Positions 1 through 64,000 are shown, counted from the first letter of the stretch. The stretch is 64,000 bases of DNA from an uncultured archaeon (GCA_964342815.1 CAYFHS010000010.1:32001-96000), one strand, 5' to 3'. The notes: generated by a model from the sequence alone, not told the origin. Translations and numbers: made by a program.

Positions 1-508
1 CACCCTTGAAGGGACCGTTTATTATTTCTATGATGTCTCCAACCTCGATACCGGAAACGGCCGGAGGCGGCGACAGGAAATGTTCGATCTCGGACATGTA
101 AGTTATACCGGACACCACGGACCGCGCGTGTTTCAATCCCTTGAGGAGGCTTGACAGGCGGTCCCGGATAACCCTTCCCACGACCGAATCATCATTGGCT
201 ATTAGGCTGGGATCTTCCAGTTCTTCCAGTACTTGATCGTGATGCTGGGGATCGTTGAGCATGTCTTCAATTTGCTGGTAGTTCAATCCAAACTCGACCA
301 GGAGATAACCTCTAAGACGGTGTGGGGATAAAAGGGAATATATCTCGGCCTTTTTTCTCTTGGCTCGGCCCCCCAGATTATTGGCCACATCCTTTTCATG
401 TCCGATAGCAGTTTTAATGGCAACGATATACCTGGCTTTTTCCTCAAGTTCCTTCAGTTTCAGATAGTCATAGGTATCGATAATGTTGTCAACATCCCCC
501 TTGTACAT
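1..508 (-). CDS. spt5: Transcription elongation factor Spt5/NusG (3' end runs off the window; not in the ORF track)
   Basis: Manual translation from ATG at 508 (GGTGA SD upstream): ...YIVAIKTAIGHEKDVANNL...LRGYLLVE...LKGLKHARSVV...SEIEHFLSPPPAVSGIEVGDIIEIINGPFKG, i.e. an NGN domain plus the start of a KOW motif. Canonical ftsZ-secE-spt5 order. Confidence 0.92.
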   Translation of the reverse strand, partial: MYKGDVDNIIDTYDYLKLKELEEKARYIVAIKTAIGHEKDVANNLGGRAKRKKAEIYSLLSPHRLRGYLLVEFGLNYQQIEDMLNDPQHHDQVLEELEDPSLIANDDSVVGRVIRDRLSSLLKGLKHARSVVSGITYMSEIEHFLSPPPAVSGIEVGDIIEIINGPFKG

Positions 509-534
509 ATTTTCACCAGAGCCTTTCTCTCTAA

Positions 535-774
535 TTACAATCCCAGCATATCGCTGATCAGCGGGGGCAGTTTTTCCCAGATGAGAAATATCAAAAAGCC
601 CATGGCACCAATGATAACCAACCCAACCCCCGTTATCTGGAGAGTTTTAGTGTACTCTTCCCGATTAGGTTTTCTTGCCATTTTCAGCACTCTACCGTAC
701 TTTCCCTTTCCGAGATTCTTGGTGCGGCTCTCGATCCGCTTCTGAATCTGAAGAGACTTTTCTATGATATCCAT
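535..774 (-). CDS. secE: Protein translocase subunit SecE (Sec61-gamma)
   Basis: 79 aa; RVLKMARKPNREEY motif followed by a single TM helix; lies between ftsZ and spt5. Confidence 0.93.
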   Translation of the reverse strand: MDIIEKSLQIQKRIESRTKNLGKGKYGRVLKMARKPNREEYTKTLQITGVGLVIIGAMGFLIFLIWEKLPPLISDMLGL

Positions 775-817
775 TAAAATACCTTCAATTCCTCAAGATT
801 ATGGTACAGTCGGGACA

Positions 818-1972
818 TTACCTGATGAAGTCCAATCCCAATTCCTTCAACGGTCTAAGGGACTGTCCCTTGCCGCCAACATGCTTGGAAATAACCCCCG
901 TTAAGACTACCATTACCTCAATGGTCCTGTCCAGCTGCGGCTCTATACGTGCGCCCCATATTATCTGGGCCTGAGGATTGATCTTCTCACTTATGAGCTC
1001 CACGACCTTTTCGGCCTCGGATACCGTCATATCCTCTCCACCCACAACGTTCACAAGCGCTCCGCCCACGTCGGATATGTCAAGATCAAGAAGTGGAGAA
1101 CCCAACGCTTCCTCAACAGCTTCATTGACACGCTCATCGCTATCGGACTTGCCCAGTCCGATCATGGCCACTCCGCCGCCCCGAAGAATGCTGCGAAGAT
1201 CATTGAAATCCAGGTTGACCAGGCCGGTTTTTGTGATAATTTCCGTAATGGATTTGATGGACTGCATTAAAATCTCATCAGCAACCTGGAAGGCTGCATT
1301 CAGAGGCATTCGGGGAACGATCTTCAATAGCTTATCATTCTGGATCACTATGACCGTATCAACAACTTCCTTCAGTTTCTCAAATCCCCACTGCGCGTTC
1401 TGCCTCCTCACGAGGCCTTCAGCGGAGAAGGGGAACGTGACGATGGCAAGGGTCAGTTTACCCATCTCTGTAGCCAGCTTCGCAACGTATGGAGAAGTGC
1501 CAGTTCCGGTTCCGCCACCCATACCGCAGGTAATGAAAACCATTTCCGAGTCCTGGAGGATAAGCCTGATCTCATCTTCCTCCTCCGCAGCTGCATGTTC
1601 ACCTATCTGGGGTTGCGAACCCGCTCCAAGACCCCTGGTGGTACGTTTTCCGATCAGCAGTTTATGAGGGGATTTGATATGAAGTAAATGCTGGGCATCG
1701 GTATTAAGCGCATACAGTTCTGCCCCGTAAATCTTCGCATCGACGCACCTGTTGATAGTATTGCTCCCTGCGCCTCCGCATCCAACGATCTTGATAGCGG
1801 GTTTAAGCTTTTTGGCTATATCGTCCAATTCCTTGTCCGATATGCCTGCCCCGGACTGCTCGATGATGGTCTGCGGTTTTACAGGGCTTGGTGAAGGCGC
1901 CTTTTTAACCTCGCTAGTCTTTCTTGTCAATATGTCACGTGCCAAGGATCTTGTCATTTGGAATCCTCCCAT
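818..1972 (-). CDS. ftsZ: Cell division protein FtsZ (FtsZ1 type)
   Basis: Tubulin signature GMGGGTGTG, VGCGGAGSN, NTDAQHL, GLGAG, NLDFND; context next to secE. Confidence 0.97.
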   Translation of the reverse strand: MGGFQMTRSLARDILTRKTSEVKKAPSPSPVKPQTIIEQSGAGISDKELDDIAKKLKPAIKIVGCGGAGSNTINRCVDAKIYGAELYALNTDAQHLLHIKSPHKLLIGKRTTRGLGAGSQPQIGEHAAAEEEDEIRLILQDSEMVFITCGMGGGTGTGTSPYVAKLATEMGKLTLAIVTFPFSAEGLVRRQNAQWGFEKLKEVVDTVIVIQNDKLLKIVPRMPLNAAFQVADEILMQSIKSITEIITKTGLVNLDFNDLRSILRGGGVAMIGLGKSDSDERVNEAVEEALGSPLLDLDISDVGGALVNVVGGEDMTVSEAEKVVELISEKINPQAQIIWGARIEPQLDRTIEVMVVLTGVISKHVGGKGQSLRPLKELGLDFIR

Positions 1973-2398
1973 GTAAACTCAGCATAAATGCAAAATGTCA
2001 ATATAAAGTCCGATAAAACCGGTCCCCTTATTATTTGACCCATCATTCAGAAGAAGAATGATGTTGCCTTGGAACGGTGATAAGTTAGAAATGATATATT
2101 AACTTTTGTGTATAAGTTCAGCTGAATCGGTCCCTATTGGACTACAATTCCGCGTAGCTTGTCACAAGTGTAAACTTCGACTTCTCGTCGGGCATAGAGC
2201 TAATGAAAATATGAGCTTGATCGAATGGATTATTTACGTTTTCCCTGGATCATTCACGCTCTATCCACCGAAGCCGCAATGATTAATAAAAATACAAAAG
2301 GGTATTGTCCCATCCCGATAATATAGTTCCTCAACGACAATATATTATAAGCAATCAACTTATATCAGTTCCGTTTTTTAACAAGGGGGATTATTTCC

Positions 2399-3574
2399 TT
2401 GAAGGTACTGATCAATGCCATGAGCATCATGGAGAGAGGCGGTTGCGGTTTATATGCGAGAGAGCTGATACGAGGGCTTCTTGAGACCAAAACCAGCGAA
2501 CTTAGCAATCTGGCGGTACCACGGAAGGTTTATAATTCAATCGGAAACGTGAAGGACATCAGATTCAACAAAGAAATGATGGCAAGTATGGCTGTACCTG
2601 AAGAATTAATAACGTCAAAATTTCAAGGATCATTCTGGCATTATCTAACTCTCCCTTTATGGGAAAAAAAACAGGGATTCGACATATTTCACGATCCGGC
2701 TCAAATAGGTGGATTTACTTTAAGGTCCTCTTCAAAAAAGATATTGACTATTCACGACCTTTCTCCTCTTACGCATCCGGCGCTTCACCCGAAAGAGCGG
2801 GTACTGAAACATAAATATCTTCTGCCCCGAATAATATCGAACACGGACCTCATTGTTGTCCCATCCAATTCCACGAAGGTGGAGGTTGCCGAGTTACTTG
2901 ATGTGGATACTGAGCGAATAATGACGATCTACCCCGGCTGCGATCATCTCAAAAGCGAAACTAAGATCGACTTTTCTCTATGGAAAAATAATATTGGGAT
3001 AAGCTCCCCCGAACCCTTCATAATACTGACAGTATCCACTTTGGAGTCCAGAAAAAACATCGGAGTCATTGTGGATGCGTTCGATAAAATGTGCTGTGAG
3101 GATTTGGGAAAGGATGACATTTACCTGGTGATAGTTGGAGAATGGGGTTATAATGGCAAAGAATTAAAAAACCGCATACGCGTCTCTCCTTTTCGTAAAA
3201 ACATTATTATCACGGGCAGGATCGATGACGGAACCCTTGCGGCTCTTTACGGAGGATCGTCTGTTTTTGCCTGCATGTCGCTAAAGGAGGGGTTCGGTCT
3301 TCCCCCTATGGAGGCGCAATTCTTTGGGCTTCCCACTATAATTTCCTCGGATAGAGCATTAATGGAGATTTCGGGAGAAGGGGCTCTCGTTGTCAAACTT
3401 GAAGAAGGAAATGAGAGAATGGCTGAGGAATTATCTACCCATTTCATCAATATCCGTACAATACCGGACCTTAGAAAGGAAATGAGCGGGAGTGCCCAGA
3501 GGAACGCTTCGAAATACAAATGGAGCAGTTTCACGCAAAATATAATGCGTGCGTATAGATCGGTATTGGGTTGA
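2399..3574 (+). CDS. Glycosyltransferase family 4 (GT-B fold)
   Basis: TIHDL, STLESRKN and the C-terminal SLKEGFGLPPMEA nucleotide-sugar motif. Confidence 0.9.
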   Translation: MKVLINAMSIMERGGCGLYARELIRGLLETKTSELSNLAVPRKVYNSIGNVKDIRFNKEMMASMAVPEELITSKFQGSFWHYLTLPLWEKKQGFDIFHDPAQIGGFTLRSSSKKILTIHDLSPLTHPALHPKERVLKHKYLLPRIISNTDLIVVPSNSTKVEVAELLDVDTERIMTIYPGCDHLKSETKIDFSLWKNNIGISSPEPFIILTVSTLESRKNIGVIVDAFDKMCCEDLGKDDIYLVIVGEWGYNGKELKNRIRVSPFRKNIIITGRIDDGTLAALYGGSSVFACMSLKEGFGLPPMEAQFFGLPTIISSDRALMEISGEGALVVKLEEGNERMAEELSTHFINIRTIPDLRKEMSGSAQRNASKYKWSSFTQNIMRAYRSVLG

Positions 3575-3588
3575 AGTCACGTTGATCA

Positions 3589-4371
3589 TCAATACATCGC
3601 TTTTAAAAAATTGGCACATTCTTCCGCCGTGTTTGCGATCATATCGAAGTTTTCGATTATCTTTAAAAAATGCATGGTCGGTATGCTTCCCAGAGGAAAT
3701 TCCTCGCGATATATCTTGCCCCGAAGTTTTCGCTCCAAACGATCAGCCTCGTCTTCAGCATGGCTCACTTCCTGGCAAAGTTCATAGACCGATTCTTTTT
3801 CTTCCACTTCGCAGCCCTGGTTCTTATCCCTGAAGCCAGGTATGTACCGGTTCTCATCGATCTTGCTGCAGGAGCCCATATCGGCTCCCTCATACATTTT
3901 AATGAAATGCTCACAATCCGAACATTTTTTTCGCTCGCCGGTTCTTGCCATTTCGATGGATTGCTGAAACTTTTCAACGCTATCCAGAACAACTTCCATG
4001 AACTTACTGAAATCGACCCATGCACTGGTGGGTATGGAATCCTCGCGCATGATTAAAAGAAGTGCCACATCCTCTGAATAATCCGCAATAAGGCTTATTC
4101 TGGCAGATAATTCGAGAGCTGAACTCTTCGTACGAAAATCACTCTCGATGCTGGCCCAGTGAAGTTGGGCTTTTTCTTTGATGGAATCGGTCTGATCCTC
4201 GATGGAGCTTATTTCAAGCTGAATTTTTTTTACTTTTATTGTATCCCCGAGATAATATTCCTCGGTACATTTTACAAGTTTTTTTACGCTTTCCAATGCC
4301 ATTTTGGTTTGGTTCTCAAGCAGTTTTGTCTTTAATTTCATGTTTTCATCCACCTTATGACAATGATTCAT
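3589..4371 (-). CDS. DUF47/PhoU-like phosphate transport regulator with a Cys-rich insertion
   Basis: Two helical repeats with IEDQTD and AEDEAD motifs and C-terminal IIENFDMIANTAEECA, typical of DUF47. Confidence 0.7.
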   Translation of the reverse strand: MNHCHKVDENMKLKTKLLENQTKMALESVKKLVKCTEEYYLGDTIKVKKIQLEISSIEDQTDSIKEKAQLHWASIESDFRTKSSALELSARISLIADYSEDVALLLIMREDSIPTSAWVDFSKFMEVVLDSVEKFQQSIEMARTGERKKCSDCEHFIKMYEGADMGSCSKIDENRYIPGFRDKNQGCEVEEKESVYELCQEVSHAEDEADRLERKLRGKIYREEFPLGSIPTMHFLKIIENFDMIANTAEECANFLKAMY

Positions 4372-4635
4372 ATTGGGATAACAATATTATATCACGATTC
4401 GAATAAAAAGAGAGAAGGGGGATTATACGACTTGTTTGTATATTTGTATTTTGGGATTGCAAGGTGGAAAAAAGGAGATTACAATTCAACATTCGTACCA
4501 AAACTTTTTTTAACTAAATTGTAATATCGTTCCGCTCTGGCCGTATATTATCGAAAATAGTATTCAAAGCGACGTATTGCCTATGGATAGTTTTGCAGAT
4601 ACACAAGGGCGATAGTTCAATTAATACTGCCCATC

Positions 4636-5679
4636 ATGGTGATGAACATGGAAGATATCAAGGTCTACGAGATACGGAGACTGGACCTCCGCGGTGCTAC
4701 CGTCATTGATGGTTTTCCCAGCGTTGGGCTTGTATCCACAATTTGCGCTAATTATCTCATCAGCTCCCTCAATCTTAAACAGATAGGTATTATGGATTCG
4801 ATCTATTTTCCCACAGTATCCGTTGTGAGGGACTCCGAGCCGTTGAACCCTGTGAGGATATACGGTGGAGAGATAATGAATAAAGATGACGAGAAAAAGC
4901 TCATTGTGGTGTTCATCTCCGAATTCCAACCGCCGCCAAAGTTGATAAAACTCATTGCAGGCACCATTCTGGACTGGATCGTTGAACAGAACTGCGGGGT
5001 CCTTGTATCCCCGGAAGGACTCGTCATAGAAAGAGCGGGAGATACGGATGAGGCTGCTGAAGCGTCTTTCAACAAAGACGAGATATTAAGAGGCATGATA
5101 TCGAAGGGACAGGGTGAATCAGACGATGGAAGCGGGGAAAAAGCAATTGTGGAGGCCATGCTGTCCATGGACCTGTTGAACCCTGCTGAAACAGGGAAAT
5201 TAGAAAAGGTGGATGAGGGGAAAAATGATACCGCTGAAGGGGATCTGCTCAAAGAAGAAGAGGGAACAGGGGAAAACCTACAAGATGACGATGGAGGCCC
5301 GGTGCCGGGAGGAAGACCGCAGGTTGACGTTTACGGAATCGCTTCCACAAAGGAAGCAAGAGAACTTCTTAACGACAAGTGGATAATGCCCTTCTCGGAA
5401 GGAGTGATTTCGGGTGTGGCGGGTGTTCTATTGAACGAGGGGAAAAGAAGAGGCTTCAATGTTATTTCGCTTCTCGCAGAGACACGAACTGATTACCCCG
5501 ACGCCCGAGCTGCGGCGAAAGTCATCGAAGCCATAGACGAGGCGGTACTGAACATTGGAATTGACGTGGAGCCCTTGTACAAGGAAGCGGAAGATATAGA
5601 AATGAAAATAAAGATGATGAGAGCCCAGGTGGAGGGTCCGAAACGGAGAAAACACACCTCGCCCAGCATGTACGGTTAG
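4636..5679 (+). CDS. PAC2-family proteasome assembly chaperone (PbaB-like) with a long acidic insertion
   Basis: IDGFPSVGLVSTI, GVISGVAGVLL, YPDARAAA motifs; C-terminal MYG fits the HbYX proteasome-docking motif. Confidence 0.88.
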   Translation: MVMNMEDIKVYEIRRLDLRGATVIDGFPSVGLVSTICANYLISSLNLKQIGIMDSIYFPTVSVVRDSEPLNPVRIYGGEIMNKDDEKKLIVVFISEFQPPPKLIKLIAGTILDWIVEQNCGVLVSPEGLVIERAGDTDEAAEASFNKDEILRGMISKGQGESDDGSGEKAIVEAMLSMDLLNPAETGKLEKVDEGKNDTAEGDLLKEEEGTGENLQDDDGGPVPGGRPQVDVYGIASTKEARELLNDKWIMPFSEGVISGVAGVLLNEGKRRGFNVISLLAETRTDYPDARAAAKVIEAIDEAVLNIGIDVEPLYKEAEDIEMKIKMMRAQVEGPKRRKHTSPSMYG

Positions 5680-5770
5680 TAGAAATTTGCATATTTTTAT
5701 TATTGATTATTGAGCATCTTACAGCACCGCAACCCATAAACTATACCAAGGAAATGATTTCCGGATCTAG

Positions 5771-7132
5771 CTAAAAACTGTAATAGTCCGTCTCTCCATC
5801 GGTTCCGGGGGATCCGAGATCATCCGTTTGTTCAATATCATTTTCTTCATCATCTATAATTTCTAATTCGGTCAGTTCGGCAAACTCTCCCAGTTCTTCC
5901 ATCTCTTTTAATAATTCTCGCTCGTCCCTTTCCCTTTGCTCCTCTTTTTTTGCAGGTCCATCTTCCTTTTGCCCTTCCTCATCGGCAGCTTCAGATAATA
6001 TTTTCGTTTTTTCGGATTCTTCGAATTCATCTTCTCCATGGTCATCTTCATCATTTTCATCGGCATTCTCTTCTTCGATCTCATCATCCTCTTCGATTTC
6101 CATCGATTCATTTCCCAATTGGTAATCTGTATCGTCAGCTTCTCTTGAAAGACTTATTGTTTTAGGGGTTCGAGCCGGTTTGTGATCCTTTTTTCTATCG
6201 GTTTTTTTTGACACATTCATTTCATCTTTTGCGGGGGGATGAGGATTTACCGGTTTTTTCCTGAAGATGAGTATCAGTATTATTATGATCGAAAGTCCTA
6301 ATATCCCCACAAGCAGGTAAAGATTCATCTCGACCTTGTCCTCATCTTCCCCGCTGAATTTCTCTATGTCAGCGCTTAGTTCGTTCTCGGTGTCACTCAG
6401 AGATTGGTCCAGTTGTTGAAGTTGATCCAGTATCAGGTCCAATTTTGTCAGTCTTTCAAGGCTCTGGTTTATTCTATTTAGTCGTTCAATGGTCTCGTTG
6501 TAATAATTTCCAATATTGGAATTGACCTGTAATAGCTCTTGTTGGACAGAGCTGTCGTGATCGCCAATTTCTGAAATCATGCTGGATATTCCTTCATTCA
6601 ATTCCGACAGGTGCAGCGTGCTCAGAGAATTCAGCAGAGTTGACAGGTTTGATATTATTACCCGAATTGAAGCGTCATGAACGGTCACATCATCCGTAAT
6701 TGAGACGAGTTCATCTCTGATACCCGATATATTCTCCATGAGCTGTTCATCCGTCAGGTTATTCCCGGTCCCGATCAATCCCGTCAATTCAGCCAGCAAT
6801 ACCTCGATATCGGAATCATGGTCCGTGATATTGTCATCGAGATCACCGAGTAACTCGTATGATTCGTTCAGTTTATCGAGAATAATTCCCTTTGTGAGAT
6901 TATGCTGATCGACCATTGTCGAAGACAATAACACGAGGGTATCATTTATTACACCACTGCGGATGCTGAGATTGTTCTCCATGGAAAGGAGATTCCCCAT
7001 CAATCCGGTCAAATTTGTCTTCAAAGAAGTATAGAAATCAATGGTCAGGGTTTCCAGGCCGCTTATCTGAGCGGTTAATGATTGATTTACAGTGGTTAAA
7101 TTCGAATCGATCTCACTGAGAACCGTATCCAT
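5771..7132 (-). CDS. C-terminal part of the FG-GAP protein: N-glycosylated helical stalk, TM helix and acidic tail (in frame with 7133..11350 across one TAG)
   Basis: ATG at 7132 directly follows TAG (7135-7133) in the same frame; no SD and no signal peptide; many NxS/T sequons; TM LLVGILGLSIIIILILIF followed by RKK. Confidence 0.8.
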   Translation of the reverse strand: MDTVLSEIDSNLTTVNQSLTAQISGLETLTIDFYTSLKTNLTGLMGNLLSMENNLSIRSGVINDTLVLLSSTMVDQHNLTKGIILDKLNESYELLGDLDDNITDHDSDIEVLLAELTGLIGTGNNLTDEQLMENISGIRDELVSITDDVTVHDASIRVIISNLSTLLNSLSTLHLSELNEGISSMISEIGDHDSSVQQELLQVNSNIGNYYNETIERLNRINQSLERLTKLDLILDQLQQLDQSLSDTENELSADIEKFSGEDEDKVEMNLYLLVGILGLSIIIILILIFRKKPVNPHPPAKDEMNVSKKTDRKKDHKPARTPKTISLSREADDTDYQLGNESMEIEEDDEIEEENADENDEDDHGEDEFEESEKTKILSEAADEEGQKEDGPAKKEEQRERDERELLKEMEELGEFAELTELEIIDDEENDIEQTDDLGSPGTDGETDYYSF

Positions 7133-10100
7133 CTAATTGCGTAAAGCATTATGTTCCGTGCTAATGTTGCTTGATAGATTCGTAAACTTTTCGGTAAATG
7201 TGAAATTCAATCCCGACATATCATTTGTAATATTCGATACCCTGCTCCTGATCTCCTCCGCCAAGGACGAATTAATCCGCGCCAATTCTGCCATCAAGTT
7301 AGTGTCAATCCCCGTAAGGTTGTTCTCGATATTATCCATACGACGGCTAAGAGTTACATTTACGCCTGATAACTGGCTTGTGAGATTGTTCAATGAGGAG
7401 GGGATGGTTGAATTCAAATATCCCAGGTCAGCTTTTATATTAACGATACTGGTGTTCATATACGATAGGTTGGATTGTATGTTTATGATTCTATTCTGGA
7501 CGTCGTTTACGGTGTTATTGATACTTGTCAAGCTATCGGTGATGTTGCCAAATTCCGAATTCATATCATTTATGTTGCTGAAGGGATAAGGGTCGGTACC
7601 ATCGCTTATGCCGTCGTTGTCGTCGTCACCGTCCGCATTATTACCGATACCATCGAGGTCGCTATCGAGCCATTCCGAGGCGTTCAGCGGAAAATAATCC
7701 TCTCCATCCGGTACCCCGTCTCCGTCATCGTCGCTGTCAACGAGATTGCCTATCCCATCTCCGTCAAGGTCGGAGTCCGCCACCATGGCCTCAATGGGCG
7801 ATAGCAATGATTCGCCTCCCAGCGGGCATACGTTTACTACCGAATAATAATATGTTACGCCGGCAGTAATATCCAGGTCCGTGTAATTCATACCGGTTAC
7901 ATTTATCAGCCGGCTGAGTGAGCTCGGGGCAAGTCCGCGGTATATACCTGTAAAAAACGGACTTCCGTATGAGCTGGGCCAGAAAAGATTGATCCCGGGA
8001 TCAGTTGAGGTAAGATTTAATGAAAGCTCGCTTATCCGCGGTAGATAACTCCTATTTATAAGATACGTGTGTCCAGCTTCACCTCCCCCGTCGTCATCTC
8101 CATAAGCACCTATCAGTATGTCGTCATATCCATCTCCGTTAACATCTCCCGCGCCGGAAACGGAACGCCCCGAAAAATCGCTAGCGTCTTCCCCTATAAA
8201 TGAAGCACTGGCATTGCTCAGCTCGAAATTCGCGGTCCAACCCGAAGGCTTGCCGAAAACAAGGTAGCTGTGACCGGCGCTTGATCCCCCGTCATCGTCT
8301 CCATAGGCACCTATTAGTATGTCAGCATAACCGTCACCGTTGACGTCCCCCGCCCCCGAAACGGAATCGCCCGCCAGATCATTTGTATCTTCCCCGATGA
8401 ATGAAGCACTGGCATTTGTCAGATTAAAATCCATTACCCATCCGGATGTTTTGCCAAAGATCAGATACGCCTGGCCCGAACCCACTCCTCCATCGTCATT
8501 CCCTTTTGCACCGATCAAAATGTCGTCGTATCCGTCTCCATCAACGTCTCCAGCTCCCGAAACCGAGTATCCCGCAGTATCGTCAGCCGCTTCTCCGATG
8601 AATGACGCACTGGCGTTTGTAAGCTCGAAATCCATGATCCATCCTGATGAGCTCCCGAAAATAAGATAGGTTTGGCCTGCACTATTTCCCCCCTCGTCAT
8701 TTCCGCTGGCGCCGATCAATATATCATCGAATCCGTCGCCGTTCACATCCCCGGTTCCGGCAATTGCGCCACCAGAATAATCCAGACCGTTCTCTCCCAG
8801 AAAAGAAGCATCCACATTCGCAAGGGCCACATCCATTTCCCACCCTGCGGATTTCCCGAAGATCAGGTATGTCTGGCCCGCCGTCCCTCCACCTCCGCTG
8901 TTCCAGTATGAGCCGATCAGAATATCATCGTATCCATCATTGTTAACGTCTCCGGCCCCTGCCACGCGTCTTCCGGCGTTATCACCCCCGCCTTCGCCGA
9001 TGAAGGATGCATCTGCATCGGAAAGGTCCGCATCCATTTCCCACCCGGATCCTTTGCCAAGAATGAGGTATGTTTGGCCGGCCAGGGCACCGCCGTCATC
9101 ATCACCATATGCTCCGATTAAAATATCATCGTATCCATCGCCATTCACGTCTCCCGCCCCCGCAACCGAGTATCCGGAATAATCGTATGCACTTTCGCCC
9201 CACCACGAGGCGTCGGCATTTGAAATAATTGTATTACCTGACCACCCTGATGAGTTACCAAGAAAGAGATATGTCTGTCCAGCTTCGGCGCCTCCATCTT
9301 CATCTTTGTAGGCCCCGATCAAAATATCATCGTATCCATCTCCATTTACGTCACCCGCTCCCGCCACGCAATAGCCGGCCCAATCGCCAGCATCCTCTCC
9401 AATGAAGCCAGTACCGAAATCTCCAAGGTCCACATCACGCCTACTCCACATTTCTTCATCTTGCATGTCCGGATGGGCATCATATATGTTTTGTATACCA
9501 TCGCCATCGATATCCGAATCTATCGAATCACCAATCCCATCACCGTCGGTGTCATATTCGTAATAAAATGATATCGTACTTGTCATGGGTGAAAGATCAC
9601 TGTCTCCATCCATTGCGGCTAAACCATAGAAATATTTTTGGCCGAGTTCAATATCGTTGTCCTCGTAATCAACAATATTTCCTGAAACGAAAGCGAGAGT
9701 ATTGTAGTTCGTTCCATCCAAAGATCGGTAAACCTGATAACCTATTATAGGTCGATTCCAGTAGACCGGTGGTTTCCAGGATAATTCAATGGAATTTCCG
9801 TCATTTGTAAGTTTTCCGGAAAGTCCTCTGGGCTTAGGTGGTCTGCTTCCCGGGAAAATGAGATATGTTTGGCCTGCCTGGGAGCCACCTTCTTCATCCC
9901 GGTCGGCACCGATCAGAATATCGTCGTATCCGTCTCCGTTGACGTCCCCCGCTCCTGCAACAGAATAACCGGAACGGTCATCACTATCCTCGCCGAGGAA
10001 TGATGCTGAAGCGTTCGCGAGTTCGACATCCATTGACCAGCCCGACTCTTTGCCGTATACCAGATATGTCTGACCGGCATCACTACCTGCCTCCTCATCC

Positions 10101-11350
10101 TGGTAAGCACCGATAAGTATATCGTCAAACCCGTCACCGTCCACGTCCCCTGCACCTGCCACAGAAAAACCTGCCCAATCGTTTAAATCCTCTCCCAGAA
10201 AGGATGCGTTTGCGTTGGACAGATCAGCATCCATGGCCCAACCGGCGGGTTTGCCGAATATCAGATAGATCTGACCTGCCTGAGAACCCCCGTCCTCATC
10301 CTTGTAGGCTCCGATAAGAATATCATCGTATCCGTCTCCATTCACATCCCCGGCACCCGACACCGAATTTCCCGAGTAGTCACTTGAATCCTCGCCGATG
10401 AAAGACGCTGATGCGTTCGTCAGTTCAAAATTCATGGTCCAGCCGGATGCTTTTCCAAGAATGAGGTATGTCTGGCCCGCATTGGAACCGCCGTCCTCAT
10501 CACCCAGAGCCCCGATTAGAAAATCATCGAATCCGTCAGCGTTCACGTCGCCGGCCCCCGCCACCGAATAACCGGCCTGGTCGCCTGCATCCTCGCCGAT
10601 GAATGATGCGGAGGCATTGGTGAGATTGACATCCATGGACCAGCCGCTATCGTTGCCGAATATGAGGTAGGTCTGTCCCGACCAGTAACCTCCCTCGTCA
10701 TCGTGATGCGCTCCCACGAGTATATCGTCGTATCCGTCTCCGTTGACGTCACCGGCCCCGGAAACTGAATATCCCGAATTGTCATCCTCATCTTCTCCGA
10801 TGAACGATGCATCGGCGTTGGAAACTTCGAAGTCCATTGTCCACCCGTCGGCTTTACCCAGTATGAGATATGTCTGACCGCAATCGGTTCCCGCGTGGTT
10901 ATTCAAATACCCTCCAAGTAGAATATCATCGAATCCGTCACCGTTCACATCCCCCGCTCCAGCCACGGAAGCTCCCACAAAGTCGACATTATCTTCTCCA
11001 ATGAATGATGCATCGGCGTTCAAAAGATCAAAATCCGCGTACCATCCGGCTTCACTGCCAAATATGAGGTAGGTCTGGCCTGTACGGTCGCCACCCTCGT
11101 CATTGCCTTTCGCACCGATCAATATGTCGTCGAACCCGTCACCGTTCACATCCCCGGCTCCCGCCACGGAGAACCCTGACCAATCGCTGGAGGATTCTCC
11201 CACGAACGAAGCATGTGAATTAGCAAGATTGAAATTCATCCGTAACTCGGAAGAGGGCTGCGCTGCAGGCATGAACATGATCATACCTGTAAAACTTACT
11301 CCTAAAAGTATGAAAACCATAAGAAAAGGACCGATTGTTTTTGTAGCCAT
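7133..11350 (-). CDS. Secreted/surface FG-GAP repeat protein, N-terminal part (2 x 7 FG-GAP blades, Fn3-like and TSP3-like DxDxDG repeats); ends at an in-frame TAG
   Basis: N-terminal hydrophobic signal; 14 copies of G-x-S-V-A-G-A-G-D-V-N-G-D-G-[FY]-D-D-I-L-I-G-A in two groups of 7, separated by an Fn3-like segment and DxDGDG repeats. Confidence 0.9.
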   Translation of the reverse strand: MATKTIGPFLMVFILLGVSFTGMIMFMPAAQPSSELRMNFNLANSHASFVGESSSDWSGFSVAGAGDVNGDGFDDILIGAKGNDEGGDRTGQTYLIFGSEAGWYADFDLLNADASFIGEDNVDFVGASVAGAGDVNGDGFDDILLGGYLNNHAGTDCGQTYLILGKADGWTMDFEVSNADASFIGEDEDDNSGYSVSGAGDVNGDGYDDILVGAHHDDEGGYWSGQTYLIFGNDSGWSMDVNLTNASASFIGEDAGDQAGYSVAGAGDVNADGFDDFLIGALGDEDGGSNAGQTYLILGKASGWTMNFELTNASASFIGEDSSDYSGNSVSGAGDVNGDGYDDILIGAYKDEDGGSQAGQIYLIFGKPAGWAMDADLSNANASFLGEDLNDWAGFSVAGAGDVDGDGFDDILIGAYQDEEAGSDAGQTYLVYGKESGWSMDVELANASASFLGEDSDDRSGYSVAGAGDVNGDGYDDILIGADRDEEGGSQAGQTYLIFPGSRPPKPRGLSGKLTNDGNSIELSWKPPVYWNRPIIGYQVYRSLDGTNYNTLAFVSGNIVDYEDNDIELGQKYFYGLAAMDGDSDLSPMTSTISFYYEYDTDGDGIGDSIDSDIDGDGIQNIYDAHPDMQDEEMWSRRDVDLGDFGTGFIGEDAGDWAGYCVAGAGDVNGDGYDDILIGAYKDEDGGAEAGQTYLFLGNSSGWSGNTIISNADASWWGESAYDYSGYSVAGAGDVNGDGYDDILIGAYGDDDGGALAGQTYLILGKGSGWEMDADLSDADASFIGEGGGDNAGRRVAGAGDVNNDGYDDILIGSYWNSGGGGTAGQTYLIFGKSAGWEMDVALANVDASFLGENGLDYSGGAIAGTGDVNGDGFDDILIGASGNDEGGNSAGQTYLIFGSSSGWIMDFELTNASASFIGEAADDTAGYSVSGAGDVDGDGYDDILIGAKGNDDGGVGSGQAYLIFGKTSGWVMDFNLTNASASFIGEDTNDLAGDSVSGAGDVNGDGYADILIGAYGDDDGGSSAGHSYLVFGKPSGWTANFELSNASASFIGEDASDFSGRSVSGAGDVNGDGYDDILIGAYGDDDGGGEAGHTYLINRSYLPRISELSLNLTSTDPGINLFWPSSYGSPFFTGIYRGLAPSSLSRLINVTGMNYTDLDITAGVTYYYSVVNVCPLGGESLLSPIEAMVADSDLDGDGIGNLVDSDDDGDGVPDGEDYFPLNASEWLDSDLDGIGNNADGDDDNDGISDGTDPYPFSNINDMNSEFGNITDSLTSINNTVNDVQNRIINIQSNLSYMNTSIVNIKADLGYLNSTIPSSLNNLTSQLSGVNVTLSRRMDNIENNLTGIDTNLMAELARINSSLAEEIRSRVSNITNDMSGLNFTFTEKFTNLSSNISTEHNALRN

Positions 11351-11437
11351 ATGTGTTCACCTCTAGTTATATTGAGTATCATTTGCGTGCTGGTACTATC
11401 TATGAAAATCTAAGATGGCCCCCCTTCTATAAAATAT

Positions 11438-11887
11438 TTGGGAATTGTTTATCACATCACTTTATCGGTAATTTCTGCTGATTTTGAGTATATCTCCTGT
11501 AAACACCTATTTATACAATCCAATACTATATATCTTTACATGACATCTGGAATTATGCCAACCGATAACGACGAAAGTCAGCTGGAGATATTGCGCGACG
11601 CGGTGCGGTCATGGGGGCAGAATCTGGACTGTTACGACAACTTCAGTGGTGGTGATATCGCTTGGGAGGCGGCTTGCCGGGACCACCAGCAAATCATCGA
11701 GGCTTTCCACGCCTTGTCACCAGCGTTTCACCGATGTCACCCTGAGATTAAAAATGCCTTTGGGGCCATCGAAAACAGTCCCATGGGCGAGGTTATCGAC
11801 CATTTCTCTGTGGCTGTTCGAAAGGTCGCTCGGGAACGATTGGGAGACCACAAAATGGAGAGTACCCCCCGGATCATGGAAAAATAA
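11438..11887 (+). CDS. Hypothetical protein (likely start ATG 11540 or 11555)
   Basis: Open frame with normal composition from 11540; the 5' part of the called ORF is AT-rich and promoter-like. No family recognised. Confidence 0.45.
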   Translation: MGIVYHITLSVISADFEYISCKHLFIQSNTIYLYMTSGIMPTDNDESQLEILRDAVRSWGQNLDCYDNFSGGDIAWEAACRDHQQIIEAFHALSPAFHRCHPEIKNAFGAIENSPMGEVIDHFSVAVRKVARERLGDHKMESTPRIMEK

Positions 11888-12042
11888 TCTAATTTCATAT
11901 TGTGGAAGTTCGCATATTAGACAATATTGAATGGATTGAAATGAGGTTGGTCCCAAATTCCATTTGATACGATAATTATAAATTTGAAAACTGTAAATTA
12001 CAATCTCGAAGGGTTTGAGGAGAATATTTATGAAAGCATATC

Positions 12043-12810
12043 CTAATCAGTCTCTTCTACTGTCTTCTCCTTCTCTCTCTGGTCTGCAACCTGTTCCTCT
12101 TGATCTCCCTTGTCAACTGGCATTTCCACTTCCGTCTTCTGTGATTCATCAGTCACTAGCTCGCCTTCTTCCTCCTGCAACGCTTCGTCTGTCGGGGGGA
12201 GTTCGTCCCCCCCGGGTTCACATTCCTTTTTCACAGGTTTGTTTTCACCAACTTCAGGATTGTTTTCCGCCTCTGCCTGTTGGCTTCCTTCTCCCCTCGG
12301 GATTTCTTCATCCTTCATTCCCATTTTTTCCCGGAGCCAATTCTTTATACCCTCCCTGGTCGAAGTCCCTATGCCAAAATATTCAGGGAATTTCGATGAA
12401 GTTGTGAGTATCTTAGTTTGACCGCTTCGCTTCCGGTGGATCAACTCAAGCTTCTTAAGCTTCTTGACCTCGTTGTATATCCGCGTCCCCATCAGGTGTA
12501 CCATGGTACTCTGTTTTACCGGTTGGTGATAGGCTATATAGGCCAGAGTCTTCAAAAGTTTGGGAGGTATCTTCGTCCTTACGAATCGGCTGGTATTACC
12601 TATATATTCCCTTTTTACCTGCAGGCAGTATTTGCTGCCCACCTTTGCCACTTCGAGAGCGGTATTCCTCTTGCCGTACAGTCCTTTGAGCTTTTTGATA
12701 TATTTTCGCACGGTCTGCGGCTCCAGCTTCAGTGCTTCTCCCAATTCCTGCAGAGAAAACGGTCTGCCCGATGAGAACAATAAGGCTTCCACGAGAAGTA
12801 TCTCATCCAC
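12043..12810 (-). CDS. scpB: Segregation and condensation protein B with an acidic C-terminal extension
   Basis: VEALLFSSGRP, LKTLAYIAYHQPVKQS, TTSKFPEYFG motifs. Confidence 0.92.
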   Translation of the reverse strand: MDEILLVEALLFSSGRPFSLQELGEALKLEPQTVRKYIKKLKGLYGKRNTALEVAKVGSKYCLQVKREYIGNTSRFVRTKIPPKLLKTLAYIAYHQPVKQSTMVHLMGTRIYNEVKKLKKLELIHRKRSGQTKILTTSSKFPEYFGIGTSTREGIKNWLREKMGMKDEEIPRGEGSQQAEAENNPEVGENKPVKKECEPGGDELPPTDEALQEEEGELVTDESQKTEVEMPVDKGDQEEQVADQREKEKTVEETD

Positions 12811-12821
12811 CTTTCTTCACC

Positions 12822-13814
12822 CTAATTGCTGTGTTTGCGCATCAAGTTACGTACGTAGATATCCCCGTAAGGGAAGTTCTTCTGCCATAGTGATATCTTT
12901 TTTCTGTGCGCGAGATGAACCGTTGATATCAGCGTGGTAATGACGTCCATCCGGTCGTGGTAATCGCATAGTTTCGTAAGACGTATGGGGGAACCGTTAT
13001 ACTGATTTATCTTAGCCCAAACGATGGCCATATCCTCTTCAATATTGTCCTTGTGCGAGTTTTCGAAAACGTTTATTTCTGATTCGGCCTTTTTATTTTC
13101 TTCTCTAAGCCTTAGGCGGTTGTCCTCAATGATCTTTCTCACCGCGGCTTCCTTTTCCGCATCGGCCAGTGCCTCAACAATGTCCAGCAGTGTGGCTGTC
13201 CGGCTGGCATCCCTCCATACCATCTCCGTTATTGGGGCTTCATCTCTTGGCGCCAACGCATTATCGAACCTGTCATCGAGACCGTCATAGGGGTATTCGG
13301 CGTCCCCGTACATGGGATTGTCCATTTCCTCTTCCTGGGACTTTATGGCTTCCTCAAGTATTATCTCGCTCTTTTCTGCGAGAACGCCCCAGGCCATGAA
13401 CACCACCTTCCCGATGGTTATAAGATTGATATCCTTTTCACGCTCAAGCCGGGCGATATATTCTCTGCCGAAGGAGATCAGGTCGATGTTCCACGGATCG
13501 ATCTTGCGGGAGAATACAAGCTCGAAAACTATGGCCACCATTTTTTCAAAATTTCCCGTCATTGAGACGTGATACCCTTTCGAAAGATCCCGAACCATAT
13601 CCAGGTAATAATTTACCCGTTTACCGTCATCATCGAAAGATATTATAGACTTTTCATACATAAGATATGCCAAAATTCGCTCAAAACCCTTTGGGTCATC
13701 TTGAATGACCTTGAAGGCTTGCCCGCTGCACAGATTTCCGTTCAGGTCCATGGACTTCTCACCTACGTGTTCACCTTTCTCTCCCTGACTTGATAAGGTG
13801 AAGCGCAGAATCAC
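12822..13814 (-). CDS. scpA: Segregation and condensation protein A (kleisin); probable start ATG 13751
   Basis: IDPWNIDL motif, C-terminal winged helix (LISTVHLAHRKKISLWQKNFPYGDIYV); adjacent to scpB; GGTGA SD 7 nt before ATG 13751. Confidence 0.82.
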   Translation of the reverse strand: MILRFTLSSQGEKGEHVGEKSMDLNGNLCSGQAFKVIQDDPKGFERILAYLMYEKSIISFDDDGKRVNYYLDMVRDLSKGYHVSMTGNFEKMVAIVFELVFSRKIDPWNIDLISFGREYIARLEREKDINLITIGKVVFMAWGVLAEKSEIILEEAIKSQEEEMDNPMYGDAEYPYDGLDDRFDNALAPRDEAPITEMVWRDASRTATLLDIVEALADAEKEAAVRKIIEDNRLRLREENKKAESEINVFENSHKDNIEEDMAIVWAKINQYNGSPIRLTKLCDYHDRMDVITTLISTVHLAHRKKISLWQKNFPYGDIYVRNLMRKHSN

Positions 13815-14151
13815 TTTTCGTCTACGACTTCATGCGGACCCTGGCTGGTGGGCTCTATGAAATTGGTTTTAAGTATTATATAAATCTTTTGAAGAAATCG
13901 CGCCTCCATATAAAAAAGTAGGCTATCTCGTAACTTTAAATAATCATCTATGTTTTATCCAATATCTTGACCTATTCCGTAGTCTTAGGGGGGATTCCAA
14001 GAGTACAAGTCCGAAGTTGTTATAGGTTTCTCTCTATTGAATTAAGTACTAAGTATTATATATTGATAAGCCGTATTTATAGATAGGTTGACAGAAAGAC
14101 ATGTAGGTAGATCGAATCTTTAAAAAAAGTTCTACTGAAGGTAGTACCAAC

Positions 14152-14259
14152 ATGACCGAAGAAGAGTATGACCGGTTTTTAGATAGTTACGGACTATCTC
14201 CATTGGAAAAGGCTGCTTTTAAGCAGTTGCGAGGTATTTCTACGGGATTACCTGACTGA
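14152..14259 (+). CDS. Possible 35-aa small protein MTEEEYDRFLDSYGLSPLEKAAFKQLRGISTGLPD, overlapping the 3' end of the Fic-like gene on the opposite strand
   Basis: ATG 14152 to TGA 14257-59, GAAGGT upstream and TTTATA further upstream; amphipathic helical pattern. Below the ORF-track size cut-off. Confidence 0.3.
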   Translation: MTEEEYDRFLDSYGLSPLEKAAFKQLRGISTGLPD

Positions 14260-14747
14260 ATTAGTTTGTCAAAGTATTCTCTCGTCATTGCTAAATGTTC
14301 TCCTAAACAATTTTCCATGAACCATTCTTTATCTTTTTTGTCTACATTTCTTATTTGTTTCAATAAACTCCTTTCAGAGAGTATGGCATGTTTTGATTCT
14401 TCGGAGAACCTATTGTAATTCCATTTCTGATCATCATACTCGTGCAGATATACATCATTTGAAAGTAGATACACTCTAGTGAACACAATGGTTGTACGAT
14501 GATTCAAGTTTGGTAGAGCTTGTAGGGAAATCAATTTACTAAGTAGTTCAATTGCGATTTCTTTGATCGTTTTGTCATCTTCTTGGAAATTATTAAAGAA
14601 TTCTTCGATTCCTTTTTTATCAATATCCTCTCGATACTCCTTAGGATAATTGCCAGTTTGACGTTTGACTTCCTCACGTAGAATACTGTAGTATTGGATG
14701 TACTTTTTTGTCAGGAGTTTGCTTGTAGAAGAGTCCATTTCAGTCAT
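14187..14747 (-). CDS. Fic/Doc-family protein with a divergent motif
   Basis: LQALPNLNHRTT resembles the Fic motif HxFxDGNGR; all-helical pattern; visibly AT-richer than its neighbours. Confidence 0.68.
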   Translation of the reverse strand: MTEMDSSTSKLLTKKYIQYYSILREEVKRQTGNYPKEYREDIDKKGIEEFFNNFQEDDKTIKEIAIELLSKLISLQALPNLNHRTTIVFTRVYLLSNDVYLHEYDDQKWNYNRFSEESKHAILSERSLLKQIRNVDKKDKEWFMENCLGEHLAMTREYFDKLIQSGNPVEIPRNCLKAAFSNGDSP

Positions 14748-15045
14748 TCCAGATAGGCGATTTGGGTTAAATCTTTTGCCATCCTTTTAGTATTCTCAAT
14801 ATAATGCTCGACTAAAATCAATTTACCTCATATGCCTGATCCCGTAACTTCTCACAAAGTATTCCCAAACCTTTTACAAGGTAGCTTGACTATCTTGTAA
14901 GATGCCGGTATCTGGGATGGGTTAGATGGGGTATATGAAATTGTTAATAATATCGTCTATTTATATGTTTTCCTCTTCCAGGAAACCTTTATATATAATA
15001 GTAAAAAAAATTCTCAAAAAAGTAGCCTGAATATCCATAACACTC

Positions 15046-15113
15046 CGAAAAGTTTATTAACACTATCTCAAATGCAATTTTCAATATAGAGTACAGATTA
15101 AAAAAAAAGGAGG
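15046..15113 (+). promoter_or_regulatory. BRE-TATA promoter (CGAAAAG TTTATTAA, 15046-15060) and GGAGG SD (15109-15113) of the sheath gene
   Basis: Matches the archaeal BRE/TATA consensus; SD is 7 nt upstream of ATG 15121. Confidence 0.6.
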
Positions 15114-15120
15114 AAACAAA

Positions 15121-16551
15121 ATGACACTCATATTACCAGGCGTGGAAATCCAGGTCGTGAAAGAAATTGTCGTGGGACAATTGAATCCCGCAGGCATCTT
15201 TGGATTGATCGGGATCACAGAAGACAATATTGATGGTACGCCAAAGCCGCTGGAGAGGGCCAGTTCGTACAAGGCATTGAAAGACTTCTTCGGCAAGGCA
15301 ATCGACTTTACAATACCGGAGGCGAAACAGGCATTCCAGAACGGTATCTCCGATGTTGTGGTATCTCCGGTGCACAGTTCGACCGCAAAGGCAGCCAAAC
15401 TCGATCTGAACGATGAAAAGGGCAGTAAAATTGCAGTGATAACTGCCAGGGCCAGGGGTATCTGGGGCAACAAGATCGCGGCCAAGGTGAAGGGAAAGAT
15501 GGACGATGAGGGGACGATGAATATGTTTTCCCTTGCCGTTACATACGGAAACGCGTCGGAGTTCTTCGACAACCTGAGAGTGAACCCGGGAGATGATCGG
15601 TTCTTTGCAGATATTATCAACGCCCGATCGGATATAATTCAGCTGAAACCCGTTATCCAGAAGGGGGGTGCTAAGGGAAAGGATGCAAAACCGGCGGCAG
15701 TCTCAATTCCAGCGGACATCGAAGCGACATTGGCAGGGGCCAAGGATCCGACGCCTGCTGATTACGAGAACGCTTTATCGAAACTGGAGAGCGAAGATGA
15801 CGTGGATATAGTGGCAGCATCCATTCACAACTGGGATGACAAGACCCTACCGAAAAAGGTTTACGCTGCCATAGAGGCACACTGCTCCATGATGAGCGTG
15901 AACTGTTTCAACCGAATTGGTTTCGGTGAGGCGGCGCCATCAAAGAACTTCCCATCGGAAAAGGATGAAGTGGACCATATCTGCAAGCAGACGAACACGC
16001 TCTCTAGCGACCGTTTCGTGTACATTGCGCCTCATGGTGCTCTGGGGGCGGTAGTAGGTCTCGTGGGAAACCTGAACTACTATGAATCACCCACTTTCAA
16101 AACGCTCAGCGGCATAACCGGGCTGGAACGAAAATATTCGCCGTCATCGCTGAAAAAGCTCTTGACCTCACATATTCTGCCGCTGGAAGTGAAAAAGGGT
16201 CGGGGAATAATTGTTGAGAAGGGGATCGCCACTTCCGCTGAACAGATTTCCGTGCAGAGAGTGGCGGACCGCTCCGTGAGAGGGACTAAAATGATTGGCG
16301 ACCTCTTTATTGGGACTCTCAACAACATGACCGGGAGGGCGGCATTGAAGGAGAAGATCACCGAGTTCTTCATACAGATGGAAAAGGACGGGGGGATAGT
16401 GCCCAGCGCGGACGGCTCGGACCCGGCCTACAAGGTTGATGTGTACGCCACCGATGACGACATCTCCAAGGGAATAGTCAGGGTGGATATCGCCGTGCGG
16501 CCTGTAAGGGCTATCGATTACATATACGGAACAATACTCGTAAGGGCATGA
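15121..16551 (+). CDS. Contractile phage-tail sheath family protein (solitary)
   Basis: N-terminal LPGVEIQVVKE, NLRVNPGDDRFFADIIN, AHCSMMS...NRIG, and C-terminal DDDISKGIVRVDIAVRPVRAIDYIYGTI, all typical of sheath proteins. Confidence 0.88.
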   Translation: MTLILPGVEIQVVKEIVVGQLNPAGIFGLIGITEDNIDGTPKPLERASSYKALKDFFGKAIDFTIPEAKQAFQNGISDVVVSPVHSSTAKAAKLDLNDEKGSKIAVITARARGIWGNKIAAKVKGKMDDEGTMNMFSLAVTYGNASEFFDNLRVNPGDDRFFADIINARSDIIQLKPVIQKGGAKGKDAKPAAVSIPADIEATLAGAKDPTPADYENALSKLESEDDVDIVAASIHNWDDKTLPKKVYAAIEAHCSMMSVNCFNRIGFGEAAPSKNFPSEKDEVDHICKQTNTLSSDRFVYIAPHGALGAVVGLVGNLNYYESPTFKTLSGITGLERKYSPSSLKKLLTSHILPLEVKKGRGIIVEKGIATSAEQISVQRVADRSVRGTKMIGDLFIGTLNNMTGRAALKEKITEFFIQMEKDGGIVPSADGSDPAYKVDVYATDDDISKGIVRVDIAVRPVRAIDYIYGTILVRA

Positions 16552-16570
16552 ACCTGATTCGTTCTCGCCC

Positions 16571-16588
16571 TTTGTTTTCTTTTCTTTC
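16571..16588 (+). terminator. Putative oligo-T terminator after the sheath gene
   Basis: TTTGTTTTCTTTTCTTTC 20 nt after the stop codon. Confidence 0.4.
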
Positions 16589-16654
16589 AGCAATTATTTT
16601 ATATTAGATTCAGCGATATCTATCTCTGCGAGTTGCGACACCGCGAACATTATG

Positions 16655-16688
16655 AAAAGAGCGATTTCCAATCGAATTTCGCTCTTTT
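16655..16688. repeat. Perfect 10-bp inverted repeat AAAAGAGCGA / TCGCTCTTTT with a 14-nt spacer
   Basis: Read directly; 50 nt upstream of the SNase-like gene. Confidence 0.55.
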
Positions 16689-16737
16689 AACAATATTTTC
16701 AAATATGTAAAATAGGAGCGAGACAGAGGATATATTC

Positions 16738-17016
16738 ATGACCGACTACATCGGGGGAAAAGTAACCAAAGTGATCGATGGTATCACCTTTGAAATGGCT
16801 GTCGATTTCAGAGGTGATCAAAATCAGGATGTTTTTCTCGACAAGGAAATGGTGCGTTTGGCGAGTTTTAAACAATCCGGTCTCGGGAAGAGTGGGGGTC
16901 GGAGCAGTATCACCGAACTGAGAAAAAAGATTTGGAACCGTCACATCACCCTGATAGTGGTGGGAAGGGATGATGACGACCGCGTTATAGCATACATCTC
17001 TCCGGCCTCGGCCTAG
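16738..17016 (+). CDS. Short thermonuclease (SNase) OB-fold-like protein, catalytic residues degenerate
   Basis: GKVTKVIDGITF (cf. V..V.DGDT), VRL, and DDDDRVIAYI (cf. DKYGRLLAYV). Confidence 0.6.
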   Translation: MTDYIGGKVTKVIDGITFEMAVDFRGDQNQDVFLDKEMVRLASFKQSGLGKSGGRSSITELRKKIWNRHITLIVVGRDDDDRVIAYISPASA

Positions 17017-17029
17017 ACAAAATTGTTTT

Positions 17030-20000
17030 TTACTCTGCGAGATACCCCTGCGCTCCACAGGAGCTGCAGGTGACGATGGTGGGCCTCTCAATGGTGGTCA
17101 CAGGATTCATTGAACTGCAGATGTGACACTGGATCGACTGGAGGGGTGCTGCACCTGCCGCTTGTCCGGGAAGAGGTGGAGGCAATGGCGGGACCTGAGG
17201 GGGTACCGATGGTACCTGAAGCGGAACCGGCGGTGCAGCGGGCTGCTCGAATCCCGTTGTTAATCCCGGGATCGTTTCTCCCAACCCCGGTGCTCCCGTT
17301 GTATCCGGTATTAGAGGGGCCGAGGGATCCAATGAACCTATATCCGGTTGAAGTCCCGCAGGTTGAACCGGGGGGAATGTCCCAGGTTCCATGGGTGCAG
17401 GGGGAAGTGCCATGAGATTGAGGTCCTGGACACCCTGGTCGGTTGTCATTGTGGGAAGTAAGTAATCAGGTTGAATAGGCGGTGCCTGGAGACCGGCTGG
17501 TTGCTGCTGTGGAAATGGAGCGATCCCAGGAACCGTAGATGAAGGGCCGGCGGGCCAGCCCATCTGACCGGTTTGATCAGTGAATGTTTGCGAGTGCATG
17601 GGGAGGATAGGCATTCCTTGGGCACGTCCCGGAGGCGGAAATCCTCCCGGAACTGCATTCTGAGAGCCATAAGGAGGTACCATGGTTCCCTGCCAACCAC
17701 CGCCACTTGTTTGGTATTGGCCCTGCGATTGTGGAGGGAGGGCCGTGGGTGAATACATGGGATGGTGGAAATCCCTATCCCCCACTGGATATGGAAACTC
17801 CGGTGGAAATTGCTGAGAAGGAAGTGTTTCGTCAGTCTTTTTATCTTTCTTCCTGCGGCCAATCACTATTATCAAGACGACCATTGCCAGTATGATGATG
17901 CCTATAACGATAAAGACCCACCAGTACGTTGAGAGAAGCCCTTCATCGCGGGTATTCTTTGCTTTCCGGTCATTGATTTCCGAATCGTAAGTTGCTGTCA
18001 TCTCAGGGGTAGCATCGGAGGGATCATTGGGATCGAGGCCGTTCATTTTCTCCCACCAGTCCGGAAGCTTATCTCCGTCGCTGTCCGTGGTATCACCCCA
18101 TTGCTCTTCAGCCTCTTTTCCCGTGGGTTTTGGCGTGATCTCGATCTCCAGCTTCACGCTTTCATTGAAACCGAAACCGTCATCCACATGAAGATAAACC
18201 AGATACTTGCCTGCCTGGTCCAGTACCGCCTGGGTTTCCATATTGTGACCTTTGAAAACGATCTTTTTGCTGGTCTTCCCCTTTATCACCCAGTAATAGC
18301 CAAGCTCGTCCTCTTCGTTATCTGTGGTCCCTTCAGCACTCAAACGAATTGTCGAGCCCTCCACGAAGGTCTCATCATCATAGGGTGCGTCGATCACCAC
18401 GGCAGGTGGTGAGTTGATCCATACCTGGTTCGCCTCAGACATGGCAAAACCATTCCCAACGGCATCCTTGGCTCGCCATTTTATATAGTTTTCACGACCC
18501 GGTTCGAACTCTATATCCATCAATATTATCAGGTTCTCCTTGACCACGTTATTGTTGATAATGGTCCAGTTAGTGAAAAGTTCCTCATCGTCACCCCACG
18601 CAGAAATGGAATACTCCACGGTCTTTCCGTCCACACCGCTGCCGCCCATATCATTGATTGTGATACCTGCGGATACGGTAGTTTCTGTGGATATCTCATC
18701 ATCCGGCATCGGCTCGGAGAAGGTCACCGGCGTAAGGTCCACCTTCACCGCCCGCTTTTCGCTGTATACCGGTCCGTTACCGGACATGTCGGAAATACGC
18801 CACATTACTGCATTACGGTCCCCCTCGTTGAACGTCAGCTCCGTCCATGCCCTGACCTTAACGGGATATCCCTCTTCTCCATTCTCCATTATTTCGAATT
18901 CCATCCCGTCACTGCTCCAGCCCGAAAACGTTCCCTCACCGTTCTTCCGGTAGGAGTAAGCAATACTATCGGTATCCAGGCCGTAACCGTCATTATCGTA
19001 GAATGTAATTTCTGTCCTTACTACGCTGCTCCCGAACCATTCATTGCCCATGGGAAAAAGATCGAATGCTATGGGCAGTACGCTGTCTATGTTGAATTGA
19101 AAATGCGTGGTGTTGCCCCATTGATCGTACACGTCGCAGGGTGTTATGTGAAAATACCAGCTTCCCTCTCCAAGCCCTGCAAACTCACCGGCATATGTTC
19201 CTGTAATACCGCCGTTGGGGGAATAAAGTACCTTCGTAGGCTCGGTGAGAGGAGTGCTGTCCACAGTATACGAATATCCTTTGATACCCGTTATCTCATG
19301 AGGCGGTTCCCAGGAGAAGACCGGGAGAGTGTTGTTGTAATAAATCGCCGGATCCGGATGGGTGGATGATGAAATCATGACTTCGTCCGGCCCTATGAGA
19401 TCGAAATAGATGGTATCGTTGAAATCTTCGGAGACGATCCCCGCATGATCCCGAAACCTCACTCGTATTATTTTCAGTCCGTCGGTGGGAGTGAGTGCTA
19501 TCCTCTTTTCTCCCTTGTATTCCTCCCAGGGCCCGACGTTTCCACGATCCCCTATGATCTGCATGTCCGCTATTCCGCTGCCATTATCCGAGGCATTGAT
19601 TACGATGTCCACTAGCTGCTCATTCACCGAGAGCGCTCCCTCTTCTATTGTTATATTGCCCACAGGCTTTGTCACGTCTATCATCAGTTTCTTTACCATG
19701 GAATAATTGCTCGAAGCATGATATGCATCTCTGGTACGAACACGCCAGTAGTACACTCCGTCCTTCAGCTCATCCTGGACCGTATGTTCCGTAAAAGGGG
19801 GATCGGATGAATTCACCCATGATGTGTTGTAGACTTGGGAGATCAGTTCTTGATCGTAGTATATTTCCACAAGATATTCAGATTGTATGTCGTTCTTATC
19901 TGGATCGGTGAAGTTCCATTCCAGTACGGGCTGACGTGTACCCTGCCAAATATGGGATGGAGGTCCGCTTGTTTCCGGATCGCTCACCAGATCGTATTCG

Positions 20001-21145
20001 ATTATTACCTTTTCGACGTAAGGCTGAACATCCTCATCGTTGGTGCTGAAGGTGGCATTCCACATCAGGTGGGACCCGCGGTTGCGGAAAACATGGTTCG
20101 TCCCGTTCTGCATGGTTACCCAGTTTACTCCGTCCACGGTCATGTTGTAAATTATATTGGTACCCTGGGGGCTGTACTCGTACCAGGTTATCCTCGCAGC
20201 CCCTATAGTGGGCCATTTCATATAGAGCGGATTTGACTGAATTGTGCCGTATTTCGAGGAGCTTGCGGTAACGTGGTATCCTATGAATCCTTTGTAGTTA
20301 TGATTGGAACTGCCGTCCGACGAGGTCCCCGCTCCATTGTACTGGACGCTGCCGTGGCAGGGATGGTTCTCCACCATGTGCGCCCGCGTATTGATGCCGA
20401 ACAGATAAGGATTCAAGGGCCTGGCGCCGTTCTGCCGGCAGTAGGTATAGGCTTGTCTCTCGGAGATAGTCCCGTAATCCTTGTAAAAATAGAGCTTGCC
20501 GTTCACCACCTTGCTGTCGCCGAACTGTCCCAATCCCGGCGTATCTCCGTTGGCGTAGGCCAGCACGCAGTAATGGCGCTCGTTCTTGTTCCTGGTGTTA
20601 ACACTGTTCCACCTGTTAGTGCTGGTATATGCAGTGTTTGCGTCCCTATCCCCCACCCATCTCTCATGCTGTTCGTAGGGTGCGTTGTACCCGTAGTGGT
20701 TAAAATCAGGCGCTCCCATGAACTGGGCGCCGTACATGTTGGCCATTTCCTCCGCCTCGTCCCAGGTCATCAGACCAAAATTAAAAGTGAACCACTGGGA
20801 CCGGTCCCCGCATCCTCCGTTGACTGTAGCATCGTACTTGAATTTCATCGTATTATGGGAATTTCCCGAGAGGACTGCTCTTCCGTTGAAAGTATCCACA
20901 AGGCACGAGCTGTTCTCCCGGTTGATGAAGGTCCTGTTGTTAAAGTCCTCGATTATGACATTCCCGTAGCGAGTATCCGTCTCTGATTCCTCGGGCCGGT
21001 CCAAATTGAGAACGACAACTTTGGAATTCGTCTCCGCTCCATTGTCGATACCAGAATACAGGGGAGTCGAAAAGCTCATAAGGATAATAATTCCCACAAC
21101 AAGAATAACGTTCCGTCGATTGGCTGTATCCCGAAATATTTCCAT
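17030..21145 (-). CDS. Array paralog A: single-pass surface protein, tip = two C-type-lectin-like repeats
   Basis: Signal peptide, TRYG..IEDF motif, variable tip, conserved Ig/Fn3-like stalk, DSDGDKLPDWWE TSP3-like motif, TM, Pro-rich tail, CxxC..CxxC. Confidence 0.9.
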   Translation of the reverse strand: MEIFRDTANRRNVILVVGIIILMSFSTPLYSGIDNGAETNSKVVVLNLDRPEESETDTRYGNVIIEDFNNRTFINRENSSCLVDTFNGRAVLSGNSHNTMKFKYDATVNGGCGDRSQWFTFNFGLMTWDEAEEMANMYGAQFMGAPDFNHYGYNAPYEQHERWVGDRDANTAYTSTNRWNSVNTRNKNERHYCVLAYANGDTPGLGQFGDSKVVNGKLYFYKDYGTISERQAYTYCRQNGARPLNPYLFGINTRAHMVENHPCHGSVQYNGAGTSSDGSSNHNYKGFIGYHVTASSSKYGTIQSNPLYMKWPTIGAARITWYEYSPQGTNIIYNMTVDGVNWVTMQNGTNHVFRNRGSHLMWNATFSTNDEDVQPYVEKVIIEYDLVSDPETSGPPSHIWQGTRQPVLEWNFTDPDKNDIQSEYLVEIYYDQELISQVYNTSWVNSSDPPFTEHTVQDELKDGVYYWRVRTRDAYHASSNYSMVKKLMIDVTKPVGNITIEEGALSVNEQLVDIVINASDNGSGIADMQIIGDRGNVGPWEEYKGEKRIALTPTDGLKIIRVRFRDHAGIVSEDFNDTIYFDLIGPDEVMISSSTHPDPAIYYNNTLPVFSWEPPHEITGIKGYSYTVDSTPLTEPTKVLYSPNGGITGTYAGEFAGLGEGSWYFHITPCDVYDQWGNTTHFQFNIDSVLPIAFDLFPMGNEWFGSSVVRTEITFYDNDGYGLDTDSIAYSYRKNGEGTFSGWSSDGMEFEIMENGEEGYPVKVRAWTELTFNEGDRNAVMWRISDMSGNGPVYSEKRAVKVDLTPVTFSEPMPDDEISTETTVSAGITINDMGGSGVDGKTVEYSISAWGDDEELFTNWTIINNNVVKENLIILMDIEFEPGRENYIKWRAKDAVGNGFAMSEANQVWINSPPAVVIDAPYDDETFVEGSTIRLSAEGTTDNEEDELGYYWVIKGKTSKKIVFKGHNMETQAVLDQAGKYLVYLHVDDGFGFNESVKLEIEITPKPTGKEAEEQWGDTTDSDGDKLPDWWEKMNGLDPNDPSDATPEMTATYDSEINDRKAKNTRDEGLLSTYWWVFIVIGIIILAMVVLIIVIGRRKKDKKTDETLPSQQFPPEFPYPVGDRDFHHPMYSPTALPPQSQGQYQTSGGGWQGTMVPPYGSQNAVPGGFPPPGRAQGMPILPMHSQTFTDQTGQMGWPAGPSSTVPGIAPFPQQQPAGLQAPPIQPDYLLPTMTTDQGVQDLNLMALPPAPMEPGTFPPVQPAGLQPDIGSLDPSAPLIPDTTGAPGLGETIPGLTTGFEQPAAPPVPLQVPSVPPQVPPLPPPLPGQAAGAAPLQSIQCHICSSMNPVTTIERPTIVTCSSCGAQGYLAE

Positions 21146-21332
21146 TACCGTATCACCATTCCGGATTAATTTTCCATTTATTGAGAAAAGTTCTGATGTC
21201 CGTTAGTATTTGAAAAGATGGGTCATATAGAGACCTTCATCATAATTATTTATTACCCCGAAAAAATCATGAATTATCCACAATTTATTGGGCAAACAGA
21301 ATTGTCTCTTGAAGAGCGGCTGTACGCAAAGA

Positions 21333-24300
21333 TCACCCTGAGATATACCCCTGGGCACTGCAGACCGGGCATGTGATCACCGTCGGTCTTTCATTTGTTG
21401 TGACCTGATTCATGGCCCCGCAGGAATGACATTGCACGGATTGTGGTTGAACTGGCACCTCCGCCGCAGGCGGGGGAGGGGATATAGGTTGTTCTGTGGG
21501 GGGAAGCGGGGGTAACGTAGCGGTATCGAAAAGGTCGTCTATTGATGGTGGGCCCGCAGCCGGCGGTGCAGCCGGTTCGGGAATTGCAAAGAGGTCCTGC
21601 ACGCTCAATTGAGGCTCGGAAACCGGAGGAACTGCCGCTTCAACAGGGAATGGATCCGGTGCGATAAAAGCCGTACCGGCAGAAGGCACGAATGCCTGGG
21701 CTGCCGCTTGCGTCGGTTCCGCCTGGGACATGGGGAGATCGTCCGGAGCTGGGGGAAGCGCCATGAGATTGAGATCCTGCGTGCCTTGGTCCGTGCTAAT
21801 GGGCGGAAGGGTGTAGCCAGGTAGCACCTGTTGTGGACTGACATTTTGTTGGTACTGGGGCGGATTTGGCTCCTGGCTTCCCAATGAAGGCGCGGGGGCT
21901 GTGGGTGAATACGCCATTGAGGTCTGTGTATGCATGGGCAGAGCCGGTCTTTGCTGTTGAAAGGTCTGGGGAAGAAATCCACTGACGCCTGGAGATTGAA
22001 TTCCCCCTGTGTTCCATCCACTTCTCACACCAGAGGGGTATTGACCCTGAGCTTGGTAAGTTTGGGGTCCCGCCGGGTAACCGGAGTGGTGAAAATCCCT
22101 GCCTCCCGCGGGATAAGGTCGCTCGGTGGGATAATGCGGTACCGGAACTTTCCTTTTTTTCTTTTTCCGTCTCCTCCTGGCAAGAACTATGATGCCAATG
22201 ATCATGATCAATATTATGCAACCGATGATAACCAGAACCCACCAGTACCTTGATAGAAGGTTTTCTCCGGAGGACGCCCCCATCTTGCCTTCATCAATTA
22301 CATTTCCGTATTCCTTTTTTTCATCGGGTGTGGCATCATTCGGATTATTTGGGTCCAGCCCATTTTCGATCTCCCACCAGTCCGGGAGCCCGTCGCCGTC
22401 GCTGTCAACTACCTCATCAGGATCATCGGGGCCTTCGTCCCCGAGGGTTTTGGGCAGCACCTCAATGTTAATCTTCAAACTCTCGTTGAATCCATGACCA
22501 TCATCCACGTAGAGATAGACTACGTATCTCCCTTCGTTTTCAAGAAAGGTCTTCAACTCCATACCGGAACCTTTGAAGAAGGTTTTTTTACTGGATTTTC
22601 CCTTTATTACCCAGCTGTAGTTTAGTTCGTCGCCCTCGTTATCCTTGCTACCCGTCGCATTCAGGCTAATGACGGCATTTACCTGGAACGTTTCATCATC
22701 GTAGGGGCTCTCCATAACGGGTACCGGCGGAGAGTTTACCCAAATTCGATAGGCATCGGAGCTGCTGGATGGATTCCCCACGGCATCTCTGGCCCGCCAT
22801 TTGATGTAATTATTTTTACCTGGTTCGAATTCTATATCCAGAAATACGTCCATGGTCTCCTTCACCATATTGCTGTTCAAAGCCGTCCAGTTGATAAAAT
22901 ATTTATCGTCGCCCCCCCCCCATTTGGATATGGAATATTCCACGGTCTTTCCGTCCACACCGCTTCCACCAATATCGCCGATGGAGATGCCGCAAGATAC
23001 GTAGTTTTCGTTGGAAACATCGTCCTCTCCAGGAACGGGTGCGGAGAATACCACAGGTGTGAGGTCCACTTTCAGCAAGAGCATTTCGCTCTCAACCGGG
23101 CCGTTGCCTGCGAGGTCGGTTATACGCCATCTTACGGCATTCTCACTTCCTTCGCTCAATTCGATATAGACCCACGCCCGGACCTGCGCTGGATTTTTCC
23201 CGGCAGATTCTTTCAAAACCTCGAATTCCATCTTTTCAGCAGTCCATTGTGAGAACCGTCCCTCCCCGCTTTTTCTGTATGCGTATTGAATACTTTCGGT
23301 ATCCAGGCCGACCCCTTCAACATCTTCGAAGACCACACTGGTACGTATGGTCGTCTCGTTGAACCAATTACCCTTTTCGGGGCTTAATTCATAGAAAATG
23401 GGTTGGGCGCTGTCGATATTGAAACGGAAATGAGAAGTATTACCCCACTGGTCATAGATGTCCGCGGTAGTTATGTGAAAATACCAGGTTCCCTGGGCAA
23501 GCCCGGAGAATTCACCGGCAAATGTCCCGGTAAGATGGTTATTCGGGGTATAGAGCACCTTCGTTGGTTGGGTCAGAGGCGAGCTGTCCACCATGTAGGA
23601 ATAACCTTTTATTCCAGCCACTTCGTCCGGCGGTTCCCATGAGAATACGGGGAGAGTGCTGTTGTAGTACATGTCAGGATCAGGATGAGTGGGCGAGGTG
23701 ATCATCACTTCCCCGGGTCCCTTGAGATCGAAATAGATGGTATCGTTGAATCTCTGGGAAATGATGCCTGCGTGGTCCATGAACCTGACCTCTATCATTT
23801 TCAGACCGTCCGTGGGTGTAAGCGCGATCCTCTTTTCCGTCTTGTATTCCTCCCATGGCCCCTCCTCCCCCTTGTCTCCGATTATCTGCATGTCAGCTAT
23901 TCCGCTTCCGTTGTCGGAAGCGTTGATCTTCAGGTTCACCAGCTGTTCGTTTACGGTGAGCGCGCCTTCTTCTATGGTGATATTTCCCTGAGGTTCCGTG
24001 ATATCGATCATAATCTTCTTCAAGGCGGAAAAATTGCTCCAGGCGTGATAAACATCCTTCGTTTTTACCCGCCAGTAGTACACGCCGTCCTCAAGTTGCT
24101 CACTCACGGTATGCTCAGAGTCCGTGGAATTGACCCAGGACGAATTGTATACGAGATCATTCATTTCCTGGTCACTGTAAAGCTCAACAATGAAATCGGA
24201 TTGGTGATCTCCCTTGTCGGGGTCTGTGAAGTTCCATTTCAATGTCGGTGTGCTGTTCCCCTGCCATTTTACCGAGGACGGAGCGAAGGGTTCCGGATCG

Positions 24301-25406
24301 CTTACCAGATCGTATTCTATGATCACCCTGTCGATATAAGGCGTGATTTCTTTATCACCGGTGGTGAGAGTGGCGTTCCACATTAGGCGTGAGCCGCGGT
24401 TTTTGAATACGTAATTCGTATGATTCTGCATGGTTACCCAGTTCTTTCCGTCCACGGTCATGTTATAGACGATATTCGTTCCCTGCGGTTTGTGCTCATA
24501 CCAGGTCATCCTTGCGGCACCGATGGTGAAACGCTCCGTGTAGAGCGGGATCGACTGTAAGAATCCAATTTCGGCGTTCTCACCCCCGGCGATACCGCTT
24601 ACTGTGAATCTCAGCATCCAATCACCCCTTGGAGCGCTGCCCCGACCCCCATTGGCCGCGTAGCATATCTGGGTATAACCGTTACCGTCAATGTCCCGCC
24701 CGCCGTTCTGTATGGTATGCCCGAGAAACATATTGTATATGCAGTCGGCGTCGTTTGGTCTCGTTACGTCGAACCATACCTGGTCGCCGTTCTGCAGCGA
24801 AAAGGAATCCATGTTCTTGTAAACGAATCCCTGATGCGGTCCGTACCCGCCACCCGAACCGAATGGAATACAGTTGCCCGGCCCTCGCGGATTCTGAGGT
24901 ATCGCACTGCATAGCTCGGCGTTCCCCCGCATGAATCTCACTCCGCTGATGGTATTCTGCCTCCACCCTCCTCCACCGCCCCACCATTGCCATACGAACT
25001 TCCCGCTTCCATCTCCACTGGTAGTCGTATCGCAAACCTGGGTACATGAATTATCACCCAAATATGCTCCTGTCGGTACAAGTTTTAGTATCATTCCCCC
25101 ACCGGGAAACAGAAAACCGCTGGAAATACTTGCACGGCCTTCCCGTGTATCCACGCCGCACGATGTATTCGACTGGTCGATACCTGTAAAATTATTAAAA
25201 TCCTCTATGATCACCCTTTGGTACCGGTTTTCCGTCTTGGGATCCACAGGCGAGCGCTCAACGGCGATCTCCGCTTGAGACCGTCTTTCGCCGTTTGAGT
25301 TATCCACTTTCGATTGTTGGAGGGCAGGTAAAAGAAAAAGTAATAATATCGCCGTCACAATTATTCGCGTGAACAGTAAATGTTTCGAAGAATTATTGCT
25401 ATGCAT
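21333..25406 (-). CDS. Array paralog B: tip = unrecognised Cys/Gly/Trp-rich domain; contains an in-frame G10 tract
   Basis: Same scaffold as A; unrelated tip sequence. Confidence 0.9.
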   Translation of the reverse strand: MHSNNSSKHLLFTRIIVTAILLLFLLPALQQSKVDNSNGERRSQAEIAVERSPVDPKTENRYQRVIIEDFNNFTGIDQSNTSCGVDTREGRASISSGFLFPGGGMILKLVPTGAYLGDNSCTQVCDTTTSGDGSGKFVWQWWGGGGGWRQNTISGVRFMRGNAELCSAIPQNPRGPGNCIPFGSGGGYGPHQGFVYKNMDSFSLQNGDQVWFDVTRPNDADCIYNMFLGHTIQNGGRDIDGNGYTQICYAANGGRGSAPRGDWMLRFTVSGIAGGENAEIGFLQSIPLYTERFTIGAARMTWYEHKPQGTNIVYNMTVDGKNWVTMQNHTNYVFKNRGSRLMWNATLTTGDKEITPYIDRVIIEYDLVSDPEPFAPSSVKWQGNSTPTLKWNFTDPDKGDHQSDFIVELYSDQEMNDLVYNSSWVNSTDSEHTVSEQLEDGVYYWRVKTKDVYHAWSNFSALKKIMIDITEPQGNITIEEGALTVNEQLVNLKINASDNGSGIADMQIIGDKGEEGPWEEYKTEKRIALTPTDGLKMIEVRFMDHAGIISQRFNDTIYFDLKGPGEVMITSPTHPDPDMYYNSTLPVFSWEPPDEVAGIKGYSYMVDSSPLTQPTKVLYTPNNHLTGTFAGEFSGLAQGTWYFHITTADIYDQWGNTSHFRFNIDSAQPIFYELSPEKGNWFNETTIRTSVVFEDVEGVGLDTESIQYAYRKSGEGRFSQWTAEKMEFEVLKESAGKNPAQVRAWVYIELSEGSENAVRWRITDLAGNGPVESEMLLLKVDLTPVVFSAPVPGEDDVSNENYVSCGISIGDIGGSGVDGKTVEYSISKWGGGDDKYFINWTALNSNMVKETMDVFLDIEFEPGKNNYIKWRARDAVGNPSSSSDAYRIWVNSPPVPVMESPYDDETFQVNAVISLNATGSKDNEGDELNYSWVIKGKSSKKTFFKGSGMELKTFLENEGRYVVYLYVDDGHGFNESLKINIEVLPKTLGDEGPDDPDEVVDSDGDGLPDWWEIENGLDPNNPNDATPDEKKEYGNVIDEGKMGASSGENLLSRYWWVLVIIGCIILIMIIGIIVLARRRRKKKKRKVPVPHYPTERPYPAGGRDFHHSGYPAGPQTYQAQGQYPSGVRSGWNTGGIQSPGVSGFLPQTFQQQRPALPMHTQTSMAYSPTAPAPSLGSQEPNPPQYQQNVSPQQVLPGYTLPPISTDQGTQDLNLMALPPAPDDLPMSQAEPTQAAAQAFVPSAGTAFIAPDPFPVEAAVPPVSEPQLSVQDLFAIPEPAAPPAAGPPSIDDLFDTATLPPLPPTEQPISPPPPAAEVPVQPQSVQCHSCGAMNQVTTNERPTVITCPVCSAQGYISG
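22912..22921 (-). repeat. G10 homopolymer (C10 on +) inside paralog B
   Basis: TGG GGG GGG GGC encodes WGGG; this segment is one residue longer than in the six other paralogs. Confidence 0.8.
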
Positions 25407-25500
25407 CTACGATTACACGGTATACAATATATTTTATGTTTTCTCTTTATGTTTCCACCGATAATACAAAGTCATGCTTGGGAAGAAGATTCTGGAATAT

Positions 25501-28500
25501 CTATTCTGTTACTAATCCCTGGGCTCCGCATGAGGTGCAGGTAACAATGGTGGGTCTTTCGGCGGTGGTCAAAAGATTCATAGCTGTGCAGACATGACAT
25601 TGTACGTTTGAGAATACCGATTGGCCGCTTGCAGGAGGCTCCTGCCCGAGAGGCTGCGGTGCTTCCGGCGGCAGTGGTGACGGTGCGGCAGGTATGCCTG
25701 GAAGATCATCGTAGGAACTGGCTTCACTTCCCACAGAGGTGATTGGTGGAGGAACCGCGGGGGGTACAATGTTCGGTGAAGATGGTGGCATGGGTGACGG
25801 TGCAGCGGTTTCCGGTGCAGGATAATTTCCGGAGGCGACCGCTGATGGATCTATTTCCGGTGCCGGCGTCGGGTATTGTGTTGCTATTTCAGGTGTGACA
25901 TCAGGGAACGGTATGGCAGGTGATTGTATTTCCTGAGATGACGGTGGTACGGGGTAGGGTGCTACTATTTCAGGTACAGGGACTGCAGTTGACGGGTTAT
26001 GGTCCGCGATGGGGTCATTGCCCATGGTACCATATGTAACATCTTCGTACTCGGGGGCAGGTGGCAGTGCCAAGAGGTTCATATCCTGTAATCCCTGATC
26101 GGTGGTAAAAGAGGGAAGTAGATAATTGGGCGCGGAACTTGATGCTGTTTGAGCGCTGGGCGGCAAGGTATGTAGGCCGGGACTTATGGGCTGTTGGCTC
26201 CAGCTTCCCGGCATCCCTGCTTGATTGGGAGAGCCCGAGTAAGGAGCCCCCGGACCCGGAGGTAGTGCTAATGGTGGATTGGCGCCGGCCCCATACTGAG
26301 GGTTGCGGCCCCCGTACATTCCACCATATCCCGGTGTACCCATGGGAGCGTACCCGGAAGGTGCAAAGCCCAGGTTCTGACCCTGCGGGTATGGATGGAA
26401 TGATTTCGGGGGCGGGATCTGGGTCGGGATTTGTTTTTTCTCCTTTCTTTTCTTACTTGCGGCAAGCAGGATAACGGCAATCACCGATATCAATATGAGA
26501 GATCCGATGATGATCAACAGCCACCAGTATTTTGCCAGCAGGCCATCTTCAGCGGCGTTATTGGACTTCTTTTCATTGAGTTCATTCTCATAGGCATCCA
26601 TTTTTTCCTGGCTAGCATCATTAGGATCGTTGGGATCAAGGCCATTCTCTATCTCCCACCAATCGGGCAGCAAATCCCCGTCGCTGTCAATGGTATCGTC
26701 CCAAACGTTCCCATCATCGTCATCTTCATCCACGGGTCTCGGCACGATCTCTATGCCCAGTTTAACACTCTCATTGAAACCCAGACCGTCATCCACGTAA
26801 AGGTAAACTAAAAATCTGCCTGGCTGGTCCAACACCGCCTGACAGCCGAGACCATGTCCCTTGAACACAGTTTTCTTGCTGGTCTTCCCCTTTATGATCC
26901 AGAAATAGCTTAGTTCATCCCCTTCATTATCTTCGCTCCCGGAGGCGTTCAGCTGTATGATGGAACCTTCCTTAAATGTCTCTCCGTCATAAGGTTTCAT
27001 GATTGACGGAACCGGTGGCGAGTTGATCCATATGCGGTAGGTGTCAGAGATTGAATAGCCGTTCCCCACGGCATCCTTCGCGCGCCACCGGATATAATTA
27101 TCCTTTCCGGGCTCGAACTGTATTTCCAATGAAACGTCGATGGACTCCTTCACCATGTGGTTACTGATGGCGGTCCAGTTTTGAAAATATTTTTTATCCT
27201 CTCCGTACTTGGATACGGCATACTCTATTGTCTTCCCGTCAACACCGCTGCCTCCGGCATCTGAGACGGTTATGCCGCAGATCAGCATGTCTTCAAGAAA
27301 TATTTCCTCGGTCTCCGGGACCGGCATGGAGAAGGTCACCGGGCTCTTGTCAACCTTAACGGACCATTTCTCGCTCAGAGCCGGACCATTGCCGGCCAGA
27401 TCGCTTATTCTCCACCTTATTGTATTATCGCTGCCCTCCGACAGGGGGATGTTCACGTAAGCCCGAACTTTCACAGGATTATTCTCGGTACTCTTCTCCA
27501 GTATCTCGAATTCCATTCCGTCATTGGTCCAGGATGAGAACGAGTTTCCCCCGGATATCCTGTATGAATATTTGATGCTCTCCAGATCCAGACCAAAACT
27601 ATCGATATCAGTAAAGACGGCCTCTGCCAGCGCATTGCCGGAGTTGTACCAAACAGTATTGTCGGGCCCCATTTCGGAGATCAGAGGGATAGAGGTATCG
27701 ATATTGAACCGGAAATGGCTGGTATTACCCCACTGATCGTATATATCGGAGGCACAGATATGGAAAAACCAAGTGCCGTCGGTGAGACCGGAAAATTCCC
27801 CTGCAAATGTCCCGGTAATTTCGCTGTTCGGGGTATAGAGAACCTTTGTGGGTTCCGTAAGGGGTGAGGGATCCACCAAGTAAGAGTATCCTTTGATGCC
27901 CCCCACCTCGCGGGGAGGGTCCCATGAAAAGACCGGAAGCGTGCTGTTATAATACATCTCGGGCGTGGGATGTGTTGTGGAGCTTACATTGATCTCATCC
28001 GGACCCAGCAGGTCAAGATAAATTGTGTCGTTGAATATTTCCGAAACGATGCTCGCATTGTCCCGAAACCTGACTCCTATAGTTTTCAAGCCGTCCGATG
28101 GTACGAGTGAAATCCTCTTTTCTGTCTTGAACTCTTCCCAAGGGCCATCCTTTCCCCTGTCGTTGATGATCTGCATGTCGGCAATACCGCTGCCGTTATC
28201 AGAGGCATTGATGCGGATATCTACCAACTGCTCGTTCACAGTAAGGGCACCTTCCTCGATAGTTATGTTTCTCACCGGTTTGGTCACATCGATCATGATC
28301 TTTTTTAAGGCTGAAAAATTGCTGGACGCATGATATATATCCCTTGTCCGCACCCGCCAGAAATACGTTCCATCTTCCAGGTCATCCTCAACAACATGTT
28401 TTGGGGTAGTGGAGTTTTTCCACGAGCTGTTGAAGACCATGTCAGTTCCCTCATCGTCGCTGTACATTTCAACGAAATACTCCGATTGATGGTCGCCGGG

Positions 28501-29772
28501 ATCTGGATCGGTGAAGTTCCATTCAAGGGTGGGGGTGCTGCTACCCTGCCACTCGTGGGAATTCGGGGCGAATGGTTCCGGGTCGTCCACAAGGTCTATC
28601 TCTATCACCACCTTGTCTATGTAAGGCGTCACCTCTTCATCCTTGGTGGTGAGAGTGGCATTCCACATCAACTGGGAACCGATGTGCGTAAACACATGGT
28701 TGGTATGATTGGCTACAGTATCCCAGTGCTCCCCGTCAGCTGTAATATTGTAGATTATGTCCGTCCCTGGTGGTTTGTGTTCATACCAGGTCAACCGAAC
28801 GGCTCCAACAGCCTTCAGAGTGTCATGCAGAACTTTGGATTGCACGTGAGACCGGTTGTTCATAATTCCTGTGGCTCCGAAGCGTATGTCGTCGATACCC
28901 ACCACGTCGCCGCCGTTGTTAGGTATGTTCCAGACCACCGATCGTATGGAATTGACCCCGCCGTCAGTAACTCCCATGAATACCATGTTGTTCCTCTGAT
29001 AGTTATTGTTTGGCGCTGTGGCCGTTGCGATGAGATTTCCATTTCCCTGCACACCGGAGTAGCCTTTAAGTCTCATACCTCCTCCTTGAAACTTGTCAAC
29101 CACCATGAACCCGACTCCCGACTGGGCGTTGCCAAAGGTCATGGTAAATTGAGAATTCGGCCCTATGTTTGTCAGCATTCCCGATGCTTGATGCGGTCCC
29201 TCGCCCTGAATGGCCCCACCCTGGTTTCCTTGGCCCGGCCCTGCGCTATTCTGGACGTTACCGCTGGTGGAGGTCATAGAACTTATACCTATCCCTGCAT
29301 AGAAGTTTGCCTGCAATGCGCCGTTTGGATGGTTGTTGAAATTGGCCTGGGTATTGATGAACATACTTCCCATAGCGGTATTGAAGTTTGCAAGACTGAC
29401 ATGACCGGTTGGGGAGCCTCCAGCGCCTCCTGCTCCGGATAGAAGTATTCTGCCCTGGAACGTGTCCATCCCAGCGGTGGAATTGCTGAAATCTATAAAA
29501 TCTACATTCTTGAAATCATCTATGAAGACCTTGCCGTACCTTGTTTTTGACGTATCGGATTCACTGGGAAAAACATTGGAAAGACCGGCAAAACACTCTA
29601 CACTGCTTTGATCCCATCTGTATGAAACACGGAGAATGGATGTGAACGAGAGAAAAGAAACTAGGGAAAGGATCAGCACAATTCGCAGAGTACTTGTTTT
29701 ATCGTTCATCTCATGAGACATGTGAACCAATACCATAATACATGATATACGAAATATTTCATATTTTCGCAA
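25501..29772 (-). CDS. Array paralog C: tip = beta-sandwich resembling domains of PEP-CTERM proteins (likely start ATG 29721 or 29709)
   Basis: Same scaffold; tip ends FMGVTD..SIRSVVW..GDVVGIDDIRFG. Confidence 0.9.
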   Translation of the reverse strand: MRKYEIFRISCIMVLVHMSHEMNDKTSTLRIVLILSLVSFLSFTSILRVSYRWDQSSVECFAGLSNVFPSESDTSKTRYGKVFIDDFKNVDFIDFSNSTAGMDTFQGRILLSGAGGAGGSPTGHVSLANFNTAMGSMFINTQANFNNHPNGALQANFYAGIGISSMTSTSGNVQNSAGPGQGNQGGAIQGEGPHQASGMLTNIGPNSQFTMTFGNAQSGVGFMVVDKFQGGGMRLKGYSGVQGNGNLIATATAPNNNYQRNNMVFMGVTDGGVNSIRSVVWNIPNNGGDVVGIDDIRFGATGIMNNRSHVQSKVLHDTLKAVGAVRLTWYEHKPPGTDIIYNITADGEHWDTVANHTNHVFTHIGSQLMWNATLTTKDEEVTPYIDKVVIEIDLVDDPEPFAPNSHEWQGSSTPTLEWNFTDPDPGDHQSEYFVEMYSDDEGTDMVFNSSWKNSTTPKHVVEDDLEDGTYFWRVRTRDIYHASSNFSALKKIMIDVTKPVRNITIEEGALTVNEQLVDIRINASDNGSGIADMQIINDRGKDGPWEEFKTEKRISLVPSDGLKTIGVRFRDNASIVSEIFNDTIYLDLLGPDEINVSSTTHPTPEMYYNSTLPVFSWDPPREVGGIKGYSYLVDPSPLTEPTKVLYTPNSEITGTFAGEFSGLTDGTWFFHICASDIYDQWGNTSHFRFNIDTSIPLISEMGPDNTVWYNSGNALAEAVFTDIDSFGLDLESIKYSYRISGGNSFSSWTNDGMEFEILEKSTENNPVKVRAYVNIPLSEGSDNTIRWRISDLAGNGPALSEKWSVKVDKSPVTFSMPVPETEEIFLEDMLICGITVSDAGGSGVDGKTIEYAVSKYGEDKKYFQNWTAISNHMVKESIDVSLEIQFEPGKDNYIRWRAKDAVGNGYSISDTYRIWINSPPVPSIMKPYDGETFKEGSIIQLNASGSEDNEGDELSYFWIIKGKTSKKTVFKGHGLGCQAVLDQPGRFLVYLYVDDGLGFNESVKLGIEIVPRPVDEDDDDGNVWDDTIDSDGDLLPDWWEIENGLDPNDPNDASQEKMDAYENELNEKKSNNAAEDGLLAKYWWLLIIIGSLILISVIAVILLAASKKRKEKKQIPTQIPPPKSFHPYPQGQNLGFAPSGYAPMGTPGYGGMYGGRNPQYGAGANPPLALPPGPGAPYSGSPNQAGMPGSWSQQPISPGLHTLPPSAQTASSSAPNYLLPSFTTDQGLQDMNLLALPPAPEYEDVTYGTMGNDPIADHNPSTAVPVPEIVAPYPVPPSSQEIQSPAIPFPDVTPEIATQYPTPAPEIDPSAVASGNYPAPETAAPSPMPPSSPNIVPPAVPPPITSVGSEASSYDDLPGIPAAPSPLPPEAPQPLGQEPPASGQSVFSNVQCHVCTAMNLLTTAERPTIVTCTSCGAQGLVTE

Positions 29773-32700
29773 TTATTCTGCAAGGTATCCCTGTGCGCTA
29801 CAGTTAGTACATGTTATTGTTGTGGGCCGCTCGGTTGTCTCGACCTGGTTCATGGAACCGCAGGCATGGCATTGAACGCCGGGCAGTTCGGTTTTTTCCT
29901 CTACGGGAGACTCAGCAGGCATTTCGGATTCTGTAGTTCCCTCTGTCGGCAGGGAGGAAAATATATCCTCAAGGGGGCCAGGAACGCTTTCCTCCGTTTC
30001 CGGTGCCGGTGATATGGGTCCGTCCACGGCGGGCTGGTCCTGTGTGTTATCCATTCCGGCTTCATTTACCAAGCCGCTTTCGGCATCGACCTGATCAATT
30101 GGGGCCGCTTCCACGCCGGTAGCAGGAGGAAGCGCCTTAAGATCGAGGTTCGGAGTGCCCAGTCCGGAGGTAGACACCGGAAGAGAATATTCAGGGGAAT
30201 TTTCAGATGTTTCCTCCTGTTGAGCTCCCATTTCCGGTGCGATCAATGAAAGGTCCAGGGGAGGTAGTGTCAGGTCCATGAGCGGCTGTAGTTCCATGGG
30301 ACTTTCCGTGCTCATGGGGAGTGCGGGTCGATGAGGATCCGGGACGGTACCTGCCGTAGGTGGAAGCTGTACCTGTGGATAATTATTAACAGGCGCCCCT
30401 CCCGTCCCTCCTCCCCAACCACCACCGGTTCCATAGGACGGAGAATATCCGGGTTGAGATTGCAGCGAAGCGTACATCTCGGAATACTGCGGATAGTGAA
30501 AGTCCCTGGAACCCATTGGGTACGGATCAGGAGAGTAACGCTGCTGAGGGGTATATTCCACATTATCCACCTCTTCTTCATTTTTCCCCTTTTTCACAGT
30601 TATTACGATTATCCCAATTATCATCAGCACTACGAGAACGCCTACAATGAGCAGGATCCACCAGTAACTCGACAGAAAATCGTCTTCCACAGCTGTCGCA
30701 CCCTGATGTTTTGCAAGTTCACTGCGATAGAGATCTTTCTGTGGATCGGTGGCGTCGTTGGGGTTACCCAGGTTCAGGCCCTTGAGTTCCTCCCACCAGT
30801 CCGGGAGCCCGTCGCCGTCGCTGTCCGTTTTATCCTCCCACCGCTTCGTCACTTCGTTTCCTGTGGGTTGGGGGATAACCTCGATTGTCAGCTTTATGCT
30901 CTCGTTGAAGCCGAGGCCGTCATTCACATACAGGTAAACCAGATATTTGCCAGTTTTGTCAAGTGTGGTATTGGCATCTGGCCCCCAGGCTTTGAAAACG
31001 ATCTTTTTGCTGGTCTTCCCCTTTAACTCCCAGTAGTAGCTGAGCTCGTCCCCCTCGTTATCCTCCGTCCCTATAGCGCTGAGGGTGACTGTGGCGCCAT
31101 CTTCGAATTTCTGATCGTCGTAAGGTAAGGCAATTACCGGGGAGGGAGCCGAATTGACCCAGATACGGACAACTTCGGACACGGCGTATCCGTTCCCAAC
31201 AGCATCTTTCGCACGCCACATGATATAATTGTCCCGCCCTGGTTCGAACCCAATGTCCATCAGAACTACGAGGATCTCATTTACCATGTTGTTGTTCGCA
31301 TTTGTCCAGTTGACAAAATATTTCGAGTCGTTACCAAATGCAGAGATAGAATATTCCACAGTCTTTCCATCCACACCGCTTCCGCCTGCATCGCTGATTG
31401 TCAGGCCGACGGAAACCATGGTATCTATGGATACAATATCATTGGCAGGAAGCGGATCTGAGAAGGTCACCGGGGTGAGGTCCACCTTGATGGTAAGCCT
31501 ATCGCTCTCAACGGGGCCGTTTCCGGATATATCGTTTACGCGCCATAATACAGCGTTCCGGTCACCCTCCGCGAGACCCAGCTGAACCCATGCCCTGACC
31601 TTCACGGGATTATCATCGATACCTTCCTCCAATATCTCGAATTCCATTTCGTCGGACGTCCATCCCGAGAATGTTCCCTCGCCGCTCTTCCGGTACGAAT
31701 ATTCTATGGTATTGGTGTCCAGACCGAAACCTTCAGCATCGGCAAAGGTGGCCTCCACAAGGATGTCGGTGCGCCTGAACCATTCACCGTCCGTCGGAAC
31801 AAATCCGGAGATAACAGGGGCGATGCTGTCTATGTTGAACCGGAAATGAGTGGTGTTGCCCCATTGGTCGTAAATGTCACAGGGAGTTATATGAAAATAC
31901 CACGTCCCCTCGCTGAGCCCGGCAAACTCGCCGGGATAGGTTCCCGTAAGATCGTTGTTCTGGTTGTAAAGCACTTTAGGTGGTTCTGTGACAGGCGTGC
32001 TGTCCACGGTATACGTATATCCCTTTATACCGGTCACTTCGTACGGCGGTTCCCAGGAGAAGACCGGGAGGGTGCTGTTATAATACACCATGGGATCCGG
32101 ATGAGTTGGAGAGGTCACTTCGATATCGAAAGGTCCCTTGAGATCGAAATAGATAGTATCGTTATAATCCTCCGAGACGATCCCCGCGTTATCCCGAAAC
32201 CGAATAATTATCTTCTTCAACCCGTCGAGAGGGGTGAGGGCGAAACGTTTCTCTGTGGCGAATTCCTCCCAGGGACCTTCGTTCCCCCGATCACCTATGA
32301 TCTGCATATCCGCAACGCCCGAAGCGTTGTCGAAGGCATGGATGGCCAGGTCGACCAGTTTATCGTTTACCGAGGAAATGCCTTCATGTATGGTTATATT
32401 GCCCACGGGGCGGGTCACATCGATCTTGAAACTTTTTTTGTAGGAGTAATTGCTGGCGACATTATAGTTGTCCTTTGTTCGCGCCCTCCAGAAGTATACG
32501 CCATCCACCAATGAATCCGATATGGTATGTTCCGTAAAGGAGGAATTCACCCATGAGGAATTGTATATTTGATTGCTCAACTGTTCATCGTTGTAAATCT
32601 CCACCAAGTATTCTGATTGGTAATCGCCCTTATCCGGATCAGTGAAGTTCCACTCCAGTTTCGGGGTCTGGGTTCCCTGCCATATATGAGATTGGGGCAG

Positions 32701-33945
32701 GTGGGGCTGAGGATTGCTGAATAGGTCATACTCGATAATGATCTTGTCTATGTACGGGCTGATATTCTTGTCATCGGTCTTTATTGTAGCATTCCATCTC
32801 AATGCCGATCCGCGGTGCTCTAGAATGTATGACGTTTCGTTCTCAACGGTTATCCAGTTCTTCCCGTCAACACTTAACTTGTATATGATTTCCGTACCCT
32901 GGGGAAGATGCTCGAACCAGGTGGCTTTCACAGCTCCTATGGTCTTGGCCTCATCATACAGTATTTTCGATTGTATATAGGTTATATTCGTGGGAGGCTC
33001 GATATCGTTACCGAGGTAGGCGTTGCCGTCTGATATTTTGTAACGGTGTGGGTTGTTGTTGTTGGCAGAAATACAATATTCCTCCCCATTGAAAGCCATG
33101 TTGTAGATGCTTTCCTGAACGTTGAACTGTCCCACCAAAGCGCCATTGGCCGGGTTGATGATGCCAACATTCTGAATATTATTGTTATAGCCCCCCACAT
33201 ATAATAAACCATTAGCAAAGGCAAGACCCCCGTACACCCTGGGATTGCCGTTTATATTGAAATTTCTGACATGCTGCCCGTTATCCTTTCGGAGAACCCT
33301 CACTTGGTTCTGGTTATAAACCATTGCATAAACGTAATTGTCATCGCAGCAAACGCCTCCGGTGGTGCTTCCCATGTGATACGACCATATCTGGTTGTTG
33401 CCGCGGTCGGACCATTTATAAACTCTGTCATTTCCCCAATTTGCAGTATAGTATGTCCCATCCTTATCTCCCCAGAGCTGCATAATATTTCCGGTTCCGC
33501 TGTTGAAGGAGCCCAGATAGTTGTTATTAATGTCGTACCGGTAGATCGTGCTCCCGGCCCACTGGGGATACCAGTACTCATTGTATTTAGGACTGAATCC
33601 GCCACCGTGTGATCGTGTGTTCTGGTTCATCCTGCCTTTATAGGTAGGCGGGATTATGGGGCTGCTACCCCACAGCATAACCCGACCGTCCATTGTGCGA
33701 ATTGAAGCTGTAGTATTGGAGCTGTCGATATACGTCAGATTGTTGAAATCCTCAACAATTCGATTGCCGTAACGAGTTTTTGACTCGGAGATTTCAGGAA
33801 GCTCTGGTCGCAAAACCCCGGATTTCTTTGTCTCTTCCACAGATGATGTGGAGTGAAATACAATGGAGATCATCAGAATGCAGATACCGAAAGATATTAG
33901 TTTTGAAAAACCCATTTTTTTCTCAATCAAGAAATTTATTGGCAT
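29773..33945 (-). CDS. Array paralog D: tip = beta-propeller
   Basis: Same scaffold; tip has about five ~40-aa four-stranded repeats. Confidence 0.9.
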   Translation of the reverse strand: MPINFLIEKKMGFSKLISFGICILMISIVFHSTSSVEETKKSGVLRPELPEISESKTRYGNRIVEDFNNLTYIDSSNTTASIRTMDGRVMLWGSSPIIPPTYKGRMNQNTRSHGGGFSPKYNEYWYPQWAGSTIYRYDINNNYLGSFNSGTGNIMQLWGDKDGTYYTANWGNDRVYKWSDRGNNQIWSYHMGSTTGGVCCDDNYVYAMVYNQNQVRVLRKDNGQHVRNFNINGNPRVYGGLAFANGLLYVGGYNNNIQNVGIINPANGALVGQFNVQESIYNMAFNGEEYCISANNNNPHRYKISDGNAYLGNDIEPPTNITYIQSKILYDEAKTIGAVKATWFEHLPQGTEIIYKLSVDGKNWITVENETSYILEHRGSALRWNATIKTDDKNISPYIDKIIIEYDLFSNPQPHLPQSHIWQGTQTPKLEWNFTDPDKGDYQSEYLVEIYNDEQLSNQIYNSSWVNSSFTEHTISDSLVDGVYFWRARTKDNYNVASNYSYKKSFKIDVTRPVGNITIHEGISSVNDKLVDLAIHAFDNASGVADMQIIGDRGNEGPWEEFATEKRFALTPLDGLKKIIIRFRDNAGIVSEDYNDTIYFDLKGPFDIEVTSPTHPDPMVYYNSTLPVFSWEPPYEVTGIKGYTYTVDSTPVTEPPKVLYNQNNDLTGTYPGEFAGLSEGTWYFHITPCDIYDQWGNTTHFRFNIDSIAPVISGFVPTDGEWFRRTDILVEATFADAEGFGLDTNTIEYSYRKSGEGTFSGWTSDEMEFEILEEGIDDNPVKVRAWVQLGLAEGDRNAVLWRVNDISGNGPVESDRLTIKVDLTPVTFSDPLPANDIVSIDTMVSVGLTISDAGGSGVDGKTVEYSISAFGNDSKYFVNWTNANNNMVNEILVVLMDIGFEPGRDNYIMWRAKDAVGNGYAVSEVVRIWVNSAPSPVIALPYDDQKFEDGATVTLSAIGTEDNEGDELSYYWELKGKTSKKIVFKAWGPDANTTLDKTGKYLVYLYVNDGLGFNESIKLTIEVIPQPTGNEVTKRWEDKTDSDGDGLPDWWEELKGLNLGNPNDATDPQKDLYRSELAKHQGATAVEDDFLSSYWWILLIVGVLVVLMIIGIIVITVKKGKNEEEVDNVEYTPQQRYSPDPYPMGSRDFHYPQYSEMYASLQSQPGYSPSYGTGGGWGGGTGGAPVNNYPQVQLPPTAGTVPDPHRPALPMSTESPMELQPLMDLTLPPLDLSLIAPEMGAQQEETSENSPEYSLPVSTSGLGTPNLDLKALPPATGVEAAPIDQVDAESGLVNEAGMDNTQDQPAVDGPISPAPETEESVPGPLEDIFSSLPTEGTTESEMPAESPVEEKTELPGVQCHACGSMNQVETTERPTTITCTNCSAQGYLAE

Positions 33946-34225
33946 ATGCTACCACCTTGTTATACACGTATAAATTATCGTAAAAATAAAGATTACGATA
34001 TAGCTTATTAAGCGGGAAATCGAATCCCAATTAAGAAATACTCTATCTTTTTTCCTACATTTAAATTTTTATATTCCTACTTCGAATTTTTTAGATTTCT
34101 AAAATTCACTATTATTTACACGACATCAAAGCAAATAAATCAAGAACCTCATGTCAGCGACAAAACATTCTTGGGGCTGTCCCTAAATAGAATCGATCCT
34201 TATGTCAAGAGACAAAAAGGGTAAT

Positions 34226-37200
34226 TTAAACGGCGAATCCCTGCACGCCACAGGAAGAACAGATCACAACCGCCGGTCGTACGTTCGTGGTCACCTGATT
34301 CACGGCCCCGCAGGCGTGACAGGGGATGCTCTGGGGCGATGGAGTTGGCGGAATCTCCGGTGCTGGGGGAGACTGGGTGGGAAGGGGCGGTTCAGCAGGG
34401 GGCAGGGGTAGCTCACCGCTTTGACGTTGACCGAATATATCATTCAGCAGGTCGTCCGCGCTTTTTGCGGTGGAAATCAACGGTTGCGGTGAACGGGGAA
34501 CCACTTGCGGTACAGCTGGAGATGAAGACGGAACCGATGGCGGAATTTCCGGCACGGGAGCCACCGGTTGTGGATCCGCCATGGTACCAGGAAGAGCATC
34601 GAACGACAGCGGTTCCTGCGCAGGCATGGCCGTACTCGGATCGAAGGCACCAACAGTACCGGTCTCATCCTCCGGGGCCGGAGGCAGGGCCATGCGATTG
34701 AGATTCATAGTACCACGCTCGGTTGAGAATTCAGGCAGGGAATAATTGGGTATGCCAGGTGAGAGGGGTGCCGCTCCGATTTGTGCCACCCGGGGTGCTG
34801 GCAGGGCCGGGGGATTGTAAGTTGAACCAGTGGGTGATAATTGGTTGGCAGCTAAAGGTAATTGTTGCCCTCCTCCTGCATATGGGGCTTGGTAAGATGG
34901 CATCTGTCCACTGGTAGTTGGAGCATAACCCCCACCGGATTGCGGAAAGTTCCCCTGGCCATATCCGGTCGCACCCCCATACGGGGTCCCGGAAACCGCT
35001 TGGGCCTGGTATCCAGTGGCCGTATTCGAATGCGGTGGTTGGTAGTATGCCCCAACGCTAGGCGGATACGAACCTTGTGAGGCCCGCAGCCTGGGCAGCT
35101 CACCCTTCTGCTCTCTTTCCTTTTTCCTTTTCTTTCTCACAGCTATGATGATTATCATGATGATCAATATTATCACAACGGCCGCGCCGATCACAAGTAG
35201 CCACCAGTAATCCGATAGCAAACTTTTCTCGGGGCCGCTCTTCACTTGATGTTCTCTGAGTTCCGCATCGTATTTTTCTTTCGATTCCGTTGTGGCGTCG
35301 TTTGGGTTGTCGGGGTCCAAGCCGTTCAACTTCTCCCACCAGTCGGGAAGTTCGTCGCCATCGCTGTCAGTTGTATCGTCCCACCTCTCCTCCACTTCGC
35401 TTTCGGTGGGTTTCGGGGTCACTTCGATAGTCAGTTTCACACTCTCGTTGAAACCGTAACCGTCATTCACATAAAGATAGAGTAGATATTTACCCACCTG
35501 AGCCAGTGTCGTCTGGGTGCCGATACCGTAACCCTTAAAATGAATTTTTTTAGTGGTCTTCCCCTTTATCTCCCAGTAATAGTTCAGTTCGTCCCCCTCG
35601 TTATCCTCTGTTCCCGTGGCATTCAAGTGAATGATGCTGCCTTCCTCGAATGTCTCTCCATCATACGGCCGATCTATAACGGGGACGGGGGCCGAGTTCA
35701 CCCATACCCGGAAAGCCTCGGATTCGGCGAAACCATTCCCTACTGCATCCTTCGCCCGCCATTTTACATAATTATCGCGGCCCGGTTCGAACTGGATGTC
35801 CATGAGCAAGTCCATGGTTTCCTTCACCAGGTTGTAATTGATATTGGTCCAGTTTATAAAATATTTCTCGTCATCACCATATTTGGATGTGGAATACTCG
35901 ATGGTCTTTCCATCAACACCGCTGCCTCCGGAATCGTCGATGTTAATACCAATGGACACGGAGGTTTCGCTGGAAACCTCGTCGAAGGCGGGAAGTGGAT
36001 CGGAAAAGGTCACCGGGCTGAGGTCCACCTTGATCTGCAGTTTTTCACTTAACGTCGGGCCGTTTCCGGACATGTCGGTAATACGCCACATGACGGCATT
36101 TTCAGCTCCCTCGTTCAACTCAATACTGGCCCAAGCTCGGACCTTCAATGGATTTTTCTCTGTACTTCTCTCCAATACCTCGAATTCTATCCCGTCGTCC
36201 GTCCACGCTGTAAAAGAGTTCTCACCGCTCTTTCTGTAAGTGTAGGCCAAACTTTCCTCATCCAGACCGAAACCCTCAGGGTCCAGAAATGTAACTTGGG
36301 ATAATATCTCCGTAGTTCCATGCCAATCCCCACTTGACGTGACAATCTGAGAAACAACAGGGGGGACACTGTCGATGTTGAATTGGAAATGGGTAGTATT
36401 CCCCCATTGATCGTAAACATCACAGGGCGTAATGTGGAAATACCAGATTCCCTCGCTCAGCCCCGCGAACTCGCCCGGGCTTGTTTCTACAAGATCGCTG
36501 TTTTGCGAATAGAGGACCTTGGTCGGTTCACTGAGAGGCGTACTGTCCACTGTATATGAATATCCCTTTATTCCCGTTACTTCGTACGGAGGGTCCCATG
36601 AAAAGACGGGTAGTGTGCTGTTATAATACATCTGATCGTCCGGGTGTGTGGAAGAGCTGACCTCAATATCAAAGGGTCCCGTGAGATCGAAATAAACAGT
36701 ATCGTTGAACTCATCTGAAACGATGCCTGCGTGGTCCCTGAATCTTACTCTTATCTTTTTGATACCATCCTTGGGTGTCAGGGAGACTCTCTTCCCGCTC
36801 TTGAACTCTTCCCAGGGCCCGACATTCCCCCGGTCGCCTGTGATCTGCATGTCGGCGATTCCGCTGCCGTTGTCGGAGGCTTTAATGGCAATATCAACCA
36901 GCTGCTCGTTCACAGAAAGAGCTCCGTCCTCAATGGTGATATTACCTATCGGTTTCGTAACGTCGATCAATATTTTCTTGAGAATGGAGAAGTTACTGGG
37001 TGCATGATAGATATCCTTTGTCCTAACCCGCCAGTAATACGTCCCGTCCTCCAACTCCTTAACGAGAACATGCTTCGGCTCCGTAGAATTCAGCCAAGTA
37101 GTGTTATAGACCATTGTGTTCATTTCTAGCTCCGAATAGATCTCCAAGAGATAATCTGACTGGTGATCGCCTTTATCGGGATCTGTGAAATTCCATTCCA

Positions 37201-38386
37201 GAGTGGGGGTCGAAGTACCCTGCCATACTTCCGAATTCGGCTTATTCGGTTCCGGTTGGCTCACCAGATCATACTCTATTATTACCTTGTATATCGCTGG
37301 AGATATCTCCGGATCATTCGTCCTCATGGTGGCGTTCCATCTCAGCTTTGATCCCTGGAATTCGAATATATGGTTCGTTGCATTCTCCATGGTCACCCAG
37401 TGTTCATCATCCACTGTCATATTGTAGATGATACTGGTACCAGGCGGTGTGTTCTCATACCAGATGATTCTCGCTGCCCCGATGGTCGGCATCTTATTGT
37501 GAATGATGTGGGAATGTATGTATCCCAGCTTCTTGTCGCCGGAGAACATGCTGCCAGGTAGCTCAATTGCCATAACGGCCAAAGTCTGGGAACCTTGATG
37601 ATTGCTTTCCTCCCGAAGCGGTGTGCGCCCGTCCAGCTCCGTGGCCATCCCAACAGCGTTTGCATTGGTCCAATCGTTGCAGGTCTGCCCGTTTACAAAT
37701 TGTCCTCTTACATTCGAGCCTGTCCAGCCGTCAGCATCCGACCAATCGGGATTGGCACCGGTATTCTCATTCACTTCACGGTTAACAAAGGTTCTTAAAT
37801 ATCCTCCATTGGACCAGCTTGGATTGTCACCCTGAAATATTCGGTTCCAATTGTTATACATGGCGTTCTTGTTTCGGTCTACTATTGGCATGTTGGATGC
37901 ATAAGGCTCAGGTATGATATCCTTCATGTGCTGCTGCGATGAAGACAGCATTGCCTTCCAGCGAGAGGCCCCGAATCCCTGCTGCGCAGCATTCTGGTTG
38001 ACCAGACTATCAGCTCCTGCAATACCACCCATATTTCCATTGTGGGCATTGTCCATGGCTGTGAAAATGAGCTTTCCGGGGAATGTTTCCGTCCCTCCCA
38101 GAAACACGATACCCCGGCTGGTATCCACTCCTGCGCTGGTATTTGTAAGGTCGATCCCTTCGGCGTTATCGAAATCCTCCACAATAACGTTTCCGTAGCG
38201 CGTTCTCAAAGAAGATTCGCCTGAAGTTCCCGCATTATCGTACCCTGCGATCACAAAGGCATCGGTTGGGATCGGATCGCTCTTATATGGAAAGGAACTG
38301 TTAAGAAATAAAATTAGTAATGTGATGGAAAGCAGGGAAACCATCAATCTGGTCTTATTTTTATCTGAAAACCTCATAGAGACCAA
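34226..38386 (-). CDS. Array paralog E: tip = endostatin/DUF1554-like domain
   Basis: Same scaffold; tip has HNGNMGGIAGADSL...RWKAMLSS...GWTGS...TCNDWT. Confidence 0.9.
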   Translation of the reverse strand: MVSMRFSDKNKTRLMVSLLSITLLILFLNSSFPYKSDPIPTDAFVIAGYDNAGTSGESSLRTRYGNVIVEDFDNAEGIDLTNTSAGVDTSRGIVFLGGTETFPGKLIFTAMDNAHNGNMGGIAGADSLVNQNAAQQGFGASRWKAMLSSSQQHMKDIIPEPYASNMPIVDRNKNAMYNNWNRIFQGDNPSWSNGGYLRTFVNREVNENTGANPDWSDADGWTGSNVRGQFVNGQTCNDWTNANAVGMATELDGRTPLREESNHQGSQTLAVMAIELPGSMFSGDKKLGYIHSHIIHNKMPTIGAARIIWYENTPPGTSIIYNMTVDDEHWVTMENATNHIFEFQGSKLRWNATMRTNDPEISPAIYKVIIEYDLVSQPEPNKPNSEVWQGTSTPTLEWNFTDPDKGDHQSDYLLEIYSELEMNTMVYNTTWLNSTEPKHVLVKELEDGTYYWRVRTKDIYHAPSNFSILKKILIDVTKPIGNITIEDGALSVNEQLVDIAIKASDNGSGIADMQITGDRGNVGPWEEFKSGKRVSLTPKDGIKKIRVRFRDHAGIVSDEFNDTVYFDLTGPFDIEVSSSTHPDDQMYYNSTLPVFSWDPPYEVTGIKGYSYTVDSTPLSEPTKVLYSQNSDLVETSPGEFAGLSEGIWYFHITPCDVYDQWGNTTHFQFNIDSVPPVVSQIVTSSGDWHGTTEILSQVTFLDPEGFGLDEESLAYTYRKSGENSFTAWTDDGIEFEVLERSTEKNPLKVRAWASIELNEGAENAVMWRITDMSGNGPTLSEKLQIKVDLSPVTFSDPLPAFDEVSSETSVSIGINIDDSGGSGVDGKTIEYSTSKYGDDEKYFINWTNINYNLVKETMDLLMDIQFEPGRDNYVKWRAKDAVGNGFAESEAFRVWVNSAPVPVIDRPYDGETFEEGSIIHLNATGTEDNEGDELNYYWEIKGKTTKKIHFKGYGIGTQTTLAQVGKYLLYLYVNDGYGFNESVKLTIEVTPKPTESEVEERWDDTTDSDGDELPDWWEKLNGLDPDNPNDATTESKEKYDAELREHQVKSGPEKSLLSDYWWLLVIGAAVVIILIIMIIIIAVRKKRKKEREQKGELPRLRASQGSYPPSVGAYYQPPHSNTATGYQAQAVSGTPYGGATGYGQGNFPQSGGGYAPTTSGQMPSYQAPYAGGGQQLPLAANQLSPTGSTYNPPALPAPRVAQIGAAPLSPGIPNYSLPEFSTERGTMNLNRMALPPAPEDETGTVGAFDPSTAMPAQEPLSFDALPGTMADPQPVAPVPEIPPSVPSSSPAVPQVVPRSPQPLISTAKSADDLLNDIFGQRQSGELPLPPAEPPLPTQSPPAPEIPPTPSPQSIPCHACGAVNQVTTNVRPAVVICSSCGVQGFAV

Positions 38387-38581
38387 CTAAAAACTAACAC
38401 GGTAAACAAGATATTTCATTTTTTCTCAATATGTTGTCATAAGAGTGAACTTTAACCAGTTGTAAGGCATCGGAGAGTCATCAATGTTGCGTGCTCATTA
38501 ATGATGGTATTTCAGAATGACTGCTTTTTTTCGAAAATAAAATCAATTGAAATAGGGTTAGGCCGAGATCGCCGTCCAATT

Positions 38582-41500
38582 TTATTGTGCGAGATATATC
38601 TGGGTGCCGCAGGAAACACAGGTCACGGTGGTGGGTCGTACGGCAGTCATAACCTGATTCATGGAGCCGCAGCCATGACATTGTATACTGGGCAATTGCG
38701 GAATACCCGGGATAGGAGGAGGAGAAACCATATCCGGTACCGGAGGTTCGGGAGAAGATAAACCTGGGGGCGGCGACGAAAAGATATTGTCCAGTGGACT
38801 CGAACCGCCTTCCACCGGTACCGCCGGAGCGGGCGTAGGGGGCGCTTCCGGGGAGGGTGTTGAATTGATTCCCGGTAAAGGCGGTATGTAGATAGGCTGC
38901 ACCGCACCTGATTGCTCGAATGCGCCAGGCAAACCTTTTCCACTTGTTCCGTCGCCTGCAATTGGGATTTGCCCCCCTGGGGATGTTTCCTCGGGAGGTG
39001 CAGGGGGAAGGGCCATGAGATTGAGGTTTTGAGTCCCCTGTTCGGAGGTGAACGCTGGCAGGCTGTATGCTGGCGGGGTGAAAGACGGTGAAGCTGACTG
39101 AGCTTCGGTTCCCTGTGCAGTGGTTATAGGGCTCTGAGGTGGAATGGCCATGTCCTGCACGGGCTGTATTTCCGCCGGTCCCGTGTACATTGGAAGAGCG
39201 GGTCTTTCAGGTACAGGGCTAGCACCTGCTGCAGGTGGCAGTTGTGCCATGGGATACTTCATATAATTTGGCTGACTTCTTTCCTGTCCGCTTCCCCACC
39301 CACCACTGCTTCCATAAGCGGGAGAGTACGCGGACTGAGATTGGTGGGAAGCATACATCTCGGAATACTGCGGATTATGGAAATCCCTGGAACCAATTGG
39401 ATACGGCTCGGGAGAATAGCGCTGCTGTAAGGCGTTTTCCATCTCTTTTTCTTCTTCTTCCTTCCTCTTCTTTTTCGCCACAATGACTATTATTCCAACG
39501 ATCAAAGCCACTATGATAAAGCCCACTATAAGAAGAACCCACCAGTACCTCGACAGGAGGTTTTCCTCCCCGACTTCCGCACCCATATGTTCTGACAGTT
39601 CAACTCGATAAAGATCCTTTTGTTCATCAGAACCGTCGTTGGGATTGTCCGGATTCAGCCCATTGAGTTTCTCCCACCAGTCCGGGAGCCCGTCGCCATC
39701 GCTGTCAGTTGTATCCTCCCATCGTTTTATAATATCGATACCGGTGGGCTTCGGAGTAACCTCAATGGTAAGTTTTAAGCTCTCGTTGAAGCCGAGTCCG
39801 TCATCCACATGAAGGTACACCGAATACTTACCCTGCTGATCCAGTGCTGTGCTTGCATCGGGCCCCCAGCCTCTGAAAACGATCTTTTTACTGGTCTTGC
39901 CCTTTATCTCCCAGTAATAACTCAGTTCGTCCCCCTCGTTGTCCTCCGTCCCGGAGGCATTCAGGCGGACAGCGGCGCCTTCTTCGAATTTCTCGTCGTC
40001 GTATGGTAGGGCGATGACCGGCGTCGGGGCAGAATTGACCCAGACCCTGACTGCATCGGACACGGCGAAATCGTTCCCCACCGCATCCTTCGCACGCCAC
40101 TTTATATAGTTGTTCCGACCGGGTACGAACTCTATATCCTGCAGGATCACCAGGGTCTCCTTTACCATATTGTTGTTGGGATTTGTCCAGTTTATAAAAT
40201 ATTTCTCGTCGTCCCCATATGCGGAAATCGAATATTCCACAGTCTTTCCATCCACACCGCTTCCACCAGTATCGCTGATGGTCAGACCTGCTGAAACCAG
40301 GGTATTCTTGGATACCTCGTCATGGGCCGGAAGCGGGTCGGAGAAGGTCACTGGGGTAAGGTCCACTTTGATCGCATGCCGTTCGCTTTCGATGGGTCCG
40401 TTCCCTGAAATATCGTTTATACGCCACATCACGGCATTCCTGTCCCCTTCTACTAGATCGAGCTCAACCCATGCCGTGACCTTCACAGGATTGTCATCGA
40501 TACCTTCTTCCAGTACATCGAATTCTATTCCATCACCGGTCCATCCAGAGAATGTTCCCTCGCCGCTTTTCCGGTATGAATAGGCAATACTTTCAGTATC
40601 CAGACCGTAACCGTCTGCGTCGGTGAAGGTGGCCTCGACGCGGATTTCGGTGCGTCTGTACCATTCGCCGTCCAATGGAGAAATCTCGGAGATCGCCGGA
40701 GCTACGCTGTCTATGTTGAATCTGAAATGGGTGGTATTACCCCATTGATCGTAAATGTCGCAGGGAGTGATGTGGAAATACCATTTTCCCTCGCTCAGTC
40801 CCGCGAACTCCCCAGGATAGGTTCCCGTAAGATCGCTGTTCTGGTTGTAAAGCACTTTGGTGGGTTCGGTGAGAGGGGTACTGTCCACCGTATAGGAATA
40901 TCCTTTTATGGCGGTCACTTCATAGGGTGGGTTCCATGAGAAGACAGGAAGCGTGCTGTTGTAATACACCAGCTGGTTAGGGTGAGTAGGAGAGGTCACA
41001 TCGATATCGAAGGGTCCTTTGAGATCGAAGTATATGGTATCGTTGTAAAGCTCGGAAACGATACCTGCGTTGTCCCGGAACCTCACGCTGATCTTTTTCA
41101 GGCCGTCGAGAGGGGTGAGAGCGATACGTTTTTCGGTCTTATATTCCTCCCACGGCCCTTCGTTCCCCCGGTCCCCAATGATCTGCATATCTGCTACGCC
41201 CGATGCGTTGTCCGAGGCATAAATGGCAATGTTGACCAGTTTATCGTTAACAGAGAGGATATCCTCCTCTATGGTGATGTTGCCGACGGGTTTCGTCACA
41301 TCGATCTTGAAACTCTTAATGACCGAGTAATTGCTGGCGACGTGATAGACGTCCTTGGTTCGAGCCCTCCAATAATATATGCCATCCTCCAGCGCTTCGG
41401 TGATGGTGTGCTCTGTAAAAGTTGAATTCACCCATGACGAATTGTAAACCTGATTGGTCAGTTCCTCATCGTCGAATATCTCAACCTGGTATTCGGACTA

Positions 41501-42829
41501 GTGGTCGTTCTTATCAGGGTCTGTGAAATTCCATTTAAGCTTCGGTGTTCGAGTGCCCTGCCAGACCTCGGATGTTGGTAGATGGGGCTGGGGACTGCTG
41601 AAGAGATCGTAGTCGATGACCACCTTGTCGATGTAAGGGCTGATGCTTTTATCGTTGGTCTTTATGGTGCCGTTCCACCTCATGGGCGACCCGCGGTGTT
41701 TGAATACGTGGGTGGTTCCGTTCTTCATATTGACCCAGTTCACCCCGTCCAGGGTCAGTTTGTACTCGACATCGGTACCCTGGGGCTTGTGCTCGTACCA
41801 GGTCATCTTGGCGGCGCCAATTGTCTTGGTGTCATCGTAAAGTATCTTGGACTGGAAATGTGTTATGTTTGTTGGAGGTTCAACGTCATCACCGAGATAG
41901 GCGTTTCCGTCACTGATCTTATACTTCAAGACGTTTGCGTTGTTGGATGATACACAGTAGTTCTCGCCGTCGAATGCAGAATTGTAGATATTCGTCTGAA
42001 CCCTGAATTCACCTATCTTCTGATTGTTGTGGGGGGTGAACATTGCCACTCTCTGGTAGTCCCGATTGTAGCCTCCGATATACAGAATACCATTGGCAAA
42101 AGCCATGGTCCCATAATCATAGCATGTGGCGCCTATACCCCATGTTCGTACATGCTGACCATTGTCCTTTCTTAGAACGTAAACATTGCTGTCATACCAC
42201 CTCATTGCATAGACATAGGTATCATCACAGCATACGGAACCCGCCGTGCTGCCGAGGTTGTATGACCATATCTGATTGTTTCCCCTGTCACTCCATTTGT
42301 AAATCCTGCGGTTCCCCCAGTTCGCGGTATAATAGGTGCCGTCCTTGTCACCCCAGAGCTGCATCATCTGGTTCGACCCGGAATTGAAAGTACCCAAATA
42401 CTGCCCGGCCCTGGTATACCTGTAGATGGTGCTTCCCGACCAATGAGGATACCAGAACTCATTATATTTCGGGCTGAATCCCCCGCCGTGAGAACGCGTA
42501 TCCATATTCATTGATCCCTCGTTTGTTGGCGGGATCACAGGGCTGCTGCCCCAGAGATAGGCTCGGCAGTCCATGCTGCGAACAGAGCATGTAGTGTTGG
42601 ACCGGTCCACCATGGTGTAGTTGTTGAAATCCTCCACAACTCGATTCGCAAAGCGCGTGCCGGATAACTCCGCGTCCGGGGCCAAGACCTTTTCGATAAC
42701 AGTATCTTTAGGTCTTTCAATGGATGACCCGTGAAAAACCAGGAGAAGCATCATGATAAATACGACAAAAGCAAACGTTTGTTTCAACAAACCTTTTTCA
42801 GTGAAGAAAGACTCAATTGGCATATGCAA
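38582..42829 (-). pseudogene. Array paralog F (beta-propeller tip), interrupted by one in-frame TAG at 41500-41498; either a nonsense allele or recoded (probable start ATG 42823)
   Basis: ORFs 41498..42829 and 38582..41431 are in one frame; DKNDH*SEYQVEIF aligns with D-H/I/Y-Q-S-E/D in all six other paralogs. Confidence 0.88.
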
Positions 42830-43038
42830 TCACCTAAGACACCGGTGTGAGAAATGATGGTCCGAATACACGTTAAAATTATTTGGTGAGACCATCAAAA
42901 TTTATTATAGATCGGCTTTATCTTTCTTCGTACTTATATATTTTTCATCTCTACCTCGAAATTAATTTATTTTGATATTTGAATTTAGGTCTAAAAAAAA
43001 GAGAGAAATATTTATTCAGTTTTTTTATTAAAAACCAC

Positions 43039-46000
43039 TCAAGGAGCTGGAGGTTTTGGGGGCGGTTGCGGAGAGGTTTTGGGGGTTTTCGGACCGAAAA
43101 TATCGTCGAGAACATCGTCCTCGGTGCTCATGGGGGGAGCAGCATGGGATTCCATTGATTCAGGAGGCGAAACAGCAGGGGCGACCGATCCGGATTGGGC
43201 TTCCGACCATTTTGTTGAGGGTGAGGGGGGAGATATTACTGGGGATCCGGAAACGGTTACTGGATCGGGTGTAATATGTGAGGCTGATGGAGGTGCTATC
43301 ACGGTGGGTTTGGGCATGCTTGTGGGCTCACGTGTTCTGGGTGATGGTGTTGGAGGTTCTATCACCGTGGATTTTGACATGCTTGTGGGCTCAGGTGTTC
43401 TGGGTGATGGTGTTGGAGGAGATATAATGGGGGTTTCAGAGACTAGTCTTGGATCAGGTGTTATCGGTGATGAAGGTGCTATTACCGTGGGTTTGGACAT
43501 ACTTATGGGCTCGGGTTTTATGGGTGTTGGTGTTGGGGGAGATATATTGGGGTATTTAGAGACTGGTATTGGGTCAAGCGTTATGGGTGATGGTGTTAGG
43601 GGAGATATAATGGGGTTTTCAGAGACTGGTGTGGGATCCGATGTAATTTGTGAGGCTGATGGAGGTGCTATTATTGTGGGTTTGGACACGTTGATGGGCT
43701 CCGGTTCAACCGGCGATGCTGTTGTGGGTGATATTGCAGTGGTCTCCGGGACCATAGTAATTGGTATGAGTGATTCCACAGTCTCCGAAGGGTAGGTTGG
43801 CTCCTCGAAGGTTTTTTTCATCTCCTCATCCCCCGCTGCAGGGGGAAGTGCCAATCGATTTAGGTTTATGGTACCTTGCTCCGATGTGAAAGAAGGTAAA
43901 GAATATTGGGGCGGGGTCGGCGAGCTGATCACTTGTTCATACTGTTGTCCCTGCTGAGCGGGCTGGATTGAAGGAGTCACGGGAGAAATTACATTAGAAG
44001 GTTGTTGTACGGGAAAGATCTGTTGCTGCGCTACAGGGACCTGTGAAGCCATGGGAAGGGCAAGAGGCATATGTCCGGGCCCCGTAGAACCGGCAGACGG
44101 CAGCTGAGGATAAGTATCCGGACGGCCCCCGAATTGCGTGTTCGCCCCTTTTGAGGATCCCCAGCTCGAGAATTGTGTTCCATAAGCCGGATGTGACTGG
44201 TAAGTGTTTGTCATCTGCGAATATTGGGGTGGGTAAAAATCCCTGCTTCCAACCGGGTACGGTCTCTCCGGAGCTATTCGATTTGGCATGGCGTTTTCCG
44301 TTTCTTCTTCCTTCTTCCGCTTATTTTTTGCCACAACAACGATACCGATGATCACTATTAAAATTAGTGCACCGATGATAATCAGAACCCACCAGTATTT
44401 TGAGAGCAGACCTTCCTCCGTGATTTTAGCGCCTTTTTGTTCATCCAATTCCCTTTTGTAGGTTTGTTTCATCTCCTGGGTCGCGTCATGGGAATCATTT
44501 GGATCAAGGCCGTTCATTTTCTCCCACCAGTCCGGCAGCGAGTCCTCGTCGGTGTCAGTAGTATCCTCCCATCTCACTTCAGCTTCTTTTCCGGTAGGTT
44601 TCGGTTCGATCTCAATATCCAGCTTCACGCTTTCATTGAAACCATAACCGTCGTCCACGTGTAAATAGACCAGGTATTTACCCGGTTGATCCAATGTTGC
44701 CTGTGTCTCCTTCTGGTATCCTCTGAATACGATCTTCTTGCTTGTTTTTCCCTTTATCACCCAGTAGTAACCAAGCTCGTCTTCCTCGTTGTCATTGGTC
44801 CCTTCGGCACTCAGGCGAATTGAAGAACCTTCCACGAAGATCTCTTCATCATATGGCGCGTCGATCACAGGCTCCGGGGGTGAGTTGATCCATACCTGGC
44901 TCGCTTCGGACACTGAATAACCATTTCCCACTGCATCCCTTGCCCGCCATTTAATATAGTTATCACGACCCGGTTGAAACTCAATATCCACCAATATGTT
45001 CAAACTCTCTTTGATCATGTTGTTGCTCATACCCGTCCAGTTGACAAAGTTTTCATCGTCGTTACCCCAGGCGGATATGGAATACTCTACGGTCTTTCCG
45101 TCCACACCGCTGCCGCCCATATCGGTGATCGTGATACCTGCGGACACTGTAGTTTCCGTGGATATCTCATCATCCGGGATCGGATCGGAAAAGGTTACCG
45201 CGGTTAGGTCCACCTTGACCGCCCGCTTTTCGCTGTTCACCGGTCCGTTGCCGGACATATCGGAAACACGCCATATCACAGCATTCCGGTCACCTTCATT
45301 GAACACGATATCGGTCCATGCCCTGACCTTGACGGGATAACCTTCTTCCCCGTCCTCCAGTATTTCAAAATCCATCCCGTCGCTGTTCCAACCCGAAAAT
45401 GTTCCCTCCCCGCTCTTTCTGAAAGAGTAGGCAATACTGTTGGTATCGAGCCCGTAGCCGTTTCTGTCGTAAAATGTTGCTTCAGTTCTTACACTGGTGG
45501 TCCCGAACCAGACATTCACAGATGGAACAAGCTCGGAAACCACGGGAAGGACGCTGTCGATGTTGAATTGAAAATGGGTGGTATTACCCCATTGATCGTA
45601 CACGTCACAGGGTGTGATATGGAAATACCAGGTTCCCTCCCCGAGTCCGGCAAATTCACCTGCATATGTTCCGGTAAGGTCCCCGTTAGGGGAATAAAGC
45701 ACTTTTGTAGGCTCCGTAAGAGGAGTGCTGTCCACAGTGTACGAATATCCCTTGATACCCGTAACCACATACGGAGGCTCCCAGGAGAATACCGGGAGCG
45801 TGCTGTTGTAATAGACCAGGGATTCGGGGTGGGTGGAAGATGAAATTATAACATCGTATGGTCCCTTGAGATCGAAATAGACCGTATCATTGAAATCTTT
45901 CGAGATTATACCGGCATGGTCCCGGAACCTGACACTGATTTTTTTCAGTCCGTCAGTGGGAGAAAGAACTATTTTTTTCTCAGTATTATATTCCTCCCAG

Positions 46001-47681
46001 GGTCCCTCGTTTCCCCTGTCACCGATGAGCTGCATGTCAGCCACACCACTGCCGTAATCCGAGGCATTGATCCGTAGTTCGACCAATTTATCATTGACCG
46101 ATAGCACATCCTCCTCTATGGTTATATTTCCAACTGGCTTCGTGACATCGATCATGATTTTCTTAAGTACTGAAAAGTTGCTTGCGGCGTGGTATCCGTC
46201 CTTTGTTTGCACCCTCCAGTAATAAACACCATCGTTGAGTGCTTCATTGACCGTATGCTCCCAGAATGAAGAATTTATCCATGATGAGTTATACCGAATT
46301 TCATTCATGCTTTCATTGTCATAGATTTCCACGAGATAATCCGACTGTATGTCGTTCTTGTCGGGATCGGTGAAATTCCATTCGAGTTTTGGAATGTTGG
46401 TTCCCTGCCATGTTGTAGAGCTGGGGGCGTATGGCTCCGGTTCGCTGAACAGGTCGAACTCGATTGTGATCTCTTCCATGATGGGTCCGTCATCTACATC
46501 TTCAGCCGTAAGCGTGGCATTCCACATCAGCTTCGCCCCCTTATGGTAAAAATGTGGTTTTCACCTGGGGTTATCTCCTCCCAGTTCACACCATCGGCTG
46601 TAACCTTGTAGTCTATGCTCGTACCCTGGGGTTTGCTTTCCACCACGTCGAGTCTAACAGCTCCGATAGTATGTTTTCCCTGATAAAGCGGTTTCGACTG
46701 AACGTACCTAATCTTTGAAGTGGGATCCACACGGTCGCCGAAGTAGGAGTTACCTTCAGAAATCCGATATTTGGATACCGAGTTGCCGTTATCCGACACA
46801 CAGTACTCTTCCCCGTTGTACGCCATATTGTATATGTGCCGATTAGTCCGAAAATCTCCCAGATAGTTACCGTTGCTTGGATTGAACATACCGACCCTTC
46901 TATGATCGCGATTGTATCCCCCGATATACAAAATGCCATTGGCATAGGCCATGGTACCGTAATTATAACAGGTTGCGCCAATATTGAAGTTCCTCACGTT
47001 CTGCCCGTCGCTCTTTCGAAGCACTCTGACCTGGCTGTCATGCCATCGCATAGCGTAAACGAATTGACTATCGCAGGTTACCGATCCCGCGGTGGACCCT
47101 ATATTGAAAGACCAGACCTGTCTAACTTGCCAATTGCCGGGGTCCACTGCCCATTTTTTAATAGTATTGTATCCCCAATGGGCTCCGTAGAAACTTCCAT
47201 CGACATCGGACCAGACCTGCATCATCTGCCGTTCGCCATTATTGAACTGCCCCAGCCCCGAATATCCGCTGTTGTACCTATAGATAGTATTTCCCGACCA
47301 CTGTGGATACCAGTACTCATCCACCATGGGGGAAAAGCCGCCTCCGTGTGAACGGGTGTTCATATTCACTGTGCTAACATATGCCGGGGAAATGGACTTA
47401 CTTGATTCGAAAGTGATCTTCCCTGCTTTCGTGTTTATGGTGCAGGATGTGTTGCTTATGTCGATATTGTTGAGATTTTTAAATTTCTCAACAATTTTAT
47501 TTCCATAGCGTGTGTAGTAGGGCGGAACGTCGGGTAAGACTGTTGATTGGACCTGTCCCGATCTCTCCGGGGAGACCGCTACCGGGGGATGAATTGTGAA
47601 GGATAAGAGTTGGACGAGAAGAACGCAAACGGCCAATAGACTGATCCAGCTATGCTTTACCCGAAATTTATCTATTGACAT
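43039..47681 (-). pseudogene. Array paralog G (beta-propeller tip), split by a 1-nt frameshift in a T5 run at 46548-46552; tail has tandem repeats and no Zn ribbon
   Basis: Adding one T restores NHIFYHKGAKLMWNATL, matching NYVFKNRGSRLMWNATL in B, and gives a 1547-aa ORF. Confidence 0.88.
43218..43706 (-). repeat. About 8 degenerate 63-bp tandem repeats encoding 21-aa Pro/Ser/Thr units
   Basis: GGGTGATGGT recurs at 43339 and 43402 (63 bp apart); units such as TSDPTPVSENPIISPLTPSPI and TLDPIPVSKYPNISPPTPTPI. Confidence 0.85.
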
Positions 47682-47948
47682 TTCTCATCTCCCCCGTGCC
47701 CTCAAAGAAAAGAGGCGTAAATCGTCATGGAGCTAATTTTTTCAGCCCGATGTTAGATTAGTGTTCGATATGTGTTAAAATAATATTGTATTAAGGAGAA
47801 TAAATAATTATCGTCTAAATATGCATCAATCTTGAAACTAATTTGACTGGATTCATTCAAAGGAGATTCTCGGTTTGAACCTTTAATCTGAAATGGTCGA
47901 AAACATAATATACCCAGACCGTTATACATTAACAGAATATTTTACCTG

Positions 47949-50294
47949 GTGATGATAATGAAGAAAAGGTGTTATTTGATCGCAGTAATGGTGATTTCCG
48001 TATTATTTCTTTTTCCAACGGTTGCTGCCGATAATGACAGCATGAAAATTCTATTAACTTTTGATAGGTATGGAACTTATTCGGGTGGCGAAACCGCCAA
48101 GGTGACGGTTCATGTGTTTGATAGGGGAGGCTATGTGAGCCCGGATAATAAACCAAATTGCACCCTTGGGGATAACCATTTCATTGAAATCGAACGAGAT
48201 ATCGATCTGATAAAAAAAGCCACAGGTAGATACGATGGTTTTTTTCAAGTGCATGACAGCGATACAGATGAATTCAAGAGCTTGTTTCTGGAAGCAAAAG
48301 CCACCTACGGAAAGAGCGATATGGAAGATATTGAGTATAACACGGATGAAGTCAGTGAAATGATTTATCTTGAAGGTGGCGAGGATGATAATGTCGAGGT
48401 AAAGATAAAGAACGTTCCTCCTTCTGCTTTTCCCGGAGATTCCATAACCGTTCATGTAGAAGTGAGAAAGGGTAATATACTCACGGATGCCGATGATCTG
48501 GATATCAAATATGAACTTGATTATGATAATATGGACGATGTCGAATCTGACCTGCCCTATGACAAAGTTGAAACAGGGGTATATGAAATCGTTCTCGATG
48601 TGCCCGACACCATCGCAGAGAGCTGTGAAATAAAATTGGATGCAGTGGCGGGATTTGATGACTATATTTATTATGGTCTGGATTCTGAGAGAATCGACAT
48701 GGATTTCTTTTCCGTATGGTATCGCAAGGATACCGTTGGACAAACAATAACGAATTTTGACATTTATGTTTCTGATTCTCAGGGGAAGGCTCTCGGCAAA
48801 GCCGAGGTTAGCCTTGAATGGGAAAAGGATCGGCGTTCGTCTAATGAGGCTAAAAAGCTTACCGACGGATCGGGAAAGGCCACCTTCGAAATAAGCTATG
48901 ACAAGGACACGACTGATCTGGAGTTAAAAGGTAAGGTAGAAGCCAATGGCAAGATTCAGGTTTTTTCAGGGGACATAATGATTAGGGAAAGCGAGGAAGA
49001 AAATGAATTGGATGCCCCATCCCTCCGCGGACTGGACGTGATAATAAAAAATCGTAATATCTCTGGCAGTCCTCCCTACAAGGTGGATTGCATTGCATAT
49101 CTGAACGGCCAGAGAATATCAAACAAGGAAATCTACTGTTATCTGTATAGCAAAACCGAGGTATTCGCTTTCGGGTCGCCCCGAACGGATGTTAACGGTG
49201 AGTTCAACATGACCTTCTTCAATTCGATGGAAAATTCGGGCTATATCACAGCCGAGTTCGAGGTGGCGAGCGGAGATTATTACAGTAACTTCTTGAGCGA
49301 TAGAAATAATACCTTGGATGGAAAGGAGTATTCCTCAGACAGGGACATAATCTGGATTGAGGTGGACGCCTCCTTGAATGTGGATTTTAACAAACCAACC
49401 ATAAAAATAGATGCGGACCCCGTCACACTGGGCAGATTTACAGAGGTAACGGTCAAGGGGATACCGGACAGGGGATGCCCTCTCATTACATGGATACCCG
49501 CTCCGGTCAACAGCTTCAGCGATATAGAGAAATGGGAGGAGGATTTCAACTGGTCGCAGTGGGGAGGTGGAGGTTTGATGATCCAGAACCTGGAATTTTC
49601 AGGTAGTGAGATAAGCTGCAATCTAATGATACCGGAGTTTCTTCCACCCGGGGAATATACAATTCTCGGAGGATATTACGATGATATCGATATATCGGAT
49701 CCGGACCTTTCACTAGAAGAAGCTTATCACTTAAACAACTTAATATTAATGTCAGGCGAATCAGGATCCACCTCTAATGACTTCACGGAACCAGTATCTG
49801 GAGGGTTCGGATTAAAATTACTTGTCATAGGTATCATAGTTGTTATTCTCGTTATTGCCCTAACCATCGTTATCATTTTAAAAAGAAGGAAGAAGAATCA
49901 AGAAAATGCGCAAGCACTCTGGGAAAATAGAAATCAAACCTCGATATCCAACATTCCTCATCCTCCCGAGGATGAAACTCACAGATCAGATGTGGGTGAT
50001 TCATCCGCAGGAATCCCGACAATTCAACACCATGAATCTATGGACCGCAATACTCAAACGGATCAACGGTCACCTACTCCTCCGTATGGGGCCGATTACT
50101 CAACTGCAATCCACCGGCAACGAGATGAAGCTTTTCAGCATGGATCACATGGTTTCGAAATGGACGATGAAGTAGATGAGAGCCGAGCATCAGTGGGCCA
50201 TTTTCATAGGGGGCACTCTGATTTCCCACCACCACGTTCGACATATCCACCTCCCCCTACGGGTCGCAGTGGATATCCCCCGCCTCCATATTGA
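47949..50294 (+). CDS. Single-pass surface protein with acidic beta-sandwich-like ectodomain and Pro-rich tail (probable start ATG 47958)
   Basis: Signal peptide, TFDRYGTYSGGETAKVTVHV (macroglobulin-domain-like), TM LLVIGIIVVILVIALTIVIIL followed by KRRKK. Confidence 0.75.
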   Translation: MMIMKKRCYLIAVMVISVLFLFPTVAADNDSMKILLTFDRYGTYSGGETAKVTVHVFDRGGYVSPDNKPNCTLGDNHFIEIERDIDLIKKATGRYDGFFQVHDSDTDEFKSLFLEAKATYGKSDMEDIEYNTDEVSEMIYLEGGEDDNVEVKIKNVPPSAFPGDSITVHVEVRKGNILTDADDLDIKYELDYDNMDDVESDLPYDKVETGVYEIVLDVPDTIAESCEIKLDAVAGFDDYIYYGLDSERIDMDFFSVWYRKDTVGQTITNFDIYVSDSQGKALGKAEVSLEWEKDRRSSNEAKKLTDGSGKATFEISYDKDTTDLELKGKVEANGKIQVFSGDIMIRESEEENELDAPSLRGLDVIIKNRNISGSPPYKVDCIAYLNGQRISNKEIYCYLYSKTEVFAFGSPRTDVNGEFNMTFFNSMENSGYITAEFEVASGDYYSNFLSDRNNTLDGKEYSSDRDIIWIEVDASLNVDFNKPTIKIDADPVTLGRFTEVTVKGIPDRGCPLITWIPAPVNSFSDIEKWEEDFNWSQWGGGGLMIQNLEFSGSEISCNLMIPEFLPPGEYTILGGYYDDIDISDPDLSLEEAYHLNNLILMSGESGSTSNDFTEPVSGGFGLKLLVIGIIVVILVIALTIVIILKRRKKNQENAQALWENRNQTSISNIPHPPEDETHRSDVGDSSAGIPTIQHHESMDRNTQTDQRSPTPPYGADYSTAIHRQRDEAFQHGSHGFEMDDEVDESRASVGHFHRGHSDFPPPRSTYPPPPTGRSGYPPPPY

Positions 50295-50430
50295 AATATT
50301 TTCAATGATTTTTGAATTTAGTAGATATAGTCAGGAAATAACCTGAAAAATATAAATAATCCGGAAATCATTATAATAAATGTCATAATTTCTTTAAAAC
50401 GCTTTTTTCTCATTCGAAAGGTGAATAAAA

Positions 50431-53400
50431 ATGAACCGTTTCGTTATGAACTTGCTCTTTGCAGTTTTCGTCATATTTCTGTTCAATCCTTTTTCCAGCA
50501 CTTCCACCAATGCCGAAACCCGGCAGGAGGCCAGAGTGGGCTTAATAGCATCGATAAACTCTAAAACTAAAGGAATATTACAGGAAAATATAGATATGGA
50601 TTTTCCCCCGCCCATCTTTGGTGAAGAAGAATATGCAGGGGAAATTTACGATACCATTCAAATGGAAGACACTTTGGCCATGCCGCTACCAGGCCACCCA
50701 AGAGTCCCTGTGAAAATAATCACCATCGAGAACATGCATCTTATGGAATCTATAGAGGTTGAATATTCCGGGATAGATTATTTTCCTCTCAATCTCGTAC
50801 CGTCCCCAAAGCCCCGCTCACCCTATGCGAGCGAAAGCTGCGAATACATCGATAAATCAGCATATGCCTCAAATATCTTTTTACCCAGCGAAGATTACAA
50901 AATAACGCTTCTGGGCGGAGTATGGAAAGACGGTTACCGATACTGGTCCTATTCCCTAGCTCTCTTCCCCGTGCGCTTCAATCCATCTATAAACCGTGCT
51001 ATGACCTATGATAGTGTTCGGGTCGAGGTGAAGTTCGATGGGGATTCCGAAATCGGGACGCAGTCCTATATTTCAAAGGCCCGAGAGTCGGACCAGGCAG
51101 CCTCAGTAATACCCGGCTCAACCAGTAAGGGGACCCGCTCGACCCGTTCAGGAGATGGTCCGGACCCGGATTACATTATTATAACAACTTCCGGATTTGC
51201 CAATCCCCTGGAGAAACTTGCCGCCTGGAAGACGAAAAAGGGGATTCCCTGTGAAATACAAACCACCGATAGTATCTACAGTTCATATGAGGGAAGTGAT
51301 AATCCCGAGAAGATCAAGAATTTCATTAAAGATATGCACGACCAATACGGGATCACGTACGTCCTTCTCGCAGGCGATTACACCAACGTCCCAGTGAGGC
51401 TATGCAAGGATCCCTCTCCTTATGAGGGTTGGGATGACGGTTGGATACCTGCGGATCAATACTATGCATGTCTCGATCGGACCTGGAACGCAGACGGCGA
51501 CGCTTACTGGGGCGAGAATGGCGACATAAAGGACATACTTGCCGACGTCTATCTCTCAAGGATCGCAATCAGTTCCTATACGAGGATGAGCGATTGGGCC
51601 CAAAGCGTGATAGACTACGAAAAATCTCCCCCCGGAGGGAACTGGATGGAAAAGCTGGTTCTGATCGGTGCGGACAGCCACAGGACTGGTGATGCTGCAA
51701 CCCAGTGTGATTACCTGTATGATAAATACCTCAATACTGCCTTTCAGGAGACCGATAAACTATATGAGAACGGTGGAACCATCCAGAAGTCCGACCTCAC
51801 AGATTCTCTCAACAGTGGTGCGGGTTATGTGAATTTCATCGATCATGGCGGACCCACGGTGTGGTGCCAGAACGGCGGCAACCAGGTACTCTTAAACAAT
51901 AATGACGTGGCTTCCCTCACGAACGGGCGGAAGAAACCGCTAGTAAGCGGTATGGCATGCATGACCTCCTGGTTCGACAACCCGTCGGGATGTGGATACC
52001 AGAATTTCGGTGATTGCATAGGCGAGACCTTCACGGAGAACGCCCAGAACAGGGCAATCGCGTACATCGGTTCATCGAGGAGTGCAACTGCAGCTATCGG
52101 TTATAACTCCTATACTTACGGGGCAGGAGGATTGCAGGAGGATCTCTGCTACCAGCTCGGTCTGGACAATCTTCATATCGGCTCCGCTCATACCGAAGCC
52201 AAAGATCATTACGCCTATTCCTTCGGTAACTGGTTTCCGGACACCGAGGAGAGCGAAGGGGAGATCCAATCCTGCTGGCTGGAACTCAACATGCTGGGAG
52301 AACCCGAAGTACCACTTTGGACTAAAGTTCCGAAAACGTTCCAGGTGAATGTCACAGTTACCCAACAGAGGATCAACGTTAGCGTAAAGGATACGGGCAC
52401 TGGGTCCGGGATTCAGGGAGCACAGGTATGCATCCAGGGAAGCGGGCAGTATATGAGGGGAAAGACAAGTTCCGGGGGCTTTATAGGATTCAACAATCCA
52501 ATGGTGGAAGGTTCCGCGGATGTCACGGTGACTAAACCCAACTACTACACGTACGGGACTATTATCCCCTTTATCGATGTGGTGCCTCCCATCACCGAGT
52601 GCATAATATCTCCCGATGAGCCGGACGGGCTGAACGGATGGTACAACGAAACGCCTACCATAAGTCTTGCCAGCGAGGAATGGGCCGTAATCCGTTACTC
52701 ATTGGATGAGAATGGAGATGATTTCGAAACTTACAGTAAACCTATCAGAGTACCCAATGGTGAGATCACATTCCGATATTGCTCGGAGGATAACTGGGGG
52801 AATAAGGAAGTTCCACGTACGAGCATAATTCGGGTAGACAGCAACACGCCGGTCACGGATATCGAGGTGAATCCGGAGGATCCCACAGGGTCCGGAGGTT
52901 GGTATAATTCGGTTGCCAATGTTACCTTGACGGTGGGAGAAGAAGATATCGAAACGTTTTATCGTATTCTGCAGGATGGTGAACCGGTGGCACCGTTTGG
53001 AGTGTATTCCATTCCTCTCTCACTGAAATTAGAAGGTGAGATATCGATCCAGTATTACAGCATTGACGATGCCGGTAACATTGAAGAAATGCAGGTGGAA
53101 GAGTTACGAATCGACAGGACCCCGCCGGAAGTGTCCATAGATGTTGACCGAGCTCCCGATGGAGCCGGGAACTGGTATTCAGAACTTCCATCCATAATGC
53201 TTTCGTCTACCGACGAAGAGGATGTGATCTATTACTATTTCGATGATAGCCGACACAAACAGTACACACGTTCTTTCGAACCGGACGAAGGTATTCACGT
53301 TCTTCATTTCTACAGTCTGGACACCGCGGGGAATACTGCCGAGGAAAAGACTTATGAATTCAAGGTGGACACAATCCCTCCGGAGGTCACCTGCACTATA

Positions 53401-54936
53401 ACACCCCAGCATCCCAATGGACTGAGCAGGTACTACGTAACGATGCCCGAGATCATGTTCACTTCAGAAGAGAACGTCAGTATAAATTACAGTTGGGACA
53501 ATGTGGAGTTTCACGAATACGACGGGAATATTATCATACCGCTTTCGGAGGGTTTGGTGGAGATCACCTACTACGGTGTGGACCCTGCAGGGAATGTTGG
53601 AGACACAATGTCCAGTATCCTAATGATTGACATAACACCCCCTACTACAACTGTCTTTTTGGACCCTGAAGAACCCAATGGGAACGGAAATTGGTACTCC
53701 TCACTGGACATAGAATTGATCTCGCCCATGAAGGATACGACGGCCACATATTATTATTTCGAGAACTTCACCGAGAGCGAGATTTACTCCGGTACTATCT
53801 CCGCTGAATTGATCCCGGAGGGTATTCACACACTTGTATACTTCTCCCAGGATAGGTCGGGAAACAGAGAAAAGGAAAAAAAGCTGCTTATTAAATATGA
53901 TTCCAAAAAGCCGAAACCATATCTGGAGATCTCCACGGAAAAGGCCAAGATAGATGATACAGTTAGTATACAGGTAGGTAGGTCCAAGGATGATTGCGGT
54001 GGAGACCTGTTATACCTCGTGGATTTTGGTGATGGAGAAAAGACCCGATGGACGATGAAAAAAGAATTGACGCATTCGTATTCGGAGGCCGGTAGATATA
54101 CCATCAAGCTACGTGTACGGGATGAAGCAGGGCACGAGGCATCAAGCGAAGAGATTATAGAGATCGATGAATACTCGTTTTTTGAGACTATGAACAATTA
54201 CCGTGTTGAAAAACCCACCGCGTTCTACGGAATCGTGGCTGCGCTCATGGTGGTCATTGCAGGATTGATCGTGGTTATGATCCTGGTGAGAAAACGAAAA
54301 AAAGTACGAGAAGAAGTCAGGGATCTCTCACCGGATGAGCACGTGGAAGAAAAAGCTGAACCGGACCCGTCGTCAGCTTTACGGACCCCGGGTATTGCGG
54401 AAAAAGATACTTTTCGAAATAATGTATCCCATGAACTAGAGCACCCCATAGAATATATCGGTCCTGAATCAACTGAACGAGGCGGGTGGCAGAACGAAAG
54501 GGCATGGGATTTCGGGGTGGGAGAAAAAAATGCGGATTATTATCCGAACAGCGTCAAAGAAACAGAAATGATTGATGATGGAAGTGATGACGACCTGCTT
54601 TCTCTTCCCGAGAACACACGCAATGATCTCAATACCGGTACCAAACCGAATGATGGTCAATCCGGGGACAGGAAGAAGCGATCTATGGATGATATCTTCG
54701 ATTTCCGCAATCCCATGAAATTCTCGAAATCGGATCAATCCGAAGTGCTTGTGCGAGATAAGGAAGATGGGAAGGAAGATGAGAAAGAAGACTCACCTGT
54801 AAAGTCACCGCTGGACAAGCAAGGTGTGTCAGTAGGTGAACCCTTAGCCGAAAAGGACCGCGAACCTCATTCCGGGAAGTCTGCAGAATCCGCAAATGAT
54901 CTTAACGAAATGAAACTGGATCACTGGGACATATAA
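50431..54936 (+). CDS. Membrane-anchored peptidase C25 (gingipain family): propeptide, catalytic domain, 5 OmpL47-like repeats, PKD, TM, acidic tail
   Basis: LAAWKTKKG, YVLLAGD, ADQYYACLD, catalytic-type FIDHGG and MACMT motifs, LNMLGEPEV; repeats D.TPP.T....P.G.NGWY. Confidence 0.9.
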   Translation: MNRFVMNLLFAVFVIFLFNPFSSTSTNAETRQEARVGLIASINSKTKGILQENIDMDFPPPIFGEEEYAGEIYDTIQMEDTLAMPLPGHPRVPVKIITIENMHLMESIEVEYSGIDYFPLNLVPSPKPRSPYASESCEYIDKSAYASNIFLPSEDYKITLLGGVWKDGYRYWSYSLALFPVRFNPSINRAMTYDSVRVEVKFDGDSEIGTQSYISKARESDQAASVIPGSTSKGTRSTRSGDGPDPDYIIITTSGFANPLEKLAAWKTKKGIPCEIQTTDSIYSSYEGSDNPEKIKNFIKDMHDQYGITYVLLAGDYTNVPVRLCKDPSPYEGWDDGWIPADQYYACLDRTWNADGDAYWGENGDIKDILADVYLSRIAISSYTRMSDWAQSVIDYEKSPPGGNWMEKLVLIGADSHRTGDAATQCDYLYDKYLNTAFQETDKLYENGGTIQKSDLTDSLNSGAGYVNFIDHGGPTVWCQNGGNQVLLNNNDVASLTNGRKKPLVSGMACMTSWFDNPSGCGYQNFGDCIGETFTENAQNRAIAYIGSSRSATAAIGYNSYTYGAGGLQEDLCYQLGLDNLHIGSAHTEAKDHYAYSFGNWFPDTEESEGEIQSCWLELNMLGEPEVPLWTKVPKTFQVNVTVTQQRINVSVKDTGTGSGIQGAQVCIQGSGQYMRGKTSSGGFIGFNNPMVEGSADVTVTKPNYYTYGTIIPFIDVVPPITECIISPDEPDGLNGWYNETPTISLASEEWAVIRYSLDENGDDFETYSKPIRVPNGEITFRYCSEDNWGNKEVPRTSIIRVDSNTPVTDIEVNPEDPTGSGGWYNSVANVTLTVGEEDIETFYRILQDGEPVAPFGVYSIPLSLKLEGEISIQYYSIDDAGNIEEMQVEELRIDRTPPEVSIDVDRAPDGAGNWYSELPSIMLSSTDEEDVIYYYFDDSRHKQYTRSFEPDEGIHVLHFYSLDTAGNTAEEKTYEFKVDTIPPEVTCTITPQHPNGLSRYYVTMPEIMFTSEENVSINYSWDNVEFHEYDGNIIIPLSEGLVEITYYGVDPAGNVGDTMSSILMIDITPPTTTVFLDPEEPNGNGNWYSSLDIELISPMKDTTATYYYFENFTESEIYSGTISAELIPEGIHTLVYFSQDRSGNREKEKKLLIKYDSKKPKPYLEISTEKAKIDDTVSIQVGRSKDDCGGDLLYLVDFGDGEKTRWTMKKELTHSYSEAGRYTIKLRVRDEAGHEASSEEIIEIDEYSFFETMNNYRVEKPTAFYGIVAALMVVIAGLIVVMILVRKRKKVREEVRDLSPDEHVEEKAEPDPSSALRTPGIAEKDTFRNNVSHELEHPIEYIGPESTERGGWQNERAWDFGVGEKNADYYPNSVKETEMIDDGSDDDLLSLPENTRNDLNTGTKPNDGQSGDRKKRSMDDIFDFRNPMKFSKSDQSEVLVRDKEDGKEDEKEDSPVKSPLDKQGVSVGEPLAEKDREPHSGKSAESANDLNEMKLDHWDI

Positions 54937-54983
54937 TTTTTTCAAGTTTTTTTGGCCCTCAACGTCAAATTGGGTGAGATGGA

Positions 54984-56369
54984 ATGACTTCAGGTAAAAC
55001 AAGCAGGGAAATAGTGATAGTGGGACTTGGAGTGGGGGGTCTTTATGCTTCCAAGTCTGCAGCCAGTATTGACCGAAAAGCTCATGTTACAATCATCGAA
55101 AAAAGGGATTACGACATGTTCAGCCCCTGCGGGATGCCCTTTGCACTGAAGGGTATGGTGAAGGACCTCGATGAGTTGAAGCACACTGTTCCCTCAACCC
55201 GGCAGGTATCGAAGTTATTGTCGCATGAATTACTTTCAATTATTCCGGAAGAGAGGAAAATCCTGCTAAGAAATAACGTAAACGGCGAAGAATTTTCAGT
55301 TACTTTCGATTCACTGGTGCTCGCCCTTGGCGCTGCGCCCATCAATCTGCCAATACCAGGTGCCGAGGACTTTTACGGACATGGTTTTCATTTCATGAGC
55401 GATCTCGAAGACGCAAAAAAGCTCCACACCGCAGCCCTGGCGTCCAAGAATAAGACCGCTGTGGTTGTAGGGGGAGGCGCCATAGGGCTGGAGATTGCCG
55501 TGGCACTTAAGACCATGGGACTTGAAGTTCATGTTACCAAGCGAACACCCCCGCCGCTCCCCCGAGACCTTGACCCGAAGATGGGTTCATTTATTATAGA
55601 AAAACTGGAAGAGTTGGGAATTAAGACTTATTTTGGAAAGGGGATCGACCGTATAGACGGAAGTAAATGGATCGAATCGGTGGAGATTGCCGGGGAGACT
55701 ATACCCTGTGATATAGTTGTCATGGCGGTGGGAATGAGACCCCGGGTCCGGCAGGCCGAGGAATGCGGTATCAAAGTAAGCCGAAACGGTATCGTGACGG
55801 ACGAAAGGATGGAAACTAACATTCCTGGAATCTATGCCATAGGAGACTGCGTCGAATCCTTCTCGAGAATAGACGGCGGCAGGGCAAGTATGAGATTGGC
55901 AACGTCGGCGTATCGAATGGGCACCATCGCCGGAACCAACGCTGCAGGCGGCTCCGCGAGGTACAGGGGGGTGGGCAATACTTTCGTTTCAATGGTGGGT
56001 AACCTGGAAGTTTCGGCCACGGGTTACAACCTGGAAGCGGCAGAGAAGGCGGGGTTCGTAAATGCGAAGGGAATAATGACCAAGGCCCTTATAAAACCCC
56101 ACTGGATGCCCGGTGCCACGAGGCTTGTCCTTAGAATTGTTGTGGACGGCGTCGACGGCAGGATTCTCGGAGCACAGGCCATAGGAGAACAGGGCGCCGC
56201 CTGGAGGGTAAATGTTCTCGCTCTCGCCATATCGGCGGGATTGACCGTCCGCGATATTGCAGACGCTGAATTCTCATACTGCCCACCGGTATCCGACGTG
56301 TACGATCCTCTGAGTCAGGTCGCCGAGATAGCCATAAAGAGGCTAAAGCTGGATGGACGCGTCAGATGA
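54984..56369 (+). CDS. FAD-dependent NADH oxidase / CoA-disulfide reductase family
   Basis: GLGVGG FAD motif, redox Cys in SPCGMP, GGGAIGLE NADH motif, IYAIGDC, FSYCPP. Confidence 0.9.
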   Translation: MTSGKTSREIVIVGLGVGGLYASKSAASIDRKAHVTIIEKRDYDMFSPCGMPFALKGMVKDLDELKHTVPSTRQVSKLLSHELLSIIPEERKILLRNNVNGEEFSVTFDSLVLALGAAPINLPIPGAEDFYGHGFHFMSDLEDAKKLHTAALASKNKTAVVVGGGAIGLEIAVALKTMGLEVHVTKRTPPPLPRDLDPKMGSFIIEKLEELGIKTYFGKGIDRIDGSKWIESVEIAGETIPCDIVVMAVGMRPRVRQAEECGIKVSRNGIVTDERMETNIPGIYAIGDCVESFSRIDGGRASMRLATSAYRMGTIAGTNAAGGSARYRGVGNTFVSMVGNLEVSATGYNLEAAEKAGFVNAKGIMTKALIKPHWMPGATRLVLRIVVDGVDGRILGAQAIGEQGAAWRVNVLALAISAGLTVRDIADAEFSYCPPVSDVYDPLSQVAEIAIKRLKLDGRVR

Positions 56370-56452
56370 TGAAGTATTGGGACAAAATTAATATAATCAC
56401 TCGGTATTTCTATTGAGCACTATCAAAATTTCTTTTATAATTTTGAAGCTGA

Positions 56453-58597
56453 GTGGTACCCTTGCTATTTGTTTCAGTCCCAAATCTTTCCCCCGACCGA
56501 AGGTTTCCGGTATCATTACGATTGGCAATATCTATTATGGCGGTCTTATTTTTTATTGTAACGCCGGTAGTTACAACATTATTCAATGAGGGTTTGATAA
56601 AAAAATCGGACAGCATCTTGGGTGAGCAGAGTAAGCTCACCAGTCCGTCAAGAGCAGCGGACCTGCCAGAGATACGTGTTAGTAAAAAATCCATTTTTCG
56701 GGCTGAATCAGCTTTGATCACGATTTTCACGGACAACGACATCAAGGGGCTTTGGTGCGACATATTTTTTTCTCCCGACAATTCAACATGGTTTGAGCTG
56801 CCCGTCCGTACTGCCGAAGATCATTTCGAGGCCGATTATCATACTTCACACTCAATTTCCACAGGTACATACTATTTTCAGGGGGAAGTGGGAAACAAAT
56901 CGGGGGGAACTGCGGAGAAAAGCAGTGTAGTGAAGATAACTGTAAATAATAATCCGCCCACCGCTTTCATATATACCGTATCAAACAAGATGGCTGCCGG
57001 GTTCGAATACCTATTCGATGCAGCGGGCAGTTTCGACCTCGATGGCAACATTAGCGATTATTCATGGGATTTTGGAGATAACACAACTGCAGTGGGAAAG
57101 AAAGTTAAGCATACCTTTTCCGGCATTGGCAATCATACCGTCCGTCTGACGGTCACCGATAACGATGGTGGGAGGACCGAGGTAACAAGTTCCATATCGG
57201 TCGTGGTGAATTCAATTGGAAAAGGGCAATCCGTCTTTACCTTTGGAGATAAGCGAACGATGGTTTTCGGAGACGAAGTGAAAGTAAAAGGAAAAGTAGT
57301 TTTACTGCATAACAAAACAACTCTCTCGGGTCTCCGCACATTAGAGATGAATATCCTGAAAAATGGGAAAATTACTAATCCCGCGGGAATGGAAACGGAA
57401 ACATGGGACGAATACGACCCGGACTCAGGTTACATCACAAGCTTCTGGAGATGCCGTTTCGATTCAACCGAATTGGATGACGGAGAGTATGAATTTGGGA
57501 TCGAGACCACGAACATGTCAATAGGAATTTCTTTTGAAGTCGATAACGAACCTCCATTCTTATCATTCTTCTTCATCGGCCTGGGTATCTTTTTACTTGC
57601 TGCTGTAGCGGGATTTATTATAGAATTGCTGAGACACAGAAAATTAAGGAAAACACTCATGGAAATCGGCTATGAATCGAATGATGTTTTCCGCTATGTT
57701 CCACCGTTTTCCCTCATATCCTTCTTCATTAGCCTTTTATTATTATTTTTCGTATTTTTACTCATCATAAATACTCTGAATAGCTGGCTTTTCGTTCTTC
57801 TGCTTCTCCCGGCCACCGCTGTTTCCGGACTCTTTGCATATTTCTCATTTACGAGAAAATCGATCCCGATTACAATCATCGCCCCACTGCTGTGTTGCGG
57901 TACTGGAACCTTATATCTCCTTGCCCTATTCGACCATTTCATTTTAGCGTTGATCGGAACGGTTATTTTCGTTCTCACTGCCTGCGCTGAGATATTTTCG
58001 TATCTGTTTTACAACCGAAATTTGTTGATCCTTTTCCAGAACCGGGAGGAAAATACCACTTCTGTTGGGACGAACATGACGCTGAACGCTTTCGAGCTAT
58101 ACCGGGACCGGGAGGCCGAGTACAAACGAAATCAAAAATTGTTACGGGCTCCAAAGGTACTTGTTCCGATCATTTTTTTCATTTATGCGGTCATGATGAT
58201 GGGATTCGCGGGCCGCGCAACCCGGGCACCAAAAGGACCAAAGATCGTAAAACCAAAACGGGAGATACCGGAATGGAAGAAGAAGATATTCAAGGCGAAC
58301 ATCTATGGAAAGATTTCATATACCCGATTTACGACGAACGAGGTCAAGATAGGAATTTTCGATGTGAACGATTGGGGAAGGGACGAAAAACTCGCGAGTG
58401 TTTTGCTTGCACAGTTCATAAAGATAATGGGCAGGAAGGAAAATAAAAGATCCTTTGCAAATTCGGTGAAGATAAAATTAATGGCCAGCGATCCGGGGGT
58501 GGAGGAAAAGAAGAAACTGCTCAAGAAAACGGGTTTTGCGAGAGACGCAGGAGAGGGAAGTACGGCGGTGGAGATCTATTGTTTGGATATCACATGA
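56453..58597 (+). CDS. PKD-domain multi-pass membrane protein with a C-terminal GNAT-like domain
   Basis: PKD motif (FDAAGSFDLDGNISDYSWDFGD...HTF..G..TVRLTVTD), about 6 TM helices, C-terminal GNAT-like pattern ending LLKKTGF. Confidence 0.75.
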   Translation: MVPLLFVSVPNLSPDRRFPVSLRLAISIMAVLFFIVTPVVTTLFNEGLIKKSDSILGEQSKLTSPSRAADLPEIRVSKKSIFRAESALITIFTDNDIKGLWCDIFFSPDNSTWFELPVRTAEDHFEADYHTSHSISTGTYYFQGEVGNKSGGTAEKSSVVKITVNNNPPTAFIYTVSNKMAAGFEYLFDAAGSFDLDGNISDYSWDFGDNTTAVGKKVKHTFSGIGNHTVRLTVTDNDGGRTEVTSSISVVVNSIGKGQSVFTFGDKRTMVFGDEVKVKGKVVLLHNKTTLSGLRTLEMNILKNGKITNPAGMETETWDEYDPDSGYITSFWRCRFDSTELDDGEYEFGIETTNMSIGISFEVDNEPPFLSFFFIGLGIFLLAAVAGFIIELLRHRKLRKTLMEIGYESNDVFRYVPPFSLISFFISLLLLFFVFLLIINTLNSWLFVLLLLPATAVSGLFAYFSFTRKSIPITIIAPLLCCGTGTLYLLALFDHFILALIGTVIFVLTACAEIFSYLFYNRNLLILFQNREENTTSVGTNMTLNAFELYRDREAEYKRNQKLLRAPKVLVPIIFFIYAVMMMGFAGRATRAPKGPKIVKPKREIPEWKKKIFKANIYGKISYTRFTTNEVKIGIFDVNDWGRDEKLASVLLAQFIKIMGRKENKRSFANSVKIKLMASDPGVEEKKKLLKKTGFARDAGEGSTAVEIYCLDIT

Positions 58598-58612
58598 GAG
58601 TGCGGTGAAAAG

Positions 58613-59248
58613 ATGACCAAGATAAAGAACGATAAAAATTGGGAAAAGGAGATAAAAAAAATAATCCGAGAAAAAGAAACTGAGCTTAAGGCGGTCATAG
58701 ACGAGCGGGATAGCAAACGGAACGAGGAATTGGATATAGTAAGTAGTATAGAAGAAGTGGTTGAGGCCCGGTCCCGCAATATAATCGATATGGTCAACTC
58801 AAACGAAAAGCTCGGGATCTCACCGGCTCCGCACTTCGAGCTGAGGCCTCACGGTCAGCCAAAGTCGGCGGCCAAAAAGGATGATCTCAATCCCGTTCGA
58901 ATTAAAAAAGATAAATACCCTCACGTCTACGAATACGAGCTGGTTATGCCGAAGCTGTCCGACGTTCTGGCTGTAAACCTTCTTTTCAGGATAGAGATCC
59001 GACGCAGGTTACGCGATAACAAGGAACCCGAATTTTCTCTAGTACTACGGGCCTATCACAAATATCTGGACACCCAGCTGGACCAGAAAGGATTTTTAGA
59101 ACTTCCCTACGGGACAGTGGACGGGGAGAAGGTTGACGAATTCGTGAAAAAAACCTACGGGACATTTCTCGAGAGCTGGTACATGCGGAAGATCGGTGAG
59201 GAACGGGACAAGGAGAGAGAATACAAGGTGGAAATACGTGTAAAGTGA
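58613..59248 (+). CDS. Hypothetical protein with an N-terminal coiled coil
   Basis: GGTGA SD, 15 nt after the upstream gene; charged helical N-terminus, globular C-terminus. Confidence 0.6.
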   Translation: MTKIKNDKNWEKEIKKIIREKETELKAVIDERDSKRNEELDIVSSIEEVVEARSRNIIDMVNSNEKLGISPAPHFELRPHGQPKSAAKKDDLNPVRIKKDKYPHVYEYELVMPKLSDVLAVNLLFRIEIRRRLRDNKEPEFSLVLRAYHKYLDTQLDQKGFLELPYGTVDGEKVDEFVKKTYGTFLESWYMRKIGEERDKEREYKVEIRVK

Positions 59249-59362
59249 TTTTTTCTGCACTCTCAAATCGGGTCGTCTATGAAGCTTGCCTGCACAAAAT
59301 TGGAAAGGGCTAAGCGGAAGTTTAATAAATTGGCAAACCTTTAACTATATATCGGTGATAGG

Positions 59363-59590
59363 ATGAAAATATACGATTATAAAGTGATAATCGAACCTGA
59401 TGACAGCGGTGGATATGTTGTGAGCTGTCCTTCATTTTCTGGGTGTTACAGTCAGGGAGACACCATTGAGGGAGCTATAGCGAATATTAGGGAGGCAATA
59501 CTTCTATGTATAGAGGATATCGAGGAGGAGAGTGAAGAAATCCCCGATCCGTCCAGGTCCCTTATTGCCACGGTAATGGTGGAGGTATGA
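59363..59590 (+). CDS. hicB: HicB-family antitoxin (short, no DNA-binding domain)
   Basis: YVVSCPSFSGCYSQGDTIEGAIANIREAI. Confidence 0.9.
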   Translation: MKIYDYKVIIEPDDSGGYVVSCPSFSGCYSQGDTIEGAIANIREAILLCIEDIEEESEEIPDPSRSLIATVMVEV

Positions 59591-59823
59591 GCCCGCGTTT
59601 ACCGGTTATTTCCGGTGAGCTTTTCGTAAAGGTCCTTGTGAAGATAGGATATTGTGTGATTAGACAACGGGGCAGCCACTTGCGTTTGAAAGATTTAGAT
59701 AATCCTCTCCACAACCCAATTACGATTCCTTTACACAAAGTAATAAAGCCCGGATTATTACGAAAAATTCTCTAGGACGCCGATTTATCAGTAGATGAAT
59801 TCATACGACTTTTAGAAAAATAA
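59587..59823 (+). pseudogene. hicA: HicA-family toxin with an in-frame TAG at 59773-75; the 78-codon frame continues to TAA 59823
   Basis: RQRGSHLRL motif; GLLRKIL*DADLSVDEFIRLLEK matches the HicA terminal helices; ATGA overlap with hicB. Confidence 0.85.
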
Positions 59824-59902
59824 TATGGAAGGAGGATACGCGCGGAACTCCATCATTGATAGACTGTTTTAGGAGATCGTTTATGTTTCCGGAAGTGCTC
59901 TA

Positions 59903-60532
59903 ATGGATTGGACAAAAGAAGAGCTGGAGCGTCATTATGTCGGAAAAATGAAGGTCGTAACCATACCCGTGAACGTATCATTTTCAGGCAGACAAAGAAT
60001 TTTAGAGATGAATGAACTGGAAGATATTCTGAGGAGTGCGGACTTTATAGCGCAAGGTGAATGCGACTGCAGGAAAAAATTCGGAAAATGCGTTGAGCCC
60101 ATGGACGGATGTTTGAGCTTGAACGACGAGGCCCGAGAAATTGTAAAGGCAACCGGATCCAAGCAAATCTCCTTAAGCGAAGCCCTGGAATCCATGAGGC
60201 GGACCTATGAAGCAGGTCTGGTGCATATGGCATATACCTTCGAGGGTGAGGACCAGGTGGGGCAGATATGTTCGTGCTGCTCATGCTGCTGCCATTCCAT
60301 GAGTGCAGCTCTCCGCTTCGGGTACTCCGATCATGTGATCAGCTCGAAGTTTGTTGCTTCGAACGATGGGGAAAAATGCATTGATTGCGGAACCTGTGTC
60401 GAGAGATGCCAGTTCGGTGCAAGAGAGATAATTGACGGCAGATTGGTATACCGCGGGGAAAAATGTTTCGGGTGCGGCCTTTGTGCGGCGATGTGTCCGG
60501 AAGAAGCCATTGGTATGATCAGCAGGAAATAA
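59903..60532 (+). CDS. 4Fe-4S dicluster protein with a Cys-rich N-terminal domain
   Basis: CIDCGTCVERC and CFGCGLCAAMCP ferredoxin motifs; CDCR..C and CSCCSCCC clusters. Confidence 0.88.
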   Translation: MDWTKEELERHYVGKMKVVTIPVNVSFSGRQRILEMNELEDILRSADFIAQGECDCRKKFGKCVEPMDGCLSLNDEAREIVKATGSKQISLSEALESMRRTYEAGLVHMAYTFEGEDQVGQICSCCSCCCHSMSAALRFGYSDHVISSKFVASNDGEKCIDCGTCVERCQFGAREIIDGRLVYRGEKCFGCGLCAAMCPEEAIGMISRK

Positions 60533-60611
60533 TCATCTTCACAAATAAATTATTAATTGTGGGGAGTCGAATATTCGAAATCGTCAAATCATGCCGGAAG
60601 CTCGATTTCGC

Positions 60612-60692
60612 TTACTTCTTTTTCTTCCAGCCCAATATTGCAGCACAAATACCTAACGCCACCATTGCTCCGAGAAGCTCGAAACCAGAATC
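60612..60692 (-). pseudogene. Orphan C-terminal sorting-signal fragment DSGFELLGAMVALGICAAILGWKKKK (PGF-CTERM-like)
   Basis: Manual translation; motif + TM + basic cluster + TAA; an in-frame TGA lies immediately upstream. Confidence 0.55.
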
Positions 60693-60779
60693 TCAGGTTC
60701 AATTCAATGCCGAAGTTGGATCATTAAATCAGCAGATTTGTGCTTCTGACAAACTTTCGAAAGAGAGCCTCAAATCGGC

Positions 60780-61013
60780 TTATGCCGAAACCTCTATCTT
60801 CTCTCTTAAAACCACGAATTCGGCTGTCGAAGTGGGCTCTGGCACGGGTATTCCGTCTTCAACAAACCCATCAATATGCATCTCGACTGCCTCATACATA
60901 TTTTGCTCAGCTTCTTCGTATGTCTCACCCGTTGCGACACAACCCGGCAGGTCTGGAGAATAGGCGGAATAATTGCCATTCGCCCTTTCGATGACTATGA
61001 GAAATCGATACAT
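60780..61013 (-). CDS. hicB: HicB-family antitoxin (short)
   Basis: YSAYSPDLPGCVATGETYEEAEQNMYEAV. Confidence 0.9.
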   Translation of the reverse strand: MYRFLIVIERANGNYSAYSPDLPGCVATGETYEEAEQNMYEAVEMHIDGFVEDGIPVPEPTSTAEFVVLREKIEVSA

Positions 61014-61019
61014 ATGCGT

Positions 61020-61214
61020 TCACTCCTTTTTCTTGATTCGAGCTTGTTTAAGGATGCTGTTCAATGTTCCCGGAGCCAACGTATGGCCAGGGTGACCTGC
61101 AATGGTTACCCGGCCAATTTTCTCCGGATGTTTATATTGCCGATGACTCCCTTTCTGGGTGATCATATACCATCCATCCTTTTCAATAAGTTTTATAATC
61201 TCTCGAATCTTCAT
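61020..61214 (-). CDS. hicA: HicA-family toxin (intact)
   Basis: LIEKDGW...QKGSHRQYKHP...GTLNSILKQA. Confidence 0.92.
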   Translation of the reverse strand: MKIREIIKLIEKDGWYMITQKGSHRQYKHPEKIGRVTIAGHPGHTLAPGTLNSILKQARIKKKE

Positions 61215-61572
61215 ATTGGTGAATATAATAACTCCTACACTTATTAATAATTGTTGTTCAATTCATCTGTATATTGTCAATTGGGTAAATCTCGACGACT
61301 CTTACGGCTCCCATTTCATCTTGAAACATCTGTTTCTATTTCTACCGGGACGTTACCCGTCAGGCTCCGGCTTATTGTATCGATACGTCTGAGTCCTCGC
61401 AAACCTTTGGTTTCCAGCGGGCTCATCGGACTTGCCCGCATATGAGGGGTTAATATTCGAATTATGGTGACAAACCCGGTGTTGTGGAAGTTAGAATAAC
61501 TCTTCCCAAATGGCTAATTGAAAAGAAGAAACGATATGCAGAAAATACAATGAAATTGGAGGCTGTGCGAAC

Positions 61573-61815
61573 ATGATCGGTCCGGAGATCCATGGAAGAT
61601 TTCTCCGAGAGCTATCCGGAGAATTTGGAAAACACGGCCTATAGGTTCTGGTGCTTGGTAGTTCTGCTTCCTTGATCTTACTTGGAAAAGCTCGGAGAAT
61701 GACCAAAGATATTGTTGTTCATTAGAATCTACTAAAACACTTGAAACGGGGTTTTTTAGGCGATTTTCTAATAAAACTTTCGAATAAAATTAGCGGGGCC
61801 CCAAGGAATAATTGA
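61573..61815 (+). pseudogene. Decayed gene, nucleotidyltransferase-like N-terminus (two in-frame TAGs at 61642 and 61723)
   Basis: GGAGG SD and ATGA overlap with an upstream fragment; GL*VLVLGSSASLILLGKARRMTKDIVV resembles the GG.A..l.g..R.TkDiD motif with the last Asp lost. Confidence 0.35.
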
Positions 61816-61937
61816 GCCTCTCAACTGCCAAAGCTAGGATATGGTACCACGAGTTTATATACAAGATACCTGTTTTCCCGCCCTTCGCAATGTTGGAAAA
61901 TATTCAATAATATAATATTAATAAGAGGAATAATAAG

Positions 61938-63173
61938 ATGAACTCATTTGAAAATTTTGGCTTCAGCCGGCAACTGTCCGGAGCCATTAAACGATTAGGA
62001 TTTTCTACTCCTACGCACATACAACAGAGATCGATACCACTGATCCTGGACGGAAACGATGTAATTGGCGAATCGGCAACTGGCTCAGGTAAAACACTTG
62101 CCTTCGGCTGTCCCATTATTGAAAATATTATCCCGAAAAAGGGAATTCAGGCTCTCATTCTGACTCCTACTCGAGAACTGGCGGAGCAGGTGAAAAATGC
62201 CATAATTGCTATAACGAGCAACAGAAAAGTGCATATCAATGCAGTCTACGGCGGGGTCTCCATAGGCAATCAGATAAAGCTATTGAAAAGAACTGATGTG
62301 GTGGTTGCCACACCCGGGAGGTTACTGGACCATATTGGTCGTGGAACCTGCGATCTCTCTCGTATAAAGACACTGGTTCTGGATGAGGCGGACCGCATGC
62401 TGGATATGGGTTTTATTCACGATGTTGAAAAGATCATAAAGTTTTGTCCGTCAGATCGGCAGACATTGTTCTTTTCCGCCACCATATCGTCAGAGATAAA
62501 AAAGCTTGCGGATAAACACATGAAAGAGCCCACCCAGGTCATGGCCGAGAAAATGGTGGACCCGGACAAGCTGGAGCAGTTTTACTTCAATGTCAGTAAA
62601 AAGATGAAAATATCGCTTTTATCACATTTATTGAAAAAAGAGAAATCGGATCTTGCAATGGTATTTTGCAATACGCGCCGGATGACCGATATGGTTTCGA
62701 GAAATCTGAAGGCCGACGGTAACAGAGCCATCGCCATTCACGGCGGCCTTACACAGAGCCAACGGACCAAGACCATCACTCAGTTCAACAACTCAAAGTC
62801 AAGCATCCTGGTCTGCACTGATATTGCAGCGAGGGGATTGGACATCGAGAATGTGTCTCACGTATACAATTACGATATGCCTCCCGTTCCCAACGATTAC
62901 GTGCACCGGATCGGCAGGACTGCCCGGGCAGGCGAACGGGGAAAGGTCATCAATCTTCTGACCAATTTTGACCGCCAGTATTTCTCGCGGATCGTGGCCA
63001 AGTATCCATCCTTCGCCATCGAGCAAGTGGATCTGCCAGAGGTAAAAAAGGTGAATGTTACAGCTGCCGAAAAATTCCGAAGACCAAAATCAAAACCAAA
63101 ACGGTTTACACATGGCGCTAAAAAAAAGCCTTGGAACAAGAGGCGCAGGCCCCGTAAGGCACGAAATAATTGA
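61938..63173 (+). CDS. DEAD-box RNA helicase (CshA/DeaD-like)
   Basis: Q motif, SATGSGKT, PTRELA, TPGRLLD, DEAD, SAT, ARGLDI, HRIGRTAR; basic tail. Confidence 0.96.
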   Translation: MNSFENFGFSRQLSGAIKRLGFSTPTHIQQRSIPLILDGNDVIGESATGSGKTLAFGCPIIENIIPKKGIQALILTPTRELAEQVKNAIIAITSNRKVHINAVYGGVSIGNQIKLLKRTDVVVATPGRLLDHIGRGTCDLSRIKTLVLDEADRMLDMGFIHDVEKIIKFCPSDRQTLFFSATISSEIKKLADKHMKEPTQVMAEKMVDPDKLEQFYFNVSKKMKISLLSHLLKKEKSDLAMVFCNTRRMTDMVSRNLKADGNRAIAIHGGLTQSQRTKTITQFNNSKSSILVCTDIAARGLDIENVSHVYNYDMPPVPNDYVHRIGRTARAGERGKVINLLTNFDRQYFSRIVAKYPSFAIEQVDLPEVKKVNVTAAEKFRRPKSKPKRFTHGAKKKPWNKRRRPRKARNN

Positions 63174-63188
63174 ATTCAATTCAGAATC

Positions 63189-63683
63189 TCAAATCTTGGG
63201 AATCGCTCCGGCGAATCCCATGTCAGTTCCATCATCATTGCTTATGGGAATCAGGCTCGCCAGATTCTTATCCACGTCTATGACGTACATTACCGCAAGA
63301 ATTCCAACGCACAGACCGATAACGGACCTCAATTCGATCAGTGGAAATATAATATCGCGGATGTACTTTCTGCCCTTAATATTCTGCGTGGTATCTAGAT
63401 ATTTTCTCAATGCGCCCCTCATGGTTTTCAGTATTCCCGCAGTCCTATCGTCGATTTCTGGATCGGCTAGCAGTTCTGTGATCTTTCTCCGGATTTCCAC
63501 CACGATCTCCTCAATCCCAGGTGGGGCTTCCACCTTGAACGGTTTGTAGAGTGGCGGATGCACTTCCAAAAATCTGATAAAATCCCGGATCATAATTTTA
63601 TCACTTTGTTTTGGCTTCCAATCTTCCATTGATCCGTAAAATTCCAGACCCCTGATATTTTTCAGCATCATTCGATCATTCAT
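63189..63683 (-). CDS. Hypothetical protein (possible DUF6650-like)
   Basis: Pattern FLEVHPPLY.P...E...EIRRKIT..L...MRGALRKYLD is recalled as DUF6650-like; unverified. Confidence 0.55.
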   Translation of the reverse strand: MNDRMMLKNIRGLEFYGSMEDWKPKQSDKIMIRDFIRFLEVHPPLYKPFKVEAPPGIEEIVVEIRRKITELLADPEIDDRTAGILKTMRGALRKYLDTTQNIKGRKYIRDIIFPLIELRSVIGLCVGILAVMYVIDVDKNLASLIPISNDDGTDMGFAGAIPKI

Positions 63684-63864
63684 AGCTCAGACCTTCCGGG
63701 GAATTTTATCCAACAGCAATTGGTCATATCTTATATTTAAACTTAGAGAAAGAAATTAACTGTTTCGTTGCTCGTATGGTGGTAATGTTTATATTATTAC
63801 GAAATTATATTCACCCGATATTTCAGATGAAAGGTTTTATACCTGCCTGGCTGTTAGCTTAGCA

Positions 63865-64000
63865 ATGAGCGATGTACTTGAGATCGAATATAAAGTAAGT
63901 TCCGGGAAGATCGTTAAAAGAATTACTTACTTTGTTGTGATTTTATTTATTTTTATTGGGGTGGGAACATCTGCTTTGATTTACTTTTTTGAGGGATTTG
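63865..64000 (+). CDS. 5' part of a membrane protein (possibly a K+ channel TM1), truncated by the window edge
   Basis: Manual translation MSDVLEIEYKVSSGKIVKRITYFVVILFIFIGVGTSALIYFFEGF, open to the end of the window. Confidence 0.45.
   Translation, partial: MSDVLEIEYKVSSGKIVKRITYFVVILFIFIGVGTSALIYFFEGF

Follow-up and report, generated by a model that had tools for sequence, protein, structure and literature searches.

RTX (LapA-like) adhesins of Gram-negative bacteria, including MpIBP, FrhA of V. cholerae and AhLap of A. hydrophila, are among the closest described counterparts of the proteins analysed here (PMC5550230, PMC10865825, PMC12077191). In these adhesins, the ligand-binding domains protrude from split domains that accompany them (PMC12077191, PMC10865825), and a carbohydrate-binding module has been expressed together with its split domain (PMC12077191). 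The binding domains, among them CBM, peptide-binding and vWFA domains of unrelated fold, bud from a split beta-sandwich, which places their N and C termini next to each other. Several such heads are carried by one giant protein, whose long stalk consists of Ig-like extender domains in tandem, with Ca-binding motifs. Polymorphic toxin and tail-fibre systems offer another comparison: they have a terminal variable module, spare cassettes (with immunity genes) and frequent exchange.

The window, a 64,000-nucleotide stretch of DNA from an uncultured marine Thermoplasmatota archaeon, contains seven co-oriented paralogs at positions 17030-47681, delineated from open reading frames and their translations; they and the features given below by position lie on the minus strand. 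G1 (17030..21145, 1371 aa), G2 (21333..25406, 1357 aa), G3 (25501..29772, ~1410-1423 aa), G4 (29773..33945, 1390 aa) and G5 (34226..38386, 1386 aa) are intact, and translation of G3 probably begins at an internal ATG rather than at the TTG at 29772. G6 (38582..42829, 1415 codons) is interrupted by one TAG, and G7 (43039..47681, ~1548 codons) occupies two frames. The seven-gene array of the initial annotation therefore stands in number and orientation, but only five members are intact and three more full-length family copies lie outside it, on other contigs of the genome. The family is restricted to one GTDB family, with 7-12 copies per genome, and a literature search found no published description of it. 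An assembly artefact is contradicted by the same gene order in a congeneric genome and an independent metagenome contig, and by contigs from other runs that match the region.

All seven genes share one layout. A signal peptide is followed by an N flank, a variable domain (the tip) of 185-230 aa, a C flank and about six Ig-like domains, and downstream of these by a TSP3-like motif, a transmembrane helix, a Pro-rich tail and usually a Zn ribbon. In G1, which carries head class A, the N flank (20861..20986; motif T-R-Y-G-N-x-I-I-E-D-F-N-N) and the C flank (19970..20245; Q-S..L...I-G-A...W-Y-E..P-x-G-T ... I-E-Y-D-L) enclose tip A (20246..20860; aa 96-300). The transmembrane helix (17858..17923) is followed by an R/K cluster on the cytoplasmic side, and a CxxC...CxxC zinc ribbon forms the C-terminus (17033..17128), with equivalents at the 3' ends of G2-G6. 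The ribbon, initially assigned to all seven genes, is missing from G7, which has a long repeat-rich tail, and from its intact orthologue. The ectodomains contain 15-23 sequons versus 10-12 expected and may be glycosylated.

Mean pairwise identity among the seven paralogs falls from about 0.43 in the N flank to 0.10-0.17 across the tip (G1 aa 96-300) and recovers to 0.43-0.81 over the C flank and stalk, giving the predicted drop at the tip borders. In the tail it is low again, except for one conserved island and the Zn ribbon. Borders defined by HMM place the insert between the same two profile positions in 58 family members and differ from the tip coordinates first proposed by no more than about 10 nt. 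The shared layout and the single insertion slot are thus borne out both by the seven-gene alignment and by these homologues.

Structural models suggest how the flanks fit together. In two independent models with different tips, the best alignment of the sandwich, to PDB chain 9euf_0 from the baseplate of S. aureus phage 812, covers a discontinuous range: only the N flank and C flank align, with 134 aa within residues 8..362 of model 1 (Z 14.3) and 110 aa within 11..338 of model 2 (Z 9.1). The structurally similar sandwich of the HFTV1 tail (9h4p), the PNGase C-terminal domain and other sandwiches align over the same flank span. Judging from these ranges and lengths, together with strand predictions, the flanks appear to form a single beta-sandwich between them, the N flank providing its first strands and the C flank the remainder. 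The models and the co-evolution of flanks and tip indicate that the tip projects from a companion split Ig-like/beta-sandwich domain; the flanks evolve with the tip as one head and do not form a neutral docking frame. A tip-less family member with an undivided sandwich was not found in the genome's contigs. CBM-like sandwich domains have been described in the tripod protein of phage 812 (PMC13433997). The likeness between the phage proteins and the archaeal heads is structural only, at 13-16% identity, and unlike the phage systems the array contains no phage genes and encodes membrane-anchored cellular proteins.

These proteins therefore resemble RTX adhesins in their long stalk of Ig-like domains, in their Ca-binding motifs and in the budding of unrelated folds from what appears to be a split beta-sandwich, yet they differ in several respects. 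The host is an archaeon rather than a Gram-negative bacterium, and the proteins have no RTX repeats, type-I secretion signal or N-terminal retention domain; Pfam scans of G1-G5 gave no HemolysinCabind or other RTX match. They are exported by Sec, span the membrane with type-I topology and have a cytoplasmic tail, and each carries a single head at its N-terminal, membrane-distal end. Diversity here is distributed over 7-12 paralogous genes instead of several heads in one giant protein. If the models are correct, split-domain presentation, so far described for Gram-negative RTX adhesins, also exists in archaea, on a different chassis with a type-I membrane anchor and a cytoplasmic tail.

The tips were described as non-homologous, and comparison of the seven classes agrees: no homology is detectable between them (BLAST E > 0.2; all hhalign probabilities < 4%), and clearly different folds are present, including a 5-bladed propeller and an endostatin/CTLD-type domain. 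The tips of G4 (32983..33663), G6 (41864..42544; 67% identical to that of G4) and G7 (46710..47399; 52% identical to that of G4) are 5-bladed beta-propellers, as first suggested. They match the Pizza/PknD NHL propellers in PDB profile searches (E 1e-10), and an AF2 model of the propeller head (pLDDT 84) aligns with the 5-bladed glutaminyl cyclase 3mbr (VIA Z 20.5, rmsd 2.9, 204 of 236 residues). A fold search of the ESM Atlas with this model (model 1) returned propeller clusters only and no nested-head architecture.

Since the propeller aligns best with the structure of an enzyme (Z 20.5; Atlas rows 2 and 4), at least the propeller heads could be catalytic rather than adhesive. The proteins would then be surface enzymes with glutaminyl-cyclase-like heads, or a structural coat whose stalks form a canopy on a possibly wall-less cell, and stalk-stalk packing would fit the concerted stalk evolution described below. 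Such a role seems improbable. Structural alignments give only 13% identity to cyclases, and there is no match to PF05096 (Glu_cyclase_2) at E <= 1. Moreover, olfactomedin, NHL domains and the phage phi11 RBP (5efv), a 5-bladed propeller that aligns with the propeller model at Z 14.2, use this fold as their platform for binding, and the remaining heads are lectin or adhesin-type domains.

Tip E of G5 (37526..38089) matches Pfam Endostatin PF06482 (71.6 bits vs a 29.4 cutoff, E 8e-20) and, in isolation, PF07588 (DUF1554; 29.4 bits vs a gathering threshold of 27.5), so both scores exceed their thresholds and uphold the endostatin/DUF1554 assignment. The same domain occurs in LenA-F of Leptospira, paralogous endostatin-like surface proteins that bind laminin, fibronectin and complement regulators (PMC2063517). 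However, Len proteins are small bacterial outer-membrane lipoproteins, whereas tip E apparently lies within a sandwich of an archaeal membrane protein of 1386 aa, and the LenA/B family NF047482 scores only 20.3 bits against tip E (cutoff 300), which leaves only the domain in common.

Tip A has almost no relatives: five family members and two metagenome fragments, the latter from a word-indexed homology search. It has no Pfam, NCBIfam or PDB sequence match, and an ESM Atlas feature search returned nothing. Residues 37-151 of a low-confidence AF2 model of the G1 head, built from a shallow alignment, match about 35 CTLDs (Z 6.3-8.2 over ~80 aa); because the pLDDT is 54, the first half of the tip is only tentatively CTLD-like. 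The second half lacks such matches, so at most one of the two C-type lectin domains initially proposed is supported, and that tentatively. If the CTLD reading holds, tips A and E would share a fold type. DGR-type hypermutation of the CTLD-like tip was considered and rejected, as members of the genus share about 90% identity in this tip and its dN/dS is 0.07.

The core of tip B of G2 (24564..25118; tip aa 65-175) is a member of an extracellular domain family that is widespread but unannotated and occurs in bacterial PEP-CTERM, T9SS and RTX proteins; the ESM Atlas feature search gave sub-threshold leads only (best 0.87). Tip C of G3 (28849..29430) is 99% identical in the congeneric genome and showed no relatives in word-indexed homology or PDB profile searches. 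Profile searches of the PDB gave no credible match for tip A, the tip-B family, tip C or tip H, and none of tips A, B, C, H and I matches an NCBIfam family.

Heads and stalks have different histories. On the sandwich tree, tip class requires 7 label changes (minimum 6), whereas the stalk trees require 14-16; genus labels need 2 changes, the minimum, on the stalk trees versus 12 on the sandwich tree. The sandwich therefore sorts by tip class and the stalk by genus, which identifies the heads as ancient units and the stalks as sequences evolving in concert. AU tests on the stalk reject monophyly of class A (p 3e-11), give p 0.014 for class E and p 0.0225 for class B, and do not reject monophyly of class C (p 0.11). 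Identity profiles cross near aa 400. The head classes are each monophyletic, or close to it, and conserved over three genera, and dN/dS rises from 0.013-0.07 in the tip to 0.09-0.13 in the stalk and 0.19-0.28 in the tail. The heads are thus old, stable and under strong purifying selection, the stalks are homogenised within each genus, and the stalk is the part with a mosaic history. Ancient heads on stalks homogenised genus by genus form a clear case of mosaic, concerted evolution in a prokaryotic gene family.

Horizontal transfer of heads between genera, with grafting onto local stalks and no concerted homogenisation, would also produce stalks that are monophyletic per genus. It would further account for the greater identity of tips between genera (72-78%) than of stalks (51-57%) or of the comparison genes ScpA (48-59%) and C25 peptidase (46-56%). 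This scenario is rather unlikely. Under vertical descent, the four- to eight-fold lower dN/dS of the tips suffices for their higher identity, with dS between genera saturated at the distance compared. Each of five head classes would need several transfers at the same junction, and dispersed propeller copies likewise group by genus.

The initial annotation likened the tips to swappable cassettes of polymorphic toxins or tail fibres, that is, to an active system in which frequent exchange between constant flanks creates variation within populations. Unrelated domains do occupy one slot, and recombination between the tandem paralogs is possible, their stalks being 60-89% identical in nucleotide sequence. 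Other observations argue against exchange, and this reading is very improbable and already largely refuted. Flanks and tip co-evolve, tips are under strong purifying selection, and the variable domain is internal, unlike the terminal module of the systems invoked. Tips A, B, C and E are each single-copy, and silent spare tips are absent from the genome. Identical tracts shared by paralogs reach at most 36 nt, contigs of four other runs show no rearrangement, and head-stalk pairing and gene order are unchanged in the congeneric genome and the metagenome contig. No sign of active tip swapping was found. Rather than a cassette-switching system, the locus encodes a family of probable adhesins or receptors that had not been described before.

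The family is lineage-specific and probably consists of archaeal surface proteins of type-I membrane glycoprotein-like character, most likely ligand-binding adhesins or receptors, the role that the initial annotation had also favoured. Each would present one head, a small beta-sandwich whose chain exits after the first strands and re-enters to complete the fold. The excursion would form a class-specific binding domain: a 5-bladed propeller, an endostatin/CTLD-type domain, a probable CTLD, a bacterial-surface-protein domain or others. The head stands on about six Ig-like domains, perhaps roughly 25 nm long, above a Ca-binding TSP3-like motif, one transmembrane helix and a disordered Pro-rich cytoplasmic tail that contains short conserved motifs and in most cases ends in a Zn ribbon. 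The array would then provide at least five ligand specificities as a fixed set. Each head class may have arisen once, when a different domain took the place of the insert in that one loop, with sandwich and insert thereafter inherited as a unit under strong purifying selection. Stalk and tail would have been homogenised among the paralogs of each genus, plausibly by recombination or gene conversion with a break near the head-stalk junction at ~aa 400. Knowledge of how uncultured marine Thermoplasmatota contact particles, polymers or other cells is very limited, and this family provides concrete, testable candidate binding modules of endostatin type, 5-bladed propeller type and probable C-type-lectin-like type.

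The cytoplasmic end raises the question of signalling. As signalling receptors rather than passive adhesins, the proteins would transmit binding at the head through the transmembrane helix to a partner that reads the tail motifs and Zn ribbon, in analogy to eukaryotic adhesion receptors. The type-I topology, the conserved tail island and the terminal ribbon in six of the seven genes fit such a role, as do the ribbons on other membrane proteins of the genome and the purifying selection, though weaker, on the tails (dN/dS 0.19-0.28). Signalling is nevertheless unlikely: Pfam and NCBIfam searches of the tail reveal neither an enzymatic domain nor a known signalling domain, and the ribbon was lost in the G7 lineage while the orthologue remained intact. 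A further reading, likewise a minority possibility, envisages that the proteins are transmembrane receptors for adhesion and that their archaeal host probably lacks a wall, each head addressing a particular polymer or partner cell, with stalks packed as a canopy and tail motifs and Zn ribbon docked to a cytoplasmic scaffold. If true, the family would be an archaeal counterpart of eukaryotic lectin- or integrin-type adhesion receptors, and mutual fit would enforce concerted stalk evolution. The pattern hints that the stalks of one cell need to match each other or a common partner.

The two broken genes bear on the state of the repertoire. The in-frame TAG of G6 (41498..41500) replaces a CAG (Gln) of the orthologues, and G7 is broken by a 1-nt frameshift at a run of five G (46536..46540; C5 on the plus strand). 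Both lesions are present in other samples, the TAG with identical letters in contigs from two of them, so assembly or sequencing error is rejected. Recoding of TAG as pyrrolysine is also rejected, since 22% of long open reading frames end in TAG, as is phase variation at the G run, which shows no length variants among contigs and is absent from orthologues. With two of seven genes broken in the population, part of the head repertoire may be in decay.

A related array occurs on another contig (C1) of the same genome, where tandem single-pass proteins of ~1400 aa carry different conserved heads. A tblastn search with the G1 stalk and tail matched the eight genes on C1, at 32-36% identity over stalk aa 394-745 and additionally in the tails. 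They share the homologous membrane-proximal half of the stalk, the transmembrane helix, the Pro-rich tail and the same C-terminal CxxC...CxxC ribbon, but match neither flank profile. One member has a homologous propeller (31%), and in the member examined the propeller directly follows the signal peptide. The nested, apparently split-sandwich head and the distal half of the stalk are specific to the present family.

The array at 17030-47681 of the window consists of seven consecutive ORFs or ORF pairs, all on the minus strand: G1 (17030-21145), G2 (21333-25406), G3 (25501-29772), G4 (29773-33945), G5 (34226-38386), G6 (38582-42829) and G7 (43039-47681). ORFs and translations confirm the common plan proposed in the initial annotation. 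Each product begins with a hydrophobic signal peptide, followed by a conserved N flank of ~42 aa (T-R-Y-G-N-x-I-I-E-D-F-N-N ... G-R-x-x-L), a variable stretch of 185-230 aa, termed the tip, and a conserved C flank of ~95 aa (Q-S..L...I-G-A...W-Y-E..P-x-G-T ... I-E-Y-D-L). The stalk, about 640 aa long, carries a W/Y-x-V/I-x...D..G-N strand motif every ~90-113 residues, and this recurrence reads as about six Ig-like domains; weak Pfam matches in the stalk are to Ig_Rha78A_N, Big and PKD. Next come a D-S-D-G-D-x-L-P-D-W-W-E motif (scored as TSP3_bac by Pfam in G2), a single TM helix with an R/K cluster directly after it, and a tail of 273-429 aa with 14-21% proline. The terminal CxxC...CxxC ribbon, listed earlier as part of the layout, is present in G1-G6 and absent from G7 and its orthologue. 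Each ectodomain has 15-23 N-glycosylation sequons, where its composition predicts 10-12; the tails have 0-2 each. G3 is listed with a TTG start at 29772, immediately next to the stop codon of G4; an ATG 12 codons into the frame (29736-29772) is the more likely start and leaves a short gap, and this proximity suggests that G4 and G3 may be co-transcribed.

Mean pairwise identity stands at 0.43 in the N flank, falls to 0.10-0.17 across the tip, and recovers to 0.43-0.81 over the C flank and stalk. The tip coordinates proposed from the sequence prove correct to about 10 nt. Searches of 5.8 billion proteins retrieved 58 family members, and in 58/58 the insert lies between the same profile positions of both flanks. 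The inserts form seven classes. No cross-class BLAST match is better than E 0.2, and cross-class profile-profile probabilities are all below 4%, with a working positive control, which bears out the claim of non-homologous tips in one slot.

The propeller class has 32 members, including G4, G6 and G7. PDB profile searches match it to Pizza/PknD NHL propellers at E 1e-10, and an AF2 model of the G4 head (flanks plus tip; 30 sequences, pLDDT 84) best matches a 5-bladed bacterial glutaminyl cyclase (Z 20.5, 204 aa, rmsd 2.9), followed by YjiK, NHL, olfactomedin and the phi11 phage receptor-binding platform. The beta-propeller assignment of these three tips is thus upheld, as is the endostatin/DUF1554-like tip of G5 (class E; Pfam 71.6 bits vs 29.4 cutoff), whose likeness to Leptospira Len adhesins is weak (PMC2063517). 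For class A (G1), two fragments are the only sequence relatives outside the family. Residues 86-200 of a poor G1 model (pLDDT 54) align to ~35 C-type lectin-like domains (CTLDs) at Z 6.3-8.2, so of the two such domains first assigned to this tip, the first half is tentatively CTLD-like and no match is reported for the second. The CTLD fold type might be common to tips A and E. The core of tip B (G2; 24564-25118), an extracellular domain of roughly 100 aa, occurs in 205 representative proteins, mostly small bacterial PEP-CTERM, T9SS-tail or RTX-repeat surface proteins, and lies at the N terminus in most of them. Pfam, NCBIfam and PDB contain no relative of it, which makes it a candidate new domain family. 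A search for relatives of class C (G3) detected none, and the remaining classes, H and I, come from other genomes alone. The one slot therefore accommodates inserts of two or more clearly distinct folds, drawn from five to seven sequence families that are unrelated to each other.

Structural comparison also bears on the flanks. The propeller spans residues ~47-264 of the G4 model, and the phage 812 baseplate chain 9euf_0 aligns over 134 residues within the range 8..362 (Z 14.3), which equals the summed length of both flanks. An independent G1 model, with a mostly untrusted tip, again places 9euf_0 first (110 aa within 11..338, Z 9.1), and the same discontinuous span is matched by the HFTV1 tail, the mannose-binding C-terminal domain of PNGase, FlhE, XepA and other sandwiches. 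Together with the predicted strands, these alignment ranges suggest that N flank and C flank form one beta-sandwich domain, split by the tip; segment trees, in which the flanks follow the tip class, agree. In Gram-negative RTX adhesins, ligand-binding domains "project out of companion split domains" (PMC12077191, PMC10865825). The presenting device and its general logic are already known there, and the archaeal nested heads would use the same arrangement. As far as searches went, no description of the archaeal family was found in the literature.

Heads and stalks have different histories. In every class, the tip is better conserved than the stalk (72-95% vs 51-85% identity). The tree of the 740-aa post-tip region requires 15 tip-class changes vs a minimum of 6, and forcing class A to be monophyletic costs 390 log-likelihood units (AU p 3e-11). 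AU tests on this tree give p 0.014 for class E, p 0.0225 for class B and a non-significant p 0.11 for class C. By segment, the split sandwich shows 7 class changes, with A, B, E, H and I each monophyletic, while the first 300 aa and the last 340 aa of the stalk show 14 and 16. Genus labels, counted over 30 members with known genome, change twice (the minimum) on both stalk trees and 12 times on the sandwich tree. Identity profiles cross near aa 400: between G1 and a class-A gene of another genus, identity drops from 72-95% in the tip to 30-50% towards the membrane, and between G1 and G7 of the same genome it climbs from 20-25% in the tip to 80-92% along the stalk. At the DNA level, G1 is nearest G2 just after the tip and nearest G7 (77-89%) further down. 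The longest identical tract between paralogs is at most 36 nt, indicating that the exchanges are old.

Ordinary proteins provide a scale for these differences. Compared with the congeneric genome G001 and with G003 and G002 of other genera, ScpA is 93%, 59% and 48% identical, and the C25 peptidase 73%, 56% and 46%. Between genera, stalks (51-57%) diverge like such proteins and heads (72-78%) more slowly, matching the lower dN/dS of tips (0.013-0.07, against 0.09-0.13 in stalks and 0.19-0.28 in tails). On the simplest reading, each head class would have arisen once, before the split of the three genera; sandwich and insert would have been inherited vertically under tight constraint, and stalk and tail homogenised among paralogs inside each lineage. 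Transfer of heads between genera is a possible alternative. Genus-wise homogenisation of the stalks could be neutral gene conversion, or could reflect a need of one cell's stalks to match each other or a shared partner.

The distribution points to stability. The family is present in 4 of 61 genomes searched, all of one GTDB family, with 7-12 copies each; outside it, the 61 genomes give two weak matches. G001 has A-B-C-propeller in identical order, and its G7 orthologue adjoins the same C25 peptidase and oxidoreductase. The JGI metagenome contig L001 reads peptidase, G7-like, propeller, endostatin. A second genus (G002; ENA contig L002, SUTE22-1 scaffold_855) has a different array, including class A and two propellers, with class H elsewhere in the G002 genome, and G003 has twelve copies (classes A, C, E, H, I and propellers). 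In the genome studied here, tips A, B, C and E are single-copy, and three more full-length copies, on contigs C3, C1 and C16, are all of the propeller class. The conserved head order, the single-copy non-propeller tips and the lack of any indication of programmed or rapid exchange leave the initial view of the tips as swappable cassettes unsupported.

Further, more distant relatives lie in an eight-gene array on C1 and in smaller groups elsewhere. The genes of the C1 array have the membrane-proximal stalk half and the tail in common with the G1-G7 family, and one has a homologous propeller. None matches the N-flank or C-flank profile, so they appear to lack the split sandwich. On L002 (1511-9759), two more ~1350-aa single-pass proteins without a flank-profile match, one with a Laminin_G_3 head (E 1e-21), lie directly upstream of the class-A gene, so nested-head genes and other head-on-stalk relatives can occur together in one array.

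Two array genes are broken. G6 has one in-frame TAG (41498-41500), which is CAG in two orthologues, and G7 changes frame at a run of five G (46536-46540). The TAG recurs in contigs of a second same-study sample and of a run belonging to a different study, and the G run recurs in a run from a further study, both sites without difference. These identical sites exclude assembly error and indicate real alleles. Recoding is likewise rejected, since TAG is an ordinary stop that ends 22% of long ORFs in the genome. The dN/dS profile of G6 against its orthologue resembles that of intact genes, implying a recent or tolerated break. Unbroken counterparts of the two genes, encoding 1531 and 1395 aa, lie on L001, and the frames are open in G001. 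In contigs of runs X4 and X5, one base is inserted after 44536 in the G7 stalk and one deleted 4-5 nt later (44536-44541); the two compensate, keeping the downstream frame of the already frameshifted gene. The G7 tail (43039-44400) exceeds the other tails by ~130 aa, includes Pro/Ser/Thr-rich units of some 20-25 aa repeated in tandem, and stops after a D-D-I-F-G motif without the Zn ribbon, as in the intact orthologue P0010. A propeller-class gene in a five-gene array of G003 (contig C14, 5332-9686) is split into two overlapping frames (395 + 1108 aa), so single disruptions recur in such arrays in different genera.

Type-I topology, an extended Ig-like stalk, the excess of sequons and heads of lectin, adhesin or platform type on a split domain together point to a set of putative adhesins or receptors at the cell surface, with ligands that are distinct and stable. 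A putative cytoplasmic partner is suggested by the conserved island in the tail and by the Zn ribbon. Nearby, 7133-11350 (minus strand) encodes another large surface protein, a 1405-aa exported product that combines fn3 and TSP3 motifs with 14 or more FG-GAP (integrin-alpha-like) repeats and has a C-terminal region rich in Asn-x-Ser/Thr. Phage tail sheath domains occur in a 476-aa protein (15121-16551, plus strand; Pfam Phage_sheath_1 E 4e-11, Phage_sheath_1C E 1.6e-7) that stands alone between the ScpA/ScpB genes and the array, with no other contractile-system genes seen nearby. On the opposite strand from G7, beyond a 781-aa ORF (47949-50294), lies a 1501-aa gingipain-type C25 peptidase (50431-54936, plus strand) with a propeptide, PKD/Big domains, a TM helix and an acidic tail, and this neighbourhood is kept in G001 (C92) and on L001.
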